A stretch of 64,000 bases of DNA, taken from contig OZ245742.1 of the NCBI GenBank assembly GCA_965227295.1, positions 3,648,001 through 3,712,000 on the forward strand. Direction: 5' to 3'. Below are positions 1-64,000 of this stretch, piece after piece. The notes beneath the pieces were generated by a model. The model was not told where the DNA came from, did not search any database, and was given only the letters and a program-made list of their open reading frames with translations. The translations under genes and the position numbers were made by a program. Every line of letters begins with the position of its first letter. The first letter of the stretch is position 1. This DNA comes from Leptonemataceae bacterium. GTDB taxonomy: Bacteria > Spirochaetota > Leptospiria > Leptospirales > Leptonemataceae.

Positions 1-726
1 TACCTCTCGCAGGGTTCGCGAGTGGATGCCCGGCGCTATCTTTCGTATCTCTCCGGTCGCGGCGACGGCCGGGTCTTCGATAAAACGACGGTTTCCGTGG
101 ATGAGGATCGCCTGAAAGGCGTGGAGATCATCTTCGCCGTAAACAAAGGCCGGCGCATGTTTAACTTCGAGTATTCGATCGCGACGCTCGTGTCGATCAT
201 GAGTTGTTCGATCATTATGGACAATCATAAGTTGCCGTTCGGCGTGGTGGGCTACTCCGACCTGACGAACGCCAAGCGGGACATCGATCTCATGTGGTAC
301 AAGCGCCTGGAAGAGGATTTTTCCCTGCCCGGTGAGGAACAATTGTTTCACGGCCTGGTCCGCGACTGGCACGGGGATACGGTGGCCGAGGCCCAGGTCC
401 TGGAAGAACTCGGGGAATCGTTCACGGCCGAGGCGCGCACGCGGATCATCGTCATGGTTTCGGACTTTCGCGGCCCGCGCGGTAAGGTTACGATCGAAAA
501 GGATTTATCCAGTCGCGAGACGACGATCCTCAAGCAGACGATCGACGATCTGACGAAGCGCGGTGTGATTCTGATGGGCGTCGGCACGGGCCCGCGCGCC
601 ATCGCCGACGCGATCTTCCCGGAGTCCGTGCAGGTCGGCGGCGAGAACTTCGCGAACCTGCCGGCGCTCATGGCGGGGAGGGTGACGGAGCTGGTGCACA
701 AGCATCACAACGCGGCGGTGCTGTAA
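1..726 (+). CDS. vWA-domain protein, CobT/NorD-like C-terminus (5' partial)
   Basis: Frame is open from the window edge. 'DARRYL..GDGRVF' precedes a vWA-like fold with 'RIIVMVSD' and 'GVILMGVG'. Confidence 0.55.
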   Translation, partial: YLSQGSRVDARRYLSYLSGRGDGRVFDKTTVSVDEDRLKGVEIIFAVNKGRRMFNFEYSIATLVSIMSCSIIMDNHKLPFGVVGYSDLTNAKRDIDLMWYKRLEEDFSLPGEEQLFHGLVRDWHGDTVAEAQVLEELGESFTAEARTRIIVMVSDFRGPRGKVTIEKDLSSRETTILKQTIDDLTKRGVILMGVGTGPRAIADAIFPESVQVGGENFANLPALMAGRVTELVHKHHNAAVL

Positions 727-734
727 GAACTTTT

Positions 735-760
735 GCCACAGAGGCACAGAGAGCACAGAG
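735..760 (+). repeat. 26-bp tripartite repeat (family B), copy 1
   Basis: GCCACAGAG GCACAGAG AGCACAGAG; related copies at 27632, 37426, 37519, 46470 and 46505. Confidence 0.75.
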
Positions 761-783
761 GGTTTGCGGTGAGCTTGATTTTT

Positions 784-895
784 CGCGCCAGGGATTGGAA
801 GGGTCGCGCGTGAGCGCGAGTCTTTGCGTAGCAAAGACCGAAGGCGAAGCCGGAGCCCTGGAAAGCCCGACCGCCGCAACGCGGCGGGGGCGCCC
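784..895 (+). repeat. Structured palindromic element (family A, Flavo-1-like), copy 1
   Basis: CGCGCCAGGGATTGGAAGGG...CCCTGGAAAGCCCGACC...GGCGCCC with four internal hairpins; matches four other copies in the window. Confidence 0.85.
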
Positions 896-979
896 AAAAG
901 ATGCTTATCCGTTTTACTATACGATGATTCCGCGCCGTTGACGAATGTCGGGCGCGTTTGCGCGATAGCAGAGCTGAGT

Positions 980-1660
980 ATGCCCAGGAAAAAGAAAGAC
1001 ATTAAAAATTCCAAAGACAAGGCCGCAAAGAAATCGAAGGACAAAGCCGCGAATAAGAAATCGAAGAAAGCTAAGTCCTGGGCGGATTATGTTAAGATTC
1101 ACGGCCAGGGCGAACTCAAGGCCTTTGTACACCCCGCCGCCACCGTGGAGGGGGATGTGGAACTCGGCGAGGGCTCGTCCATCTGGGCCGGGGCCGTCTT
1201 GCGCGGGGATCTGAACCGCATTGAGCTCGGACGTTTCGTGAACATCCAGGACAACACCACGTTGCACGTCGACGGCCGGTCGCCCATGAGCATCGGTGAT
1301 TATACTCTGGTGGGCCACAACGTTATGCTGCACGGTTGTGTGATCGGCCGGGGCGTTATGATCGGCATCGGCAGCATCGTGCTCGATCATGCCGAAATCG
1401 GTGACGGGGCCATGATTACGGCGGGTTGTTTGATTCGCGGCGGTAAGAAGATCCCGCCCCGGGCGCTCGTGGTGCAGAAGGGTGCCGAGCTCAAGATCAT
1501 CGAGAACGGGGCGAAGACCGATCTTACGGTGACCGGCTCGCTGGAGTACTTTGAGCTGGGGAAACGGTATCGGAAAGGTGTCGTGAAGAAACTGGAGCGT
1601 TCCGAAGAGCTGGAGATGCACACCCGGGCGAAAGCGATTATTGCGGAGCTGGGAATCTAA
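980..1660 (+). CDS. Gamma carbonic anhydrase family (hexapeptide repeat) protein with Lys-rich N-terminus
   Basis: 'GAVLRGD', 'NIQDNTTLH' and 'VGHNVMLHGC' motifs. ATG at 980 preferred over the longer ORF, which starts inside a repeat. Confidence 0.9.
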   Translation: MPRKKKDIKNSKDKAAKKSKDKAANKKSKKAKSWADYVKIHGQGELKAFVHPAATVEGDVELGEGSSIWAGAVLRGDLNRIELGRFVNIQDNTTLHVDGRSPMSIGDYTLVGHNVMLHGCVIGRGVMIGIGSIVLDHAEIGDGAMITAGCLIRGGKKIPPRALVVQKGAELKIIENGAKTDLTVTGSLEYFELGKRYRKGVVKKLERSEELEMHTRAKAIIAELGI

Positions 1661-1665
1661 GATGC

Positions 1666-2004
1666 TTACGAGAGATACTGGCTCTCGAATTCTTCGGGCG
1701 TGACGATTTTGAAGAAGTTATCCAGCTTCGCCAGCCGAAAGACGTTGAGGATCATGGGCTTGAGGCCGAAGAGGATCATCTCGCCGCCGTAGTTTTTTAC
1801 TTTGTTCAACCCTTTGATCATGGAACCCATGCCCGAGGAGTCGATGAAGTTCACCGCGGTCATGTCCACGCCGACCTTCGCCGGGCGGTCGCCGATCATG
1901 TCTTCGAAGTTTTTTTCGAAGGTCTCGGACTGCTCGATATCGAATTTCCCTTCCAGTTTGAGTACAAGAAGGTCGTCGCCGTGCCTGGTCTTCGTTAGAT
2001 CCAC
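1666..2004 (-). CDS. STAS-domain anti-sigma factor antagonist
   Basis: 'VDMTAVNFIDSSGMG' phosphorylation motif; 112 aa. Confidence 0.9.
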   Translation of the reverse strand: MDLTKTRHGDDLLVLKLEGKFDIEQSETFEKNFEDMIGDRPAKVGVDMTAVNFIDSSGMGSMIKGLNKVKNYGGEMILFGLKPMILNVFRLAKLDNFFKIVTPEEFESQYLS

Positions 2005-2058
2005 GGTGGCAACCTTGTATGATTTACAGTTTCAGTCAATCCATTTGAGCCGTGCCGT

Positions 2059-3108
2059 TCAATGAATGCGGCGACGCACGGCAAATTCCAGGCCGGCTTC
2101 TTTTGTGTTGATCCACACCGCCTGACTTCCGGCCAGGGCCACCACGAGCGCCTCGCTGGCGTAGCCGCCCTCGGCCTGCAGTTGTCCGCGGCTGTAGTAG
2201 CGATGGCCGTAGAATCGCAGCGAGATATCGTAGTCCTCGTTCAGGTGATACTCCGCGCCCAGATTCAACAGAAAGCCCTCGCCGCCGCCGTACTCCACAA
2301 TGAAGTTGATTCCCCGCTGGACGTGATGATCCCGCGCGTAGTTGTAACCGCTGACGAGTAGCAGATTCGCGTCGAATCGAAACTTGCCGGTGCGGAAGCG
2401 ATAGCCCGGACCCACGGGAAACTCCAGCACGGAATTCGCGAAGCTGTTGCCGAGGCCGATGGGGCCGTAGAGTAACAGGCTGCCCGTGCCGATCCACTGC
2501 ACCGCATCGTAGGTATTAAACTTGAAGTACGCGTAGCGCAGCGAGGCGCCGAGATACAGGCCGTCGTCCGCATCGCTCCGGGGCAGGCGTCCGGTTTGCC
2601 ATAGTTGTACGAGGGGACTCACGTAGAGTTTCAGCGAGGCTTCGAGATCGTAGTGTTGCATGTCCGTGCGCGCATAGGAGAGGGCGAAGTTCCGATTGCC
2701 GGAGAAGATCTCGGCGGAATCTCGAAAGGCCCACTTCGAAGTATCGAAACCGTTCTCGTGCTGGCTGGAATTGGACAGGGGCAGGACGAAGTCTTCGTTG
2801 TAGGTCGTGCCGGTGTCGACATACCGAAACGTCGTGCGATAACTAAAACCCGCGTCGATCAGAGAGCGCGAGAAGTCCAGGCGGAGCCCGTAGTAATCGA
2901 AGTTCCGCGGATACGTGAGTCGCGATCCGCCGGCGAAACCCGAAGCGTCCGGCGTGCGGCTGCCGGTTTCCAGGACGTGTTTGCCTTCGTTGCGGCCGTA
3001 GATGAGCCCGGCCCGAACGTCGACGGCATCCGCCAGGACGGCGGAAAATCCGCCGGAAAAAAGAATCGCTGAAAAACCCGCGACGAAGATTCTGGCGGTG
3101 CCTGGCAT
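2059..3108 (-). CDS. Outer-membrane beta-barrel protein (omptin-like putative porin)
   Basis: Signal peptide ending 'AVLA-D'; amphipathic aromatic-rich beta strands; 'GGSRLTYP' near the N-terminus. Confidence 0.6.
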   Translation of the reverse strand: MPGTARIFVAGFSAILFSGGFSAVLADAVDVRAGLIYGRNEGKHVLETGSRTPDASGFAGGSRLTYPRNFDYYGLRLDFSRSLIDAGFSYRTTFRYVDTGTTYNEDFVLPLSNSSQHENGFDTSKWAFRDSAEIFSGNRNFALSYARTDMQHYDLEASLKLYVSPLVQLWQTGRLPRSDADDGLYLGASLRYAYFKFNTYDAVQWIGTGSLLLYGPIGLGNSFANSVLEFPVGPGYRFRTGKFRFDANLLLVSGYNYARDHHVQRGINFIVEYGGGEGFLLNLGAEYHLNEDYDISLRFYGHRYYSRGQLQAEGGYASEALVVALAGSQAVWINTKEAGLEFAVRRRIH

Positions 3109-3135
3109 TCCCACTATCCCTGAGCCCCCGGACGG

Positions 3136-3714
3136 ATGATCAACAAGATTCGCACCTATATTCGCTCGAATTTCTTTACGCTGGCCCTGCTCGTGCTGGT
3201 GCTTTCTTACCTGGCGTACCAACGCCTGCCTGCGTTCTTGAACGATCGCGAACTCATCGGCTCTGCGGCGCCGGATTTTACGCTGCCGGTGATGGCCGAG
3301 CGCGAAGGCGAGACCGACGGCGTGGTTACGTTAAGTGAACTTCGCGGCAAGAAGGTGCTGCTGAATTTCTGGGGGACCTGGTGCGGCCCCTGTGTTTCCG
3401 AGGTGCCGGCCCTCATCGAAATCACCGATGAACTGCGCGGTGCGAACTTTGTGATGCTGGCCATTACCGAAGAGAATCCCGGCGTGGTGCGCAGCTTTGC
3501 CCGCGAGAAGGGCATCAACTATCCCGTCGTCTTCGACAACGCCGCGCGCGTGCACCGGGACTATCGTGTGAATCTATTTCCGACGATGGTCTGGATCGAC
3601 GAACAGGGAAACGTCGAAAGCATCGGCCACGGTCTGGACTTTGTGTTGACATACAAGATTCGCGAGTGGGTCACGGGCAGTTACTTTGCTGAAAATGACG
3701 GAGGCGAATCGTGA
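3136..3714 (+). CDS. TlpA/ResA thiol-disulfide oxidoreductase
   Basis: N-terminal TM anchor, 'APDFTL', 'LNFWGTWCGPC'. Confidence 0.9.
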   Translation: MINKIRTYIRSNFFTLALLVLVLSYLAYQRLPAFLNDRELIGSAAPDFTLPVMAEREGETDGVVTLSELRGKKVLLNFWGTWCGPCVSEVPALIEITDELRGANFVMLAITEENPGVVRSFAREKGINYPVVFDNAARVHRDYRVNLFPTMVWIDEQGNVESIGHGLDFVLTYKIREWVTGSYFAENDGGES

Positions 3715-5654
3715 GCAGTCCGGCTACCGAACATTCCAATCGTAAGATCGCCGTCGTGGACTTCGGCGGCCAGTACGCGCATTTGATCGCGTCACGGCTG
3801 CGCCGTTTGGGAGCTTACTCGGAAATCCGCAATCCCTCGGAGTTTACGGCGGCGATCGCGAAACGCGAGTACTCCGGCATCGTATTTTCCGGCGGCCCGG
3901 CTTCGGTGTACGCTCCGGGCGCTCCCGCGAGCCGGCCGGAATTGATCGAAGCGGGGTTACCGCTGCTCGGCATTTGTTACGGCCACCAGCTATTGATGCA
4001 CCAGGCCGGCGGGCGCGTCAGTCAATCGGCGAGCCAGGAGTTCGGTCCCGCGCGCCTGGGCTTAGCTGACACTCGCGGAATCTTTAGCGGAGAGGCCCCG
4101 AGTCATACGATAGACGGGCCGGTGGTCTGGATGTCTCACGGCGATGAGGTCCACGAGCTGCCGCCGGGATTCATTACCCTCGCGAGTACCGAGGACTGCC
4201 GTTTCGCCGCGGTGGGGGACCTGGATCGCAAGCTCTTCGGCCTGCAGTTTCATCCGGAAGTCAAAGAGAGCGAGCGCGGGGACGAGTATCTTAAAGCATT
4301 TATTAAGATCTGCGGCCTGGAAGGTTCGTGGAGCCTGGGCGACTTCTTAAAGGACGAAGTGGAGAAGTTACGCGAGGACGTCGGCGAAAAGAAGATCTTT
4401 TTTCTGATTTCCGGGGGCGTCGACTCCACCGTGGCCTTCGCTTTGCTTGCGCGCGCTCTGCCCGCGGAACATCTGGTCGGCCTCTTCGTGGACACGGGGT
4501 TCATGCGCGATCGTGAGGGCGCCGAGGTCCGCGAGGCTCTGAACGCCGTGGGCGTGCAGTTGCACACCGCCGAGGCCGCGGAGCGTTACTTCGCGGAACT
4601 GAAAGACGTCTACGATCCCGAAGAAAAACGCCGCATCATCGGCGAGCTCTTTATTAACGTACAGGCAGATGAAGTCAGCCGTCTCGAATTGAACGCCGGG
4701 GAATGGTTTCTGGGCCAGGGCACGATCTATCCGGACACCATCGAATCCGGGGCAACCGACCACAGTCACAAGATCAAAACGCATCACAATCGTGTGGCCG
4801 CCGTGGAAGAACTCATTAAGAAAGGGCGCGTTGTCGAGCCCATCCGCGAACTCTACAAGGACGAGGTGCGGCGCCTGGGTTCGTTGCTCGGCCTGCCGGA
4901 CAGCATCGTGCTCCGCCATCCCTTCCCGGGCCCCGGTCTCGCCGTGCGTTGTTTGTGTCTGGAAAAACCGCCGGAGGACGGCGACGGCGAACGTGAGGCG
5001 GCCGCCGTCCTCGGGCCGCGCGTATCGCGTACTTCGGGCGACGGCGAAGCCGCGGCGATTCAAGAACGGCTGGATCGCGCCGGCGTTGCCGCGCTGCTCT
5101 TGCCGGTGTACTCCGTCGGCGTACAGGGCGATCAGCGCAGTTACGCCCGCTGCGCGGTTCTGTTTCCGGACACAGCCGCACGCATTTCAGCTCCGGCGGA
5201 TCTCGATGCCTGGAACGATGCGCTGGAAATCGCGCGGCGCATCCCCAATCGTTTTCGTTCGCTGAACCGCGTGCTCTATTGCGCGGCCCGGGCCGACGCG
5301 GGAACGACGTATCCCGAAATCCAGGCCCGCTTTCCAGTGGACCTCAGCCCGGAGCGCATCGAACTTCTGCGTCGGGCGGATCGCATCGTGCACGACTTTC
5401 AGATTGAGGCGCAGATCTACGGCGAGATCTGGCAGTTTCCGACGGTATTGGTACCGGCGGGTAACGGCGCGGGTTTGGGGGAGAGCATCGTGCTGCGCCC
5501 CATCACTTCGACGGACGCCATGACCGCCTCGGTGTATCGCATGCGTGAAGAGCATCTGCGCAGCCTGGCGGAGCGCCTTGTCGCGCTGGACGGCGTGGAC
5601 TTCGTGTTTTATGATTTAACGAGCAAGCCGCCGGGCACCATTGAATGGGAATGA
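3711..5654 (+). CDS. guaA: GMP synthase (glutamine-hydrolysing)
   Basis: 'DFGGQY', 'GICYGHQ', 'QFHPEV', 'SGGVDS', 'IKTHHN', and C-terminal '[10 protein letters not shown]'. Confidence 0.97.
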
Positions 5655-5691
5655 GCCGGCGCAAGATACTAACTTTGCACAGGAACATGTT

Positions 5692-6156
5692 ATGAGTGAA
5701 AGACCGTTTCGGATTTTAGGATTGCAGCAGATCGCCGTGGGCGGCACGGACAAGAGTGCCCTCGCGAAGCTCTGGGTGGAACTCTTCGGCCTGAGCGTGC
5801 ACGACACCTACAAGAGCGAGAAAGAGAACGTCGACGAGGACATTCTGCGCCTGGGCAAGGGCCCGCACGCCGTCGAGGTGGACATCATGCAACCCATCGA
5901 TCCGGAGCAGAGCCCGAAAGTACACGTGCCGCCGTTGAATCACATCGGCCTGTGGGTGGACGATCTGGCCGCCTGTGTCGAGTACTTAACGAAAGCCGGA
6001 GTACGGTTTACACCGGGCGGCATCCGCAAGGGCGCGGCCGGTTACGACGTGACCTTTATTCATCCGAAAGGGAACGACGACGCCCCGGTGGGCGGCCAGG
6101 GCGTGCTGATCGAACTGGTGCAGGCCCCGGAAGACGTAATCCAGGCGCTGGGTTGA
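5692..6156 (+). CDS. VOC/glyoxalase family protein (methylmalonyl-CoA epimerase-like)
   Basis: '[11 protein letters not shown]', 'FIHPK', 'GVLIELVQ'. Confidence 0.85.
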
Positions 6157-6162
6157 GTTTGT

Positions 6163-6600
6163 ATGGCGGCGGAGCCGGAGTTGAACTTTGAAGAGGTCGC
6201 GAATCCATCGCCGGCCCTCCAGGAAGCGCTCTGGAATAACTTGCAAACTTTCAGCGATTCGAAGCTAAAGAACCCCGCTCTAGCACACACCGGCTCCGTG
6301 GCAGTCATTGCCCGGGAAGGGCAGCGCCTGGTCGCCGGCATGCTCGCCGTAATCTACGTCGGCGGCATGAACCTGCAATGCCTGTGGATCGACGAACCCC
6401 TGCGCGGCCACGGCCTGGGCAAACGCCTGCTCGACGCCGCCGAGGACATCGCGCGTCGGCATAAATGCAGCGTGATTTTCGGGCATTCTTTCGGATTCCA
6501 GGCGCCGGAGTTTTATCTGAGAGCCGGCTACGAGGAGTTCGGTTCCATTCCCGAATTCCCGCCGGGCTACGGCTGTATTTTTCTGCGCAAGCTGTTATGA
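6163..6600 (+). CDS. GNAT family N-acetyltransferase
   Basis: 'LWIDEPLRGHGLGKRLL', 'FQAPEFY'. Confidence 0.9.
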   Translation: MAAEPELNFEEVANPSPALQEALWNNLQTFSDSKLKNPALAHTGSVAVIAREGQRLVAGMLAVIYVGGMNLQCLWIDEPLRGHGLGKRLLDAAEDIARRHKCSVIFGHSFGFQAPEFYLRAGYEEFGSIPEFPPGYGCIFLRKLL

Positions 6601-7008
6601 TGTTCGCAGATAATCCCGCATGGCCTCATGCACGCCGTCCGGCCACGGCGTAAGTTTCTTTTCGTCGACATTAGCGGAGCCGTACAGAAAATCCATGTAG
6701 CAACGTTCTTCGCCGTTGCAAGTGGCTCGCAGGTGTATTTGGGCGTGGGTATCCCGCAGGCGTTTGACGTAGAGTTCGAAGTCCAGGACGTTGTTTAAGA
6801 ACGTGGGTTTGCGAAAGTGGGCGTCGATGTGCATGGCGGGCAGGCCGTGGCGCTCCTGAATGACCAGGCGATGGAAGCTGTAGCCGATGTGCGCCCACCA
6901 ATCTTCCAGTACCTCCACGAAGAGATTGAAGTACTGCGGCGTAAAGACGATGCCGCCGGGATCGCAGTGCTGGAAGCGGACGAGTTTCTGAGTCGTGAAC
7001 GTTTTCAA
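6595..7008 (-). CDS. Acyl-CoA thioesterase (4HBT hotdog fold)
   Basis: 'VRFQHCDPGGIVFTPQYF' motif. Only the 3' part of the 350-aa ORF looks real; TTG start at 7008 assumed. Confidence 0.85.
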   Translation of the reverse strand: MKTFTTQKLVRFQHCDPGGIVFTPQYFNLFVEVLEDWWAHIGYSFHRLVIQERHGLPAMHIDAHFRKPTFLNNVLDFELYVKRLRDTHAQIHLRATCNGEERCYMDFLYGSANVDEKKLTPWPDGVHEAMRDYLRTS

Positions 7009-7049
7009 AAGGCGAGCATCGTTCCGCTTTCGCGGGGCCGCAAGTACTT

Positions 7050-7640
7050 TCAATTCCGGCTGAACTTCGGTCGCCGCACGGCAAATCCCAGGATCAGCTT
7101 TGTCAGGAAGAGCGGGGCCAGGGCGTGGAGCGCGATGGGCTCCGGCGCGAATATGGTTCCGGCGCAGATGCCGCAGACCAGCAGGGCCGCGCCCAGGTTT
7201 TGCTGGAGTTCCGGATCGTTCACGGAGTTGACGAGGAAGGCAGCCGCGAGGGCGAAGACGCCGACGTACGCGAAGTAGGCCCACTGCTCCGGGAAGAGGA
7301 GTGTAAACAACGCCGGCTGCAAAACGTGCAGCAACAGAAAGCCGATGCGTCGACCATTCGCGCGCTGATAGTACTGATTTGTGGAACTGGAGAGATTCGC
7401 CGTGACGCCGCCGATGATGTCGACCAGCAGCACGGCGAGCAAAGCGGACTTCCAGAGCGGGAGCGGATACGGATACAGGGCGATGAAGAACAACACGGTG
7501 CCGGCCAGGGCGGAGGCGTAGACCAGGAGGATTTGCGAAAGGGGCGCGGTTTCGCCGTGCAGTTCGTGCAGGAATTTCGGGATTCGGATGTCGTTCACAG
7601 TTGAGGATGATAGCACGGTCGCGACGACATGCAATGACAT
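7050..7640 (-). CDS. Integral membrane protein of unknown function
   Basis: About six hydrophobic helices; 'DIIGGVTANLSSSTNQYY'. Start uncertain. Confidence 0.7.
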   Translation of the reverse strand: MSLHVVATVLSSSTVNDIRIPKFLHELHGETAPLSQILLVYASALAGTVLFFIALYPYPLPLWKSALLAVLLVDIIGGVTANLSSSTNQYYQRANGRRIGFLLLHVLQPALFTLLFPEQWAYFAYVGVFALAAAFLVNSVNDPELQQNLGAALLVCGICAGTIFAPEPIALHALAPLFLTKLILGFAVRRPKFSRN

Positions 7641-7743
7641 CCGTCAATTCCGGCCGCTGCCCCCGCCGCTCCGCGAAATATGTTGAAGCGTCAGCTCCCC
7701 GTAATACTGTCTCCCGATCGGCTGTGGAACAAGGACCCTTTTT

Positions 7744-9507
7744 ATGATAAACAATCTTTACCGCTCATGCATCACGACCCTTCTCGCGATTCTCGGGGCG
7801 TGCTTCTTTTTCACGTGTGGTGATCCGCCGTCGCCGGAACTGGTCTTTCACAACGGCCGCATCCTGACCATGCGTCCGGGAAGCTCTGAGACGCCCGCGG
7901 CGGTCCATGTTCGCGACGGCGTCATTGTAAACATCGGCAACGTCGAAGAAGTTTTCGCGGCGGCGCCGAATGCGCAGCGCATTGATCTGCACGGGGCCGC
8001 GCTTCTGCCTGGTTTCATCGCACCGCATACGCATCCGGAACTTTCAGCGTATCTTCACACCTTCGTCGATCTCAGCGGCTTCACGCATCGCACGCCCGAT
8101 CAGGTGTGGGACGCGTTGCGAGCCGCCGTGGCGGAAGCCGAACCCGGGGAATGGGTCTACTGTCGCGGTTTCGATCCGATCCTCATCGCCGGTCTCTCCG
8201 GTCCCACGCGACAGGAACTCGACGAGATCGCGCCGGAAAATCCGGTCGTGATCCTGGCGCAGTCCTTGCACACGGCCTGGGCCAACAGCCCGGCGTTTGC
8301 AGCGCTCGGCATCGATGCAAATACGCCGGATCCCGGTCCGGCTTCTTACTACGAGAAGAACGATGGTGGACTCAGCGGCATGATCGTGGAAGTCGAAGCG
8401 ATGCAGCCGTTCATGCAGGCGGCGCTACCGACCTTCGATATCAAAAAGAACTTTCAGGGCGTGCTCCGCGACTACAGTCGTCACGGCATTACGAGCATCG
8501 GTACGGCGGGGCTCTTCGGCAAAGACGATCGTCCGCTCATGATGTTACGCTGGCTGTCCGCCGAGAACCCGGGACTGCTGTTGCGCACGCTTGCTGTCTT
8601 CGGTTTTCTGCCGGAACGCGAGCCCGCGGTACGGAACTTCGTCTATCTCAAGGCCGACAGCCCGTTCGAACTTCCGGAGAGCCCGGAGCGAGAGGACACT
8701 AAGTTTCAAATAATAGGCATTAAGATGTGGTACGACGGTTCGCCGTACACCGGTAGCATGTATCTGCGGGAAGCATACAAACAAAGTGAGCTGATGCAGA
8801 GAGACCTCGGCGTTCCGGCAGGCAGTCGCGGGAGTTCGGTGATTTCCCGCGCAGAGTTCCGTGAAACGGCCGCGAGGTTTCACGGCCGGGGGTGGCAGCT
8901 CGCGGTGCACACCCAGGGCGATCAGGCGGCCCTGGAGGTGGTCGAAGAACTACGGGAAGTCCTGGGAGAGAATCCGCGGCCGGATCATCGTCATCGCCTG
9001 GAGCACGGTCTCTTGATTCCGAAAGACGTTATGCCGGACATTGCGGCGAGCGGTCTGAATCTCAGCTATCACATCAATCATCTTTACTACTACGGCGAGG
9101 CCCTGCGAACTTCCATCCTCGGCGAGGAACGCGCGGAAGAGATGCTGGCCGTGCGCAGCGCGCTGGACGCCGGGGTGACCGTGACGCTCCACGCCGATCA
9201 GCCCATGTATCCTGAGGATCCGCTGTCATTGATCGCCACGGCGGTGAATCGAAAGAGCCGCGACGGCCACGTGATCGGAGTCGGCCAGGCGATCAGTGTG
9301 AGTGAGGCGCTGCGTGCCGTGACCATCGACGCGGCCTGGCAACTCGGCATGGAAACGAAGCTGGGTTCGATTGAGGTCGGCAAGTACGCGGACTTCGTCG
9401 TGTTGGACCGCGATCCGCGTTCCGTTCCGAACGGCGAGCTACGTAAACTTCAGGTGCTGGAAACTTACGTGGGCGGCGTGCGCACGTATGCGGCAGGCGG
9501 GGCATGA
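7744..9507 (+). CDS. Amidohydrolase family 3 (YtcJ-like), probably a lipoprotein
   Basis: 'LLPGFIAPHTH', 'AVHTQGD', 'RHRLEH', 'GSIEVGKYADFVVL'. Confidence 0.9.
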   Translation: MINNLYRSCITTLLAILGACFFFTCGDPPSPELVFHNGRILTMRPGSSETPAAVHVRDGVIVNIGNVEEVFAAAPNAQRIDLHGAALLPGFIAPHTHPELSAYLHTFVDLSGFTHRTPDQVWDALRAAVAEAEPGEWVYCRGFDPILIAGLSGPTRQELDEIAPENPVVILAQSLHTAWANSPAFAALGIDANTPDPGPASYYEKNDGGLSGMIVEVEAMQPFMQAALPTFDIKKNFQGVLRDYSRHGITSIGTAGLFGKDDRPLMMLRWLSAENPGLLLRTLAVFGFLPEREPAVRNFVYLKADSPFELPESPEREDTKFQIIGIKMWYDGSPYTGSMYLREAYKQSELMQRDLGVPAGSRGSSVISRAEFRETAARFHGRGWQLAVHTQGDQAALEVVEELREVLGENPRPDHRHRLEHGLLIPKDVMPDIAASGLNLSYHINHLYYYGEALRTSILGEERAEEMLAVRSALDAGVTVTLHADQPMYPEDPLSLIATAVNRKSRDGHVIGVGQAISVSEALRAVTIDAAWQLGMETKLGSIEVGKYADFVVLDRDPRSVPNGELRKLQVLETYVGGVRTYAAGGA

Positions 9508-9561
9508 AAACATGCATCATGCTGCTCCGCCGGGCCGCGCAACGCCTGATCGAAGCGCATG

Positions 9562-9643
9562 TACCCGGGGCGGGACTTGAACCCGCACGACCGAAGTCCC
9601 GGGATTTTAAGTCCCGTATGTCTACCAATTCCATCACCCGGGC
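9562..9643 (-). tRNA. tRNA-Leu(UAA)
   Basis: GCCCGGGTGATGGAATTGGTAGAC...CGGGA CT TAA AA TCCCG...GGTTCAAGTCC; long variable arm. Confidence 0.95.
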
Positions 9644-9674
9644 ATAGGTGAACGCAGCAGGGGAGGCTGCGATG

Positions 9675-9745
9675 AGGCGTCGACCGGATTTGAACCGGTG
9701 ATGGGGCTTTTGCAGAGCCCTGCCTTACCACTTGGCTACGACGCC
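9675..9745 (-). tRNA. tRNA-Cys(GCA)
   Basis: GGCGTCGTAGCCAAGTGGTAAGGC...CT GCA AA...GGTTCAAATCC...GACGCCT. Confidence 0.95.
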
Positions 9746-9845
9746 GATCAGCGCGGCCGGCGAATCCCGGCCGTATCGGACAGACTCTCCGCGGAGCAGG
9801 GGGCGTCAAGTCTTTGGAAAACGGGTGACGTTCGTGGATGCCGAT

Positions 9846-9887
9846 TCTTGCGTTAGGGATCCGCAGGGTGGCCCGAAAGGCCAGTCC
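9846..9887 (+). repeat. Family A element, truncated half-copy inverted relative to copy 2
   Basis: TCTTGCGTTAGGGATCCGCAGGG-TGGCC CGAAA GGCCA-GTCC matches the first third of the element. Confidence 0.65.
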
Positions 9888-9893
9888 GCTTTT

Positions 9894-10006
9894 GGGCGCC
9901 TCGCCGCTTTGCGGCGACCGGGCTACTCCGGGCTCCGCTTCGCTCCGGCCTCGCCTGCGGCGAGTCTCGCGCTAACGCGCGACCCTGCGTATCCCTGGCG
10001 CGAAGA
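9894..10006 (-). repeat. Family A element, copy 2
   Basis: Minus strand reads TCTTCGCGCCAGGGATACGCAGGG...GCCCGGTCGCCGC AAA GCGGCGAGGCGCCC. Confidence 0.85.
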
Positions 10007-10012
10007 GAAAGA

Positions 10013-12103
10013 CTAAGAATTCAACAACGCCCGCAGATTATCCAGGCTGTGCACTGGCCGTTCGCACGCAAGCTGCCGGCAAACGTAGAACGTATCTTTC
10101 TCCGCGACGGCACGATCCGCAAGCAGCGGCACAATCTTCCCGGCCTCGTCACGATTGTCGCCGTGGGCGACGGCCTGCACCGACTCGCCGCTCTGTTCGG
10201 TGGCGAGGGCGTTCAGAACTTCGCGCAAATCATCCAGAGTTCCCGGTGTGACGAGAGCAATCTCCGCCGGCGGTTCCAGGAAGTACGCGAACGTTTTTAA
10301 TAGAAACGAATGCGCCGCGCCCTGTTCGCTGAGCGACGTCGGAAAGGCCGCAAAGATTTTGCGGGCGCGCTCATGGTACGCCGCGGGCTCGACGCCGTAG
10401 AGCGCGAGCGTATGAAACAACCGTGCCGCCGCCGAATTGCCGGAGGGTTCCACACCGTCGTACGACTCGATGGAGCGCACGATGAGGTCGTCGCTGTTCT
10501 CGGACGTCTCGTAGTAGGCGCCGCCGGCTCCGTCGAAGCGCGTGATGATCTGCGCGGCCAGTTCCTGCGCACGTTCGAAGAAGCGCGGCGCAAAGCCGGC
10601 GCGGTACAGATCCAGGCACGCGTTGCCCAGGAGCGCGTAGTCCGGCAGTGTCGCCGGGATGCGCGCTTCGCCTTCGCGGTAACGGCGCAGCAACGAACCG
10701 TCGGCCTGGCGCATCGTCTGCCAGAGAAAGTCCGCGGCCTTTTCGGCGCGCGCGTAGAGTTCGGTGTCGTCGAAGGCTCGTGCGGCCTGGGAGAGGGCCG
10801 AGATCATGAGGGCGTTCCAGGACGTGAGAATCTTATCGTCGCGCAGCGGGCGGATGCGTTTGTTGCGTTCCGCGAGCAGCGCCGTGCGGGCGCGGTCCAC
10901 GGTCTTTTGCCAGGCCGCGGCGTCGGTGCCGGCGGGCAGGCCGGCGACGAAACGTTCCCGGGGCAGGCCCTCGTGCAGGATGTTCTTGCCCTCCCAGTTG
11001 CCGCGCATGGACAGCCCCCAGAATTCGGCGAGGAGCTTGCGTTCGTCTCCGGAAAAACCGGCCGAGCTTAATGTTTGATCAAAATCACTTAAGCTCCAGA
11101 CGTAGAACTTGCCTTCCTCACCTTCGCTGTCCGCGTCCTCCGCCGAGTAGAACGCCCCTTCCGGCGAGGTCATGTCCCGACGCAGATACTCACAGACGTC
11201 CCGGCCCCAATCACGGTAACGTTCGTTGCCGGTGAGACGATAGCTATCGGTCAGGGCCCACAGAAAGAGCGCGTTGTCGTAGAGCATCTTCTCGAAGTGC
11301 GGGACGAGCCAGTCGTGGTCCGTGGCGTAACGCGAAAGTCCGCCGCCGATCTGATCGTAGATGCCGCCGCGCCGCATGTGGTCCAGGGTTTCCTCCACCA
11401 TGCGCAGGGCGTGGGCCTCGCCGCTGCGGCGATAGTACGTGAGCAAAAAGAGCAGGCCCATGGACGGCGGAAACTTGTTCGGCCCGTTGCTTGTGAAACC
11501 GCCGCTGTATTCGTCGAAGAGCTGGGAGTACTGGCGGAACGTCGCCTCCAGGGCCTCCGCTCCCGGAATTTCACCGCCGCCGGAAGCCGACTCCTGTTTC
11601 AGGAAGTTGTGCAACGCCGTGGCGGACTCGTCGATCTTCGCGCGGTTGTTCTGCCACATGTTATCGATGGACTCGAGGACCTGGCGAAACGACGGCCGCC
11701 CGAAGGCCGGCTGCGGCGGGAAATACGTACCGCCGGTAATGGGCAATAACTCCGGCGTGAGGAACATGTTCAACGGCCAGCCGCCGTGTTGGCCGGTGGC
11801 GTGCAGGGCCTTCATGTAGATCTGATCGACGTCCGGTCGTTCCTCGCGGTCGAGCTTAATCGCTACAAATTTTGCATTAAGGATGGCGGCGGTGTCTTCG
11901 TTCTCGAAGGACTCGCGTTCCATGACGTGACACCAGTGGCACGTGGCGTAGCCGATGCTGAGTAAGATCGGTTTGTTTTCCGTGCGAGCCTTAGAAAAGG
12001 CTTCGTCGCCCCAGGGGTACCAGTCGACCGGATTGTGGGCGTGTTGCAGCAAGTACGGCGACTTTTCGTTGGCGAGGCGGTTCGTGTGTTTGGGTTCGGA
12101 CAT
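10013..12103 (-). CDS. YyaL/SSP411-like thioredoxin-domain protein (DUF255)
   Basis: '[24 protein letters not shown]', 'CHWCHVM', '[10 protein letters not shown]'. Confidence 0.95.
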
Positions 12104-12182
12104 GCTGGCTCGAAGTTAAATGAGAATCCGGGAGATCGGAAAGGGGAATCAAGAAAGGGAAAACAAAGAGTAAGACTAAGAT

Positions 12183-12300
12183 GGGCGCCCCCGCCGCTGG
12201 TGCGGCGGTCGGGCTGCTCCGGGCTCGCTATTCGCTCGGCCTCGCGACTTCGTCGCGAGTCTGGCGCTACGCGCCACCCTCCGCATCCCTGGCGCGAAGA
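12183..12300 (-). repeat. Family A element, copy 3
   Basis: Minus strand reads TCTTCGCGCCAGGGATGCGGAGGG...GCCCGACCGCCGC...GGCGCCC. Confidence 0.85.
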
Positions 12301-12330
12301 GACGAAACTCTGGTGATGCGCTGCGGATGG

Positions 12331-12723
12331 TTATTCCGCGGCCGGGGCATTCAGGGCCTGGGCTTCGCGTTGTTCGCGCAGTACGTCCGGTTCGTCTGGG
12401 ATGTTCCGGCCGAAGATGTCGATCACGGAAAAGCTCACCAGGATGACGAACAGGATAATCGGGAACAGGAGTCCGTACCCCTTTACCAGGGTCGTCTCAT
12501 AGCGCATGTGCATGAATACCAGGATGACCAATGAGGCTTTGATCGTCGCGATGATCATGGCGATGACGACGTTGGTGACGAAGCCGCCGCCGATGACGAC
12601 GCCCCAGTCCACATAAGAGACGGCCACTGTGATGACCGTCAGCACCAGCAGGGCGATGCCGGTGAGGATGTAGTTTTTCCGGGGGACAATGTGCCCGCGG
12701 CTCTCTTGATCAGGTATATGCAT
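12331..12723 (-). CDS. ctaF: Cytochrome c oxidase subunit IV family protein
   Basis: 'ALLVLTVITV', 'KASLVILVFMHMRYE'; last gene of the oxidase operon. Confidence 0.85.
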   Translation of the reverse strand: MHIPDQESRGHIVPRKNYILTGIALLVLTVITVAVSYVDWGVVIGGGFVTNVVIAMIIATIKASLVILVFMHMRYETTLVKGYGLLFPIILFVILVSFSVIDIFGRNIPDEPDVLREQREAQALNAPAAE

Positions 12724-12761
12724 GTGTTCGTCCTGTAATGATCCTTTAGGCTGTGTCCGCG

Positions 12762-13520
12762 CTATCGCACCAGGTAAAAGAGCGGGAAGACGTAGATCCA
12801 GATGAGGTCCACAAGGTGCCAGTAGAGGGTGCCGTTCTCCACCGGCGTGTAGTACCAGTGCGAGTAGCGTCCCTGAATGTTCTTCCAGAGCAGTACCGCG
12901 ATAATGCCCATGCCGATGAGAACGTGCAGGCCGTGGACGCCGGTCATGAGAAAGTAGAACGTAAAGAACAGGTCAATGCCGTGGCGGTAGTGCGAGATCT
13001 CGGCGTTACGCTCGGACGACTCGATTTCTCCCGCCGCGATCTTCGCATCGACGATCTTCGCAATTTCGGCGTCGGTGTTGGCGTAGCTGTGGTGGTCGTG
13101 AGAATCCAGCGGGATGATCATCTCGGCGCTGCCCGGCAGGATGCCGTGGGAGAACTTACCGCTATACTCGATGTACTTGATCACCATGAACACGCCGGCG
13201 AAGGCGATCGTCAGCGCGAGCATGATGTTCGCGAGTTTCTTCTTGCCGCGCTGCACGGAGTCCAGGGCAAGCACGGCCGTCACCGAACTGAGGATCAGCA
13301 CGATCGTGTTGATGCCCCCCATCACCTTATCCAGGGAGTGGTGCGCCACCTTGAACGGTTCCACGAACTTCGCGTGGAAGATGGTGAAAGCGGCGAACAT
13401 CACCGCGAAGAGCAGGAGTTCCGTGGCCAGGAAGAGCCACATGCCCATCTTCGAGCCTTCGTAGCCGCCCAGTTCCTCGTGGGCGGGGTGATGATCACGT
13501 ATTGCGTGTGCGTCTGCCAT
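12762..13520 (-). CDS. ctaE: Cytochrome c oxidase subunit III
   Basis: 'GMWLFLATE', 'TGVHGLHV', 'YWHLVDLIW'. Confidence 0.95.
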   Translation of the reverse strand: MADAHAIRDHHPAHEELGGYEGSKMGMWLFLATELLLFAVMFAAFTIFHAKFVEPFKVAHHSLDKVMGGINTIVLILSSVTAVLALDSVQRGKKKLANIMLALTIAFAGVFMVIKYIEYSGKFSHGILPGSAEMIIPLDSHDHHSYANTDAEIAKIVDAKIAAGEIESSERNAEISHYRHGIDLFFTFYFLMTGVHGLHVLIGMGIIAVLLWKNIQGRYSHWYYTPVENGTLYWHLVDLIWIYVFPLFYLVR

Positions 13521-13586
13521 AGTTCAGTGCGTCCGTGTTGTGTTTAATCTCGTATGTAGTCAGGTTAGCGTTTTGCGAACGATCGA

Positions 13587-15215
13587 TTAACCGGCGATTT
13601 TGTCCGGCGCCGCGTGATGACCGCTTTTGTCCGTGGCGTAGTCGTAGACGCCGTTCGCCGGGAACTGCGGGATCGTGTGGAAGTTCGTGGGCGGCGGCGG
13701 CGTGCTCGTTCTCCATTCCATGCCGAGGGACTCGAACTCGTTGTCCTCGGCCTTGCGACCGCGGAAGGCCGAATACATGAGGTGGCCCAGGATGAACAGA
13801 TAGGAGAAGCCGTTGAACCACGAGCCGATCGTCGAGATCGTATGCCAGGTCTGGAACTGCGGCAAATAGTCGTAGTAACGCCGCGGCATGCCTTCGAGTC
13901 CCAGGAAGAACTGCGGGAAGAACGTTAAGTTAAAGCCGATGAACAAGAACAGCCAGCCCCAGAAGGCTTTTTTCTCGTTGTACATGCGCCCCGTGAGGAG
14001 CGGGAACCAGTAGTGCAGGCCCGCGAAGAGCGCGATCACCGTGCCCCCCTGCATTGTATAGTGGAAGTGCGCGACCACGAAGTAGGTGTCGTGCAGGAAG
14101 ACGTCCGTTGCGAGGACGGCCAGGTGGACACCGGTGAGGCCGGCAATCGAGAACATGAAGACAAAGCCCAGGGCGTAGAGCATCGGTGCCTTGAACGAGA
14201 TGGAGCCCTTCCATAGAGTGGAGATCCAGTTGAAGACTTTGATGGCCGTCGGCACCGCCACGAAGAACGTTAGGAACGAGAAGATGTAGCGCGCCCAGTC
14301 GGACATGCCCGAAACGAACATGTGGTGGCCCCAGACGATGAACGAAACCAGCGCGATGGCCAGCGAAGAATAGGCGATGGCCTTGTAACCGAAGATCGGC
14401 CGCTTCGCGAAGACCGGCAGGATTTCGGAAATGATGCCGAAGCCCGGAAGAACCATGATGTAGACGACCGGGTGCGAGTAAAACCAGAAGAACTGCTCAA
14501 ATAAAATGGGATCCCCGCCCTTCGCGGGGTTGAAGATGCCGATGTCGAGCACGCGTTCCATGATCAGCATCACGAGAGTCATACCGATGATGGGCGTTGC
14601 AAGCACCTGGATGATGGACGTGGCGTAGAGGGCCCAGACCATGAGCGGCAGTTTATCCCAGGTAAGACCCGGGCAGCGCATGCGGTGGATGGTGACAATG
14701 AAGTTGAAGCCGGTCATGACCGACGAGAAACCCATGACGAAGGCGCCCAGGGTGAGCCAGAGGACCAGGGAGTTGGACTTCATGGAGTAAGGGGCGTAGA
14801 ACGTCCAGCCGGTGTCCGCGGGGGAGAGCAGGGAGACGAGGGCGATGGTGGCGCCGATGAGGTAAACGTACCAGCTTCCTAAGTTAATGCGCGGGAACGC
14901 TACGTCCTTCGCGCCGAGCTGCAGCGGCAGGATGAAGTTACCGAGGGTCGCCGGAATACCGGGCACAATAAAGAGAAAGACCATGACCGCGCCGTGCAAA
15001 GTCATGAGCACGTTGTAGGTCTGCGCGCCGACGATGGTGGCGCCCGGGGCGATCAGCTCCAGGCGTACCAGCAGCGCCGAGGTGCCGCCGATGATGAAGA
15101 ACCCCAGGATCGCGTAGAGGTACATGATCCCGATTTTCTTGTGGTCCGTGGTGGTCGCCCAGCCCCAGAAACCGCGGCCGACCTGATAAAACGATGATGC
15201 TTCTGCGTGTGCCAT
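13587..15215 (-). CDS. ctaD: Cytochrome c oxidase subunit I (A2 type)
   Basis: 'TTDHKKIG', 'WFYSHPVVY', 'WGHHM', 'VVAHFHY'. Confidence 0.97.
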   Translation of the reverse strand: MAHAEASSFYQVGRGFWGWATTTDHKKIGIMYLYAILGFFIIGGTSALLVRLELIAPGATIVGAQTYNVLMTLHGAVMVFLFIVPGIPATLGNFILPLQLGAKDVAFPRINLGSWYVYLIGATIALVSLLSPADTGWTFYAPYSMKSNSLVLWLTLGAFVMGFSSVMTGFNFIVTIHRMRCPGLTWDKLPLMVWALYATSIIQVLATPIIGMTLVMLIMERVLDIGIFNPAKGGDPILFEQFFWFYSHPVVYIMVLPGFGIISEILPVFAKRPIFGYKAIAYSSLAIALVSFIVWGHHMFVSGMSDWARYIFSFLTFFVAVPTAIKVFNWISTLWKGSISFKAPMLYALGFVFMFSIAGLTGVHLAVLATDVFLHDTYFVVAHFHYTMQGGTVIALFAGLHYWFPLLTGRMYNEKKAFWGWLFLFIGFNLTFFPQFFLGLEGMPRRYYDYLPQFQTWHTISTIGSWFNGFSYLFILGHLMYSAFRGRKAEDNEFESLGMEWRTSTPPPPTNFHTIPQFPANGVYDYATDKSGHHAAPDKIAG

Positions 15216-15270
15216 AATAGTTGTGCTCCCGTATCGGGTTCGTAACCTTCTTTCGATGATACCTCAGCGC

Positions 15271-16227
15271 TTATTGCAGCGTTTTCATGTAAGCGATGAC
15301 CGACTGGATTTGCGGTTCGCTGAGTCCCTGGGCCGGCATGGCCGCGGGGTAACCTTCCACGATCTGCGCGTTGGGATTCAGAATGGAATTGCGGATGTAG
15401 TTCTCGTCCGCGACCACCGCGGTGCCGTCGGCCATACTCCGCTCGGCGCCCCAGAGACCCTGGAAAGACGGGCCGACGATGCGCGAGCCGTCCGTCGAGT
15501 GGCAGGCCTTGCAGTTCGCCGCGTAGAGGGCCTCGCCTTTTTCCGGGCTGATGTCGCCGGCTTCTTTTTCGATGACGGCCAGTTGGTTCTTGAACGCGTC
15601 TTCTTTGAGGACGATGGCCTTGCCGATCATGGCGCTGTGGTCTTTACCGCAGTACTCGGTGCAGTAGATGTCGTAGACCATGCGATCGCCTTCGAACTTG
15701 CTCGGCTCAAAGTAGACGTAGGTGAAAATGTTCGGAGTGACGTCCTCTTTCACGCGGAACGCCGGGATAAAGAACGAATGCAGGACGTCTTTGGACTTCA
15801 TGACCAGTTTCGTGGGCCGGCCTTCCATTAAATAGACGTCGTTGTAAGATTTGATCTGGGTCGCTTTCTCCGGCTCCTGGCGGAACTCGGCGGGGTAGGT
15901 GTACTCCCAGGCCCACTGCTTGCCCTCGACCGCGATGATCATGGTGTTATCGGGGAATTTACCGGGACGCATTTCGAGGAATTCGATCATGCCCCAGATG
16001 TAGAGCCAGACGAAGACGATGGACGGGATGACGGTCCAGACGACCTCGATGGTGGTGCTGTGGGCGATGGGGGACGTTTTGTCGTCTTTGCCGCGGCGGC
16101 GGTACTGGATGACGAAGTACATCAGCACGCCGTTGACCAGGAGAAATGCGAGCACAGTGATGATATTGATCCAGAGCATGAGGTTGTCATGCCCGGCACA
16201 GTATTCCGATCCACACTCAATGTACAT
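15271..16227 (-). CDS. ctaC: Cytochrome c oxidase subunit II with C-terminal cytochrome c domain (caa3 type)
   Basis: 'DVLHSF', CuA motif 'CTEYCGKDHSAM', heme c motif 'CKACH'. Confidence 0.95.
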   Translation of the reverse strand: MYIECGSEYCAGHDNLMLWINIITVLAFLLVNGVLMYFVIQYRRRGKDDKTSPIAHSTTIEVVWTVIPSIVFVWLYIWGMIEFLEMRPGKFPDNTMIIAVEGKQWAWEYTYPAEFRQEPEKATQIKSYNDVYLMEGRPTKLVMKSKDVLHSFFIPAFRVKEDVTPNIFTYVYFEPSKFEGDRMVYDIYCTEYCGKDHSAMIGKAIVLKEDAFKNQLAVIEKEAGDISPEKGEALYAANCKACHSTDGSRIVGPSFQGLWGAERSMADGTAVVADENYIRNSILNPNAQIVEGYPAAMPAQGLSEPQIQSVIAYMKTLQ

Positions 16228-16289
16228 GTAAGCGATACCTTCTATAAATCAGGGCGAATGCTTCCAGTCTTGAGATTCGGGCGATCCGC

Positions 16290-17108
16290 TCAAGCTTTTT
16301 CCGCCTTTTCTCCCCTGCGAACGAAAAATATTAGTCCTACGATGAATATTACCGTGAGAACGCCGCCGATCCGCATGATCGCCCACATGTACGGCGTGTA
16401 CTTTCCTTCTTGCGGATCGAAGCGGAAGCAGTACAGGAAAATTTTCTCCGCGGTGTTGCCGATTTGGCCGTACGAACTCTCGATCAGCGAAAGCCGGAAG
16501 GTAGCCTCCTCGAAGGTTACGCCGTAGAGATAGCGAGTGATCTTCCCCTCGGGCCCCGCCATAACAATGACCGCCGCGTGGCTGTAGTCCTCTTCGCCGT
16601 CCGGGCGGTATTGATATCCAATCGCATCCATAACAGCGGCGATGGACGCCGGATCGCCGGTGAGGAACTGCCAGGCCTCCGGTTTTAAGGGCGGATCGAA
16701 GCTTCCGCGCATCTCACGGCCCTTGCGTGCGGCGTCCGCCGGGCCTTCCTCGGGCTTGAAGCTGATGGAAACGATGGTATAGTCCCGGCCCGGTATCAGG
16801 CCGCGGGTGGCCTTTGTCGCCGCCGCGGCCTTCTGCACCCCGCGAAAGATGAACGTGCACAGTCGCGGGCAGGTAAAGTAGGATGGGATGAGGATGACGG
16901 GCTTTTGTGCCGTACCGAAGAAATCGCCCAGGCGGACGGCCTTGCCGTTCTCGTCGGTGAGCACGGTATCGAGCGGGAGCTGCCCGCCCAGATTCTCCGT
17001 CGTTTCGAGGCCCTCGGGGTCGCGTGTGGGCTCGGCAAAGAGCGGGGAAACCGCGAGCAGGGCGGCAATGAGGAGGATGGGACGGATGGCGGAGGGGTGG
17101 CGGCTCAT
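16290..17108 (-). CDS. SCO family copper chaperone
   Basis: 'YFTCPRLC' CxxxC, 'YSH', 'ITRYLYG'; heads the cox operon. Confidence 0.9.
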   Translation of the reverse strand: MSRHPSAIRPILLIAALLAVSPLFAEPTRDPEGLETTENLGGQLPLDTVLTDENGKAVRLGDFFGTAQKPVILIPSYFTCPRLCTFIFRGVQKAAAATKATRGLIPGRDYTIVSISFKPEEGPADAARKGREMRGSFDPPLKPEAWQFLTGDPASIAAVMDAIGYQYRPDGEEDYSHAAVIVMAGPEGKITRYLYGVTFEEATFRLSLIESSYGQIGNTAEKIFLYCFRFDPQEGKYTPYMWAIMRIGGVLTVIFIVGLIFFVRRGEKAEKA

Positions 17109-17228
17109 ATTTTGTTGTTTTCGCTTCAGCTCTCTTATGAAAAAATGACGGAAATCTGCGCCGTCAAGCTGGAACCGGCAAACGGAACGAAGTCCGCGCA
17201 GTACGGAAATTATTCGGAGAACTTTCGC

Positions 17229-17822
17229 ATGTACCATCGCATCCTGCTCAGCATCCTCTGTCTTTTGACGCTGTCTCTGTGGCAATGCTCATCTTCCCAG
17301 GAGGACACGGCCCCCGCCGATGACTCTGAAACGATGGAGAAAGGCGAGGAGAGCGGTACGGACCGGGACGGTGGAATGCTCGGCGAGGGCTGTGTGCTCG
17401 GCAACTGTGAAAACGGCACGGGCACCTTCGTCTATCCGAACGGCGACAAATACGTCGGCGAGTTCAAGGACGGTGTGCGCAGCGGTCAGGGTACTTTCGA
17501 GTATGCCAACGGCGATCGCTTTACCGGCGGCTACGCCAACGGCAAGCGCAACGGCAAGGGCACCTACATCTTCGCCAACGGCGATCGCTACGTCGGCATG
17601 TTCAAAGACGGCGTTCGCCAGGGGGATGGAGTCTACACGTTCGCGGCGGACGGCGTCTTCCGCGGCCAGTTCGAGAACGACGGCAACGCCGGTGACGGCG
17701 TCTTCGTGAATAACGACAAGACCTTCGAATGCGATCTGCGCAACCGCGGCCTGTACTGTGAAGAAGCCGATTCGCAGAAGGTCATCAAAGAAGCCGTCGA
17801 CGACAGCGGCACCGTCCAGTAA
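17229..17822 (+). CDS. MORN-repeat lipoprotein
   Basis: Lipoprotein-like signal 'LSLWQC'; repeats of 'NGDKYVGEFKDGVRSGQGTF'. Confidence 0.88.
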   Translation: MYHRILLSILCLLTLSLWQCSSSQEDTAPADDSETMEKGEESGTDRDGGMLGEGCVLGNCENGTGTFVYPNGDKYVGEFKDGVRSGQGTFEYANGDRFTGGYANGKRNGKGTYIFANGDRYVGMFKDGVRQGDGVYTFAADGVFRGQFENDGNAGDGVFVNNDKTFECDLRNRGLYCEEADSQKVIKEAVDDSGTVQ

Positions 17823-17831
17823 TTCGGACGC

Positions 17832-18749
17832 GTGTCCGCGCGCGAAGTACAGCTCAAGCTACCTCACCTGACCCTGGCCGCGAAGGCCTGGGGACCATCT
17901 CACGAAGACATCCTGGCCGGGCGCGTTCCCGGCCGCATTGCCGTCGCGTTGCACGGCTGGCTCGATAACGCGGCGAGCTTTGATCAGCTTGCCCCGCTGT
18001 TGCCGGCGGACCTGGCACTCATTGCCCTCGACCTGCCCGGCCACGGCCTCTCGGGTCGCCATGCCGCCGGCGCATCCATCTATTTTCTCGATCACGTAGG
18101 CGTGTTGATGCAGGCGATCGAGGCCCTGGGCATGGAGATCGCGAAGGCCGGCTCGAACGAAAGTGACGGGCCGAAGATCATCCTGATGGGCCACAGCATG
18201 GGCGCCGGCATCAGCACGCTCGCGGCCGGTACGTTTCCGGAAGTATTTTCGCACGTCGTCCTGATCGACGGCATGGGGCCGCTCTCCGACGAAGACGAAC
18301 GTGCGCCGGAGCGTTTGCGCAACTTCATTGAGCACGCGAGTGATCTTCCGGATTCATCGGTCTATCCCGACATCGACCAGGCCGTGCGTGCGCGCAAACG
18401 CGTGGGCGGCTTAAGCGAAGACTCCGCGCGGCGCCTGGTGGAACGGAACATCGTGCGTTCATTGGAAGATACCGGCTACGTCTGGCGGACCGACCCGCGT
18501 TTGAAACTGCCGTCGCCGGTACGATTGACCGAACGCCAGGTTGTCGCGTTCCTCGCGGCAATCACGGCACCGGTGTTGTTGGTGCTCGCGGAAGATTCGC
18601 AGTTTCGCGGTTACGAGGATTTGATTACCGGGCGCGCCGCGCACGTAAAGGCACCGGTCGAGATTGTGAAGTTAAGCGGCGGACATCATCTGCACCTGGA
18701 GAATGCGGGGGACGTGGCGGAAGCGGTGGGGGTGTTTTTGGCTGGTTAA
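17832..18749 (+). CDS. Alpha/beta fold hydrolase
   Basis: 'LHGWLDN', 'DLPGHG', 'GHSMG', 'GGHHLH'. Confidence 0.92.
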   Translation: MSAREVQLKLPHLTLAAKAWGPSHEDILAGRVPGRIAVALHGWLDNAASFDQLAPLLPADLALIALDLPGHGLSGRHAAGASIYFLDHVGVLMQAIEALGMEIAKAGSNESDGPKIILMGHSMGAGISTLAAGTFPEVFSHVVLIDGMGPLSDEDERAPERLRNFIEHASDLPDSSVYPDIDQAVRARKRVGGLSEDSARRLVERNIVRSLEDTGYVWRTDPRLKLPSPVRLTERQVVAFLAAITAPVLLVLAEDSQFRGYEDLITGRAAHVKAPVEIVKLSGGHHLHLENAGDVAEAVGVFLAG

Positions 18750-18753
18750 AACC

Positions 18754-19445
18754 TCAAGGAGCGTCCATGCGGAGATATGCCTGTTGCTCCGGAATTAAGT
18801 CATCGAACTCAGTGGACCGGACGTAGACATTAACCGGCTTTTTGAAGCCGCGGATCTTCAGGGAAATTCGCTCCATGCCTTCGATCTTTCTGTTGGACTG
18901 TGCCTCGGCACAATAGCTGATTTTTCCGTTAATTTTTTGCAGTCGTGAGGCTAAGTTAATGCAGGTGCCAACGAAGTCTTCGGGTAAACCGTAATCGTGC
19001 GAGTTTGGTGAGTAGGCTGATACCTCCCCAAACGAGAGTCCGCAGCGCAGTTTTTGGGGTAAGTGGGCGTAATGGCTTTGGTGGTAGCCGAAGAAAGGCG
19101 TAACGTGCTGATTCCTTGAAGGAGCAAATCCATGCAAATTTGGATTGTATGAAATTATCAGGTCGCGCAGGTATTTGATTAAATTGTCTTCTTGGAGTTC
19201 TGGGGGATCATCCTCATCCGGAACCAATCTCCAGAGAAACAAAAAAGCATCGCCTAAGAACTTTAAAAATAGGGTCGTTCAACACTTTTCCCCTCAGGGT
19301 CCAGTGCTTTCATTGTTCGTAAAACCCAGTCGGTAAAGTCGACTGCAAATTTCTGGATCAGCGCAGGATTTTCAGAGCAGAACCATGTAAATCCTTCCAG
19401 GTCGATTACAGCGGCTGCTTCATTAATCTTTTGATCTGTTGGCAT
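18754..19445 (-). pseudogene. Class III adenylate/guanylate cyclase catalytic domain split by a -1 frameshift near 19265
   Basis: ORF 19445..19263 carries 'IDLEGFT'. The -1 frame continues 'KFLGDAF' ... 'EDFVGTCINLASRLQ'. AT-richer than the flanks. Confidence 0.75.
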
Positions 19446-19701
19446 GGATTCTTTCCTTTCGTCGAGACAGCAGTTTGAGTACGGTCGTCTCACCTTTCTC
19501 ATAGTCCACGAAGCTGCCGAAATTGGCGCCGAAAACCCCACCCGGTCAACCAGAAAATGTCACACCCCCATGCGATACTAAGCCGGGATCAAGTGTCATT
19601 GCGATTCGCCGGAGGACCCGCCGCGTCGATACGAATCACCTCAAAACATTCCCGCCGGATTTGCTAATTTCCGCAGATCGTCTCGCCGGGCGATCTCCCG
19701 A

Positions 19702-19728
19702 TTGACATGTCTCCGGATCTGCTATAAT
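19702..19728 (+). promoter_or_regulatory. Sigma70-type promoter (TTGACA-N15-TATAAT with extended -10 TG)
   Basis: Both hexamers are perfect consensus, 26 bp upstream of an ATG with a GGGGAGG RBS. The spacer is short. Confidence 0.6.
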
Positions 19729-19754
19729 GGAAGCACTCCTCGGGGAGGCCGATC

Positions 19755-20558
19755 ATGCAGTACGACATAGCATCCAGGGAACTCATGATTATCAGCGGCC
19801 AAAAGATCCTGCAACGCTTCCTGCGTCGCGATCTTTCAGCAGTTCATACGATAGAAGAATTGCCGACAGAAACCGTTAATATCCGCCGATCCGATGCGCC
19901 GGTGAAGATGACGCTCTTAGACGGCGAAGAGCGTGTCGTCCTTGTGGAGTATCAGACGAACTGGGAGACGGGGCTGCCGATGCGTTTGGTGGAATATCAT
20001 GCGCGCTACTGGCTGCGATACCGCATTCCGGTCGATACGCTGGTCTTTCTGATTCGTCCGCACAAAGATGCACATGCGAGTTTCGAAAACCACGCCCTGA
20101 GGTTTCGTTATCATCTGGTGAAACTCTGGGAATTGCCCGCCGCGGAATTCATTCATGCAGAGCCGCCGCTGCTTCCGTTTATCCCCCTAATGGAGGACGG
20201 CGATCAATACATCCACCATGCGCAGGATCGCATTCAAGCGAGCAAACTTTCCGACGAAGAAAAAACCAGTTTACTTACTGTTTTATGCATCTATACTGGA
20301 GTCTACGATCCCGCCCGCGCGCGGGAAGTCTTAGACCGGGCAGGCAGGCTTATGTTTGAATCACCTGTATACGATTGGATCAAACAAGAAGGCGTTGAAG
20401 AGGGTCGTGAAGAGGGCATCGAGGAAGGCCGCGAGCAAGGCCGACTCGAAACCGCTCAGCGCATGTTAGAGCGCGGTATCGATCTTGCGACCGTGCTGGA
20501 CGTTACCGAACTTTCGGAAGATCTGCTGCGGCAACGCGGGGTTCTGCCGGCGGAGTAG
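19755..20558 (+). CDS. Rpn/YhgA-like PD-(D/E)xK recombination-promoting nuclease / putative transposase
   Basis: 'RRSD...LVEYQT' (ExQ variant); C-terminal 'EGVEEGREEGIEEGREQG...AQRML..G' tail. Confidence 0.8.
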   Translation: MQYDIASRELMIISGQKILQRFLRRDLSAVHTIEELPTETVNIRRSDAPVKMTLLDGEERVVLVEYQTNWETGLPMRLVEYHARYWLRYRIPVDTLVFLIRPHKDAHASFENHALRFRYHLVKLWELPAAEFIHAEPPLLPFIPLMEDGDQYIHHAQDRIQASKLSDEEKTSLLTVLCIYTGVYDPARAREVLDRAGRLMFESPVYDWIKQEGVEEGREEGIEEGREQGRLETAQRMLERGIDLATVLDVTELSEDLLRQRGVLPAE

Positions 20559-20579
20559 GCCCGCATCCCCGACCATCTC

Positions 20580-22823
20580 CTAAGGTTTCGCCAAAAACCC
20601 TTTCAAAAACTCCCGCACCTTGCGAACCGAAGCGAGCCGATATGCCGCATGCGTCGGAGCCTTGCCGACCTTGACGGAGTACGCGTGCACCGGCAGGGCG
20701 TTGAACAGGTACTCGTCCGTCTCATCGTCGCCGACGGCCAGGATGAAGTCATAGCTGCGATCGAGGTCCCGGGCACGGTTCAGGATGTTGCCCTTGTGCA
20801 GTCCCTGGAAACGCACCTCGACCACCATCTTGCCGGAGAGTACTTCCAGGGGTTGGTTGGCGAGCACGTCCTGTAAGTTGATCGTCAGCTCACGGGCCTT
20901 CCAGCGGCCCTGGGTGGGATCGGACATGCGATAGTGCCAGGCGATGGACGCTTCTTTCTCTTCGGTAAAAGAACCGGGCGTTGTGCGGTTGTAGTGTTCG
21001 AAGAGATCGCGGACGTTTTCGTACCAGGCCATGCCGGATTCCGGCAGCATCTTATGCCATTCGGACTCGTCGGGAAACTTGATGTGGAGACCGTGTTCCA
21101 CCGAAAAACCCAGGGGCAAATCTCCGAGCCAGTCCTTGATATCGCGTTGCTTGCGGCCCGTAATGATGAACACATCCGTGTTTTCCAGAGCTGTAAGGTC
21201 CTTCAACAACTCGACGAGTTCCGGATCCGGCCGTGCTTCGCTGGGCAGGCTGCGGATCTCGGTCAGGGTGCCGTCGTAGTCGAGCAAGAGTAAGCGACGC
21301 TTCGCCGCGGAGAACTCGCCGCGAATCTTTTGCGCGAGCTCTATGCCGATGCTCGTGGTCGTGGACTGGTGATCGGTACCGTAGACGTCCATCTCGGCGA
21401 GTTCGGACAGGAACGAGTTGGACCAGTAGTGTACGTTGTTGCGGCTGACCTTCGCGAACATGGCGCTCATGCGTCGTGAGCGTTCGGACTCGTTCATGGA
21501 AAGCGCTTCTTCGAGGGCCCGGGCAATGCGGTCCGGGTTCCAGGGATTCGTGATCAATGCCTCGCCGAGTTCGTGGGCGGCCCCGGCGTGTTCGCTCAGG
21601 ATCAACACGCCGTCATCCTTCTTCACGGCGACGAATTCTTTGGCGACCAGGTTCATGCCGTCGAAGTAGGGCGTAACCAGAGCGACGTCCGCTTCCATGT
21701 AAAACGCGCACAGGCGTTTGAACGGCAGCGAGCGATAGATGAAATGGATCGGCGCGTGCGGTTCGTTCTCGTAGGTTTCGACGATGTCCATCACCGAAAC
21801 TTCCACGGCTTCTTTGAGTTCCTGATAGTCTTTGATCTGCGTGCGCGAAGGCACGGCGATTTGCACGAGCACCACGTCCCGTACGAGTTGCGGATTGCGC
21901 ATGAGAAACTTTTTGTACGCGCGGAGGCGGTCCGGCAGGCCCTTCGTGTAGTCCAGTCGATCGACGGACAGGATCATCTTGCGACCGTGGGTGATGTTAC
22001 GCACCACCTGGAGATCCTGGTCGATGTCCGGCTCCTGCATGGTTTCCTGAATGCGGTCGACGTCGATGGAGATCGGAAACGCGCCCATGCGTGCCTGGTG
22101 TGTTTCCAGTTCCACCTTGTTGATCTCGGAGTCGATGCCCAGGATGTGCAATAGCGACGAACGAAAGTGACGCAAATAACTGAACGTATGAAAGCCGATG
22201 AGAGACGCACCGAGCAGGCCGTGCAACAGTTCCTCGCGATAGGGCATGGCGCGAAAGACTTCCGATGACGGGAACGGCGTATGCAGAAAAAAACCGATGC
22301 GGGCATCCGGGAACTTCTTACGCACCAGCGCCGGCACGAGCATGAGCTGGTAATCCTGGATCCAGATCATATCGTCCGGCCGTATCTCGCCCATGAACTC
22401 GATGATCTTCTCGGCGAAGATTTCGTTCACTTCGCGATACATCAGGAAGTCGCGCTCATCGTAATCGATGTGCGTCGGCAGGTAGTGTAAGATCGGCCAG
22501 AGGACCTTGTTCGAAAATCCGAAGTAGTAACGTTTGAGATGCTGACGGGAGAGAAAGATCGGTACGGCGCCGTAGTCGCGGAGCAACTGATCCTCGACAC
22601 CCTTGGGATCGACCATGGAAAGATCGACTTCGCCCGGCCAGCCGATCCAGGTTTGATCGTACTCGCCCTCTAAGGCGGACAGCGCGGTGACAAGGCCGCC
22701 GGGGCTGGCTTTGAAATGAAAGCCGACGTCGTCGACGGTAATCGTAACCGGCAGGCGGTTTGCGGCGACGACCAGGCGTTTGCGGGATGATTGCGGTTGT
22801 TCGGAACTGTCTGCGGGATTCAG
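20580..22823 (-). CDS. Bifunctional trehalose-6-phosphate synthase/phosphatase (OtsA-OtsB fusion)
   Basis: 'RLVVAANRLP', 'PGGLV', 'WIGWPG', 'FFLHTPFPSSE', 'VDRLDYTKG', 'DGMNLVAKE', HAD 'LDYDGTL'. Start placed at CTG 22823 behind GGAGG. Confidence 0.93.
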   Translation of the reverse strand: MNPADSSEQPQSSRKRLVVAANRLPVTITVDDVGFHFKASPGGLVTALSALEGEYDQTWIGWPGEVDLSMVDPKGVEDQLLRDYGAVPIFLSRQHLKRYYFGFSNKVLWPILHYLPTHIDYDERDFLMYREVNEIFAEKIIEFMGEIRPDDMIWIQDYQLMLVPALVRKKFPDARIGFFLHTPFPSSEVFRAMPYREELLHGLLGASLIGFHTFSYLRHFRSSLLHILGIDSEINKVELETHQARMGAFPISIDVDRIQETMQEPDIDQDLQVVRNITHGRKMILSVDRLDYTKGLPDRLRAYKKFLMRNPQLVRDVVLVQIAVPSRTQIKDYQELKEAVEVSVMDIVETYENEPHAPIHFIYRSLPFKRLCAFYMEADVALVTPYFDGMNLVAKEFVAVKKDDGVLILSEHAGAAHELGEALITNPWNPDRIARALEEALSMNESERSRRMSAMFAKVSRNNVHYWSNSFLSELAEMDVYGTDHQSTTTSIGIELAQKIRGEFSAAKRRLLLLDYDGTLTEIRSLPSEARPDPELVELLKDLTALENTDVFIITGRKQRDIKDWLGDLPLGFSVEHGLHIKFPDESEWHKMLPESGMAWYENVRDLFEHYNRTTPGSFTEEKEASIAWHYRMSDPTQGRWKARELTINLQDVLANQPLEVLSGKMVVEVRFQGLHKGNILNRARDLDRSYDFILAVGDDETDEYLFNALPVHAYSVKVGKAPTHAAYRLASVRKVREFLKGFLAKP

Positions 22824-22878
22824 TGTTCTCCTCCGGGCTAACAGAATAGAAACGAATCCGCCTGTTGCACAGTGAAAT

Positions 22879-23865
22879 TCAAGTAGATGTCACACCGCGA
22901 CTTTGCTGGCTCGCGTAATAGACATGTTTGCGTGCACGCATCACGTCGCCCAGGGGCCGGTGTTCCGCGAGCGCGAGCCACGGATCGAAGACGGAGGCCT
23001 CAGCCTCTTCCTGGTACGTGCGCATCTCTCCGCTTTCGAAGTCCTGCTGTGGAATCGTAAGCCGGGCCACGGTCGTGTACGGCGAATCCCAGATTACGGA
23101 GGCGTCTTCAATCGGCGTGCTCTCTGCATTCGTGAAGAACTGCAACTGTAGATCGTACACGAGCGGGCCGCCGGCCAGGTGTGACCGAAAGTCCGCGCCC
23201 CAATCCTTCGAGGCGGCGGACTTCGGTTCACGATTCGAAGTCGGCACCAGACGAACGCGAGCGGCGTACGGGCCGCAGGCGATGGGAGCGGCGCTGAAAA
23301 AAGACTCCGTCGCGAAACCGGTAAAGGGTTTGCGAAACGCGGCGGCCGTCGCGCCGATTTTCTTGAACGCCCCGAAGATGCCGTAGGTACCGAAGAGATG
23401 ACCGAGGAGACTGCCCGTCCCCCGGGCTGCGGCTTCCACGAGGTCGATGAACTCCGCGCTCTTCGGAAACGAAAACGCCTCGTGATTGATCAGCAAGAAA
23501 CATTGAGCATCCGTGTCCGCGCCCAGCGCGCCGGGGCCGTTCACGCCTTCGACTCGCAGAGCGAAGCCGCGGATGTCGGGTTCGGCGTCCGGCTTCACAT
23601 CGAGGCCGCCGTTAGAAAGTCGGACCGCGGCCCTGTATCGTCCCGGCTGCGCAAAGAAACCGTGGCGAGCATGCTCGGGAAGATCGGCCAGGACTTCGAC
23701 TTCGGCCGGTACAGCCAGGAGCTGTTTGCGGTGCAGGGCACGCCCGCGGCCGTACTGTGCGGATTTCTGCGATTGGATGGCGGTGAACCGGCGCGCGTAA
23801 TCGGCGAAGCGTTCGTCCTCGTCGGCGGCGACGTCCTCGTGCCAGTTGGTTGCGGGGGTTGCCAT
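22879..23865 (-). CDS. Catalase-like heme-binding domain protein
   Basis: 'GRALHRK', 'VRLSNG', 'PDIRGFAL', 'TPIEDAS', 'HRPLG..MRARKHVY'. Confidence 0.85.
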   Translation of the reverse strand: MATPATNWHEDVAADEDERFADYARRFTAIQSQKSAQYGRGRALHRKQLLAVPAEVEVLADLPEHARHGFFAQPGRYRAAVRLSNGGLDVKPDAEPDIRGFALRVEGVNGPGALGADTDAQCFLLINHEAFSFPKSAEFIDLVEAAARGTGSLLGHLFGTYGIFGAFKKIGATAAAFRKPFTGFATESFFSAAPIACGPYAARVRLVPTSNREPKSAASKDWGADFRSHLAGGPLVYDLQLQFFTNAESTPIEDASVIWDSPYTTVARLTIPQQDFESGEMRTYQEEAEASVFDPWLALAEHRPLGDVMRARKHVYYASQQSRGVTST

Positions 23866-23890
23866 GGAACGGAAGAAGAGACGAACTCTG

Positions 23891-23963
23891 AGCCCACGGT
23901 CGGACTTGAACCGACGACCCCATCATTACGAGTGATGTGCTCTACCAACTGAGCTACGCGGGC
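23891..23963 (-). tRNA. tRNA-Thr(CGU)
   Basis: GCCCGCGTAGCTCAGTTGGTAGAGC CATCA CT CGT AA TGATG...GGTTCAAGTCC. Confidence 0.95.
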
Positions 23964-24046
23964 AATTGCAGCAGAACCGGCGGGTCATCCCGCCGGTTCC
24001 GTCAAGATTTTCGAAGGTTGGTTGCCAGGCAACCGGAATCCACGGC

Positions 24047-26383
24047 TCAGTGCGAGGCGCCGGCCGTTTCTTTGGGCGCGAAGCCGCCGGAGGAGATGGC
24101 GCCGCTGCCGCCTTTCATCGAAGAGGCCACAATCTCGGCGATGTCCAGGACCTTGACGTTTTCTTCCAGGGACATATTCTTCACACCGTCGGTCATCATT
24201 ACCATGCAGAACGGACACGCCGTGGCGATGAGGTCCGCGCCGGTGTCTACGAGCTGACCGGTGCGCTTCATGTTGACGCGCTCGTACTCTTCTTCCATCC
24301 ACATCTGGGCACCGCCCGCGCCGCAACACAGCGACGTGCGATGGTGATCGCTGGCCTCGGAGATATCCATGCCCGTGGCCTCGCGGATGAGGTTGCGGGG
24401 CTCGTCGTAGATTTCGTTGTAACGTCCCAGGTAGCACGAGTCGTGGTACGTCGCGCGGCGGTTGGACATTTTTTCGACTTCCGCCGGCTCCATTTCGATT
24501 TTGTCCGTGCGCAGAAGGTCCTCGATGAAGTCCGAGTGGTGCTGCACCTCGTAGTTACCACCGAGTTGCGGGTACTCGTTCTTCAGCGTGTTGTAGCAGT
24601 GCGGGCACGCCGTAACGATCTTCTTCACATTGTAGTTATTCAGCGTTTCCACGTTCATCTGCGCCAGCGTTTGGTACAGATACTCGTTGCCGCCGCGGCG
24701 GGCGGAGTCGCCCGTGCAGTTTTCTTCGGTGCCGAGGATGGCGAAGTTCACGTCCGCCTTCTGCATGATCTGCACGAACGAACGCGCGATGGTTTTGTTG
24801 CGATCGTCGAAGGAAGCGGCGCAGCCGACCCAGTAGAGGACGTCCACGTTGGAGTCCTCGGCCATGGTCTTCACGCCGAGATCGGCGCACCAGTCGCCGC
24901 GGGTGTGAGCGCCCATGCCCCAGGGATTGGAGTTGTTTTCCATGTTCTGGAAAGCGACCTGCAATTGTGCGGGGAAGCGCGCTTCGGCCAGCGCCAGGTT
25001 GCGGCGCATTTCGTAGATGGCTTCGAGTTGATTGTTGCCGACCGGGCAGGCCTCGACGCAGGCCATGCAGCTCGTGCACGCCCACAGTTCTTCGTCGGTG
25101 ATGTACGGATCGCCGATGACCGGCGACGCCGCCTGTGTGCCGTCCTCGGAAGGCCCGGCCCAGATGGAACCCCAGTGATCGAGCATGGAGTGTTTGGTAT
25201 CCACCATGATCTTTTTGGGATCGAGGGGTTTGCCGGTACGGTTGGCCGGACACTCGACGGTGCAGCGCCCGCACTCGATGCAGGACAGGCCGTCCATGAG
25301 GCTGGTCCAGCGCAGTTCACTGACGTTGCCCGCGCCCCAGACCGCCGTTTCGGATTCCAGGTCCATCATGGCCATTTGCCCGTTCGGAGCTGCGGTGCGC
25401 ATGAAGTAGTTCATGGGTGCGAAGATGAGGTGCGAGTGCTTCGAGAGCGGTACGACGATCATGAAGACGTAGACCGTTGAGATGTGCGTCCACCAGGCGA
25501 AGTTCCGCACTGCGGTGGCGGTGACCTCGTCGGTCATGCCGACGCTCTGCAAGATGTAGCCTACGGCGTTCGTGATCCAGATGGCGTGGGCGCCGCCGTC
25601 GAGAAAAGACTGCGCCGCGGTCCCCACGAGCGTGGACGTCATGAGCGTGCCGATGAGCAGCAGGACGATGGCCGACTGCGTCGACGGAATGTCCAGGGCC
25701 TTTGCGCGACGAATCCAGCGGCGGTACGCGAAGTAGCCGAGACCCGTGAGAACGAAGAGCGAGAAGTACTGAACAAAGGCTTCGTAGATTTCCGTGCCGG
25801 AACCGATGAGCACCGCGAACACGCCGGCGAATTGGGCCAGGGCAACGGCGATCAGAATCCATTGCAGAGCGACATTGTTGCGGAAGCCTTTGCGCTTCGC
25901 GTCGCCCGTGGTCTTGCCGGACCAGCGGCCCGGATTGATATTCAGGAAAATGAAGAACGACAGAAAGATGCCGGCCGTAAGCGCGGCGACGATGAGGCCG
26001 GCCTGAAGGCCCGTGGGGGTGAGGCCGAGCCAGGTGTAGTCCGTGAGGTAGAACTCGTACGGGTTCATGCCGCTCATCTTAAAGATGGACCAGGCGTTGC
26101 CCGCGACCATTTGCGAAGTGGTGTGCACCAGGTACGAGATGAAACCGTAAAAGATGAAGGCGTGCATGAGTCCGCGGATGGGATGCTTGAACAGCTTCAT
26201 CTGGAAGAGGACGTTGAGGATGAACGAGCGGATGCGCGTCCCCCAGTCGGCGAGTTCGGTGGCCGGCTGGACCTTACTCATGAGCTTGAGGCGCATGAAG
26301 ATGGCGTATACGAAGAAGAGGTTCGCGACGCCGAAGAATGTGAGGTGAAACAAATGCGTGAGGATGTCAGCCGTTGCGGGCAT
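24047..26383 (-). CDS. Membrane-bound Fe-S oxidoreductase (FadF/HdrD-like, CCG domains)
   Basis: Multi-TM N-terminus; 'CIECGRCTVECP', 'CTSCMACVEACP', 'YHDSC', 'CCGAGG', 'TACPFC'. Confidence 0.92.
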   Translation of the reverse strand: MPATADILTHLFHLTFFGVANLFFVYAIFMRLKLMSKVQPATELADWGTRIRSFILNVLFQMKLFKHPIRGLMHAFIFYGFISYLVHTTSQMVAGNAWSIFKMSGMNPYEFYLTDYTWLGLTPTGLQAGLIVAALTAGIFLSFFIFLNINPGRWSGKTTGDAKRKGFRNNVALQWILIAVALAQFAGVFAVLIGSGTEIYEAFVQYFSLFVLTGLGYFAYRRWIRRAKALDIPSTQSAIVLLLIGTLMTSTLVGTAAQSFLDGGAHAIWITNAVGYILQSVGMTDEVTATAVRNFAWWTHISTVYVFMIVVPLSKHSHLIFAPMNYFMRTAAPNGQMAMMDLESETAVWGAGNVSELRWTSLMDGLSCIECGRCTVECPANRTGKPLDPKKIMVDTKHSMLDHWGSIWAGPSEDGTQAASPVIGDPYITDEELWACTSCMACVEACPVGNNQLEAIYEMRRNLALAEARFPAQLQVAFQNMENNSNPWGMGAHTRGDWCADLGVKTMAEDSNVDVLYWVGCAASFDDRNKTIARSFVQIMQKADVNFAILGTEENCTGDSARRGGNEYLYQTLAQMNVETLNNYNVKKIVTACPHCYNTLKNEYPQLGGNYEVQHHSDFIEDLLRTDKIEMEPAEVEKMSNRRATYHDSCYLGRYNEIYDEPRNLIREATGMDISEASDHHRTSLCCGAGGAQMWMEEEYERVNMKRTGQLVDTGADLIATACPFCMVMMTDGVKNMSLEENVKVLDIAEIVASSMKGGSGAISSGGFAPKETAGASH

Positions 26384-26497
26384 AGAGAGGTGCTCCTGTC
26401 GACACTACGTTAAGTCTAGGCCAGCAACGTTTCGGGAAAACTCATCCACGTCCAGAAAAAAGCTGTCCCTGTCAGTTTGGCCGATTTTTTTTACTGT

Positions 26498-27598
26498 ATG
26501 GCTTCTATCTTCCCCGCCCACGACACCGACGCCATCCTGGAGAAGGCCCTGGACGGCGGTCGCATCACACCGGACGACGCGCTTCGGCTCTACAACGAGG
26601 GCGACTTCATCAAGATCATGGGCGTAGCCCGGGAATTGAGAAGCCGTCGCAATAACCCCGATCTGGTGACGTACACCATGTTCCGCGTGGTGAACTACAC
26701 GAACTTCTGCAACGTGGACTGTGCTTTTTGTAGTTTCATGGAGGAGTACGGCTCCGAGCGGGGCTACGTCCTCACGGCCGAGCAGGTCGTCGAGAAGATG
26801 CTTGAAGCCGGTAAGATGGGCTGCGACCAGATGTTCCTCCAGGGCGGAGTTTATTCGGAGCTGAAGCTGGACTATTACCTGGGCCTCATCCGGGCCGTGA
26901 AAGAGCAGGTCGGTGAACACGTGCACATCCGTGCGTTTTCGCCGGTGGAACTGGAAGGTCTGGCGGAGATCAGCGGCCTGGGCCTGCGCGGCGTCGTCCG
27001 CGAACTCAAGGCCGCGGGTATGGACAGCGTGCCCGGCGCCGGCGCCGAGATCTTAACGGATCGCATGCGCAAAATTCTCTCGCCGAAGAAATCAAACGTC
27101 GCGGGTTGGGTGAAGGCCATGGAGACCTGTCATGAAGAAGGCCTGCCCGGCAGTGCCAACGTGGTCTTTGGTTCGGAGGAAAGCCGCGAAGAAGTCATCG
27201 AACATCTAAACGTAATCCGCGATCTTCAAGATCGCACCGGCGGCTTCAAGTCGTTCATCCCCTGGACGTTCCAGCCGCAGACGAAGAAGTTTCATGTCCG
27301 TCCCGTGGGCACGCCGGAGTTCTTGAAGGTGCTCGGCATCTGCCGCATCTTTTTGGATAACATCGATCACATTGAAACGTCGCTCATGGTGCTCGGTCAG
27401 GGCGTGGGTTCGATTGCGTTGAACGCGGGCGCCGACGACATCTCGTCCATCGTTATCGAAGAGAACGTGTTGCGCAGTTACGGCATCAAGTCCGAAGAGA
27501 AGGCGCGGCAGTTTATTCGAGACAGCGGGTTCACGCCGATGAAGCGGAACCTGGTGTATGAGCATGTGGAAGGCCAGCGAGAGCCGGCGGGGGTTTGA
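26498..27598 (+). CDS. mqnC: Radical SAM CofH/MqnC family enzyme (probable dehypoxanthine futalosine cyclase)
   Basis: '[13 protein letters not shown]', 'LQGG', 'PGAGAEIL', 'FIPWTFQP', 'EENV'. Confidence 0.82.
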
Positions 27599-27631
27599 TC
27601 ACCGGGGCTCTGAGGGGATCGGGGCGTTTTT

Positions 27632-27657
27632 ACCGCGGAGGCGCTGAGGACGCGGAG
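27632..27657 (+). repeat. Family B repeat, copy 2 (degenerate extra copy at about 27599-27624)
   Basis: ACCGCGGAG GCGCTGAG GACGCGGAG. Confidence 0.7.
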
Positions 27658-27687
27658 GGTGGATCGGGTGCGCAGGGGGAGTCGACT

Positions 27688-27808
27688 CTTGCGTCAGCGA
27701 TTGGAAGGGTTGCGGCGTAGCCGCAAGTCCGGAGCGCGAAGCGCGCAGGACCGAAGCGATAGCGGAGCCCTGGAAAGCGCGGCCCGAGCGTAAGCGAGGG
27801 AGACGCCC
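27688..27808 (+). repeat. Family A element, copy 4
   Basis: CTTGCGTCAGCGATTGGAAGGG...CCCTGGAAAGCGCGGCCC...GACGCCC. Confidence 0.85.
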
Positions 27809-28252
27809 GACTTAATTTTTTCGAAGGTCCGGCAAGCTGTGTCGGATAGTCAGAAACTATTTCAGGAATTGGATGAATTGTTCGCGTGGCACGTGAAGCC
27901 GCACAGTATAGATGAAAGTACATTTGCTGCGATTAGTCGGATAGCCCAACGAGACTTTAGTCGCAACAAGGGACTTTCGAACCGCTGTTTACCATGAATG
28001 AGGTCACGCTCGAAGCACATCATTGGACCGCGGAGTATTTCGAAAGACCCGGTATATCTTATCGTCGATGGAAACAGCGATTCGAACACGTTATCGATGG
28101 CGTAGCGCGCAGCAGCTCCAGCATTCCGGGCCCGTAGAATTCCGGCGCGCGGCAGATCACGGCTTCGACATCCCCGTTAAGCAGGCGGAAGTAGTAAGAC
28201 GATAGGTCGCTTGCGCAGATTTCACCGGCAATTGAAATCTGCCATCATGCTC

Positions 28253-29374
28253 ATGCGCGGGAAAATTTTGCGCCGTGTTCTTGCGATGTTCCTGGGTGCT
28301 GCGGCCGTTTCCTGCGGCGGCACTCTGGCCGCGCCAGGTGAGCGCGATCATACGTTCGTCGTGACCGGTGATGTCGTAAATCTGCGTGCAGCGCCGTCGC
28401 TCAATGCCAGAGTCGTTGGTACGCTGCAACGCGGCAGTCGCGTGCGCATCGGTACATTTCAGCATCCGGGAAAGGACTTACAATTCGAGAGCGGAGATCA
28501 ATGGCTGCGGGGCATCTGGCTCCCGGTCGTGCCCGCATCCGGAAAACAGGCCTGGATGTTCAGCACGTATGTCGGCCTGAAGATCGGCACGACCGATCTC
28601 ATCGGTTATACCACTTATACGAACGGCTCCGTGGTGCAGGCGGAACTGAACTTCATCATGCCGGACGGAATCCTGAGTTCCCGGGACGGCAGTCACGGCC
28701 CGCCGGATCGCAAAGGATTGAACACGAATCGGCCGATGCTGCTCCTCGACAATCTCGGCACGCCCATCGGTCAGGTGACGGCGCCGAAATTCTCGGAGAC
28801 TAACAGTCAGTTTGAAGCGTATGCCTGTACCGAAAGCTACTTCGCGACTGGAACCATGCAGCGGGATAGCAATTCGCCGTTACGCTCGGATCCGGACCTG
28901 GGCTTTCAGGGACCGCTGAATCCACGTGTGCCGGGATACCGCCCGGGCAGCCTGGCGATGGATCAAATCCACGAGGCGGTGAAGCGTGTCAACGCCGTGT
29001 ATTTCAGAGACAAGAAGATGAAACCGGAAACGCAATTGCAATGCAGTGGCTGCGCTTCGGCTATCCTTGATCATGCGGAAAAAAAACAGCGACTGCTACT
29101 GCTTACGCTGGGCAATCGAAACGGTTCGGCCAACAGCTTCTCTATTCACGCGGTCGATTCATCGGGGATGGCCGATCTCCTGGTACGCTTTAATTCCAGC
29201 TCGGGAGACGCCCGGGAAGTGGAGCGTTTTTACGCAATCACGGACCTGGACGGCAACGGCCGGCCGGAAATCTGGACGAAAATCATCGGCTACGAGTGGT
29301 GGTTCTATCGCGTGTATGTCTTTCAAGACGGTGTGGCCGTGCCCGTCTTTTCCGGCGGCGGCGGTGGTTGTTAA
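28253..29374 (+). CDS. SH3-domain lipoprotein of unknown function
   Basis: Lipobox-like 'AAVSC'; bacterial SH3 'VTGDVVNLRAAPSLNARVVGTL'; C-terminal 'TDLDGNGRPEI'. Confidence 0.8.
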   Translation: MRGKILRRVLAMFLGAAAVSCGGTLAAPGERDHTFVVTGDVVNLRAAPSLNARVVGTLQRGSRVRIGTFQHPGKDLQFESGDQWLRGIWLPVVPASGKQAWMFSTYVGLKIGTTDLIGYTTYTNGSVVQAELNFIMPDGILSSRDGSHGPPDRKGLNTNRPMLLLDNLGTPIGQVTAPKFSETNSQFEAYACTESYFATGTMQRDSNSPLRSDPDLGFQGPLNPRVPGYRPGSLAMDQIHEAVKRVNAVYFRDKKMKPETQLQCSGCASAILDHAEKKQRLLLLTLGNRNGSANSFSIHAVDSSGMADLLVRFNSSSGDAREVERFYAITDLDGNGRPEIWTKIIGYEWWFYRVYVFQDGVAVPVFSGGGGGC

Positions 29375-29485
29375 GAGTCCGTTTGATGCGTCGGTAATCC
29401 AGCCCGGGGATTTCTTGCTGTAAAAAGATGCAAATTATCCGGAGCGTGTTGTTGTCTTCCTCAGATCATACTTACGACGGCTCCG

Positions 29486-30691
29486 ATGCAAATCATCATT
29501 CGATTTACTCTAACAACTTTACTGATCAGTCTATCAATCACGTGCAGCACCGCCCTGAGTGTCGCCGCGCCGGAGTATCGTGAAGAAAACGTCCTCACCG
29601 AAGTGCGCAAGCATCACGAGGAGCTCGCCCCGCAGCTTCCGCGCAAATTTCGTAGCGGTAACGTAAGCCCGCAGCCCGTCGCGGCGCGGCCGGCGCCTAC
29701 ACAGTAACGCCGACAGACTACGGCTATCGTGCGCAGTTGCCCGCCGGCAACAATGCGAAGGGCGCCTTCATTCCCACGCCGGCCGCCTGTGACGGCGTGC
29801 TCGTGGTCAGCGGCGGTTTTCGACGTTACGAGTACTACGGCCTCGATGCGGAAACCGGCGAAATGCTCTGGGCCGTGAAGTTAAGCGACATCGGACCGTC
29901 GGGGCCGGTGTGTGAATTCGGAGTCGTGGTCTTCAACACGGAATCGTGCACCACGTTCGCGTGGCGTGCGAAGACCGGTGAGATGCTCTGGTCGCACTAC
30001 CTGGGCGATCCGCAAATGAGCGCACCGTCGATGCACAACGGCCGGGTGTTCGCGGCCTATCCCATCAAACACATCGCCCCCGGCGCATCGCGGGATGCGA
30101 GCCATGCTCTGGCCGCCTTCGCCGCGACGTCCGGGACCTTGCTGTGGCAGACCGTAATCGACGGCGACGTGATGACCGCGCCGGTGATCGTTAACGATCA
30201 GCAAGTTGTAGTTACGACCCTGGCCGGCACGCTCTACCTCCTGGACCAGGAAGACGGCACGATTCGCGCCGCCGCCCGGGCGCGCGGGACGAGTGCGCCG
30301 GTGTTCGTCGACGGCCAGCTGTATTACAGCCGCCGCACGGATGTTTTGTATGATTTGCGCATGCGGGAGGACCTCGCCGTGGCCGACGCTCTCTTGCAAC
30401 GCCGCCTCTCCCTGGGCGATGCGGACCCGGCGGGACGGGCGCATCTTCGTCAGCACGTATGTCGACGGAATCTGGGAGATCGATCCGCGGAGCGGTGAGA
30501 TTCTGCGCAAGTATCGGGATGCGGAGCAGGCCGCGCGGCTGCGATTCCAGCCGGTCATTCAGGACGGTCGCATCTTCGTGCCGACCGAAGACGACGCGTT
30601 GCTGTCGTTCGATACCGGGCGGCCGGAACTGACGGGCTGGAAGATGTGGGGCGGTAATGCCGGTCGGACGGGACAACCGGCACGCTGGTGA
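29486..30691 (+). pseudogene. PQQ-like beta-propeller secreted protein broken by two frameshifts
   Basis: Signal peptide in ORF 29486..29707; 'LDAETGEMLW' blades in the next frame; C-terminus 'DGRIFV...WKMWGGN' in another frame from about 30437. Confidence 0.7.
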
Positions 30692-30751
30692 TCAGCCGCG
30701 AAAGAACTGCTCCGGCAGCTTCGGCCGGGCGGCATGATGCCGTAACCAATT

Positions 30752-31003
30752 TTACTTTTCTTTCTCTTTCTCCAGCTCAATCGTCTGGCAGATATCCAGG
30801 CAGTCTTCACTGCACGCCGTGCGTTTGGATTGCGGGGAGAGCTTCGTGCAGGCCTTCTTTTCTTCGCACTGATTGATGCAGGTATAGGAATCGACCCAGT
30901 TTTCCAGGGCTTCTTCGCGTCCGAATTTTTCGCCGCCGGCGAAGAGCACGCCGGAGAAGGCGATGAGCAGAGTGAGGCCAATGAGGGCGAGGGTTTGTTT
31001 CAT
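30752..31003 (-). CDS. Small secreted six-cysteine protein
   Basis: Signal peptide 'MKQTLAL...VLFA'; pattern CxxxC-x5-C-x11-CxxxCxxxC. Confidence 0.65.
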   Translation of the reverse strand: MKQTLALIGLTLLIAFSGVLFAGGEKFGREEALENWVDSYTCINQCEEKKACTKLSPQSKRTACSEDCLDICQTIELEKEKEK

Positions 31004-31148
31004 GTAGACTGTTTTTCTCATGCGGGCTTTGGGATGGCAATCAGAATTTGCGGCGCGGCACGAAACAGCTATGAATCCAGCAGGAAATCCAGGCGTGTGT
31101 CGGTCTTCGCGGCGCTGATCTCAAGGATCTCCGCCCGGAAGCAGTGGA

Positions 31149-34100
31149 TCACAGCTTGTGGCCGCTGAACGCGAGGTCCTGCAGGACCCGGGTCGCGCCG
31201 GCATCGGCGCCGGCCTCGGTGACGACGACATCCCCGGTATTTAGATACAGCACGGCCGTCAGGCTTCCGTTGGGGCGTTGACCGGAACTTTCGCCCGCCC
31301 GGGCACGTCCACGGTAGTTGCCGTTGACACGCAGTTCGACGTACACGTCGTCGGTCGTGCTGCCGTCAAAGACACTGCTGATGAATTGAATGCTGAACGA
31401 GTAGAGTCCCGGCACCGGTGCTATAAACTGCGTGCCGTCGAAGGCGTTGCCGACGTTCGTGTAGATGTTGATGTAGTTCGTGATCGCCTGGCCTGAGCCG
31501 CTGGAGCTGTGATCGGTGACCGCATAGAAACCGATCTCCTGCTTCGGCGCGATGCCCGGCGACGTCAGCTTGAGTAACTGCACGCGGGTGTAGATTTCGG
31601 GTTCGCTGATATTGGAAGCGATGCCCATGTTACCGGCTTCCGAAGGCGCCGGAATGTAATGTTCAATGATGAACGTCTTCGGTGAGCTGATCTCGAAGAT
31701 ACCGGTGATCGAAGCCGTCGTAGAACCTATCCCTGCGCCCTGGTCTGCATAGGTATTGGTTCCGAAGAGTGCCACCGTTGAGTCCGTGATATTCGTCAGC
31801 CTGGCTCTCGTAATATTCACCCGGTGTGCCGGGACCTCGGCGTCGATCTGATACGTTCCAGCCGGGAGCGTGAACTGATTTCCGCTGAGGGCTACGCCGC
31901 TGATGTTTGTGTCGAGCATGTTCAGATCGCGCGTAACATAACCTCCCGCCGGCGGTTGCCCGCCCGGAGTTCCCGCCGGTTTCTGATCGTAGATCATCGC
32001 ATAGCCGCCGGTGTTGACCTGCAACGTATCGCGGACCTTCATGATCCAGACGACCGTCATGTTTACCGGACGGGTTTCGGTGCCGGTGCGCCCGTCCTTG
32101 ACCTCGTCGACGCCGGTGTACACGGCTTCGAAATTCGCGAATCCGTTGCCCAGGTCCGCATAGTAAGGAGGGCCGTTGAAAATCGGTCCGGTGCTTCGCC
32201 CGCGCAGGTAGTGCGTGTGGTCCTCGAACTGATCGTCCTCGAACGTGCCCGACGTCGTATCGCCGCGCAAAAACGCGCCCTTCGTATTCCAGGTCTCTTT
32301 CGGATTGTTGAGATCCGGCATGGTTTCGCCGTTGTAGATCGACTGCGGATCGATCAGCACCTGACCGTTACACTCCACCCAGCCGTCCGGCAATTGCGGC
32401 GTGCCGGCAAGCGACTTGTGCCAGGCGAGAATCGTGCCCACGGGCAGATGCGAGCCGCCGGCTGCCGTGCTCTGGAACGACCCGTCGGGAAAGAGAATGC
32501 CGTCGACGCCGGGGGTGCCGCCGACGTGTAACTTCGCCTGAGGAGAAGTTTGATCGATGCCGACGTTGCCGCGATCGTAGTTGATGCCGCCGCTGACCGC
32601 TTCCCACTGGCCGCCCAGGCCGGTGGCGTCGATGAGCTTCGTAATGTAAACCTGTGAGTAGATTTCGTCGAGGCCGGTGATGCCCGAGGCGACACCCATG
32701 TCGTTGCTGCCCCAGGAGGTTTGAATAAAGTGCTGAAGTTCGAACGTGGATTCGGAGCCGATACTGATCACGCCGGCGGCGGTGGCGATCGTGGAGTTGT
32801 TCGTGCCGCTTTCGTTGAACGCCGACTGCCCGTCCAGGGCCACATTGTTCGTGGAGAGGTTGTACAGACGCAGGCGATGTACGTCGGCGCGGTAGTTCGG
32901 TGCCGTGGCCAGTACACGGTACGTGCCCGGCGGTAAGGTAATCTGATTCGAATCTAAGGATACCCCGTCCAGGTTTGTGGCGACCGTATTCAGGTCCCGG
33001 GTGTTCCAGGAGTTTCCGACGGCTGTGCCGCCCTGGGTGGCCGACGGCTTGCGGTCTTCGAACAACGCATAGCCCGCCGTGGGTTCGACGAACGAGCCCA
33101 GGGTGACCTTCATGATCCACACCACGGCCATGTTCGCCGGGCGAGTTTCCATGCCGTAGCGCGGATTGCCGTTGATTTGATCATTCACCGGCCGTGTGCT
33201 CATGTGTTCAGCGACGGGGGAGTTGTTATCACCACCTCCGGCGCCGGTGTTATTCTGAGGATACTGACCTTCATTCGTGCCGGCATGAGGATACACGCGG
33301 TGAATGTGTCCCTGAAACGTATCCTGTTGCGGAGTGCCGCCGCTCGTGTTGCCGCCGCGGAGAAAGAGACCGCCTTCGTTCCAGGTATCCAGGGGATTGT
33401 TTAAATCCGGCGTGTTCATGCCGACGTACGGCGAATCCGGGTCCGTGATCTCCTGTCCATCACACTCCAACCAGCCGGGCGGGAGCGGTGGTATGCTGCC
33501 GTCGAAGTTCTTGTGCCACGCCAGGATCGTACCCAGCGGTAGATTGTCACCGCCGGAGATGGCGCCGTTCCCGCCGCCGCCCGCGGTGGTTTGCACGGAG
33601 CCGTCGGGAAAACGAATGCCCCCCGCCGTTGTTTCGATGACACCGCCGACGGTGAGCCGGGACGTGGGATTGTCCGTGCCCACGCCGACATTGCCGCTGC
33701 CGCTTTGAATGTAGAGTACGGACTGTTCCGAGGCGGAGAGGGCTTCTTCCGGATTAGAAGTTACTGAGGGATCATTAGCGGCGAAGCGCCGGATGAGATC
33801 GCGGCCGGGCAGGGCGAGGGTGGTATAGCTGCGATTGTTGTAGATGTCGAGGACTTCCGCTTCGGAGAGCCCGGAGTTGTAGACGCGCACGTCGTCCAGT
33901 TCACCGAACAGACCGCCGCCGGCATGAAAGGCCGCGGCGAGGCGCTTCGGATTCGCAAGGCTGACGGGTTCGGTCCGCGGCGGCACGTACGGATTCCCGG
34001 TGATGAAATCATTCGTGATGCGCTGGCCGTTGACGTAGGCCTCGAAGTCGGAGCCGCGGCGCGCGAGTACGAAGTGCGTCCAGATGCCGCGCGGATCGGG

Positions 34101-36845
34101 GATGACTGTTTGATACTGGGTGTAGACCGAAACGCCGGTGTAGTACACGAAGTGCCGTACGGTGGGCACGCCGGAGTTGATGTCCACTTCCAGGCCGAAG
34201 CTGTCGTCGACGATGCTGCCGTCTCCGCGAAAATCCAGGAAGACGTAGACGCCGTCACCGGCGCTCGCGTCGATTCTCACCCAGGCCATCACGGTAAAAT
34301 CGTTGAGGCTCGCCGGTGAATTGAAGGCCGGAACCGAGACGTACTCGTCCCCCGTGCCGGATTGCAGCGCCAGGTCGAAGCGGCCGGGCACCCAGGTCGT
34401 TCCGCCGACGGTCGTGCCGTTGTAGCCGTTGCCCGAGGTATCCAGGATGTTCGCCCCGGAGCCCTCGTCGAAGTTGTACGCGGCCAGCATGCCGTCGATG
34501 CGCCGCACGAAGACGTTGTCCGCCGACGTCGATGTCACGGCGTCCGGGTTGCCGTAGTACATGTAAATCGTGCGCGTACTGCCGCCGCTCAGGGTCGACA
34601 AGCGCACCCAGACGATTGTCGTGGCCGTGTTCACCCCGCTCTCGATCCAGTGCGGCAGGGCCGTGAGTTCGTCGTTGTCGAGGAACAATAGATCGCCGGC
34701 GTCCGCGCGCAGTTTGCCCGCGCCGATGAGGGCCGCCGTGTCGATCGTAAACTTTATCTGAAAATTACTTAAGGTTGATCCGTTGGCCGTGTTGTCGATC
34801 ACCAGGGGCATGCGATACGAGCGTCCGGCGACGCCCTGGATGGTGGCATCCACGCGCAGCGGCGTGTCGAGCGCATTCACCGAACGTACTCGCAGTCCGT
34901 CCTCGATTTCCAGAACGCCCGAGCTGTGGTCCGACTGGATGCGTCCGGCAATCGTAACGGTGTCTTCGTCCTGATCGCCCAGCAAAACGTCGCCGGGGAC
35001 CTGCTCGGTTTCTTTTGCGATGACATCGCCCCGCACGGTGAAGTTGCCTTTGACCTCTAAGTCGCCTTCGATGACATCGCCGGCGCGGTTGACCTTGATT
35101 TCGCCGAGGGTATCCAGGGCCTGGGCCACCGTTTCGACCCCGTCCATCAAATCATTGCTATCCGGGTCCGGAACCGGGGCGGGGCTGTGTTCCGTTGCCG
35201 TGCTGATGTTCTTGTGAGCACGAAAACGAACCACGGACTTCGTGGGATTGCCGTCCGCGTCGAGTAAGGTTGCCTGGGCTTGCTGGATGTCGCGCGCGGC
35301 GCCGGTGGTCCAGGTCACCGCGGCGATCCCGTCGGCGTCGGCGATGACGTTCACCGGGCTGCCGGTGTTGCCGGCGTCGGACGCGTCCGTGAGCGAACCC
35401 GCCCCGTCCACAATCTGAAAACGTACGGTGGACCCCGGCACCGGCTCCCGTCCCGCCGCCACGACGACCCGCAGTTCTTCCTGCAACGTCGCATTGGGCA
35501 GCAACGATTGGCCGTCCCCGCCGGCATAGTTCAGCACGGCGTCGCTCAGGGCCGGAAAGATGTGTCGCGCATCGGCGATTTCGCTAAACGTACCGCCGGT
35601 TAATCTTAGAAATCCCAGGCGCGCGTAGTGCCGCGTATTTTCGCTCCGCAGAGCGGCCGGTCCGGAGGCGGCCATGGGCCATTCAATGTTGCGGTTGGTA
35701 ACGCGGGCGGGAATCATCCAGTAGTCGCCGCTGCGATACAGACGTCCGGACGCCGCCGTATCGAAGGCGACTTCGATCCCGGCATCGAGTTCGAAAAACT
35801 CGCCGTCTTCCGGTACCGCGGGTTCGGCAAGCACGCTGATCGTATCCCAGAGTCGCAGTCGCCGGACTCCACGGTTGAAATCGTTAATATCCAGGGAAGT
35901 AATGCTAACATCGTAGTGTGCGATGCTGTCGGGATCGATGGTCAGGCTGTTCCCACTGACGGCGACGATTCGCGCAAGTGTGCCGGGCCGGCCTTCGAGT
36001 TCCAGGCCCTCATCAATGATCTCAATCCACTTGCCGGCCTGGAAGTCCGTCTCGCGATCCCGGCCGGTTCCGCGTACCGTGAGGGTGATGCCGTCGGATT
36101 CCAGGGCCAGCCACTCGCTTACGATTGTGCCGTTGTTGCGCGACCATTTGTACGTGGCGGTACCGGGCGCGCCCCCGTTGTGAATCTCCACTCGATAGAG
36201 AAGATTGTCCGATCCCGTGTAACCGCCGCGGGCGCCGATCTCGCACGGATCGGTGGAAACGCCGTCAGCGGCGGTGCGGGCCGTGAGCCGCCCGCGCGAG
36301 CTTTCCGCGTCGGCGTTGATCAATGTCGTCCACTCGGGAGGAATCGATGCCGCCGTGTAGTTCGCATCGGCGAGCTCCAGTAACTTCACCTGATGTAAGA
36401 TTTGCACCCGCGCGCTGCCGTCGATACCGCCCAGGGCGATCTCGCGGATGGCCGGATCTTCCAGCCAGGTAACTCCGCGGCGCCGGACTTCCAGGTAAGC
36501 CAGATACACGCCGTCATTCGCGGGCAGGGCGCTGCCGGGTAAATCAGCTTGTTCTGTGAAGAGAACGTCGGCGGCGTTTTCGCAGAGCAGGCCTTCGAGA
36601 TAAAAACGTCCCGCTGAAATCGTAAGGTCGGAGCCGGAGCCGTTCGGGCTTACGTGAAAACCTCCGTCCTCCCGCGGCGCACCGGAGCGGCCGATGCCGT
36701 CCCGAGCGAGGAGTGTGTCCCGGCGTACCGTCAGGTCGGCTTGCTCGTTCCAGTCGGCGTCCGTGAGGATGCGCCCCTGCTGCTGGCGCACAGATTCGTA
36801 GTTACGATCCGGCTGTAAAGAGTTCCGGGAAATGTCGGTTTTCAT
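31149..36845 (-). CDS. DUF6519-type tail-fibre-like mosaic protein (Ig-like, DUF2341, LamG, two tail-collar modules, C1q-like C-terminus)
   Basis: N-terminus 'MKTDISR...YESVRQQQGRILTDADWNEQ', 'GGYTGSDNLLYRVEIH', 'YRSGDYWMIPAR'; 'IYMYYGNP'; 'AAYNFDEGSG'; 'PxGTILAW..GWxECxGQ' twice; 'FIAPVPGLYSFS'. Confidence 0.85.
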   Translation of the reverse strand: MKTDISRNSLQPDRNYESVRQQQGRILTDADWNEQADLTVRRDTLLARDGIGRSGAPREDGGFHVSPNGSGSDLTISAGRFYLEGLLCENAADVLFTEQADLPGSALPANDGVYLAYLEVRRRGVTWLEDPAIREIALGGIDGSARVQILHQVKLLELADANYTAASIPPEWTTLINADAESSRGRLTARTAADGVSTDPCEIGARGGYTGSDNLLYRVEIHNGGAPGTATYKWSRNNGTIVSEWLALESDGITLTVRGTGRDRETDFQAGKWIEIIDEGLELEGRPGTLARIVAVSGNSLTIDPDSIAHYDVSITSLDINDFNRGVRRLRLWDTISVLAEPAVPEDGEFFELDAGIEVAFDTAASGRLYRSGDYWMIPARVTNRNIEWPMAASGPAALRSENTRHYARLGFLRLTGGTFSEIADARHIFPALSDAVLNYAGGDGQSLLPNATLQEELRVVVAAGREPVPGSTVRFQIVDGAGSLTDASDAGNTGSPVNVIADADGIAAVTWTTGAARDIQQAQATLLDADGNPTKSVVRFRAHKNISTATEHSPAPVPDPDSNDLMDGVETVAQALDTLGEIKVNRAGDVIEGDLEVKGNFTVRGDVIAKETEQVPGDVLLGDQDEDTVTIAGRIQSDHSSGVLEIEDGLRVRSVNALDTPLRVDATIQGVAGRSYRMPLVIDNTANGSTLSNFQIKFTIDTAALIGAGKLRADAGDLLFLDNDELTALPHWIESGVNTATTIVWVRLSTLSGGSTRTIYMYYGNPDAVTSTSADNVFVRRIDGMLAAYNFDEGSGANILDTSGNGYNGTTVGGTTWVPGRFDLALQSGTGDEYVSVPAFNSPASLNDFTVMAWVRIDASAGDGVYVFLDFRGDGSIVDDSFGLEVDINSGVPTVRHFVYYTGVSVYTQYQTVIPDPRGIWTHFVLARRGSDFEAYVNGQRITNDFITGNPYVPPRTEPVSLANPKRLAAAFHAGGGLFGELDDVRVYNSGLSEAEVLDIYNNRSYTTLALPGRDLIRRFAANDPSVTSNPEEALSASEQSVLYIQSGSGNVGVGTDNPTSRLTVGGVIETTAGGIRFPDGSVQTTAGGGGNGAISGGDNLPLGTILAWHKNFDGSIPPLPPGWLECDGQEITDPDSPYVGMNTPDLNNPLDTWNEGGLFLRGGNTSGGTPQQDTFQGHIHRVYPHAGTNEGQYPQNNTGAGGGDNNSPVAEHMSTRPVNDQINGNPRYGMETRPANMAVVWIMKVTLGSFVEPTAGYALFEDRKPSATQGGTAVGNSWNTRDLNTVATNLDGVSLDSNQITLPPGTYRVLATAPNYRADVHRLRLYNLSTNNVALDGQSAFNESGTNNSTIATAAGVISIGSESTFELQHFIQTSWGSNDMGVASGITGLDEIYSQVYITKLIDATGLGGQWEAVSGGINYDRGNVGIDQTSPQAKLHVGGTPGVDGILFPDGSFQSTAAGGSHLPVGTILAWHKSLAGTPQLPDGWVECNGQVLIDPQSIYNGETMPDLNNPKETWNTKGAFLRGDTTSGTFEDDQFEDHTHYLRGRSTGPIFNGPPYYADLGNGFANFEAVYTGVDEVKDGRTGTETRPVNMTVVWIMKVRDTLQVNTGGYAMIYDQKPAGTPGGQPPAGGYVTRDLNMLDTNISGVALSGNQFTLPAGTYQIDAEVPAHRVNITRARLTNITDSTVALFGTNTYADQGAGIGSTTASITGIFEISSPKTFIIEHYIPAPSEAGNMGIASNISEPEIYTRVQLLKLTSPGIAPKQEIGFYAVTDHSSSGSGQAITNYINIYTNVGNAFDGTQFIAPVPGLYSFSIQFISSVFDGSTTDDVYVELRVNGNYRGRARAGESSGQRPNGSLTAVLYLNTGDVVVTEAGADAGATRVLQDLAFSGHKL

Positions 36846-37002
36846 ACTGCGTCTCCGGTCCGCAGTACGCGGGTACGATCGATCGTCGCAACCGGCTCTT
36901 GCTGTGAGATCTATCGTGTTCGGGTTTTATCCGCGTGAATTGTATATGTTTACCGGAGGACGGCTTTACGGAGCAGAGTGTGCAGGAAAGCATGGTTGTC
37001 GC

Positions 37003-37422
37003 ATGAACTACTGGCTGATCAAGAGCGAACCCTATGAATACAGCTTCGCGGACCTGGAACGCGAAGGGGAATCCATGTGGGACGGCATCCGGAACTACCA
37101 GGCCCGCAACAATCTGCGCGAAATGAAAAAAGGCGACAAACTCTTGTTCTATCACAGCAACGAGGGCCTGGAGATCGTCGGCATTGCGAAAGTGGTGAAG
37201 GCGGCGTATCCGGATCCCACGGTCAAGGCCGACGCGAAACAAAAGGACTGGTCCGCCGTCGACGTGGCCCCGGTGAAACGGCTGAAACGCGGCGTGAGTC
37301 TCAAAGAAGTTAAGGCCGATCCCGTGTTGAAAGAGAGCGCCCTGGTGAAGAACTCGCGGTTGTCCGTGCAGCCGTTTACGAAAGAGCAATTCGATCGCGT
37401 GGTGGAGCTGTCTAAGAGTTGA
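37003..37422 (+). CDS. EVE domain protein
   Basis: 'MNYWLIKSEP', 'WDGIRNYQARN', 'FYHSN', 'SRLSVQP'. Confidence 0.95.
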   Translation: MNYWLIKSEPYEYSFADLEREGESMWDGIRNYQARNNLREMKKGDKLLFYHSNEGLEIVGIAKVVKAAYPDPTVKADAKQKDWSAVDVAPVKRLKRGVSLKEVKADPVLKESALVKNSRLSVQPFTKEQFDRVVELSKS

Positions 37423-37425
37423 TCA

Positions 37426-37544
37426 ACCACCGAGGCTCCGAGGTCACCGGGGAAGATTGGGGAGCGCGTACGTACTGGAATTGCGCGCCGGCTACGATCA
37501 CGCTCTACTTCTTTTTGTCTCGGCGCCCTCGGTGTCTCGGTGGT
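37426..37544. repeat. Inverted pair of family B repeats (37426-37451 +, 37519-37544 -)
   Basis: ACCACCGAG GCTCCGAG GTCACCGGG on plus and ACCACCGAG ACACCGAG GGCGCCGAG on minus, between convergent genes. Confidence 0.75.
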
Positions 37545-38131
37545 TGATTCCTGATTTTCTCGTAACAATGGCAGTCGATCGTATGATCGTTCACCATGCC
37601 CACGGCCTGCATGAACGCATACACGATCGTCGGGCCCACGAACTTGAAGCCGCGCTGTTTCAGTTCCTTGCTCATGGCCTGCGCTTCTTTCGTTTCGGTG
37701 GGCACCTGCTTGATGTTCTTCCAGGCGTTCTGGATCGGCCGGCCGTCCACGAAGTCCCACAGAAAATCGGCGAAGGATCCGAGTTCGTCGCGTAGTTTTA
37801 AGTATGCCTTCGCATTGCCGATGAACGCGTCGATCTTCAAACGATTGCGCACGATGCCCTCGTTCTTTAACAGCGCCTCACGTTTCTTTTGCGTGTAGCG
37901 CGCCATCTTTTCGGCGTCGAATTGATCGAAGGCCTTGCGATAGCCGTCGCGTTTTTTTAAGATGATGAACCAGCTCAGGCCGGCCTGGGCGCCGTCCAGC
38001 AGTAACTTCTCGAACAGCGCGCGGTCGTCGTACTCCGGCACGCCCCATTCGGTGTCATGGTAGTGCTCGTACATCTCATTGCCTGCGGGAACCCAGGCGC
38101 AACGGATGATGGGATTCTTCGATTCAGGCAT
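37505..38131 (-). CDS. tag: DNA-3-methyladenine glycosylase I
   Basis: 'RCAW', 'YHDTEWG', 'QAGLSW', 'GFKFVGPT', 'NDHTIDC'. Confidence 0.95.
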   Translation of the reverse strand: MPESKNPIIRCAWVPAGNEMYEHYHDTEWGVPEYDDRALFEKLLLDGAQAGLSWFIILKKRDGYRKAFDQFDAEKMARYTQKKREALLKNEGIVRNRLKIDAFIGNAKAYLKLRDELGSFADFLWDFVDGRPIQNAWKNIKQVPTETKEAQAMSKELKQRGFKFVGPTIVYAFMQAVGMVNDHTIDCHCYEKIRNQPPRHRGRRDKKK

Positions 38132-38795
38132 CAAACGAACACGCAATGATTCTGCTGATGTGTGCGAACGGTCGTCCGCTTTCTTGCTGCCACGTACCAA
38201 ACGCGTCCTGCACGGCGGCCCAGTCGCGTTTCGATGACGGATCTTTTTTTACGACGCCCTGGTGAATCAAATAGCCCGTAACATCCTTCGAAAGCAGGAA
38301 GGTGTCCTTGCCCATGCCGCGCAGAAAGTAGAGGCCGGAGTTTCCGCCCAGGCGTGAGGCCCGCTTTTTTAGAAGATCGCGGAGTCCGACGATGTCCGTC
38401 GCCGGCCAATCGGCCACGAACTTCGCGAAGCTCCCGTGTTCTTTCTGAATGTCCGTGATGAATACCGCGTTCGCCCGTACGGTTTTGATCTTCATGAAAT
38501 TGCGCACGATGCTCGCGTCGGCGGCGAGTTTTTCCAGGGCCTCGTCGCTCAGTCGCGCGCACTTGCGCGGATCAAAGCCGGCGAAGGCGCGCTCGAAGTT
38601 CGGCCACTTGTTCTCAATGACCTGCCAGGAAAAACCCGCGCGAAAGACACAGGCGGTCATCTCCGCCAGGAAACGATCGTCGGGTATATTGCTCAGTTGT
38701 TTCGCGGATCTGACTTTCGGAAGGAGCTTTTCCAGTTCCTGTTCACCGCCCTTGCGTTTGGCAGCGCGGGCATAGATTCTTGCGAAGGGCTCCAT
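38124..38795 (-). CDS. Second Tag-family glycosylase-like protein
   Basis: 'VFRAGFSWQVIENKWPNFERAF', 'IVRNFMKI'; lacks the zinc ligands of canonical Tag. Confidence 0.85.
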   Translation of the reverse strand: MEPFARIYARAAKRKGGEQELEKLLPKVRSAKQLSNIPDDRFLAEMTACVFRAGFSWQVIENKWPNFERAFAGFDPRKCARLSDEALEKLAADASIVRNFMKIKTVRANAVFITDIQKEHGSFAKFVADWPATDIVGLRDLLKKRASRLGGNSGLYFLRGMGKDTFLLSKDVTGYLIHQGVVKKDPSSKRDWAAVQDAFGTWQQESGRPFAHISRIIACSFDA

Positions 38796-38854
38796 GAATC
38801 AGCAGCATTTGCCGGCACGTTCCTTCCTGCAAGAATAGCTTTGCCGCCGGCGTC

Positions 38855-39469
38855 TCAATGTGCGCCGGCGACCACGAACGCCGGAATCAAACGTTCCAGG
38901 TTTCGCATTTGTTCGTTCAGGTATTCGGGGCTGTTGTAGCTCTTGGCCACCGTGAGACTGCCCTGGATGTGCGTGTAGATGCAACGCGCGGCAGCCTCGG
39001 CGTCCAGGTCTTCGAGGTCGCCGCTTTCCGCGGCATCGCGCAGCGTAGAGGTCAGCAGGGAGATGATGAGATCGTTCCAGCGCGTGCCGGCCACGCGCAC
39101 GTTCTCATGGCGGGTACCGACTTCGACACCAAGGTTTCCGAAGGGACAACCGCAGATGTGGCCGGTCTCTTCGCGTTTTTGCATCTGTGCCTCGACGATG
39201 TATCGGGACAGGCGCTCCAGGCGTTCCAGCGGGGGGATATCGTCGGCGAAGACGTGCTCGCGTAGATGATCCTCCTGGCCGCGGAGGTTCTCGTCCATCA
39301 CCTCAAGCATCAGCGCTTCCTTTGTACGAAAGAAGTAGTAGAAGCTGCCCTTGTTCATTCCAGTGCTCGTGCAGATTTGATCCACGCTCACTGACTCGTA
39401 GCCGTTTTCCCAGACCAGGCGTGTGGCCGCTTCCAGAAGGCGTTTCCGTCCGTCACTGCGTTTACCCAT
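38855..39469 (-). CDS. TetR/AcrR family regulator (NemR-like)
   Basis: HTH 'SVDQICTSTGMNKGSFYYFFRTKE'; 'GCPFGN'. Confidence 0.92.
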   Translation of the reverse strand: MGKRSDGRKRLLEAATRLVWENGYESVSVDQICTSTGMNKGSFYYFFRTKEALMLEVMDENLRGQEDHLREHVFADDIPPLERLERLSRYIVEAQMQKREETGHICGCPFGNLGVEVGTRHENVRVAGTRWNDLIISLLTSTLRDAAESGDLEDLDAEAAARCIYTHIQGSLTVAKSYNSPEYLNEQMRNLERLIPAFVVAGAH

Positions 39470-39673
39470 AATGAAAATCTCCGAAAATTATACAATCGGT
39501 CAACAGGATTACGGCGTGGTCATTAGACAACCGGCCGATCAGGCGGACCGAACCTGTTAAAAATGACAATTTCGACGGAGATTTTTGCGTACAAAATTAG
39601 AAAAGTGTGTGTGGGGGGGAGGCTATCGGTTGATCGATTCCCCACCGAGCGCGAAGCGCGGAGGGGAACGCCT

Positions 39674-39794
39674 GGGCGCATCGCCGCTATGCGGCGACCG
39701 GGCTTTCCAGGGCTCCGCTACGCTTCGGTCCTGCGCGCTTCGCGCTCCGGACTCGCGGCTAACGCCGCGACCCTTACAATCCCTTGCGCGAAGA
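39674..39794 (-). repeat. Family A element, copy 5
   Basis: Minus strand reads TCTTCGCGCAAGGGATTGTAAGGG...CCCTGGAAAGCCCGGTCGCCGC ATA GCGGCGATGCGCCC. Confidence 0.85.
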
Positions 39795-39819
39795 ACCGGA
39801 GCGAATGCTTCGCCCCACC

Positions 39820-41568
39820 TTACCGCGACGCGGACTGCGCCGGCGGTTCGATGGTTTTCTGGATCTTCAGATCGGCCTTGTTGAAGACCTGGATCGTCGT
39901 CTTGTCACCGGAGCGCGGTTTGCCCGTGAGATAGATCTTCTCTTTGTAGAAGGTGATGTCCGAGTAGGGGCTGACCGGATCCGAGGACTGTGCGTCCAGG
40001 GTAAGGTCGGTGTTAAAGCGTGCCAGGAAGAACTCGCCGTCCTTTTCCATGATGGCGTAGATCTTGCCGTCCTGAATGATCATCGGCGTGTCCCAGTAGA
40101 CGCGCTCGGCAGACTCTTTCGATTTATCGAGGGTCTCGGTATCCAGCATTACCAGGCGGTGCTGAGACGGATCGTCCACTTCGCCGATGTAGCCGGTTAC
40201 CAGGACGCCGGTGTCCGGCACCACGATGAAATCCCGGGAACAGATTTTCGTATAGCTGGAACGCTTGAGGGCGTCGTTCGCCGCGGCGTCGATGAACCAC
40301 AGCTCGTTGTTGTAGTGGCCGTCGTTGGTATAACGGAGAACGCGCATGAAGAGGATCTTATCCTGCACGACGTTGTCGGAGACCTCTTCCTCTTTTTCGA
40401 GAGGTTTGTTCTCTTCCTGGTCCTTCTGATCGCCGGTGGTGTCGGTCGTATCCGTCGTTGTGTTCGCGTTGGTGTCGTCGGTGTTCGTATTGACCGCGGT
40501 TTCTTCCTGCTGGTCCTTCTGCGTTTCCTCGGCGACTTCCTGTTGCTGCTCTTTGACTTCTTCTTGCTTTTGCTGGGTCTCTTCTTGCTGCTTCTGGACT
40601 TCTTCCTGCTTCTTGGCGATCTCTTCTTGTTTCTTTTCCGCTTCTTTGACGGCTTCTTCGGCTTCTTTTACGTCTGCCGGATCGGCGTTCGGATCGTCGC
40701 GCAGTTCTTCGAGGCGGCGGCCGGTGTCTTCACGCTCGCTCTCGGCCTGCTCCTGTTGTTTCTTCAGTTCTTCTTCTTGTTTCTTGAGGTCTTCTTGTTG
40801 TTTCTTCAGTTCGTCGTCTTTCTGATCGAGCTTTTCCTGTTCGTCCTCGCGACGATCGTCCGTTATCTCTTCGAATTCCTTTTTCTCGGAATCTTCGGCG
40901 TTCTTCGTTTCGTCTTCGATTTCCTTGTTGTTGAGGTCCGTTTCGCCCGGGCGTACGGCGGACTTACGCAGCGGCAGAACCATCTGCGTGTTGCCGGCCC
41001 AGTTGCGATACGTGCGGTCGATGCCGAGTTTCTCTTCGGCCACGGCGGCCGCGACTTCCTCGGAATACTTCTCGGTGATGAGCGACATGTTGCCGCGGTT
41101 GTTGGCGTTGTAGTAGAGCACGAAACGAGCGATCACGGCCGCGTCGTTTTCATCGTATTCGAACGCCTTCATTAAGTAACCGGTGAGCACGCGCTCGACC
41201 CGGTTGATGTGACCGATGCTGCTGTTCGGCTGGATCGTGATGATATCGGCGCCGTATTTGTCGCTCTCGCGGTTGAATACGCGGCGGATGGTGATGCCGT
41301 TGTTCTCTGAGCGCTGGTTTTCCACGACCTCGTCGGCCATGGTCCCCCCGGAGTTGATTTCCGCGCGGCGCTGGGCCGGGGTGAAGGGGACGTTGCTCCG
41401 GTTGACGAAGTCCACCTCGGGAGACTTGATTTCGTCCCGGTCCACGCTGGGACGATTGGTCTCACCGACCCCCGTGCCGCCGTTTTGCGGCAACAATTGT
41501 GCGCCGGGGAGCGTTAAGAAGATTACAAAAAATCCGAGAACAAAAGAAGCGATCCGTTTGCCGTTCAT
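39820..41568 (-). CDS. Spirochaetal P83/100 family protein
   Basis: 'HINRVERVLTGYL..AFEY...ARFVLYYNANNRG'; central E/K/Q-rich coiled coil; signal peptide. Confidence 0.8.
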   Translation of the reverse strand: MNGKRIASFVLGFFVIFLTLPGAQLLPQNGGTGVGETNRPSVDRDEIKSPEVDFVNRSNVPFTPAQRRAEINSGGTMADEVVENQRSENNGITIRRVFNRESDKYGADIITIQPNSSIGHINRVERVLTGYLMKAFEYDENDAAVIARFVLYYNANNRGNMSLITEKYSEEVAAAVAEEKLGIDRTYRNWAGNTQMVLPLRKSAVRPGETDLNNKEIEDETKNAEDSEKKEFEEITDDRREDEQEKLDQKDDELKKQQEDLKKQEEELKKQQEQAESEREDTGRRLEELRDDPNADPADVKEAEEAVKEAEKKQEEIAKKQEEVQKQQEETQQKQEEVKEQQQEVAEETQKDQQEETAVNTNTDDTNANTTTDTTDTTGDQKDQEENKPLEKEEEVSDNVVQDKILFMRVLRYTNDGHYNNELWFIDAAANDALKRSSYTKICSRDFIVVPDTGVLVTGYIGEVDDPSQHRLVMLDTETLDKSKESAERVYWDTPMIIQDGKIYAIMEKDGEFFLARFNTDLTLDAQSSDPVSPYSDITFYKEKIYLTGKPRSGDKTTIQVFNKADLKIQKTIEPPAQSASR

Positions 41569-41741
41569 GTGCGTGAGTATCCGTGAATAAAGATCGAGCG
41601 TTGCCCGTATTACATAGGATCGGAACGCGGGGCGTCAAATTGTATTTCCCGATTCACGAATTCCCGGTGATTTCCCTGAAAAAATTCTTGCTGTGCCCGC
41701 CGCGGTTTCCGACATAATCAGGTCGATTTAACGCGGTTCCT

Positions 41742-44700
41742 GTGCAGCGCATTCTCGCGGCCTACGCCGACCATTATCTGCGTCCCTGTCTGTCGGACAT
41801 TTTGAACGGTTCTCCGCTCGGCGGTGTGCTGCCGGCCTCGTTCGCCTTTTTCGCCGCATCCCTCTATCAACTGCTCGAAGAACCCGCCGCCGGGCGCTGT
41901 CTCGTCATCGCCACTCCCTCAAACCAGGAGGCGGAGACCCTTGCCGGGGAGTCCCTGCTGTATCTGGAGCCGGATGCCGTGGCCTACTTTCCCGGCTACG
42001 AGAACATTCCGTATGAGTACTCGAGTTCCAGCGCCGATATCGCCCTGCAGCGCATTCGGGTGCTGTCCCGTGTCGCGGGCGGAGAGCGCCTGCTGGTTTT
42101 CACCGGCGCCGACGCGGTCTCACGAAAAATGCCGCATCCGGATCGCCTGAGCCGGCTGAGCCGCCGCCTGCGCGTGGACGATGAGATTCCACCCCGGGAA
42201 CTGTTACGTTCTCTGGTGGACATGGGCTACCAGCGGGAAGAGCGCGTGGAAGCGCCGGGTCAGTTCGCCCTCAAGGGTTCCGTGCTGGACGTCTATCCGG
42301 TCAACGGCGATCAACCCGTGCGCATCGAGTACTTCGACGATTATATAGAAAGCATTCGTTACTTCAGCGCGAATACCCAGCTCGGCGCCGATCGTACGCC
42401 GGAGTGTGAAATTCTGCCGGCCGGCGAGGTCGTCCTCGACGGCGACGAGAGCGCGCGGCTCCGCACGGCCCTGCAGAAGTACGCAAAGGATCTGGATCGT
42501 CCCGCTTTTTTGCACGAGGCCGCCGCGGATACGGCTTATTCGCAGTTTCACCATGCCGGCCTCCAGGAGCTCTTCCCCCTCGTTGCCGACAGCACCGATG
42601 TCTTCGCGGCCTTTCCGGAAGCACCGGTCGTTCTAAGCTATCCGGCGAACGAAGTGAATGAGGCCGCGGCCCGCATCCGCCGTGAGTTTCTGACGTTGTA
42701 TCGCCGCGAGCACGAGCAGCGCATTTGCCTGGAGCCCGAGACGTTGTTGGTTCCATTCCCGGGCGAACGCACGATAACGCCGCTCTATCGTCTGTCCAAA
42801 CCCATCGAAGACGCCGGAGCGACGGACGAGTCGGAAGATGATGCAGTTGATGCCGTGGATGATGAGGATGCGGGCCATGATCCAGACGAGAGCACGGATG
42901 AAAGGGTCGCCGTGTCATCTACGCTGGGCGTGCGCGAGGTGATCGGCTTCGGCGGACGCATCGCGGAAGTACGAGAGAAGATTCGCGGTTTGCTGGTGGA
43001 TGAACAGGCCGTGGTCTGCATTTCATCGCCCTACGCGGCACAGATGCGACGCATCGCCGGACTCTTCCGTCACGAGCAGGACATCGAAATCCGCATGATC
43101 GGCGACACCGAGGAGACGGCCGGCGCCGGCCCGATCCTCCTCGGCAATACCGCCGGTAAAAAGAAGAAGTCTGCGAAAAAGAAGGCGCTGCCGGCGCTGC
43201 ACATCCTGCGCTCCTCGCATCAACAGGGCTTTGAGATTCCGGAGCTGAAGTTCTACTTACTTACGGACAGCGAGATCTTCGGGCGCTCCTATCGCCGCCG
43301 CACGCGCTTCAAGAAACTCGGCACCGTGCCCATCGAATCGTTCCTGGACCTGAAAGAGGGCGACTACGTCGTGCACGTCAACCACGGGGTGGGGCGTTTC
43401 GAAAAACTCGAAAAGGTGCGCGCCGCCGGCCGGGAGCGCGACTTCCTGGTCCTGGAATACGCGGACAAAGATAAACTTTTCGTACCTTTAGATCAGATCT
43501 CCATGGTCCAGCGCTATATCGCGCCCACGGAGAAGCCGCGCCTGGATTCATTGGGCAAGGCCTCGTTTAAGAAAGTCCGCGAGCGCGTCGAACAGAAAAT
43601 CGAAGAGTTCGCCGGCGAATTGGTGCGTCTCTACGCGTTGCGCATGTCGCGCAAGGGCTACGCCTACCCGGCCGATACGGCCTGGCAGGAAGAGTTCGAG
43701 GCGGACTTTCCGTTCGAAGAGACGCCGGACCAGATCACCGCCATCGAAGCGGTGAAGCGCGACATGGAAGCCCCGCAGCCCATGGACCGACTGATCTGCG
43801 GGGACGTGGGCTACGGCAAGACCGAGGTGGCCATCCGGGCGACGTTCAAGGCCGTTATGGCCGGCCGCCAGGTGGCCATTATTGCGCCGACAACGATTCT
43901 CGCGCTCCAACACTACCACAACTTTCGCGAACGCTACAAAAACTACCCGGTTTCCGTGGACTGGATCTCGCGCTTTCGCTCGCGCGCAGAAACGAAAGAA
44001 ATCAAACAAAAACTCCTGCACGGCGAACTGGACGTGGTCGTCGGCACCCACGGCCTGTTATCGAAGGACATCCACATTCGCAACCTCGGCCTGCTCGTTG
44101 TCGATGAGGAACAACGCTTCGGGGTCACACACAAAGAGGCCATCAAACGCATGCGCGAGCTGGTGGACGTGCTCACGCTCTCGGCGACACCCATCCCGCG
44201 GACGTTGCACATGTCCCTCGTGGGCATTCGTGATCTTTCCATCATACAAACGCCGCCCCGGGATCGATTGCCGGTGCAGACCTACGTCATCGACGACAAC
44301 GATACGATCATCGAAGAAGCAATCGCGCGGGAGCTGGAACGCGACGGCCAGATCTTTTATTTGCACAACCGCATCGAGAGCATCGAGGGCGTGGCCGATC
44401 GCGTGCAGAACCTGCTGCCGGAAGTCCGGCTCGCCGTGTTGCACGGCCGCATGCTCGAAGAAGAGATCGAAGACGTCCTCTTACAATTCATGGAGCGCAA
44501 GTTCGACGTGCTCATCACGACGGCCATCATTGAAAACGGCATCGACATGCCCAACGTGAACACGCTCATCGTGGACCGCGCCGATACCTTCGGCCTCTCC
44601 CAGTTGTATCAGATCCGCGGTCGCGTCGGCCGCGCCGGGCGCCAGGCCTACGCCTATCTCTTACATTCATCCGGACGCATCTTAACGGAGACCGCGCAGA

Positions 44701-45482
44701 AACGACTCAACACCATCCTCGAATACCAGGAACTGGGTAGCGGATTCAAAGTGGCCATGCGCGACCTGGAAATTCGCGGCGCGGGCAACGTGCTCGGCAA
44801 AGAACAGTCCGGGCAGATCATGGAAGTCGGCTATGAACTCTACGTAAAGCTGCTCGAAGAGGCGGTGCAACGTTTGAAGGGCGAGGCCGTCGAGTCCGAG
44901 GTGCGCACCACGGTCAATCTACGAACGGACTTTTTTCTACCGGACGACTACATCCCCGACACCCGCCAGCGCATTGAGTTCTACAAACGTTTCGAGGCCG
45001 CCCGGGACGAGGATGAGGTCCTGGCGTTGCGACAGGAGATGTCGGATCGTTTCGGACGTTTGCCCGAGGCCGCCGAGATTTTTGCGCGGGTGGAAACCGT
45101 GCGGGCGCTCGCGTCGTGCACCGGCTTCGAAGAAGTCTACGAGGACGATGAAGGCCGCGTCCGCATGCGGGCCGGGGAACATCTCAACGTTCCTCCGGAG
45201 CACATCGTCCAGTGCATCAAACAAACGCCGAACCTCAGGATCATGCCCGGGCAGCCGAACGTGTTGTATGTCGAGGCCGCCGGCGAAGCGAACAGTCGAG
45301 CCGGCATGCCCCTCGGACCGAAGGCGCAAGAAGTACCGGTCTCGAAACGCCTGGACGAGATCATCGGTGTGCTGCGCCGCCTGGCGGAACCGGCAATCAT
45401 GCGTCGTCGGCGGGCCCGGGACGGATCGGAGGGAAAGGTCACCGGCAAACCGCAGGCCGCCGGGCAGAGACGTTCGGATTAA
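41742..45482 (+). CDS. mfd: Transcription-repair coupling factor
   Basis: CarD/TRCF 'GDYVVHVNHGVG', 'CGDVGYGKTEVA', 'DEEQRFGV', 'QLYQIRGRVGR', 'DLEIRGAGN'. Confidence 0.97.
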   Translation: MQRILAAYADHYLRPCLSDILNGSPLGGVLPASFAFFAASLYQLLEEPAAGRCLVIATPSNQEAETLAGESLLYLEPDAVAYFPGYENIPYEYSSSSADIALQRIRVLSRVAGGERLLVFTGADAVSRKMPHPDRLSRLSRRLRVDDEIPPRELLRSLVDMGYQREERVEAPGQFALKGSVLDVYPVNGDQPVRIEYFDDYIESIRYFSANTQLGADRTPECEILPAGEVVLDGDESARLRTALQKYAKDLDRPAFLHEAAADTAYSQFHHAGLQELFPLVADSTDVFAAFPEAPVVLSYPANEVNEAAARIRREFLTLYRREHEQRICLEPETLLVPFPGERTITPLYRLSKPIEDAGATDESEDDAVDAVDDEDAGHDPDESTDERVAVSSTLGVREVIGFGGRIAEVREKIRGLLVDEQAVVCISSPYAAQMRRIAGLFRHEQDIEIRMIGDTEETAGAGPILLGNTAGKKKKSAKKKALPALHILRSSHQQGFEIPELKFYLLTDSEIFGRSYRRRTRFKKLGTVPIESFLDLKEGDYVVHVNHGVGRFEKLEKVRAAGRERDFLVLEYADKDKLFVPLDQISMVQRYIAPTEKPRLDSLGKASFKKVRERVEQKIEEFAGELVRLYALRMSRKGYAYPADTAWQEEFEADFPFEETPDQITAIEAVKRDMEAPQPMDRLICGDVGYGKTEVAIRATFKAVMAGRQVAIIAPTTILALQHYHNFRERYKNYPVSVDWISRFRSRAETKEIKQKLLHGELDVVVGTHGLLSKDIHIRNLGLLVVDEEQRFGVTHKEAIKRMRELVDVLTLSATPIPRTLHMSLVGIRDLSIIQTPPRDRLPVQTYVIDDNDTIIEEAIARELERDGQIFYLHNRIESIEGVADRVQNLLPEVRLAVLHGRMLEEEIEDVLLQFMERKFDVLITTAIIENGIDMPNVNTLIVDRADTFGLSQLYQIRGRVGRAGRQAYAYLLHSSGRILTETAQKRLNTILEYQELGSGFKVAMRDLEIRGAGNVLGKEQSGQIMEVGYELYVKLLEEAVQRLKGEAVESEVRTTVNLRTDFFLPDDYIPDTRQRIEFYKRFEAARDEDEVLALRQEMSDRFGRLPEAAEIFARVETVRALASCTGFEEVYEDDEGRVRMRAGEHLNVPPEHIVQCIKQTPNLRIMPGQPNVLYVEAAGEANSRAGMPLGPKAQEVPVSKRLDEIIGVLRRLAEPAIMRRRRARDGSEGKVTGKPQAAGQRRSD

Positions 45483-45674
45483 CATCGCTGAATGTTAGAT
45501 TAGCGCATCAAGTTTCCACACAGGACCCGGACTTCCTGGGCTTCGCCCCGGCTTCCACGAAAGTACCAACATACATTTCCCGTCTTTACCGGTTACTCCA
45601 TCGTAATATCCTGAAGCATTTATCACTTGCCGGACGCATTGCCTGGCGAAATCTGGCGCTGTAGGACCCATATT

Positions 45675-46460
45675 ATGAAGCAAACCAGCATTCTAACCAA
45701 ATCCGCTCTCCTCGCTCTCGTCGCCGCGCTCGCGCTGACGACCGTATCCTGTGAAGAGGGCGATACCATCGAAACCATCGGCGGGCACAACATCACCACC
45801 AGCGAGTTCCAGCAGCACTACAACACCTCAGTGGAAATTGCCACGCGCATCTCCAATGCCGAGAAGGCCACGCTCTACAAGCTCATTTGCAATCCCTCGC
45901 TGGCACCGAACCCCCAGTACCAGGACATGGCCATTCAGCTCCAGCCGGAGCAGAACTACCGTCAGTTCCGCGACTCCAAGATTATCGAGATCGTCGCCGG
46001 GGATGAGGGTTTCCTCGATCGCCCCATCGTACAGCAGATCCTCGAACATACGAAGCGCACGACCATCGCGCAGCTCTATTTGCACGAAAAGGTATGGGAA
46101 CGCATCAAGATCTCCGAGGAAGACAAGAAGGCCGCCTGCCAGGAGCTTCGCGAGAAGGACCCGCGGCGCGTCGGCCCGCTGCCCCTGGACGATTGCCTGA
46201 AAGTGGCTGAGGGAATGCTGAAGTCTCAGAAGTATCGCCGCGAGGTTCCGCAGGTATACGAAGAGATCAAAGAAAAAATCAAGATCTCCAAGAACGACAA
46301 GTTCGACAAAGAAGACTTCTTCGAAAAAGACCTTGAGCTCTACCAGACGATCAAGTCCGAGGGCGGATGTGAAGATCGGCAGGTCGACACCGGCGCCATC
46401 GATAACAGCGAAGGCCCGGCCATCACGCCGCGCGCCAATCCGGGCGGCCCGGGTCTTTAA
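45675..46460 (+). CDS. lipL31: Lipoprotein, LipL31-like
   Basis: Lipobox 'TTVSC'; sequence style and position after mfd as recalled for Leptospira. Confidence 0.65.
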   Translation: MKQTSILTKSALLALVAALALTTVSCEEGDTIETIGGHNITTSEFQQHYNTSVEIATRISNAEKATLYKLICNPSLAPNPQYQDMAIQLQPEQNYRQFRDSKIIEIVAGDEGFLDRPIVQQILEHTKRTTIAQLYLHEKVWERIKISEEDKKAACQELREKDPRRVGPLPLDDCLKVAEGMLKSQKYRREVPQVYEEIKEKIKISKNDKFDKEDFFEKDLELYQTIKSEGGCEDRQVDTGAIDNSEGPAITPRANPGGPGL

Positions 46461-46469
46461 GACTTTTTT

Positions 46470-46530
46470 ACCACCGAGGCACCGAGGACATCGGGTTGCT
46501 TTGATCGGGTGCTCTCGGAGACTCGGTGGT
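46470..46530. repeat. Inverted pair of family B repeats (46470-46495 +, 46505-46530 -)
   Basis: ACCACCGAG GCACCGAG GACATCGGG on plus and ACCACCGAG TCTCCGAG AGCACCCGA on minus, between convergent genes. Confidence 0.75.
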
Positions 46531-46538
46531 TCAACTAC

Positions 46539-47936
46539 TCACAACCTCAAATTCTCACAGTGTTCTCGCGCACCGTAGCCCACGTCGCGTAGCTGCGAGA
46601 AACAGTCCGCCTCTTTGAATCGACCGAGGCCGATCAGCGTTCGGCGGGCGGCCTCGCGGTACTCATCTTCACGATCGGCGAGCAGATTGCCGCCGCGTTC
46701 CAGGACCGTCGTGCGGTCCATCAAACTCAACTGCTGCACCTGTTCAAAGGCGAGCTCGTAGTACTCCAGGGCCTCCGGCGAACGGCTGCGCTGCCCCGAA
46801 TCTTCTGTTCCCGCATGCACCGACTCGGCTCGCCGGGCCCGATCCAGGTAGAGGCGGGCCAGTTCCAGGTGCGCGTCGGAGGCCGTGGCCACATGTCCCG
46901 TGGCGATCTGAAAATGATTCACGGCGGCGCTGTAATGCTGCGGGTCGTTGCCGCTGGATGCATCCAGTAAGAGTTGAACCTGCAGGTAACCGGATGCCAG
47001 ATGCGCGCGATGCAGAGTGCCGGCGTCGCTCGCGACGGCGATCATCTTCGCAAAGACGTCGAGGGCTTCCCGGGGGGCGGCGCAGCTCAGGCGGTAGCGG
47101 CGCGAGAGACAGGAGCGCGGCAGGTCGTAGGGATCGGGCGGGAAGCTGGAGTAATAGTGGCGAAGAGCCAGCATGTAGTTCTCGCGATCGGCACTGTTGC
47201 GGAGCGCTTCCAGGGTGAGGCGACGTTTTTCCGGCAGCCCGAAGTCGCGTTCTTCGCAGCCGTCGCCGCAGCGCCGCTTGAGGACACGTCGCCATGCACG
47301 TACTTCCAGGAATTCCGCGTAGTCACCGTAGGCCAGGACTCCGATCTCGTCGCGGCAGATGGAGCGGGCTAACAGGGCAACCTCATCCGCGACGCGAATC
47401 TTGCTCTCGTCCCCGGCAGTGCTGGAGATGTCTTCTTCTGCAGCATCGTCCTGCGCTTTCCGGACCCCGGCCGGGATTTCGTAGGCCAGTTCCATGGCGT
47501 TCAGGGTCGCCTTCAGGGCGTCGACGACGGCCGGGCGGTGTTGCTTCCAGTACTCGTCCGGTTCGATCGTCCGCGTGTCGGGCACGTTGCGGGGATGCCA
47601 GTTTTCCAGACGGTCCAGCCAGTGGGGGCGGAAGTCCTCGATCTCGCCGCGATACTTCAATGGAAGAAAGCCGGTACCGCAGGTCTTCTGCATAAGTCGC
47701 AGATCCACACCGTCTTCGGCGACGATCTCGTTCGCCCGCTGGAGATAGGCATAGGCCTGGTGCGGTTTTTCCTCGCCGCGCTCGGGCAGGGAGACCGTGA
47801 GCCGTGATAGAAAGTTGAGCCAGTCGTGGCGGTACTCGTAGAAGAGGTAGGCGCCGGCGACCCAGACGATGAGGATGATCGACATCGGTCCCTTATGCCG
47901 GAGGATCTGCCGGAGGATGAGTCGCAGTGCGTACAT
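46539..47936 (-). CDS. Membrane-anchored hypothetical protein, helical/TPR-like
   Basis: 465-aa ORF with an N-terminal TM segment and host-like codon usage. Confidence 0.7.
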   Translation of the reverse strand: MYALRLILRQILRHKGPMSIILIVWVAGAYLFYEYRHDWLNFLSRLTVSLPERGEEKPHQAYAYLQRANEIVAEDGVDLRLMQKTCGTGFLPLKYRGEIEDFRPHWLDRLENWHPRNVPDTRTIEPDEYWKQHRPAVVDALKATLNAMELAYEIPAGVRKAQDDAAEEDISSTAGDESKIRVADEVALLARSICRDEIGVLAYGDYAEFLEVRAWRRVLKRRCGDGCEERDFGLPEKRRLTLEALRNSADRENYMLALRHYYSSFPPDPYDLPRSCLSRRYRLSCAAPREALDVFAKMIAVASDAGTLHRAHLASGYLQVQLLLDASSGNDPQHYSAAVNHFQIATGHVATASDAHLELARLYLDRARRAESVHAGTEDSGQRSRSPEALEYYELAFEQVQQLSLMDRTTVLERGGNLLADREDEYREAARRTLIGLGRFKEADCFSQLRDVGYGAREHCENLRL

Positions 47937-48046
47937 GATGTGAAGGCGCGGTGGCGACCGCGTATGCTATATCATCCCTACGGAACGAGAAAATCTTGAG
48001 GGAAAAAAGGCTGGCCGCAGCACCCGTGCCCCGCTCCACTGGAAGT

Positions 48047-48148
48047 ATGCCCACATCCAAGCAGAAAGACGTCAAACGGAAACATCGCAAGGCCCAGGAA
48101 CGCCGCAAGCGCAAGAAGCAGCAGGGGCAGGCAAATAAAAACGGCTAA
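48047..48148 (+). CDS. Small basic peptide (33 aa)
   Basis: MPTSKQKDVKRKHRKAQERRKRKKQQGQANKNG; GGAAG just upstream; fills an intergenic gap. Confidence 0.5.
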   Translation: MPTSKQKDVKRKHRKAQERRKRKKQQGQANKNG

Positions 48149-48185
48149 GCGAATTCTACCCACCATCAAGGCGACGGGCCTCACC

Positions 48186-50312
48186 GTGCTTCTGTCCGTC
48201 GTCGCCCTGGCCACGGCTCCCGTGCGCACGGCGCCCCGCGAGCCCGATTCCGGCAGCCACCGCGCCCCGTTCGAGTTCCTCTTCGAGAACATTGCCGACG
48301 GCGATACGACTCCCCGGGAGGGGCTGGCCGAGCATCCGGAGATCGATCTGCGCGAGGCGTTCTACGCCGAGATCAGCGGGGATCCGAAGGCCGCCCTCGA
48401 TGCATACCAGCGCTACTTCGAAGAGTCCGGCGAGGAAACAGCCCATGCCCGGGCCTCGTACGCGAAGCTGCTCGCCGCAAACCGTCGTTATCCGGAGGCG
48501 GTGGAGCAACTGGATCGGGCCATGGAGATCGATCCCGCCGACGCGGAGTTCGTCGTCGCCCGGGCGGAGATCTTACGTGAATCCGGCCAGTCCGCCGACG
48601 CCCGGAAATTTTTAGAGTCGGTCCTCTATCGCTACGAGGATGAGCCGGGCATTGAGTTCCAGCTCGGCGAACTCTACTACGAAGCCCGGGAGTACGAGCG
48701 CTCCCGGTTGCATCATACCAAAACGCTCTTTCACCTGGACAACGCCGGCTCCCGAAGCCAGATCTATCGCAACATCTCCCTCTGGCGCCTCGCCGATCTG
48801 AACCTGCGCGCCGATCGTTTCGAAGATGCCCAGGGCTTTCTGGAACGTTACGTACGTTACAATCCCGGCCGGCATTATCCGCGCTTCATTCTTGCGGATC
48901 GCCTGTACTTCCGGCGCGGACTTTATACCGAGGCCCTGCGCGAACTGGAAACGTTGCTCGGTCATGACCTCGCGGAACTCCTGGAACAAAACGTGGACGT
49001 GCGCCGGGCCTACTCTCTGCTCGCGCGATTGTATTTTTACTTCGAAGACGTACGTTTCTACGAAACCATGCGTTTCATCAAGAGCCTCGGAAACGGCAAG
49101 TGGAACGCTGTGGAACGCGGGCTCTTTGCCGCCCATCAAAAGCACGACGCCGAAGCCTTGCAGTATCTGCTCGCTATCGTTAAGCGCTACCAGGATAAAG
49201 TTTACGTCCCCTGGGTCGCCATCCTGCGCGTCCTCGAACGTTCGGACCGTCAGGACCTGTACGTCGATCAACTCGTCCACGTTTCCGCGGTGGCGTTGAA
49301 TCACGGGCCCCGGCGGCACCGTGAAGCCCTCGCCTGGCTGCGTAAGGCCGAGGATTTGCGCGAAGCAATCAAAGAACAGAATCCCGACGCCGGGGTGGCC
49401 GGGGCCTATCTCTACCGCATTCGCGCGGAGCATTACATGGGCCTCGGCGAACAGCATTTCCATCGTGCGGCGGTGGCTTACGGGCAGGCCCTGGAAGCGG
49501 AGGCGGCCGGGGACGCCGTCGGGGAAGAGGGGGAGCGTGAGCAATTGTTGCTCAGTCGTGCCGCCGTGCTGGCGAAGATCGGCCGCGAGGACGAAGCCCT
49601 GCGGCACTGCGCCGGGGCGGGTGAGATTCCGCGGGCCTTTGTGGTAAAGGCCACGATCCTGCACGGGGCCGGACGACTGGAGGCGGCCGAGGGCGCCTAC
49701 ACTCGAGCCATTGAGCTTGCGGAGAGCCGCGAGGAATCCCCGGACCGATTGCCGGCGGCCAAAGATCGCCGGCAACGCATCCTCGGAATGTATCATTACT
49801 TTCGAGCAGGCAACCGATACGAGCGCGGTGACTTTGACGGCGCCGTGCAGGATCTCCGGCTTTCCATGGAGTACGATTCTGATCTGCCCGCAATGCTCAA
49901 CTTTCGCGGCTACCTGGTGGCCGAGTCCGGGCAATCTACAGCCGAGGAACTACAGCAGGCTCGAGGCTGGATCCAGACGGCGCTGAAGAACGATCCGACG
50001 AACGGTCATTATCAGGACAGCCTCGGGCGTGCCTTCTATCGCGCGGGGAAGATGAACGAGGCGCGCTACCATCTTGCCTTTGCGCTGCGCCTGCTGGAAG
50101 CCGGGGGTGAGCCGGAACCGGAAGTCCTCTCACATCTGGGAGATGTCTATGCGGCGCTGGAACGTACAGCGGAAGCGCGCACCGCCTACGAGCGCGCGTT
50201 GATCCTGCTCGATCGCCGTCGTGCTTCGCAAAACAAACCTTCGCTCATAGAAGAGCGGTTATATGAGTACGTGAAAGAGCGGCTGCAATTTCTCAAGGCT
50301 GAAAAGTCGTGA
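48186..50312 (+). CDS. Tetratricopeptide repeat protein
   Basis: Multiple TPRs; C-terminal 'LNFRGY...DPTNGHYQDSLG...HLGDVY'. Start uncertain. Confidence 0.85.
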   Translation: MLLSVVALATAPVRTAPREPDSGSHRAPFEFLFENIADGDTTPREGLAEHPEIDLREAFYAEISGDPKAALDAYQRYFEESGEETAHARASYAKLLAANRRYPEAVEQLDRAMEIDPADAEFVVARAEILRESGQSADARKFLESVLYRYEDEPGIEFQLGELYYEAREYERSRLHHTKTLFHLDNAGSRSQIYRNISLWRLADLNLRADRFEDAQGFLERYVRYNPGRHYPRFILADRLYFRRGLYTEALRELETLLGHDLAELLEQNVDVRRAYSLLARLYFYFEDVRFYETMRFIKSLGNGKWNAVERGLFAAHQKHDAEALQYLLAIVKRYQDKVYVPWVAILRVLERSDRQDLYVDQLVHVSAVALNHGPRRHREALAWLRKAEDLREAIKEQNPDAGVAGAYLYRIRAEHYMGLGEQHFHRAAVAYGQALEAEAAGDAVGEEGEREQLLLSRAAVLAKIGREDEALRHCAGAGEIPRAFVVKATILHGAGRLEAAEGAYTRAIELAESREESPDRLPAAKDRRQRILGMYHYFRAGNRYERGDFDGAVQDLRLSMEYDSDLPAMLNFRGYLVAESGQSTAEELQQARGWIQTALKNDPTNGHYQDSLGRAFYRAGKMNEARYHLAFALRLLEAGGEPEPEVLSHLGDVYAALERTAEARTAYERALILLDRRRASQNKPSLIEERLYEYVKERLQFLKAEKS

Positions 50313-50374
50313 ACCCGGGCCGCCGGAACGAGGTCCAATCATCCATTGTTATGTTTAATAGTACGAATCTTCGA

Positions 50375-51133
50375 ATGTCACGAATCCTGCCCGCGCTGGT
50401 GATCCTTGTCGCGGTTGTTTCGGCGACACATTGCCGGAGTACAGGCGCGGGCGGCGACGAAGAGGTCGAACTCACCGACGATGCCGGTACCGAATTGCGG
50501 GCCGTGCGCGAACTCTACGCGGCGCCGGATTGTTACCTGGCTGCTTTCACCGTACGCGGCAACGTACCCGGTGAAGGTGAGCGCGAGGCCCGGGGTTCCA
50601 TCCGGGCAGACAACATCAACCAGCGCATGCTGCTCATCTTCCGGGATCCGTTTCTGGGAATCACACTGTCGCGCCTCGTTGTAAAGGACGGCCAGGTATA
50701 TCTCAGTAATCCGCGCACGGATCTTTATTCGGTGCCCCTGGAACAATTCGAACTGCGCGGCATGGGCAACAACGCCATCTCATTGCCGTTCAGCGTGTTC
50801 CAGGATCTTTTGTATGCGCGTCTGCCGCAGACGTTGTTTACGAAGAAAGCGAAGCGCAGCCTGGAAGATGCGAAGCTCAGCGTAGTTGTCGACGAACCGC
50901 AGCGGAACGAAAACTATCGTTACGACTTCGTTGAACGCCGGCTCCGGGAAATCCGCTACAAACGCAACGTCACGGACGTACAGATCCAGCTCGATGGAAC
51001 CTACGGGGATACGGTTTTCCCGCGGACTATCGAAGTGGCCACGCTGGCACCGACCCGGGATCGTATGTATCTTCGCTTTACGAGCATCAATCCCAACGTT
51101 AGCTGTCGCGACTCGCACTTTTCCGAACGCTGA
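50375..51133 (+). CDS. Lipoprotein, LolA/LolB-like (DUF4292-like) fold
   Basis: Lipoprotein signal ending 'SATHC'; beta-rich; follows the TPR gene. Family call is tentative. Confidence 0.55.
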   Translation: MSRILPALVILVAVVSATHCRSTGAGGDEEVELTDDAGTELRAVRELYAAPDCYLAAFTVRGNVPGEGEREARGSIRADNINQRMLLIFRDPFLGITLSRLVVKDGQVYLSNPRTDLYSVPLEQFELRGMGNNAISLPFSVFQDLLYARLPQTLFTKKAKRSLEDAKLSVVVDEPQRNENYRYDFVERRLREIRYKRNVTDVQIQLDGTYGDTVFPRTIEVATLAPTRDRMYLRFTSINPNVSCRDSHFSER

Positions 51134-52583
51134 GCCTGTTGCAATGTGCCAGGGCGAGGGTGACCCAGAATAACGTTACGACCTCGTCGTCCTGGAAGTA
51201 GCACTGGGCGAAGCCGGCCAGAAAGAAGGCGGCGCTGCCGACGAGCAGGTAGTCGCCTCGCCCGATACCGCTTTCCGTGGACGCCGGCCGTTGCAGGGCG
51301 CGCGTGCTGAGGAAGATCAGTGCCAGGAAACAGAGCGCCGCCGGGAAACCGCCCACCGCCGCGATATGCAACAGATCGTTGTGTGCGTGGCCGCGCGGCG
51401 TGTTCTTAACGTAGTATAAAGTCTCCGGATGTTTACGAACGTAAGCGTCGCGCCAGCGCTCGCCGGCAATCTCAAAGTTGCCCGCGCCGCTGCCGAATGC
51501 CGGCCGCGCCAGGGCCAGGTCTCCCGCCGCCGTCCAGAGAATCATGCGCGAGTAATCCGTATGCCGATCCATACGCGCGGTTACGTGCATGACCCGCGCA
51601 CGCAAAGCCTGCGCCGTTTCCGAGGAGGAACTCACCGTGAATACCAGCGTGCCGGTGCACGCGATGAGCAACGCCACTACGATTTTTCCTGCGTCACGAC
51701 CTGAGAGTCGCGGAAACGGCAGCCCGATCTTGTGCCGGTCGCGCCAGAAGAGCACGGGCAGAAAGATCATGCCGCCCACGACAAAGCCGAAGAGGGCCGA
51801 GCGCGTGCCGTTGACCGCGAGCACAAGGCAACCCGCGGCGGCGAGGGCGAATGCCAGAATACGTGCGAAGCGCCGGCCGGCAAAGAACGTACCGGCTATG
51901 AGATGGGGGAGGATGAGAATCAGCAAACCGGCGTATGTAAGCCGCGTGTTCATGAAGCCGATGGGACGAAAAAAAGCAAGGCCGGCGATGCTGCCGAAGG
52001 GATGTTGCGGTCGGTTGTTCGCGCCGGGAATGAACTCACTGCCGGACAGCCAGGCCATGGCGACCCGCGCGAGACGGTACTCGGTAAACACCGACGCCGC
52101 CCCGGATGCTACAATCAGAACGGCAAAGGCCGTGAGGCCGCCGAAGAGAACGCGGCGTTGTCCGTCCGTGCGCGTACCGAGGCGCAGTACCAGCAGGCCG
52201 AACAGATACAGCGGTAGATCGCTCCATTCACTCCGCACCGCACGCCGCAACGAAACGAGGAGGGTGTCTCCTGTATCGAAGGGATCGGCGACGGCGGCGA
52301 TAAGTCCGCCGAGAATCAACCAGGCGAAGTAGAGCGCCCCCGCGATGAACGGAGCCGGCAGTTCGGGAAAGAATCGCCGCTCATCCGGCGAAGCGTTGCG
52401 ATCCCTCCAGGCAAGCAGGCGCGCGCCGAAAAACAGAACAAAGGCGAGGCCGATGGCGATTTGCGTGACGCTGATCGATACCGCCATCGCCGGGAGGGCC
52501 AACGCTGCGGCGTAAGTTGCAAAGAGTTCCAGTTTGGCGGAACGGCCGGTGCGCGAATCGATTTGCTCAGAAGCCGAGGTCAT
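51099..52583 (-). CDS. O-antigen ligase family membrane protein
   Basis: Multi-TM; 'GTRSA', 'FGSGAGNF', 'HAHNDLLH'. Confidence 0.88.
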   Translation of the reverse strand: MTSASEQIDSRTGRSAKLELFATYAAALALPAMAVSISVTQIAIGLAFVLFFGARLLAWRDRNASPDERRFFPELPAPFIAGALYFAWLILGGLIAAVADPFDTGDTLLVSLRRAVRSEWSDLPLYLFGLLVLRLGTRTDGQRRVLFGGLTAFAVLIVASGAASVFTEYRLARVAMAWLSGSEFIPGANNRPQHPFGSIAGLAFFRPIGFMNTRLTYAGLLILILPHLIAGTFFAGRRFARILAFALAAAGCLVLAVNGTRSALFGFVVGGMIFLPVLFWRDRHKIGLPFPRLSGRDAGKIVVALLIACTGTLVFTVSSSSETAQALRARVMHVTARMDRHTDYSRMILWTAAGDLALARPAFGSGAGNFEIAGERWRDAYVRKHPETLYYVKNTPRGHAHNDLLHIAAVGGFPAALCFLALIFLSTRALQRPASTESGIGRGDYLLVGSAAFFLAGFAQCYFQDDEVVTLFWVTLALAHCNRLSVRKSASRDS

Positions 52584-53343
52584 CGGCCTTCTCGGTTTCC
52601 ACCGGCGCGTCGGGTTGCGGTTCGTAGATGCGCACTTCTGATTGCAGCTTTTCCCGCAATTGTTCCAGTAGCAGGCTCTGATTCTTTGCCGCCGTTTCGT
52701 TCAGCACGGGCAGGTAGTTCCGATAGACCTCGCCGAGATCGATGCTGCCGCCGTAGGGTTCCGCCGTGGTTTCGACGTTCGTTTGCGCCTGGTAGATCAA
52801 ACCCGAGCGTCCCGAATAAATGTTGAAGTAGAGCGTGCTGTCCACCACCGCCGGTAGCGCCATGACCTTGCGCACCTCGTGGTCGGTGAGTACGGTGATG
52901 AAGTACTCGACGCCGAGGCCCCGGGCCATGCGCAGCATCAGTTCTTCTTCACTCGCGGAGGTTACCATGGGCAACTGCGCCGTGTTCAGGTACCACTTTT
53001 CCCGCAGGGGGAACCGGCCTTCCAGATACAGCGGCTGGTTCAAGATGGCCGTGCGATCCACCGGGCGCATCGTCAGATCGTTTTCCATGATCCCCAGGAC
53101 GCCGCGATAAAACTCGCGGTAGTCATCGTCGTTCAGCCGGGCGATCCAGTTCAGGCCGTTGCTGTTCGAGTAAGCGACCTTGAGCATCATCACGGTGAAC
53201 AGGGCGGCGGGCGCGTCTTTTTGCAGCGCCGGTTTGCCGGAGCCGGCGAGGGTGCCCATGTAGAGCGGTTGGCTGCGGCAGGACCAGAGCGCGCCCGCGA
53301 GGAAAAGGAGTACGAGAGTATTGCGGAAGAATCGAAAAGACAT
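52567..53343 (-). CDS. Hypothetical lipoprotein
   Basis: Lipobox 'ALWSC'; in line with the tonB/exb cluster. Confidence 0.75.
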   Translation of the reverse strand: MSFRFFRNTLVLLFLAGALWSCRSQPLYMGTLAGSGKPALQKDAPAALFTVMMLKVAYSNSNGLNWIARLNDDDYREFYRGVLGIMENDLTMRPVDRTAILNQPLYLEGRFPLREKWYLNTAQLPMVTSASEEELMLRMARGLGVEYFITVLTDHEVRKVMALPAVVDSTLYFNIYSGRSGLIYQAQTNVETTAEPYGGSIDLGEVYRNYLPVLNETAAKNQSLLLEQLREKLQSEVRIYEPQPDAPVETEKADDLGF

Positions 53344-53357
53344 AAGCGCCGGCCGGT

Positions 53358-54032
53358 TCAGTTGATCGTGAAGGAGATCGTGGTATCCCATACGATGTCC
53401 TTCGCTTCACCGTTAACCATATACGGGCGCCCCTCGACGCGTGTCTTGTTTAAAAGCACGTTGCGGATGGAACGAATGAACTCTTTCTGGAACGTCTGGT
53501 GTCCGCCACCCTGGCTGCGAATGCTGCGTACTTTCACGTCCCGGATGTTTCCGCTCTTGTCGATGTAGACGCGCACGGCCGCCGTAACCCGGCCCAGATT
53601 CGCCCGGCGGGCGGCGTCCGGGTAGTCGTCGTTGCCGGTGCGCGCGTCGAGGAAAATGGAATAGCGCTGATTGAAGTCCAGTGTCGGGTCTACGGCGTTG
53701 GCCCAGTTGATCTGCTCTTCTTCTTTCAGTTTATCGACTTCGACAATCTCGTCGGAAAGATCCCGCGACTCCGGCGGTTTCACGTCTTCGACTTCTGAGA
53801 ACTCGACGAAGGTCATCTCGGTACTTACATTCAGGTCCACGTTCTCCGGTTCGGCGGCGGGGATCAGAAAGAGCACCACTTCGTACAGAACGAGCGCAAG
53901 AATTTGCAACGCGAAGGCCACCGGCAACCACTCGCGCAGATCCCAGGTTTGCAAACGTGCGAAGAGTTTCGACCACCACGTTTCATTCGCCGCGACAGTG
54001 TCGCCGTCGTTTATGGTTGCCGTGGAATTCAT
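53358..54032 (-). CDS. tonB: TonB-family energy transducer
   Basis: Single TM; 'DYPDAARRA...VRVYIDKSGNI'; follows exbBD. Confidence 0.75.
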   Translation of the reverse strand: MNSTATINDGDTVAANETWWSKLFARLQTWDLREWLPVAFALQILALVLYEVVLFLIPAAEPENVDLNVSTEMTFVEFSEVEDVKPPESRDLSDEIVEVDKLKEEEQINWANAVDPTLDFNQRYSIFLDARTGNDDYPDAARRANLGRVTAAVRVYIDKSGNIRDVKVRSIRSQGGGHQTFQKEFIRSIRNVLLNKTRVEGRPYMVNGEAKDIVWDTTISFTIN

Positions 54033-54484
54033 GGCACGGCCTCGGCTTCCACCGGCGTTTGCGGCGGGCCCGATCCTACCGGGCGCGTGGTAATGACAAG
54101 ATTGCGGATGCCGGCTTCTTTCAGCACGTCGACGATCTCGTTCATGTTGCGGTACGGCAGATCCTTTTCGATGTTCAGGTATACGCGTACGGCGGCCGGA
54201 GCAAAGGCGGCGCGCTCGCGGATCTCTCCGGCCAGTGTGGCCAGGGGAATGGCTTTGTTGAAAAAATATGCCCGGCCTTGTTCCGCCATCTCGCGATCGA
54301 TGTAGATGATAAGCGGGTAGGGTGAGTTCATGCCGCTGCCGTCGACTTCGGGGATGTCCACCGCACGCGGTTTCTGGTCCGTCACCATCGTGGTGGCCAT
54401 GTAGAAAATAAGCAAAAGAAAAGCAATGTCGCCCATGGCACTGAGCGGGATCGGCGGGGCCTTGCGTTTTTTTCGGAGCATCAT
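54029..54484 (-). CDS. exbD: ExbD/TolR family protein
   Basis: 'AMGDIAFLLLIFYMAT'. Confidence 0.9.
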   Translation of the reverse strand: MMLRKKRKAPPIPLSAMGDIAFLLLIFYMATTMVTDQKPRAVDIPEVDGSGMNSPYPLIIYIDREMAEQGRAYFFNKAIPLATLAGEIRERAAFAPAAVRVYLNIEKDLPYRNMNEIVDVLKEAGIRNLVITTRPVGSGPPQTPVEAEAVP

Positions 54485-54904
54485 TTAACGATCGCCCCCC
54501 GAGCTCATGCCGATGGAAACGCGTTCAATGCGCAGCTCTTGCAGCAAACGTACGAGTTCCGGAATCTTACGCGACGGGGATTCTGCATCGGCGCGGACGA
54601 CCACCACCAGCTCCGAGTTTTCCGCGAAGCTTTGTTGGATCTGCGTCGCCAGCGCGTCGCGTTCTATCACCGCGCCGTCGTACGTGAAGCCGCCGTCCGG
54701 GGCGATGCCGATCTTAAAGATGTTTTCTTTTAAGATTTGCATGGGCGGCGCGTCTTTTTTCGGCAGCGGGATCTGCACGCCGCGCAGTTCCAACAATGCG
54801 CTCGCCGCGAGGAAGAATACGATCAGCAGAAACGCGATGTCCGCCGTACTCGCCAGCGGGATCTCGTCCACTTCCCGGGTCTTGCGTTTGACTCGAAAGG
54901 CCAT
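54485..54904 (-). CDS. exbD: ExbD/TolR family protein
   Basis: 'TADIAFLLIVFFL', 'VVVRAD'. Confidence 0.9.
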   Translation of the reverse strand: MAFRVKRKTREVDEIPLASTADIAFLLIVFFLAASALLELRGVQIPLPKKDAPPMQILKENIFKIGIAPDGGFTYDGAVIERDALATQIQQSFAENSELVVVVRADAESPSRKIPELVRLLQELRIERVSIGMSSGGDR

Positions 54905-54923
54905 ACGTTCGGTTGCTTCGCGT

Positions 54924-55805
54924 TTACCCCTGGCCCTGTTCTTCGTTCACCGCGCCCGTGATGGCAGAAGACGCGCGCTCCACCTCCATGGTGAAGTTAT
55001 CGATGTAGTAAATGAACAGGTTGTACGCGAGGTACGTCGGAATCGCCACGAGCAGTCCGGCCGCCGTGGTGATGAGAGCTTCTTCGACACCGCCGGCCAG
55101 GTCCTGGGCTGTCGGTGCCGCCTTCTCTACGAACTGCAAAAACGACGCGCGCATCCCCACAACTGTACCGAAGAAGCCGAGCAGCGGAGCCAGGTTGCCC
55201 AGGTTCGCGAGCAGGTTCAGGCCGCGCTCCAGCTTTCCGATTTCCACGGTGGCCGCGCTTTCGATCTCTTTCTCCACCCGGGCCGAGCCGCGATCGCGGT
55301 GCTTCAAACCCGCCGCGAGAACCCGACCGAGCAGACGGTCGTCGTCCGCGAATTTCTTTTGGGCTGCCGCCGGGCCGCCGGAGGACAGCACTTCGCTCAG
55401 TTCTTCGTAGAAACCTTTCGTGTTTACGTTCTGGCGCCGGAAGTAGAAGACACGTTCCAGCGAGAAGGCGACGATGATGGTTGAGATGAGTCCCAGACCC
55501 ACCATGGTCCAGCCGCCTTTGTAGATGATGCCGAAGATGGATTCGCCGGAAGCTTTCTCCTCGGGTTCCGGCTGCTGTTCTTCAGTCTGATCGTTTGCGA
55601 CACTCGCGTCTTCCGCCGACGCCTCTTCCCCTGCGGCCTCTTCGCCCTCGGGTGCCGCGTCCGGCTGTTCCTGGGCGTGCAGCCCGTTGGCCGTTGTGAA
55701 CTGAGAAATGAGAACGGGACTGAACAGCAGAACGAATCCCAGCAGAAAGGCGCCGGGAAGGGAGCGGGACGGGGAAAACAGAACGGAACGCAGGCGATGG
55801 ATCAC
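54924..55805 (-). CDS. exbB: MotA/TolQ/ExbB proton channel protein
   Basis: 'APLLGFFGTVVGM', 'EALITTAAGLLVAIP'. Confidence 0.93.
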   Translation of the reverse strand: MIHRLRSVLFSPSRSLPGAFLLGFVLLFSPVLISQFTTANGLHAQEQPDAAPEGEEAAGEEASAEDASVANDQTEEQQPEPEEKASGESIFGIIYKGGWTMVGLGLISTIIVAFSLERVFYFRRQNVNTKGFYEELSEVLSSGGPAAAQKKFADDDRLLGRVLAAGLKHRDRGSARVEKEIESAATVEIGKLERGLNLLANLGNLAPLLGFFGTVVGMRASFLQFVEKAAPTAQDLAGGVEEALITTAAGLLVAIPTYLAYNLFIYYIDNFTMEVERASSAITGAVNEEQGQG

Positions 55806-55974
55806 AGATATCTCCAGGTAGATGTGGAATCGGAAAACGTATTCTTGACAATAAGTACGAGAATGAATGAAAGACCGGGTACAACCTCATCCGTCTCAGG
55901 AAGTGCGCTGTAAAGGAATTTACGGATGACTCTCCTGCCGGAGTGCTGTATTTTCAGACGAGAGAGTAAGCCAG

Positions 55975-56166
55975 ATGTTCGTCAACGGTGAAGAAGTACA
56001 AACCCCGGCCGGTACGCTCCTGGAGCTCATTGAGAGCTTCGAACTGGATCCCCGGACGGTGGCGGTGGAACGCAATGGCGAGATTCCACCGCGGGATACC
56101 TGGGAGCAGGTCCGGCTTACGGCAGACGATCGCATCGAGCTGATTCGATTCGTCGGAGGCGGCTGA
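55975..56166 (+). CDS. thiS: Sulfur carrier protein ThiS
   Basis: 'VNGE', 'VAVERNGEI', C-terminal 'FVGGG'. Confidence 0.93.
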   Translation: MFVNGEEVQTPAGTLLELIESFELDPRTVAVERNGEIPPRDTWEQVRLTADDRIELIRFVGGG

Positions 56167-56170
56167 GTAC

Positions 56171-56899
56171 ATGTTCCCCGGAGCGGGCTTTTATCCCATC
56201 CTCGATCTGGATACCTGTCGGCGGAGCGGGCTGGAGCTGGAAGCAGTACCGGAACGCTGGCGGCGCTTTCCCGGGCTTACGTACTATCAGCTTCGCGCGA
56301 AGAACCTGGAGTGTAACGCCTACGTGCGTCTGGCCGAACGGTTGCGACAGCGCTATCCGGAGTTTTCCATCATCGCCAACGATCGCTACGACGCGGTCCT
56401 GGCCCGGCCCGAGCCTTTCGCCGGCCTGCATCTCGGGCAGGAGGACCTGGAAGACCTCCGCCGCCAGGGCGCGGTTTTGGACCGTTTGCGGGAAATGCAT
56501 GAAAGCCGTCCCGGCTTCGTATTGGGCCTTTCGACCCACGGCTCGCGGCAGTTACACCAGGCCCTGGAAGGCCCGGACGCCTACTGGTCGTACCTGGCCA
56601 TCGGCCCATGTTTTCACACGGACTCGAAGCCAGGGGGGCCGGATCCGGTCCTGTCCGGGGAAGAATTTCGGGCGGCGGTGGCGGCGGCATCTGTAGAAAA
56701 GGAAGACGTCCCGGCCTGCCTGGTATTTATTGGAGGAATTCACGGCGAGAACGTGGAGGCTCTCCTGCAGGGATTTGAAACGGCGTTCCGGGAACCGTTG
56801 CGCCGCCGGCCCCGGCCGGTGGTGGCGGCGATTCAGGCGGCGCTGGAGGATGCGGATATTTCCCGCATTCTCGAAAAATTAAGTCCTTACATGGCTTGA
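56171..56899 (+). CDS. thiE: Thiamine phosphate synthase family protein
   Basis: 'QLRAK', 'IAND', 'GLHLGQEDL', 'GLSTH', 'YLAIGP', 'FIGGI'. Confidence 0.85.
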   Translation: MFPGAGFYPILDLDTCRRSGLELEAVPERWRRFPGLTYYQLRAKNLECNAYVRLAERLRQRYPEFSIIANDRYDAVLARPEPFAGLHLGQEDLEDLRRQGAVLDRLREMHESRPGFVLGLSTHGSRQLHQALEGPDAYWSYLAIGPCFHTDSKPGGPDPVLSGEEFRAAVAAASVEKEDVPACLVFIGGIHGENVEALLQGFETAFREPLRRRPRPVVAAIQAALEDADISRILEKLSPYMA

Positions 56900-56933
56900 C
56901 AGGGGCAGGGGACATAATAATTCACACATTGCA

Positions 56934-57770
56934 ATGATAGGTGACGCACTTTTGAGTGATCAATCGGCGGGAACGGCGAAAGAAGATCGGGACTATATCC
57001 TCGAGTACAAGTCCATCGATCTATCCGGCTTAAGGCGGGAAGAGATTCTCGACGTGCCGGTCGACAATATCACCCGGGATGAGGCCGTGGCGGCCATTCT
57101 CGAGATGGTCGAGAAGAAAGACGGCCCCCATCACGTCCTGTTCCTGGACCCGCTGAAGCTCATGCGCATCCGGCGCAGCAAAAAGCTTGGTTTCGTCGGG
57201 GATCAGGCACGCCTCATTCTCGCTGACGGCGGCGGCCTGGGCTGGGCCGCGCAGAAACACGGTTGGGAACTCCGGGAGCGTATTCCCATGATCGCCATGA
57301 TCATGGATCTGGTGCGTCTGGCCGCGAAGAAGGACCTCACCATCTACCTGCTGGGCTCGCGCATGGAGAACCTGGAGCGGGTCTTCTTTAATCTGCAGCG
57401 TAGCTTTCCGGGCGTGCGCATCATCGGTCGTCAGGAAGGCTACTTCTCGAAAGAGCGCGAAACCCTCGTCAAAGAGTCCCTGCGCAAATCGTCTCCGGAC
57501 ATCATCTTTCTCGGCTTTGGTTTTCCGTTACAGGAAATCTGGATGCGCGACAACTGGGACTATCTTTCCAACGCGGTGGTCGTCGGTGTCGACGGCTCCT
57601 TCGACATCCTTTCCGGGCGTCGCAAGAAGGCCCCGGACTCGGTTCAGCTCAAGGGATTCACCTGGCTCTGGCGCACAATCACGCGGCCGTTCCTTCTGGA
57701 CCGCTTCTTTGCCATGCTGGGCTTCTATCTCATGACGCTCTGGCACGGCTTTCGCCGGCCGAAGAACTAA
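56934..57770 (+). CDS. WecB/TagA/CpsF family glycosyltransferase
   Basis: 'LADGGGL', 'IYLLG', 'GYF', 'PDIIFLGFGFPLQEIW', 'GSFDILSG..KKAP'. Confidence 0.9.
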   Translation: MIGDALLSDQSAGTAKEDRDYILEYKSIDLSGLRREEILDVPVDNITRDEAVAAILEMVEKKDGPHHVLFLDPLKLMRIRRSKKLGFVGDQARLILADGGGLGWAAQKHGWELRERIPMIAMIMDLVRLAAKKDLTIYLLGSRMENLERVFFNLQRSFPGVRIIGRQEGYFSKERETLVKESLRKSSPDIIFLGFGFPLQEIWMRDNWDYLSNAVVVGVDGSFDILSGRRKKAPDSVQLKGFTWLWRTITRPFLLDRFFAMLGFYLMTLWHGFRRPKN

Positions 57771-57785
57771 CGAAGCGGGGCGTGC

Positions 57786-58208
57786 GTGAAGCCCCGTTTG
57801 TATCTGGACTGCGACGGTGTAATTCTTCCGTCCTGTGAGCATACCTCCGAGTTCCTCGAACTCTGCGTTGAATGGTTTCGAGTCATGTGGATCTCCGATC
57901 GGGAGATCGAATACCAAAACGGTGTCATCGATTTTCTGGAAGACTTTCAGAAGTTTCTTTCACCCGTCGACGTCCAATTGCTGTATCGCATAGAATCGAA
58001 TCCCCGGCGCAGCCTGTACAAACACGAGCGCCTGGATTTGAGCGAACCGTTTCTCTGGATCGATGACGCCCCCATGGGACCGGACTACGATTTTCTGGAT
58101 CAGCACGATTTGCGCGATTCCCTCATCATCGTAAAGGCCTGGCGACCCGAGACCATGCAGGCGGCCATGGAAAGATTGCGAGCGTACGTGCGCGATCCAT
58201 CACACTGA
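57786..58208 (+). CDS. HAD-superfamily protein (Swiss Army Knife RNA repair-like)
   Basis: 'LYLDCDGVI' motif I and 'FLWIDD' motif IV. Confidence 0.7.
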   Translation: MKPRLYLDCDGVILPSCEHTSEFLELCVEWFRVMWISDREIEYQNGVIDFLEDFQKFLSPVDVQLLYRIESNPRRSLYKHERLDLSEPFLWIDDAPMGPDYDFLDQHDLRDSLIIVKAWRPETMQAAMERLRAYVRDPSH

Positions 58209-60280
58209 TGAAGTCCCTCCGTTACATCCTTGTTCTGTTGCTGGTTCTGTCCTGCGGTCCGCCTCCGGAAAATCCGGCACGGTCCGCGCCGGTCATCCCC
58301 ACGGCTACGCCGACGGTTTCCGAGCGCATCGATCTCAGCGACAACGCCTTTGATCGAGAACCGCCGCTGCGCGTGGAATTTCGCGGCGAGGATGAGCGTG
58401 TGAGCATCGATCTGGGTGAGCACCACCGCGGCCGATTGTTCGGGCTGATGCTTGCCGGACAGGCCGTGGGCTATCGTTTGATTCCGGCCGCGGAACGCGA
58501 GGGCGCACCGGACGCATACATTGTAGATGCACGCCTGGTACCGCAGCTTCAGCCGCGGTTGTTATTGCTCACGCCGCGAAATCCAGGGGACCGGCTCGTT
58601 TTTGACATCATCGACGTGGAAGATCCGTTGCCGCCGGAAATCCCGGGACTGCCGGCCGGCGCCGCCATCCCGAATGAGGACATGCGCTTCGAAGGCCGGC
58701 CCGGAATCCAGCTGGGCGCTGCGGCGGCGATGATTGCGGCGCATGAGCGAGGCCTCGCGCTGGACATGTTTCTCTTCGGCGCGTTTACGCTCATTGCATT
58801 CTCGTATTTGATTCTGTATGTGACACGGCGTAGCGAGCGGAGCTTTCTTTTGTTCGGTGTCTTTTGTTTACTCGCCGCAGTGGTGATTCTGCTCGCGGGT
58901 TCGCGGGCGTGGGTCTCGCTGATCGACCCTCAGCTCCGATGGAGCCTGCACGCCATCGTGGTGGATCGTGTGCAGGGGGTGTGCATTGCACTGGCAGCGC
59001 CGGTATTCCTGGATTTGGTCTACGAGGTCTTCGGCGAGGGCCGCAAGCGGATCATCGTGCGCGGGGCATACGTGGTTGCGATTCTCGTGGCCGTGGCGGC
59101 CTTGGTTCTGCCGCCCCTCACGGCCATAACGCTGTTGTTCCTCTATCGCTTTGTCGTACTGGCAGAGGCGTTGTGGATTCTGTACGTGTTGTTTCGAGCC
59201 TGGCGGATGGACCGTCCCGGCGCGCGGCTCACACTCCCGGGCGTCCTGCTCCTGGCCTCGGCCGGCATCTTTGATATGTTCAGTCAGTCCCGGGCGGAAC
59301 CTGCGCCGGTGCTGCTTTTCGCCCCGGCCCTCGGAGTCTTCGTATTGATTCAGGCGGCCATGTTGTCGCGCCGGTTCGCCTGGGCCTTTGCGAAGTTCGA
59401 ATCGTTATCGAACAAGCTCAATCGCAGCATCAGCAGTCCTGACGACATCCAGACGTTGCACATGGAACTGGATGCCGCGCGAACGATTCAGCAGTCGCTC
59501 ATCCCCGCGGTCCCGCCGGAGGTCGAGCACGCTTCCATTGCCGCGCGTTATCGAACCATGCAGATTGTCGGTGGGGACTTCTACGATTTCCGCACCGGGA
59601 CGAAGACCCTGGGAGTGCTGATGGCGGACGTCTCCGGCCACGGCATCCCGGCGGCTTTGATCGTATCGATGGTGAAGCTGGCGTTCTGGTTGCAGAAGGA
59701 TCAACTGCCCGCGCCCGGTTCGCTGTTCTCGCGCATGAACGACATTCTGCTGGATAACATTCGCGGAGAGTTTGTTACGGCATGTTACGTCTGGATTGAT
59801 TTCGATCGTATGGAGCTGAAGACGAGCAACGCCGGTCATCCGCCGCTGCTGATCTGGAAGGCTTCGGAACGTTCGCTCATCCAGCTCCGTCCCAACGGCC
59901 GCCTCCTGGGCCTGCTGCCGAATCCCGAGTACGAAGTCCAGAGCCTGGACCTGGAACCGGGCGACCGCATCGTCCTGTATACCGACGGGGTCTACGAGGC
60001 GCCGGCCGCCGACGGCAGCGGAAACCAGTACGGCCTGGAGCGCTTTCTGGATTTCGTGCGCGCCAACGCCCGACTTTCCCCCGACCGTTTCGCCGATGAA
60101 CTCATGGATACGTTGATCAATTGGTGCGGCCACGAGGATCGCATTGCCGACGACATTGCGCTGGTGGTCATCGACATCGAGGGGAGCGCACTGCAGACCG
60201 AGAGCCGTGTGGTTTCCCGCGGGAACCGGGCGCTACAGGCCGTGCAATCGGCGTGGCAGTCGTTGGGGCGGCGGCGGTGA
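58208..60280 (+). CDS. 7TM-DISM-like membrane sensor with SpoIIE/PP2C phosphatase domain
   Basis: About seven TM helices, then 'VGGDFYD', 'ADVSGHG', 'NAGHPP', 'LYTDG', 'DDIALV'. Confidence 0.9.
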   Translation: MKSLRYILVLLLVLSCGPPPENPARSAPVIPTATPTVSERIDLSDNAFDREPPLRVEFRGEDERVSIDLGEHHRGRLFGLMLAGQAVGYRLIPAAEREGAPDAYIVDARLVPQLQPRLLLLTPRNPGDRLVFDIIDVEDPLPPEIPGLPAGAAIPNEDMRFEGRPGIQLGAAAAMIAAHERGLALDMFLFGAFTLIAFSYLILYVTRRSERSFLLFGVFCLLAAVVILLAGSRAWVSLIDPQLRWSLHAIVVDRVQGVCIALAAPVFLDLVYEVFGEGRKRIIVRGAYVVAILVAVAALVLPPLTAITLLFLYRFVVLAEALWILYVLFRAWRMDRPGARLTLPGVLLLASAGIFDMFSQSRAEPAPVLLFAPALGVFVLIQAAMLSRRFAWAFAKFESLSNKLNRSISSPDDIQTLHMELDAARTIQQSLIPAVPPEVEHASIAARYRTMQIVGGDFYDFRTGTKTLGVLMADVSGHGIPAALIVSMVKLAFWLQKDQLPAPGSLFSRMNDILLDNIRGEFVTACYVWIDFDRMELKTSNAGHPPLLIWKASERSLIQLRPNGRLLGLLPNPEYEVQSLDLEPGDRIVLYTDGVYEAPAADGSGNQYGLERFLDFVRANARLSPDRFADELMDTLINWCGHEDRIADDIALVVIDIEGSALQTESRVVSRGNRALQAVQSAWQSLGRRR

Positions 60281-60306
60281 CTTAACAGGATGGTTTCGCA
60301 GGAGAG

Positions 60307-61140
60307 TCAATCGGACCCGGTCACGGTCCGGGTTGTCGTATCCGTTGCGGCCAGGATGCTTTCGCTGAACTCCGCGGGCATGGAGAAAAACGGCGAGTGC
60401 CCGGACTTCAGTTCGATCACCTCGTCGCAACGGCTATCTTTCAGCATCCGTCTCTGCAAGGCCGGGGTTACGGCGCGGTCTTCGGTGCAGAGTAAGTAGA
60501 TCTTACGCACGCTTCCGTAGCGACTTTCACTGAGGCGCAGCGGTGTGAAGCCGGCCCAGTTCGGTTCCGGCTGGAGCAGGGCGTTCGCGAGTTCTGTGAT
60601 TTCCGGATCGCAGTCATGGTACAATGCTTCGCGATACGCCTCGCGCACGAGCCTATGTGTTTGCCGGGAGGCCGGCAACAGCCGCGGCAACCAGCGTTGC
60701 GCCCAAGGCTTGCGGAAGAACTGCATGAACTTTCGCATTTGCGCCCGCGGAGTTTTCGGAGAAACGTTCTGCACAACCAGCGAGCCCTGATCCAGTGCGG
60801 CGTAGTCCATCATGCTCTTGCCGTTCGGGACGAGATAGGCGGCGACATAGACCAGTGCCGCGATGCGTTCCGGCACGCGCTCGGCCGTCTGGGAAATCAC
60901 GATCCCGTTTCGGCTGTGCGCCACGAGGACGATCGGCCCGTCGATCCCGTCGATGGTCCGCACGACGGCGTTCACGTTGGCTTCCAGTGAACAGCGATGC
61001 GGCGGGGTAGTATCCAGACCGTGGCCGGGAAGATCCAGGGCGATCACACGATGGCCGGCGGCCTCAAACAGCGGAGCGACGCGATGCCAGTTCCACGCCG
61101 CGTGAAAGGAGCCGTGCAGAAAAACGTAGGTGGTTTGCAT
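60307..61140 (-). CDS. Alpha/beta hydrolase (methylesterase-like)
   Basis: 'FLHGSFHAAWNW', 'DLPGHG', 'AHSRNG', 'SGHSPF'. Confidence 0.9.
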   Translation of the reverse strand: MQTTYVFLHGSFHAAWNWHRVAPLFEAAGHRVIALDLPGHGLDTTPPHRCSLEANVNAVVRTIDGIDGPIVLVAHSRNGIVISQTAERVPERIAALVYVAAYLVPNGKSMMDYAALDQGSLVVQNVSPKTPRAQMRKFMQFFRKPWAQRWLPRLLPASRQTHRLVREAYREALYHDCDPEITELANALLQPEPNWAGFTPLRLSESRYGSVRKIYLLCTEDRAVTPALQRRMLKDSRCDEVIELKSGHSPFFSMPAEFSESILAATDTTTRTVTGSD

Positions 61141-61193
61141 GATGGAAGAGTACCATGCGAATGTCGCGCGCGCTTTCCGATTGTTGCGGTGGC

Positions 61194-64000
61194 CTACAGC
61201 GCGTCCCGCATCTCGAACAACACGGGTGGAACCCAGTCGTCGATGATCGGTTCGCGCGTGCGATTGTCCCGGCCGGCCTGGAAGGCGAGGCGTACGTTGG
61301 TACGTGCGACCTCGTTGTCGAGGTTCATCTGACGCGCCGATTCGATGGCGCGGTAGTAATAACGCAGCGAGTTTTCTTCGAGTTCGCGCAGGTCCTGGAC
61401 GGCGCCGCCGCGCGCGCGGAGTTCGTTGTACTCCTGTTCGTAGACCGCCCCGATGTTGTTGTAGACCGCGGCCAGGGTTAGGAACAGATAACGTTGTTCG
61501 TCGTTCTGGGAGTCCGGCGTTTCGATGTCCTGGGCCAGGCGTTCGAAGTCCGATTGCAATTTCAGATAACTTCCGAGGGAGGCCCGGAGCTGGTCCGTGT
61601 GAAAGTAGGCGTTGCCGCGGCCCATCAACAAAACCGGATCCGCGTCGCCGCCGGTGGAAGCCGGATCGATGGCCTCCCACTGTCGCAGTGATCCCTCGAA
61701 ATCACCGCTCACGTAATCGATCCAGCCGATCCAATACGACATGTTCGTGCGTGCCGTTCCGTCCTTGATGCCTTCCTCGGCGGCGGCGGCGAAGTACTTG
61801 CGGGCTTCCGCCAGCTCGTCGCGGCGCGCCTGCATGGAAGCCGGCTCGGCCTGGTTCTCTCCGTGCGCCGGATAGATGCGCGTGTCCGGAAAACCGATCT
61901 TTGCATCTTTCGTAAAACCGGCGTAACGCAAAAATGCGATGGAGCCCATGTTGTATAAGATCTTTCCGTAATCGCCGGCGATGAGCGTCTCGTCCTCGGG
62001 GCGGTTGCCCGCCGTCTTCTGCCAGTTCTTGTGGATCGCGATGGACTCTTCGAAATACTGAATGGCTTTGTCGAATTCGCGCTGGTTCTTGTAGTACTCG
62101 CCGATGGCGTTCACGGCGAGCCAGTGGCGGCGATCGTGTTTGTGTGCATGCTGGAACTGGCGGAGCGCGCGCAGGGATTCGTTCTGGCGCATGAGATAGC
62201 GGCCGCGCTGATAAAAGCCCTCACCGTAGCTGTCACCCTCGATGGTTTCGCCGTCGCGCTCTTCTTCTTTCTTAAAGACCAGCTCGATCAAGTGCAGCGC
62301 GTTGTCTTTTACGTCCAGGCCGGAGAGCGCATCCACCGGATCCACCTGATACTTGATGCGCAGTTCGTCTTCATCGAGGTCGATGTAAAAACTCGCGAGC
62401 TTTGTCGTCAGGTAGATGGGCAGGTCTTCTTCGAGACCCAGGCTGCGAATCTCCCGGTGCTTGGCCAGGACTCGACGCGGATCGCCGTCGCGCTTCCAGA
62501 TTTCGATGAACGTATTCAGCAGGCCGGCGTGCCCGGCGATCTCCACCGGCGACGAGGCAATGATGCGATCGTACTCCAGCGCCGCCTCGGTGAAGTTGCC
62601 CGCGTTGTAGTGGATGTCGCCGATGCCCGCGATGGCCTCGACGTCGTTTGGTCGATTCATCAACGTGAGAATCAATCGATAGTAGTCGATGGCCAGATCG
62701 TCGTTTTTGTACTTCCGGCCGCCTTCGCCGTTTACGAAGTTCTGCGCGTGGTACGAATGAAAGCGTGCCAGATTCATGAGCGTTTGCCGGCGGAGTTCTC
62801 CGTCGCGGAGCCGGTCGACGATGTAGGCACCGGGAATGACCACGGTGCGCCGAATGTTGCTGCGGTCCGTCATTACGACGCGCACACCGGATTCTTCCGG
62901 AGCAGGATAGGGGACCGGCCACGCCTGTTTCTCCGGGGCGGTGATCAGCGGGGCCCGGCGATTGGGATCGGTCCAGCGGTTGCTGAGAATCGTTTCGCCG
63001 TAGGCAGGCGTCACACGGCCGAAAAGTTTTTCGAATGAGCGATCATAGAGGCCGGCCTTCATGTAGGCGATGCCGTAGCGATTGAGATAATGGCTATCGT
63101 AGCTGCCCCCGGCGGCAACCAGGGCTTCCTGGAACTTTTCCTCGGCGGCCGCGCCCAGGCTTTCGCGCTGGTCGACGTCCGTCCGCGCCTGGTAGAGCAA
63201 CTGCAGGCCCTGTTCGTATTTTCCGGCGATGTCCCAGGAACGGAGCAGTTGAATCGTTCCGATGGTGCCGACCAGGGCGAGGACCGCGGCTCCGACACCG
63301 GCCAGAATGAACTTATTCCGGCGGCGTTTGCGCGCCATCTCCTCGGGACTGAGCTCGTCCGCGTAGATGATCTGAACGCCTTCTTTGGTGACGTTCGAGG
63401 GCGTGATGTCCGGACGATAGCCCAGTCGCGCTTCGATGAAATCGGCGATCTGATCCGGCTCGGCCTGATCGATGATCATGTTCATCAGCAGGCGCTGGTC
63501 CGGCTGACTGATCTTTTCGTTAACTACTACGTCGATGACCGACTTCTTGATGCCCGGCGGATAGTCGGTGAGGGCCTGACGGATTTTGGCGAGGTCCTCG
63601 TCGGTAAACTCGTCGCCGATGCCGGATTCGAGCTGGGCCTGCTCGCTCATGTCGGCCAGGTCACTGGTATCCAGGGTGAGTTCGCCGGGATCCGCGGAGA
63701 TGTCCGGCGGAACACTCAGGTCGTCGCCGAAGTCGCCGAGCTCCCCGCCGAGATCGGGACCGCCGAAGTCGAAATCGTCTCCGCCGGCGTCCGCCGCCGG
63801 AGCCGGAGCCGTGGCATCGTCTTCACCGAAGTCACCGAGATCCCCGCCCAGGTCGCCCCCGGCATCGCCGCCGAAGTCCCCGAGGTCGCCGCCCAGATCG
63901 TCCCCGGTATCGCCGCCGAAGTCTCCGAGGTCGGCGCCGAGATCGCCCCCGGCGTCACCGCCGAAGTCCCCGAGGTCTCCGCCCAGGTCTCCCAGATCCC
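61194..64000 (-). CDS. Large TPR protein, FlcA-like flagellar collar candidate (5' partial)
   Basis: Frame stays open upstream of 63650 to the window edge; acidic low-complexity N-region, one TM, then TPRs. FlcA assignment rests on architecture only. Confidence 0.65.
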   Translation of the reverse strand, partial: DLGDLGGDLGDFGGDAGGDLGADLGDFGGDTGDDLGGDLGDFGGDAGGDLGGDLGDFGEDDATAPAPAADAGGDDFDFGGPDLGGELGDFGDDLSVPPDISADPGELTLDTSDLADMSEQAQLESGIGDEFTDEDLAKIRQALTDYPPGIKKSVIDVVVNEKISQPDQRLLMNMIIDQAEPDQIADFIEARLGYRPDITPSNVTKEGVQIIYADELSPEEMARKRRRNKFILAGVGAAVLALVGTIGTIQLLRSWDIAGKYEQGLQLLYQARTDVDQRESLGAAAEEKFQEALVAAGGSYDSHYLNRYGIAYMKAGLYDRSFEKLFGRVTPAYGETILSNRWTDPNRRAPLITAPEKQAWPVPYPAPEESGVRVVMTDRSNIRRTVVIPGAYIVDRLRDGELRRQTLMNLARFHSYHAQNFVNGEGGRKYKNDDLAIDYYRLILTLMNRPNDVEAIAGIGDIHYNAGNFTEAALEYDRIIASSPVEIAGHAGLLNTFIEIWKRDGDPRRVLAKHREIRSLGLEEDLPIYLTTKLASFYIDLDEDELRIKYQVDPVDALSGLDVKDNALHLIELVFKKEEERDGETIEGDSYGEGFYQRGRYLMRQNESLRALRQFQHAHKHDRRHWLAVNAIGEYYKNQREFDKAIQYFEESIAIHKNWQKTAGNRPEDETLIAGDYGKILYNMGSIAFLRYAGFTKDAKIGFPDTRIYPAHGENQAEPASMQARRDELAEARKYFAAAAEEGIKDGTARTNMSYWIGWIDYVSGDFEGSLRQWEAIDPASTGGDADPVLLMGRGNAYFHTDQLRASLGSYLKLQSDFERLAQDIETPDSQNDEQRYLFLTLAAVYNNIGAVYEQEYNELRARGGAVQDLRELEENSLRYYYRAIESARQMNLDNEVARTNVRLAFQAGRDNRTREPIIDDWVPPVLFEMRDAL
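63826..63989 (-). repeat. Coding 45-bp tandem repeat (15-aa unit DLGGDLGDFGGDAGG, about 3.5-4 copies)
   Basis: Read directly from the minus-strand translation. Confidence 0.85.

Follow-up and report, generated by a model that had tools for sequence, protein, structure and literature searches.

In this work, we describe a branched repeat of about 110 bases in a Leptonemataceae genome, and we report as new that its 3' end marks the start of orphan TIGR04388 polymorphic-toxin-like modules. Our preferred explanation, to which we give about even chances, is that a long form of the Flavo-1 motif has multiplied between genes as this element, which likely folds as single-stranded DNA and likely serves as a joining point where a trans-acting enzyme would fuse its 3' end to new DNA.

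Results

Copies in the window

The window, a stretch of 64,000 nucleotides, contains the five copies listed in the initial annotation, all present with one shared fold, as well as two truncated copies that it had missed. That copies 2, 3 and 5 lie on the minus strand had also gone unmentioned. The features are as follows.

785..893, plus strand: copy 1, full element, P1 GCGCC/GGCGC, P2 GGG/CCC (parsed P1-to-P1)
9850..9887, plus strand: 5' half of a truncated copy, P1 GCGTT (HMM match 9829-9888, E 9e-8)
9896..10001, minus strand: copy 2, full element (parsed P1-to-P1)
12185..12295, minus strand: copy 3, full element (parsed P1-to-P1)
27691..27806, plus strand: copy 4, full element, P1 GCGTC/GACGC, P2 GCG/CGC (parsed P1-to-P1)
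39640..39672, plus strand: 3' hairpin and P1 arm (AACGC-C) of a truncated copy (by eye, no HMM match)
39676..39789, minus strand: copy 5, full element, P1 GCGCA/TGCGC (parsed P1-to-P1)

The closing stems (P1) are those first proposed, GCGCC/GGCGC in copies 1-3, GCGTC/GACGC in copy 4 and GCGCA/TGCGC in copy 5. The change of the next stem (P2) from GGG/CCC to GCG/CGC in copy 4 and the three inner hairpins quoted at that time, including CTCGCC/GGCGAG, were likewise exact. Copy 1, which is in sense orientation relative to both neighbours, lies in the gap between a vWA-like gene (a label read from the sequence by eye, the family search having given no match) and a gamma carbonic anhydrase-like gene, with a pyrimidine leader immediately 5' and a CC-AAAAG tail immediately 3'. 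Copy 2 stands directly after the stop of a 696-aa gene (10013-12103), ahead of a tRNA pair, and is faced tail-to-tail by the partial copy at 9850-9887; copy 3 separates the 696-aa gene from a caa3 oxidase subunit IV gene. Copy 4 follows an MqnC-like radical SAM gene, and copy 5, which the partial copy at 39640-39672 abuts tail-to-tail, lies between a 582-aa gene (39820-41568) and a TetR-family gene. Contigs from two public sequencing runs of one study, which may derive from the source sample, span the window through parts of copies 1-3, and no clean empty-site joint was found in them.

Fold and covariation

The outer fold consists of the 5-bp closing stem P1, a three-way junction with a 3' side hairpin, and P2. 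Inward of P2 come an A.G mismatch, a short stem, a GNA/GNA internal loop, a 3-4 bp stem and a four-way junction; on the third arm of the latter are a second GNA/GGA loop and a mini-hairpin. This four-way junction was parsed perfectly in 139 of the 172 distinct copies, and in these 139 the second loop was GAA/GGA in 82 and GCA/GGA in 41. The element ends 3' in a fixed CC and an A-rich tail; its 5' leader is TCTTC in 103/178 copies and varied in the others.

The covariation claimed from five copies holds in a larger set (178 copies and a 20-sequence alignment), in which the long-range stems P1 and P2 covary almost perfectly. Positions 4 and 5 of P1 are each Watson-Crick paired in 175/178 copies (MI 0.90 and 1.53 bits) and the middle pair of P2 in 176/178 (MI 0.96), all of these pairings being outside the scoring criteria of the parser. 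In the cross-phylum alignment of 20 sequences, 99.2% of cells pair and 33 cells are changed on both sides; its covariation score, which is inflated by sequence relatedness, was 0.332 against 0.093 after shuffling (0/500) and at most 0.100 when slid. The P1, P2 and register alleles occur in 21 combinations among the copies. Since the compensatory changes reflect a small number of helix alleles that have been reshuffled between copies, selection is seen only at the level of the spread of the element: the idea of a structure under selection is sustained in that sense, but not as 172 independent compensatory events. On copy 3, Twister-sister scored 26.2 bits (E 0.14, gathering 34), a match that we rejected because it conflicts with the covarying pairs.

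Relation to Flavo-1

Flavo-1 is known from Bacteroidota and Spirochaetota (RF01705; Weinberg et al. 2010, PMC2864571) and is catalogued by Rfam as an sRNA; it has been an orphan motif since 2010, for which the available passages of the full-text literature give no function. The likeness suggested initially is real for the outer frame, which is common to the published alignment and the Rfam consensus, but the copies stay below the threshold of the Rfam model. Indeed, no Rfam family matched the copies, and the RF01705 covariance model (gathering 42 bits) gave no match in the window at gathering score, none over positions 1-41000 at E<=5, and in the genome a best of 17 bits at an unrelated place (150/384 candidates scored). 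As the copies miss the model score, we treat the element as a long Flavo-1 variant and not as an Rfam member. Both have the frame GCGYN-A-GSG-A-T..GNA...GNA..A-G-CSC-G, with the 3-bp stem, A.G mismatch, short stem and first GNA/GNA internal loop, as well as a second GNA/GNA loop, and both are intergenic and multicopy. In Flavo-1 the second loop leads into a single unbranched inner stem, which the element lacks; in the element only, the two GNA/GNA loops are separated by a four-way junction that adds two arms, and the covarying P1 and 3' side hairpin lie outside the Rfam model. The element also differs by its >200 copies, its host of 60% GC and the evidence pointing to DNA. In L122, a Flavo-1 match and a long-form copy stand head-to-head.

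Copy number, placement and spread

The expectation of many more copies genome-wide was confirmed: an HMM seeded on the five copies matched the 5.94 Mb genome 230 times at E<=1e-5 and, with the cut-off relaxed to E<=1e-3, 246 times; the reversed genome gave 0 matches at E<=0.01. A separate grammar gave 184 matches vs 4 in the reversed genome, and the element counts rest on these two tools. The full-length parse succeeded in 178 of the 246 HMM matches (172 distinct), and 176 of the 178 parsed copies lie outside called ORFs. Other repeat types occur in the same gaps. No replichore bias was seen (128 leading, 118 lagging). Synonymous A on the element strand is mildly depleted within 1.2 kb (O/E 0.87-0.95, z -1.3 to -3.1), and the strand difference is equally large at 2.5-5 kb, so that a local mutation shadow is unsupported here. 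The sequence frame is kept across several phyla; the two-sided element pattern was not matched in viral contigs, phages gave no match and plasmids only weak ones (best Hymenobacter, E 2e-3).

When the orthologous sites were checked, as had been proposed, they were empty in two congeners: four orthologous stretches gave no HMM match at E<=10, and pattern matches numbered 143 in this genome vs 0 and 1 in the congeners. Exact empty-site breakpoints are unreadable because the congeners are only ~70-75% identical. Most copies are solo, and 39 pairs form inverted doublets (14 head-to-head, 25 tail-to-tail), with head-to-head spacers of 18-26 nt (19 nt in 7/14); some doublet families recur at several loci with common spacers. 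No target-site duplication was detected, the longest shared flank word being 4.50 vs 4.43 in the null for 106 solo copies and 4.2 vs 4.4 for 13 doublets, a comparison that very short duplications would escape. Extended flank pairing around the copies was not found either.

The element at orphan toxin modules

At three TIGR04388 loci of this genome, element sequence precedes all 10 parent-homologous orphan modules. Eight of them begin 6-31 nt 3' of the end of an intact copy, one follows a copy split by an intron and one a 5-nt GCGTT remnant. The 10 starts represent 9 different parent positions, and the orphan core fragments are 77-96% identical to the upstream parent gene. These loci gave TIGR04388 and intein-like matches; no toxin family matched in the three loci, and the tips are predicted to be toxins with immunity genes from the architecture only. 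The last, oldest tip of each array has no element behind it, as the circle model discussed below predicts.

In relatives (15 loci from 10 relatives, chosen by toxin gene, and parsed with a grammar loosened after those sequences had been seen), a parsed element ends 3-11 nt ahead of the start in 9/16 truncated modules, 3/16 more follow elements seen by eye and 4/16 are without a close element (62 nt and 684 nt, 772 nt, none). All 12 parsed elements were on the toxin strand and 0 on the opposite one, with 0 in reversed controls. With 42.8 bits, one module-start element of a relative is above the gathering score of Flavo-1. The element was found at 0/35 orphan modules in Rhs loci of Chryseobacterium (13 loci), none of which had a Flavo-1 match; the toxin link is thus not general. 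The junction between element and module is not base-precise (3-31 nt), and because some modules share or nearly share a breakpoint, there were fewer events than modules. Given that the element tail stands at the starts of displaced modules, it is likely a DNA joining point. We found no paper in the open-access literature on a repeat at Leptospira orphan modules, on which the gene-context supplement of Weinberg 2010 may bear.

Introns, insertion sequences and candidate enzymes

At one and the same base of P1, a group II intron has entered two distinct alleles of the element, and a third scar was seen. We take this intron to be of class C from its end and domain 5 features, not from a tree. It represents the only intron type of this genome that touches the element, and it sits inside the element as its target. 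One element allele also lies within an IS5-family element, between the transposase stop and the right end, in 7 places.

The genome has 10 RT genes. At Planctomycete-type loci, the element is downstream, on the same strand, of an RT/maturase-like gene with group II domains 5/6 before it. A 230-aa Planctomycete protein was considered as an HUH enzyme and rejected, since the structure modelled for it (pLDDT 88.8) is similar to that of group II intron RTs (Z 8.7, rmsd 4.2, 182 aligned; VIA), a likeness that is moderate (Foldseek best E 8.9e-4). The Planctomycete RT-like family had no match in the present genome.

Searches for a partner enzyme gave no Y1_Tnp, whether here or in 5 high-copy genomes of spirochaetes. 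No RAYT exceeded the cut-off in the present genome or in 4 others, and neither PF01797 nor NF047646 was matched here (assembly 93.55% complete). The best match to the integron integrase TIGR02249 reached 85.6 bits vs a cut-off of 265. GIY-YIG gave two matches in this genome, the small gene at C1:308924 having no adjacent element. No unknown family recurred among 362 genes neighbouring copies. The gene pairs between inverted copies in Treponema-like and Leptospira-like loci looked ordinary by eye.

Indications of a DNA fold

The predicted triloops are GNA in 290/344 cases, and the tetraloops (n=145) include only 18 GNRA and 3 UNCG. CGNAG occurs 1122 times on the element strand vs 43 on the other, and the junction arms contain 1942 Watson-Crick pairs and 3 G.T pairs. 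GCGNAGC mini-hairpins are of extraordinary stability in DNA, their RNA counterparts being much less stable (PMC13037366). On one strand, the fold combines tandem GNA/GNA internal loops with C(GNA)G triloops, which is a DNA signature, and the element therefore likely folds as single-stranded DNA and not as RNA. In the open-access literature we found no paper with such a reading of the Flavo-1 motif.

Discussion

If the element is a joining point, it would fold when its strand is single, during replication, transfer or uptake, and a trans-acting nuclease or recombinase would cut and join within the first 3-30 bases 3' of P1. Joining to a random site would yield solo copies and doublets. Joining to a point inside the upstream toxin gene would close a circle made of a core fragment, toxin tip, immunity gene and element; this circle would integrate by homologous recombination in the core, so that the old tip ends up further downstream, after the element (C-terminal displacement). 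More tentatively, and with some doubt on our part, Flavo-1 and its long forms might be folded single-stranded DNA recombination signals across phyla rather than RNAs, signals read by an enzyme and whose 3' end closes toxin-tip circles in Leptospirales and ends a mobile unit in Planctomycetes (a permuted group II RNA and a maturase-like gene).

A passive hotspot is unlikely, though it deserves to be weighed. The single-stranded fold would then spread as a passenger and by gene conversion, and its very stable hairpins would cause DNA to stall or break, so that introns, insertion sequences and illegitimate joins would collect just 3' of it without a dedicated enzyme. This would accommodate the imprecise junctions, the partner enzyme that was not found, the IS5-family element with its one allele, the other repeat types in the same gaps and the insertion of class C introns after hairpins (PMC4424553). 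However, ~200 lineage-specific solo or doublet copies with unrelated flanks need a copying route, and IS5 and the toxin loci explain few of them; moreover, the junctions are only on the 3' side and the toxin strand, and a frame kept over several phyla exceeds what a generic hairpin would need.

It seems improbable that the element is a structured non-coding RNA or UTR element acting in the transcripts of neighbouring genes. The Rfam listing of Flavo-1 as sRNA, a sense excess in co-directional gaps (69 sense vs 39 antisense to both neighbours among 108 copies, p=0.005) and an enrichment in convergent gaps (39/176 copies vs 238/1769 long gaps) would favour such a role, but those 39 antisense copies speak against it, as do the dominant GNA triloops and the near absence of G.T pairs in the arms. 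With RNA parameters, folding is better for the element strand than for its complement in 156/161 copies, but the same holds with DNA parameters in 160/161. In Flavobacterium psychrophilum, Flavo-1 is indistinctly sense or antisense to transcribed regions, with many copies outside them (PMC9723704), and an RNA would leave the toxin junctions unexplained.

We attach a similarly small probability to a SINE-like retroelement, in which an enzyme of group II intron type would reverse transcribe an RNA ending at the element, so that copies would have a fixed 3' end with an A-rich tail and vary in their 5' extent. Such an end and tail are present, as are the RT genes and, in Planctomycetes, the same-strand position downstream of an RT/maturase-like gene; yet target-site duplications were not detected, the loops are of DNA type, doublets are inverted, the Planctomycete RT-like family is unmatched here and the intron only uses the element as a target. 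An attC-like integron recombination site, suggested by a folded single strand with bulges, tandem cassette-like arrays and a GCTAAC ahead of some copies, which start GCGTTAG, is very improbable and largely refuted by the lack of an integron integrase over cut-off, the junctions that are not base-precise, the GTT at P1 (GCGTT) in only 41/178 copies and the order of GTT before AAC, which is the reverse in attC sites.

Should the joining-point reading be right, Flavo-1 would be misfiled as an sRNA, and a new class of mobile repeat acting at the single-stranded DNA level would await discovery together with its enzyme. The displacement model of polymorphic toxins has long needed a route to closed circles, and a fixed junction sequence makes that question approachable. 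In addition, the branched, GNA-capped fold is a Holliday-junction mimic provided by nature, in hundreds of variants within a single genome.

Among known systems, MITEs of DDE transposases leave a target-site duplication that was not seen at the element. REP/REPIN sequences with RAYT (Bertels and Rainey 2011, PMC3116915; Di Nocera et al. 2013, PMC3733652) resemble it in being extragenic, lineage-specific and present in hundreds of copies, with inverted doublets of constrained spacers and single-stranded DNA hairpins. However, they measure 20-40 bp against ~110 nt and a multibranched fold, and the element is mostly solo, carries no GTAG or CGTC tag and resides in a genome without RAYT or IS200-type transposase. 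The NTS/SRM repeats with Ssn GIY-YIG single-stranded DNA nucleases (Chenal et al. 2025, PMC11893778) are likewise hundreds of hairpin repeats, read as single-stranded DNA and shaping genome dynamics; they differ in sequence and fold, and here the element flanks no GIY-YIG gene. The insertion sites of class C group II introns follow hairpins of terminators or attC (PMC4424553), and the intron found here similarly enters right after an element hairpin, its target being instead the 3' side hairpin and P1 arm of the element. The closest parallel to the toxin loci is C-terminal displacement in rhs/cdiA loci (Jackson et al. 2009, PMC2935791; Ruhe et al. 2016, PMC4927057), where orphan core-plus-tip modules also come after a parent gene, differ in the length of their core and have small genes and transposases between them. 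Circular intermediates were proposed by Jackson et al., who pointed out the need for tips to form closed circles (PMC2935791). The available text of these sources names no marker of the orphan starts, whereas here a specific folded repeat marks each of them.

The element and its fold

The five window copies reported in the initial annotation exist (copies 1 and 4 on the plus strand, copies 2, 3 and 5 on the minus strand), and the stem changes quoted for them are exact. The host genome, which contains the window, is a single contig of 5.94 Mb (59.8% GC, 93.55% complete), and the expectation of many more copies genome-wide was borne out by an iterated HMM, with 230 matches at E<=1e-5 and 246 at E<=1e-3; the same HMM gave no matches in the reversed genome. 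Full-length parsing retained 178 matches, 172 of them distinct, with a median nearest-neighbour similarity score of 0.84, and 176 of the 178 lie outside the ORFs called in this analysis. Just upstream of copy 1, a CACAGAG triple repeat occupies window 736-760; 37 pairs of this type were found in the genome and 0 in the reversed genome, and near 27632-27657, upstream of copy 4, there is a GC-rich analogue.

The element begins with a pyrimidine leader (TCTTC in 103/178 copies), followed by the closing stem P1 (GCGYN), an A, the stem P2 (GSG), an A, nine bases and the inner arms; its 3' part consists of nine bases, a G, CSC, a side hairpin, NRCGC, CC and an A-rich tail. P1 has six common alleles, which number as follows when only perfectly paired copies are counted: GCGCC 50, GCGTT 41, GCGTC 33, GCGTG 22, GCGCG 20, GCGCA 6; P2 has three alleles. 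The nine-base segments can pair in either of two registers, giving a short stem, then a GNA/GNA internal loop, then a stem of 3-4 bp. The proposed covariation holds: for each variable column, mutual information peaks (0.4-1.5 bits) either with the column it pairs with or with columns that belong to the same register switch, and it does not exceed 0.3 bits with other helices. In 139/172 distinct copies the inner part is a four-way junction without unpaired bases, whose third arm carries a second GNA/GGA loop and a mini-hairpin.

Pairs in the arms comprise 1942 Watson-Crick and 3 G.T, as counted by a parser that favours Watson-Crick splits, and a T.G pair stands beside the first internal loop in twelve copies. 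GNA accounts for 290 of the 344 triloops, and the element strand contains CGNAG 1122 times, the opposite strand 43 times. As DNA, GCGNAGC and GCGNNAGC are described as extraordinarily stable mini-hairpins, their RNA versions being much less stable (PMC13037366). We read the fold as single-stranded DNA because of the GNA triloops, the strand-biased CGNAG, the near absence of G.T and this DNA mini-hairpin stability; judging from sequence, the element is most likely a DNA element that folds as a single strand.

Relation to Flavo-1

The suggested kinship with Flavo-1 (RF01705) stood in part: the published rows of supplement file 5 part 49 (PMC2864571) have the element's frame, and the Rfam consensus has its stem, A.G mismatch and two GNA/GNA loops, but no copy of the element matched Rfam. 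Among 20 loci examined, the only Flavo-1 match was in a Flavobacteriaceae contig, where it scored 57 bits and lay head-to-head with a copy of the long form, the Flavo-1-framed element with extra arms. With a two-sided pattern, the long form turned up in at least 87 stretches, from records of Bacteroidota, Planctomycetota, Spirochaetota, Myxococcota and Deltaproteobacteria; the complement of the match's own P1 five-mer followed downstream in 69 of 86 parsed matches, versus 4.7 with swapped five-mers. Across 401 spirochaete genomes a looser pattern gave 207 matches here, 65 and 50 in the two genomes that ranked next, at least one in 77/80 genomes of the Leptospira-type family, and 0-2 per genome in backward controls. 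The element is a genuine long variant of Flavo-1 that covaries strongly and has expanded in this lineage.

Mobility and insertions

Pattern matches numbered 143 here versus 0 and 1 in the two congeners. The comparison of filled and empty sites proposed in the initial annotation found the orthologous stretches in the congeners free of HMM matches. For copies 1-3 both flanks are kept there, for copies 4 and 5 one of them; the sequence of the gaps has diverged too far for breakpoint reading. The window also contains a 1898-aa ORF (31149-36845); in both congeners its numerous paralogous matches form clusters at other places, with none at the orthologous site. Neighbouring matches less than 400 nt apart are arranged head-to-head (14), tail-to-tail (25) or otherwise or split (11), and no target-site duplication was found at the copies. 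One allele resides within an IS5-family element at 7 sites, its side hairpin holding different inserts. P1 has also twice received a group II intron, each time between its last two bases; one of the targets was a CACGC allele, the other an AACGC allele. Another dispersed repeat family, with about 20 matches ending in GGTTCTCCGCCACCCCCT, is sometimes nested with the element.

Features on the single contig of this genome
38339-39650 and six more sites: IS5-family element with a copy inside it, after the transposase stop and before the right end; the side-hairpin inserts are swapped
2021110-2022447 and 2368353-2369690: group II intron inserted in the element
271115-271230, 1431222-1431337, 2920360-2920475 and more: repeats ending in GGTTCTCCGCCACCCCCT
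767987-768286 and six related sites: conserved 280-nt block, whose 5' end also joins varied sequence

At a third site, a scar near 4263467, the 3' end of the intron is fused to an element copy, and no element lies at the ends of the seven remaining intron-type RT copies. The intron is likely of class C, and the element is its only target in this genome.

Starts of orphan modules with putative toxin tips

This genome encodes TIGR04388 proteins, and a genome of its order has a Leptospira sRNA, so that the host is probably a spirochaete of the Leptospira order. Five loci with giant TIGR04388-like genes carry tandem elements on the gene strand. At the three loci scored, those whose orphan modules (displaced core-plus-tip fragments) align well to the parent, 10/10 parent-homologous modules follow element sequence: 8 start 6-31 nt past an intact copy, 1 past an intron-split copy and 1 past a 5-nt remnant. 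In the parent gene, these modules begin at positions 8081, 9334, 9553 and 9561 at one locus, 3642, 3644 and 3881 (twice) at the second, and 1853 and 2656 at the third. At a fourth locus, parent homology (70% identity) begins 291 and 357 nt after elements; two further parents had no downstream match. From their architecture, the tips would be toxins. Directly upstream of elements at toxin loci lies a conserved 280-nt non-coding block with a perfect palindrome, GAATTCCGCACACGTGTGCGGAATTC, and rve_3 integrase-core insertion sequences often start divergently no more than a few hundred bases from the element (L028, L001 and the 5011638 region of this genome).

In relatives, 15 loci of 10 genomes were chosen by TIGR04388, so that selection was not by the element; after removal of 2 full-length paralogues from 18 downstream matches, 16 truncated modules remained. 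The element was found at the start of 2 of them with a strict pattern, 6 with a second pattern, and 9 (3-11 nt past the element) with a grammar loosened after inspection of the sequences. Variants were seen by eye at 8-23 nt in 3 more; in the remainder the distance to an element is 62, 684 or 772 nt, or there is no element. Each of the 12 parsed elements lies on the strand of the toxin gene, whereas the opposite strand and the reversed controls gave none, and one of the 12 is itself a Flavo-1 match (42.8 bits). Four Leptospira-type loci chosen by element, one of them an Rhs array, have the same layout. The toxin link is not general, since 0/35 orphans at 13 Chryseobacterium Rhs loci had an element. 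We found no report of the element at orphan toxin-module starts in the literature searched, and this tie gives a Flavo-1-like motif a concrete, testable role.

The displacement model requires circular DNA that comprises a core fragment, a tip and an immunity gene (PMC2935791, PMC4927057). Joining of the element's 3' tail to a variable point in the core would close such a circle, and one crossover would then give exactly the observed gene order; the same order would result from a linear fragment if homology anchored one of its ends and the other were joined at the element. By either route, the element's 3' end would be the joining place. That an enzyme reads the folded element has, in our judgement, an even chance, and that the fold is a passive hotspot is possible though doubtful; both readings stand, because RAYT, IS200-type, IntI and Ssn-type partners were not found in this genome. 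Action as RNA, to which a sense excess (69 vs 39) points and against which the DNA-like fold speaks, is improbable. Similarly, spread by a retro route, suggested by the A-rich tail and the Planctomycete unit, seems quite unlikely.

The Planctomycete unit

Of 81 loci of an unannotated 230-aa family, 26 have the element 39-3180 nt downstream, on the strand of the gene; in none of the 81 is it upstream or on the opposite strand. Where the room extends to 1.5 kb or more (40 loci), it lies within 2.5 kb in 19, mostly the closest homologues. The family has 4712 homologues (7996 candidates scored); the protein had no match in Pfam, and its predicted fold is RT/maturase-like at a moderate score. As a mobiliser of the element here the family was rejected, because it is absent from this genome.

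Several loci (L155:2735-4672, L158, L194, L208 and related loci within L135-L214) contain group II domains 5/6, followed by a conserved non-coding stretch of about 1.1 kb and the 230-aa gene, often with a divergent ArdC gene, and the element downstream. In L085, L089, L091, L106 and L120, the interval that separates ArdC from the element contains a second conserved hairpin (CACGGC..GTCAAGG...CCTTGAC.GCCGTG, then a CACAAT/TACAAT-like word), located about 40-150 nt upstream of the element; it resembles an ssDNA promoter-type structure.

Domains 5/6 lie about 1.2 kb upstream of the 230-aa gene in 4/7 loci scanned, and no RT gene precedes them among the 8 loci listed. The unit is a candidate for a permuted group II RNA that has a maturase-like protein of its own. 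Its arrangement, with domains 5/6 upstream and no RT gene before them, is like that of circularly permuted group II RNAs, reported without a nearby intron-encoded protein (PMC8637638); in contrast to the Planctomycete unit, with its candidate one, no such maturase-like protein of their own was observed in the part of that report available to us.

Follow-up and report, generated by a model that had tools for sequence, protein, structure and literature searches.

The stretch analysed here, referred to as the window, covers 64,000 nucleotides of the genome of a Leptonemataceae bacterium (contig OZ245742.1, positions 3,648,001 to 3,712,000). On its reverse strand, at 31149..36845 (-), lies P0001, a single intact ATG-started ORF of 1898 residues, which we describe as a probable off-locus tail fibre of the eBAP5/DUF6519 type, serving a contractile injection system (eCIS). 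All domain coordinates given below are window positions on this (-) strand. A preliminary description had presented the gene as DUF6519-type and tail-fibre-like; the boundaries it gave for the ORF are exact, and DUF6519, DUF2341, LamG, two Collar stretches and C1q were all found. Every Pfam match of the protein exceeds the curated cut-off, and the search of the NCBIfam families returned zero matches. The GC3 of the gene (0.77) is similar to that of the adjoining genes. Read directly, the N-terminus MKTDISRNSLQPDRNYESVRQQQGR lacks any hydrophobic stretch, and neither a signal peptide nor another export signal can be seen there, in agreement with the earlier reading; the missing signal peptide would fit assembly of the fibre in the cytoplasm.

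The N-terminal domain (residues 1-436; 35538..36845) is the DUF6519/eBAP5 baseplate-anchor or 'shoulder' domain. The preliminary description had assigned the first ~430 residues to DUF6519, and the Pfam match is indeed a strong one (E 2.4e-50, 172.1 bits against a cut-off of 22.4), falling in two stretches within residues 1-414. All 15 columns that are invariant across 82 family members are kept. A paper of January 2026 (PMC12923769) names DUF6519 eBAP5 and describes it as the domain that anchors eCIS tail fibres in the baseplate; it finds the domain on 658 fibre genes, ties it to Tail_P2_I-type baseplates and, for the docking on Tail_P2_I proteins, offers a structure prediction. The link between DUF6519 and eCIS baseplates, put forward in the preliminary description, is thus in print, and it was reproduced independently here in 69/79 related loci (see below). 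An AF2 model of residues 1-450 (pLDDT 91.9, pTM 0.88) has the shoulder-like fold broken by an inserted beta domain that is described for this family (PMC12923769), with the insertion, a beta-barrel, at about residues 240-334. The split shoulder (model residues about 25-436) aligns to phage receptor-binding proteins (RBPs), namely those of lactococcal phage 1358 (Z 8.8) and phage p2 (Z 6.8), as well as to Mtd (Z 7.0), TssK (Z 6.6 and 6.3) and the Anabaena CIS baseplate chain 7b5h_AA (Z 6.3), while residues 240-334 align on their own to small beta-barrels (Z 6-8.4). The shoulder scores, 6.3-8.8, are moderate and lie in the range (Z 6-9) that the tool calls common for unrelated matches, and thus the weight of the fold argument lies in the identity of the matching proteins, not in their Z values.

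The remainder of the protein is modular. Residues 437-560 (35166..35537) may form an Ig-like domain; in the domain architecture proposed earlier this is the one part that is no more than a candidate, since the segment has zero Pfam matches in this protein and the Big_1 matches in the equivalent region of two paralogues are sub-threshold. It is followed by a shaft segment without a family match that is kept among the paralogues (residues 561-714; 34704..35165), by DUF2341 (residues 715-789; 34479..34703; Pfam E 8.1e-15) and by a LamG, or concanavalin-A-like, lectin domain (residues 831-998; 33852..34355; Pfam Laminin_G_3, E 2.1e-15). Converted to window positions, the last two span 34703-33852, in line with the earlier placement at about 34820-33840. 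Fibre repeat segment 1 (residues 1040-1100; 33546..33728) matches Bdellovibrio Bd2133 (8ond_A) with an E of 1.4e-9 over 48 residues, and recurs at residues 1405-1466.

Two collar-plus-tip modules make up most of the C-terminal half. Phage tail-collar module 1 (residues 1101-1255; 33081..33545) is recognized by Pfam Collar (PF07484; two stretches in the protein, 29.3 bits against a cut-off of 24) as well as by PHROG tail and collar-fibre families, and the conserved Collar motif begins at residues 1102 and 1467. The putative tip-like jelly-roll 1 that follows (residues 1256-1404; 32634..33080) matches the tail-fibre families phrog_6320 and phrog_24210 and, judging from the internal repeat detected by blastp, is a copy of the module at residues 1612-1764. 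Fibre repeat segment 2 and tail-collar module 2, with the second Collar stretch and the motif at residue 1467, occupy residues 1405-1611 (32013..32633), a region that is poorly modelled as a monomer (pLDDT below 50). The TNF-like jelly-roll tip domain 2 (residues 1612-1764; 31554..32012) was assigned from the model, from fold matches and from phrog_24210 (E 8.6e-46). Averaged over blocks of 10 residues, model positions 221-360 of the residue 1400-1898 model reach pLDDT values of 79-98, and this domain aligns to the short-fibre binding domain of cyanophage A-1(L) (Z 13.5, rmsd 4.2, 140 residues aligned) and to the TNF protein Eiger (Z 11.3). A search for shorter relatives of the tip found 16, each covering about half of the query, and zero with a C1q Pfam domain.

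The protein ends in a C1q globular head (residues 1770-1898; 31152..31538), supported by Pfam, fold and sequence. Pfam C1q spans residues 1773-1896 with 32.5 bits against a cut-off of 23.7. As a monomer model, the head aligns to human Caprin-2 C1q (Z 16.8, rmsd 2.0, 118 residues aligned), to C1QL1 (Z 16.3) and, in Foldseek, to C1QL2 (E 1.6e-6), and its sequence matches solved C1QL2 and cerebellin structures with E values of 4e-5 to 4e-3. The C1q/TNF-like C-terminal head of the preliminary description is thereby borne out.

The surroundings of the gene contain no contractile-system gene. The 19 other ORFs between window positions 20000 and 50000 are housekeeping or unnamed genes, and all genome matches to the sheath, tube, Baseplate_J, Pvc16_N and Tail_P2_I families fall outside 3648001-3712000, as had been claimed for contractile-system genes in the window. 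A divergent intergenic region of ~155 bp (36846..37000), read directly and presumed to hold the promoter, separates the fibre gene from an EVE-domain gene, whose start is most likely the ATG near 37001 rather than the ORF start at 36832. No sigma-70-like site was found in 30600-37200, and terminator-like sites in the same interval occur at the level of shuffled sequence (8 vs 6.2). In addition, none of the upstream 8-10-mers is common to more than two of the seven fibre genes of this genome (see below), and no sigma-54-like site was found in the 12 upstream regions searched, which comprise fibre genes and eCIS operons; this lack of an upstream k-mer or sigma-54-like site common to this gene and the other fibre genes or eCIS operons speaks against supply in trans. 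A prophage origin was also considered and rejected. Among 103 ORFs, namely those within 10 kb of the six other DUF6519 copies and those in window positions 20000-50000, zero phage structural families were found except for one fibre-chaperone gene beside another paralogue, and no capsid, portal or terminase family was present.

The description of the gene as an orphan holds for its locus but not for the genome, a closed chromosome of 5.94 Mb in which six further DUF6519 genes are dispersed. All seven ORFs are intact, encoding 1218-1988 residues. The paralogues are 41-51% identical overall, their anchors are 47-58% identical to the anchor described above, and each keeps the family-invariant anchor residues. 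The seven proteins have the anchor and most of the shaft in common and differ in their tips, which are of the C1q, collar, EPTP propeller or FG-GAP propeller type; a phage tail-fibre assembly chaperone gene lies directly downstream of one of them. In a quick tree, our fibre clusters with a C1q-type pair from two congeners (support 93), and an EPTP-type off-locus lineage is present in three genomes (support 99). The DUF2341-LamG clade, which includes this gene, is off-locus in all three genomes. By tblastx, the flanks of the gene have no synteny with those of the C1q-type orthologues (loci L044 and L045): L044 gives zero flank HSPs and L045 a single 68-residue HSP, over the start of the fibre gene. 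The position of the fibre gene is thus not conserved, which also counts against supply in trans.

The genome contains three complete eCIS loci, each with a Tail_P2_I-type baseplate: eCIS1 (1.572-1.594 Mb), eCIS2 (2.796-2.818 Mb) and eCIS3 (5,706,418-5,726,961). The contractile-system genes that the preliminary description had proposed to look for elsewhere in the genome are therefore present, and its reading of the gene as an alternative fibre for an eCIS encoded elsewhere is the best supported one, given these loci and the DUF6519-eCIS link. Wherever DUF6519 was seen, eCIS genes were present too, both among 251 genomes sampled from the phylum and among 31 relatives. Within the 251 genomes, DUF6519 and Pvc16_N each occur in one, and it is the same one; among the 31 relatives, DUF6519 and Tail_P2_I co-occur in the same 4 genomes.

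Several lines of evidence point to eCIS3 as the partner. In this genome, it is the only locus with a 750-aa Tail_P2_I-like adaptor (E 2.4e-4 to Tail_P2_I). We examined 79 related loci in species-representative genomes, drawn from the best 80 of 592 relatives and hence not a random sample. In 69/79, the DUF6519 gene stands directly after a homologue of this adaptor, which ends within 450 bp upstream of it (E 1e-14 to 1e-223). Where the upstream DNA sufficed, the adaptor homologue is usually preceded by two eCIS3-type Baseplate_J genes, gp25 and a spike gene. All 71 of 71 adaptor matches in the related loci are to the eCIS3 adaptor; the short Tail_P2_I proteins encoded in eCIS1 and eCIS2 account for 0, and short and long adaptors have zero blastp similarity to each other at E 1e-3. 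The adaptor of eCIS3 keeps 20/20 columns that are invariant in 49 family members. eCIS1 and eCIS2 carry their own in-locus fibres with a different N-terminal anchor, which hhalign, run with single sequences, matches to the DUF6519 profile with a probability of 0.2. Between the collar tips of the eCIS1 fibres and the tips of three DUF6519 paralogues, identity amounts to 42-51%, which shows that fibre-tip modules are common to two different anchor types in one genome. A complex prediction of adaptor residues 200-750 with fibre residues 1-440 from separate alignments scored 0.00 with controls not run, and counts neither way.

eCIS3 looks intact, with open genes for sheath, tube, terminator, AAA+ ATPase, CIS_tube, spike, gp25, two Baseplate_J proteins and the adaptor, and its proteins are 46-87% identical to their orthologues in the congener G251. 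In G251, the adaptor is immediately followed by three DUF6519 genes (2652, 1621 and 5454 aa), spaced by 78, 14 and 76 bp, which stand between it and a TPR gene. With both flanks syntenic, the same interval measures 236 bp in our genome compared with 29.4 kb of fibre genes in G251, and the 236-bp junction is spanned unchanged by a contig from a second assembler. With only 236 bp between the adaptor and the TPR gene, eCIS3 demonstrably lacks fibres: it has lost its resident ones, and all fibres of the cognate type are encoded elsewhere. It follows that eCIS3 probably has no fibres other than those of the seven scattered DUF6519 genes, which would then be its sole supply and not an addition. The notion of a stand-alone alternative fibre is therefore retained in that an eCIS, now named as eCIS3, is encoded elsewhere, and revised in that the gene is one of seven that probably form the sole repertoire. 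The gene lies about 2.02 Mb from eCIS3, among housekeeping genes, which in itself speaks against a trans-encoded fibre.

Taken together, we consider the gene to be a functional trans-encoded tail fibre of the eBAP5/DUF6519 anchor type with eCIS3 as its partner, and put the probability of this at about 0.68. We infer that the protein trimerises and that its shoulder domain (residues 1-436) attaches to the eCIS3 baseplate via the 750-aa Tail_P2_I-like adaptor, much as TssK docks on TssG in type VI secretion. The remainder would form a long shaft with the LamG lectin, the two collar-plus-TNF-like modules and the terminal C1q head, domains that are themselves assigned from sequence and fold. On a target cell, these modules may then recognize glycans or proteins as ligands and so trigger sheath contraction. 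The seven DUF6519 genes would constitute the whole fibre repertoire of eCIS3, giving one machine several target specificities. Slightly below even odds, in our estimate, is the fuller scenario in which eCIS3 deleted its three resident fibres and became wholly dependent on the seven trans-encoded ones, such that particles could be mixed or switched through regulation of single genes with the operon left untouched.

The same loss could alternatively be the first step in the decay of eCIS3, with the dispersed genes serving something else, and the fibre family and the machine may be uncoupling. The gene might also encode an adhesin or lectin that has been domesticated to act independently of injection particles and has kept its old anchor as a scaffold for trimerisation or display, resembling the dispersed chimeric fibres on the surface of Bdellovibrio itself. 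In favour of this, no eCIS gene is linked to it, the seven scattered family members differ in their tips, as is the pattern in the Bdellovibrio family, and similarities to Bdellovibrio fibres are found both in the 48-residue repeat (Bd2133, E 1.4e-9) and in the C1q head, which aligns to the tip of the Bd2439 fibre (Z 10.9). An adhesin is nevertheless made less likely by the lack of a visible export signal, by the retention of every family-invariant anchor residue in paralogues that are just 41-51% identical overall, by the placement of the anchor gene directly after the baseplate adaptor gene in 69/79 related loci (from the best 80 of 592 relatives) and by the finding that, among the genomes sampled, DUF6519 occurs only together with eCIS genes. 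We regard this explanation as unlikely, though it is the strongest competitor of the trans-fibre reading.

A genuine eCIS fibre could also dock on eCIS1 or eCIS2 by using their short Tail_P2_I proteins as adaptors. Tail_P2_I genes exist in both loci, the eBAP3 and eBAP5 anchors have both been linked to Tail_P2_I adaptors (PMC12923769), and the similarity of the eCIS1 collar tips to those of three paralogues (42-51%) indicates that modules do move between systems. Both loci have their own differently anchored fibres, however, and the 71/71 upstream-adaptor matches of the 750-aa type (0 of the short type), together with the absence of blastp similarity between short and long adaptors at E 1e-3, make such docking improbable. 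Less probable again, to the point that we give it very little weight, is that the gene has lost its function and is an as yet undecayed remnant of a rearranged eCIS locus or prophage. The gene is unlinked to its system, and no recognizable promoter emerged from the searches for sigma-70-like sites, sigma-54-like sites and shared k-mers; the 5.7-kb ORF is nonetheless intact with a host-like GC3 of 0.77, all seven paralogues are intact, the anchor invariants are kept, orthologous lineages persist in three species, and no phage capsid, portal or terminase family occurs among the 103 ORFs scanned.

The target cells of eCIS are determined by their fibres, and eCIS particles are studied as programmable protein-delivery devices. 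A closed chromosome with a fibreless cognate locus and seven intact fibres with the matching anchor elsewhere makes supply in trans concrete and testable. If it is true, many 'fibreless' eCIS loci, thought to act intracellularly, may be supplied in trans, and an eBAP search of whole genomes rather than of loci could change the count of extracellular eCIS. The published fibre catalogue covers eCIS loci together with the five genes flanking them to either side and terms loci without a nearby fibre 'likely fiberless systems' (PMC12923769).

Among known proteins, the metazoan C1QL1-3, cerebellin and Caprin-2 C1q domains share the jelly-roll of the last 129 residues (Z 16.3-16.8, 22-23% identity), which also reach the Pfam threshold for C1q; unlike in the metazoan proteins, the head ends a bacterial fibre and stands behind two further TNF-like domains. 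The chimeric fibres of Bdellovibrio form a multi-gene family that is dispersed on the chromosome, trimeric and equipped with exchangeable tips. Their similarity to our fibre extends to the fibre repeat (Bd2133, 8ond, E 1.4e-9) and to the TNF-like tip fold (Bd2439, 8ol4, Z 10.9), but they lack DUF6519, sit on the predator's own surface and are not known to be linked to a contractile system.

TssK acts inside the cell as a connector to the membrane complex, has neither a long shaft nor a C1q head and, as far as is known, is always encoded in the T6SS cluster. The shoulder fold aligns to TssK (5y0e and 6n38), the partner of TssG, over 149 residues (Z 6.6) and 168 residues (Z 6.3), and the docking proposed for eBAP5 on a Tail_P2_I/TssG-like adaptor is analogous (PMC12923769). 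A Pfam scan at E up to 0.1 lists no TssK family for the fibre, and no sequence similarity to TssK was detected; the fibre would thus act in the manner of TssK when docking, without belonging to its family.

The fibre also resembles the catalogued eBAP5 fibres, which belong to the same N-terminal Pfam family, have a shoulder-like fold with an inserted beta domain, are long and modular with lectin-type and C1q-type tips, and have a Tail_P2_I-type baseplate in the same genome (PMC12923769). C1q on eCIS fibres is itself presented as an example of gene transfer in Nachmias et al. (Nat Commun 2026, PMC12923769). Unlike the catalogued fibres, whose genes come after Baseplate_J, gp25 or Tail_P2_I in the eCIS operon, this gene has housekeeping neighbours and lies ~2 Mb away, with all seven copies off-locus and the cognate locus without any. 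The terms orphan, elsewhere, outside and Spirochaet are absent from the main text of that paper (PMC12923769), and literature searches on orphan eCIS tail fibres and on leptospiral contractile injection systems gave no report of off-locus eCIS fibres. The in-locus DUF6519 fibres of the congeners G251 and G252, three in number, differ in standing directly after the adaptor and in having Kelch-type tips, yet their anchors are 44-49% identical to ours over 450 residues, and they belong to the same eCIS3-type operon, with proteins 46-87% identical to those of eCIS3.

P0001, the fibre protein under study, is the product of a single ATG-started ORF (1898 aa; window 31149-36845, minus strand). Its Pfam matches, all above the curated cut-offs, bear out most of the composition proposed in the preliminary description: DUF6519 at the N-terminus, in two stretches inside residues 1-414 (E 2.4e-50), DUF2341 (residues 715-789), Laminin_G_3 (LamG; residues 831-998), phage tail Collar in two stretches with motifs starting at residues 1102 and 1467, and C1q (residues 1773-1896). 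A hydrophobic N-terminal signal sequence is absent, as had been described. An Ig-like segment had also been proposed and could not be confirmed: residues ~437-560 show no Big_1 match, not even below threshold, and sub-threshold Big_1 matches occur only at the equivalent place in two paralogues. A tip-like domain of ~150 residues recurs behind each collar, and a fibre repeat of 48 residues has a match in the Bdellovibrio fibre Bd2133 (E 1.4e-9). Nine PHROGs phage-protein families are matched, seven of them classed as tail proteins (best phrog_24210, E 8.6e-46, two matches), while an NCBIfam search named no family. Neither a recognisable promoter for the fibre gene nor an upstream motif common to the fibre genes was found.

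Several neighbouring features of the window are recorded here. Directly downstream of the fibre gene, a small ORF (window 30753-31020, minus strand) has a signal-peptide-like start, several cysteines and no Pfam match. Two tandem ORFs at 37508-38795 (minus strand; 74 bp overlap) both match methyladenine glycosylase; the second, spanning profile positions 30-114 of 177 only, is possibly a duplicate or a broken copy. The ORF at 39823-41568 (minus strand) is homologous to the spirochaete P83/100 protein (E 1.6e-52) and coincides with the strongest AT skew of the window (-0.345 at 40001-42000).

Residues 1-450 of P0001, modelled from an 82-row alignment of translated loci, gave a pLDDT of 91.9 and a pTM of 0.88. 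On comparison with 48,161 solved chains, model residues about 25-436 align as a discontinuous shoulder with the receptor-binding protein (RBP) of lactococcal phage 1358 (Z 8.8, rmsd 3.8, 140 aligned), Bordetella phage Mtd (Z 7.0), the phage p2 RBP (Z 6.8), two TssK structures (Z 6.6 and 6.3; 149 and 168 aligned) and the Anabaena CIS baseplate chain 7b5h_AA (Z 6.3, 167 aligned); values below 8 may reflect a common arrangement, and for the shoulder the kind of matching protein outweighs the score. Residues 240-334 align separately with small beta-barrels (Z 6-8.4). Foldseek gives the anchor just one match below E 1e-3, to a baseplate chain of phage phi812 (E 2.2e-5, low TM).

Residues 1400-1898 were modelled as a monomer from a 35-row alignment. 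The second collar is poorly modelled (pLDDT below 50), as may be expected when one chain of an intertwined trimer is modelled alone. Residues 1612-1764 are well modelled as a TNF-like jelly roll, resembling the short-fibre binding domain of cyanophage A-1(L) (Z 13.5), Eiger TNF (Z 11.3) and Chlamydia Pgp3 (Z 11.2). The C1q head (residues 1772-1898), also well modelled, matches the C1q domains of Caprin-2 (Z 16.8, rmsd 2.0, 118 aligned, 23% identity) and C1QL1 (Z 16.3) and, by Foldseek, C1QL2 (E about 1e-6); at the sequence level, too, it is similar to solved structures of C1QL2, C1q-related factor and cerebellins (E 4e-5 to 4e-3).

The window (3,648,001-3,712,000) belongs to a single 5.94-Mb contig, in which a six-frame search matched DUF6519 14 times, within seven long open frames at 0.44, 0.62, 1.72, 2.62, 3.68 (the P0001 gene), 5.47 and 5.80 Mb, of 1218-1988 aa. 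The gene had been called an orphan, which holds in that no eCIS locus adjoins it but not in that six further DUF6519 genes exist. The six paralogues are 42-51% identical to P0001 over the first 435-1250 residues, and five of them also have DUF2341 and LamG. Their C-termini differ: three carry a single collar tip, one a seven-bladed EPTP propeller and one FG-GAP repeats, and the 1218-aa copy has a sub-threshold Collar match only. Among the seven, the double collar with C1q is unique to P0001.

An eCIS encoded elsewhere had been suggested, and searches for sheath, tube and Baseplate_J genes found three eCIS loci, which were annotated with Pfam on 60 crudely called ORFs. In eCIS1 (1.572-1.594 Mb), a short Tail_P2_I gene is followed by two collar-tipped proteins (500 and 460 aa), and in eCIS2 (2.796-2.818 Mb) by a 614-aa protein. 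eCIS3 (5.706-5.727 Mb, minus strand) encodes sheath, tube, Pvc16_N, AAA+ ATPase, eCIS_core, CIS_tube, spike, gp25, two different Baseplate_J proteins (829 and 1316 aa) and a 750-aa adaptor whose N-terminus matches Tail_P2_I (E 2.4e-4). None of the seven DUF6519 genes lies inside or adjoins these loci. Of 103 ORFs called in window 20000-50000 and up to 10 kb from the six other copies, one encodes a phage tail-fibre assembly chaperone, immediately downstream of the 1.72-Mb paralogue; the rest are housekeeping or unnamed.

The chaperone gene (Phage_tail_APC, E 9e-19) accompanies only the EPTP-tipped paralogue (L023:5173-7169 and L023:13166-16138; genome about 1,713,170-1,724,138); a pentapeptide-repeat gene comes next, and a sigma-54 activator with a 7TMR-DISM sensor lies upstream. 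The eCIS1 fibres (L028:1409-2908 and L028:2953-4332; genome 1,589,409-1,592,335) have a non-DUF6519 anchor and collar tips 42-51% identical to those of the 0.44-, 2.62- and 5.47-Mb paralogues, so in this one genome two injection systems that differ in anchor seem to have tip modules in common. Three eCIS_core (DUF4157) proteins of eCIS2 (632, 613 and 336 aa; L029:1542-6968; genome 2,796,542-2,801,971) are candidate cargo. In eCIS3-type loci two different Baseplate_J genes stand in tandem, and the 1316-aa protein of eCIS3 (L031:13685-17632; genome 5,708,682-5,712,632) contains a WD40-type beta-propeller (residues about 340-550).

A scan with the anchor alignment, over one genome per species, yielded 592 relatives, of which the best 80 were kept, giving 79 loci whose six-frame ORFs were searched with the eCIS proteins of the source genome (phmmer, E below 1e-5). 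In 69 of these 79 loci, which are best-scoring and not a random sample, the DUF6519 gene has a homologue of the eCIS3 adaptor (E 1e-14 to 1e-223) ending no more than 450 bp upstream of it; in loci with 10 kb of upstream DNA, homologues of both Baseplate_J proteins (1316 and 829 aa), gp25 and spike usually come before the adaptor. Seven of the ten non-adjacent loci (L043-L046, L048, L058 and L059) coincide with places in the congeners G251 and G252 and a further relative, G258; with these set aside, adjacency is 69/72. Of the remaining three, L047 has its adaptor about 1 kb upstream, L063 includes just 692 bp of upstream DNA, and in L077 the adaptor is encoded on the opposite strand. Judged by gene order, DUF6519 is clearly the fibre anchor cognate to eCIS3-type baseplates. 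One locus labelled as a Spirochaetes MAG (L120) has the DUF6519 gene directly after the adaptor gene, the ordinary in-locus order, so the off-locus state is not general to spirochaetes.

Among 31 relatives, DUF6519 and Tail_P2_I occur in the same four genomes (the source genome, G251, G252 and G258), and Pvc16_N in these plus G259; in a 251-genome sample of the phylum, DUF6519 and Pvc16_N are each found in the source genome only. In G251, three DUF6519 genes (2652, 1621 and 5454 aa) follow the adaptor gene with gaps of 78, 14 and 76 bp, and the order of matches in G252 is the same. The third (L038-L039; G251:C2:1,301,728-1,318,092) is a single open frame of 5454 aa; frames in G258 measure 3472-3650 aa. 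By tblastx, 5,706,425-5,716,000 of the source genome corresponds on the baseplate side to G251 1,331,090-1,340,650, and on the other side a TPR gene (5,705,684-5,706,037) corresponds to a G251 gene (1,300,971-1,301,324). Between these flanks lie 29.4 kb of fibre genes in G251 but 236 bp in the source genome. Because nearly every other lineage has fibres after the adaptor, loss of the resident eCIS3 fibres by deletion is the simpler reading. A 33.6-kb contig from another assembler (run X1) spans the junction without difference; this run may be the source of the genome itself and serves as an assembly check, not as an independent sample.

With the domains and folds of P0001, the family-level linkage of anchor and adaptor genes, an apparently intact fibreless eCIS3 and seven maintained off-locus fibres, we read P0001 as an off-locus (trans-encoded) tail fibre of eCIS3, the seven fibres giving one machine several specificities (probability about 0.68). 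Loss of the resident fibres could instead mark decay of eCIS3. The rest of the locus is open, at 46-87% identity to its G251 orthologues (tube 87%, adaptor 65%), and the adaptor retains 20/20 columns invariant in a 49-row family alignment. Two differences from G251 were noted at eCIS3: a 437-aa ORF (genome 5,722,722-5,724,035, in L032) is not matched in blastp by the 433-aa ORF in the corresponding place of the G251 operon, and the Pvc16_N protein has 419 aa versus 532 aa; a variable cargo slot could explain this, or else a local rearrangement. That P0001 docks on eCIS1 or eCIS2, which have fibres of their own, is improbable: all 71 adaptor matches in the 79 loci are to the eCIS3 protein and none to the short Tail_P2_I proteins, and the eCIS1 and eCIS2 fibres, which share an N-terminal region of their own (some 200 residues, 28-30% identical from one locus to the other), do not resemble the DUF6519 profile (hhalign probability 0.2).

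An adhesin independent of any eCIS, which had been considered from the outset, is unlikely given the anchor linkage, though it ranks ahead of the eCIS1/eCIS2 alternative. The closest outside homologues of P0001 share its architecture, C1q included, and are 56-57% identical to it in the anchor and 49-55% over the last 500 residues; no eCIS genes were found upstream in their loci, and their flanks are not syntenic with those of the P0001 gene, so these genes have changed position. Least probable of all is that P0001, away from any eCIS locus, is a relic. All seven DUF6519 genes are intact, and the off-locus anchors retain 15/15 columns invariant among 82 family members. A quickly computed maximum-likelihood tree of 25 anchors, with SH-aLRT support only, clusters the EPTP-type genes of the source genome, G251 and G252 (support 99), groups P0001 with another source-genome paralogue and the two C1q-type genes from G251 and G252 (93), and sets the whole DUF2341-LamG clade beside the second in-locus fibre (92). 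By these cross-species groupings, the off-locus lineages are older than the split of these species.

As a fibre of eCIS3, P0001 would trimerise; its LamG, TNF-like and C1q modules would bind target-cell ligands and trigger contraction. TssK docks on TssG, and by analogy the P0001 shoulder may dock on the 750-aa adaptor.

DUF6519 has been named eBAP5, one of five N-terminal baseplate-anchor domains on eCIS fibres, present on 658 fibre genes (PMC12923769, Nat Commun 2026). That catalogue covers eCIS loci plus five genes either side, and loci without a nearby fibre are judged 'likely fiberless systems'. In a literature search and the main text of PMC12923769, we found no published report of an eCIS with every fibre encoded off-locus. 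The DUF6519 family, its eCIS-anchor role and C1q-tipped eCIS fibres are already in print there, as is the use of Tail_P2_I adaptors by eBAP3 and eBAP5 loci, based on predicted complexes. The modelled P0001 anchor agrees with the eBAP5 description in that text, a shoulder-like domain with an insertion, and the analogy with TssK on TssG is drawn there as well.
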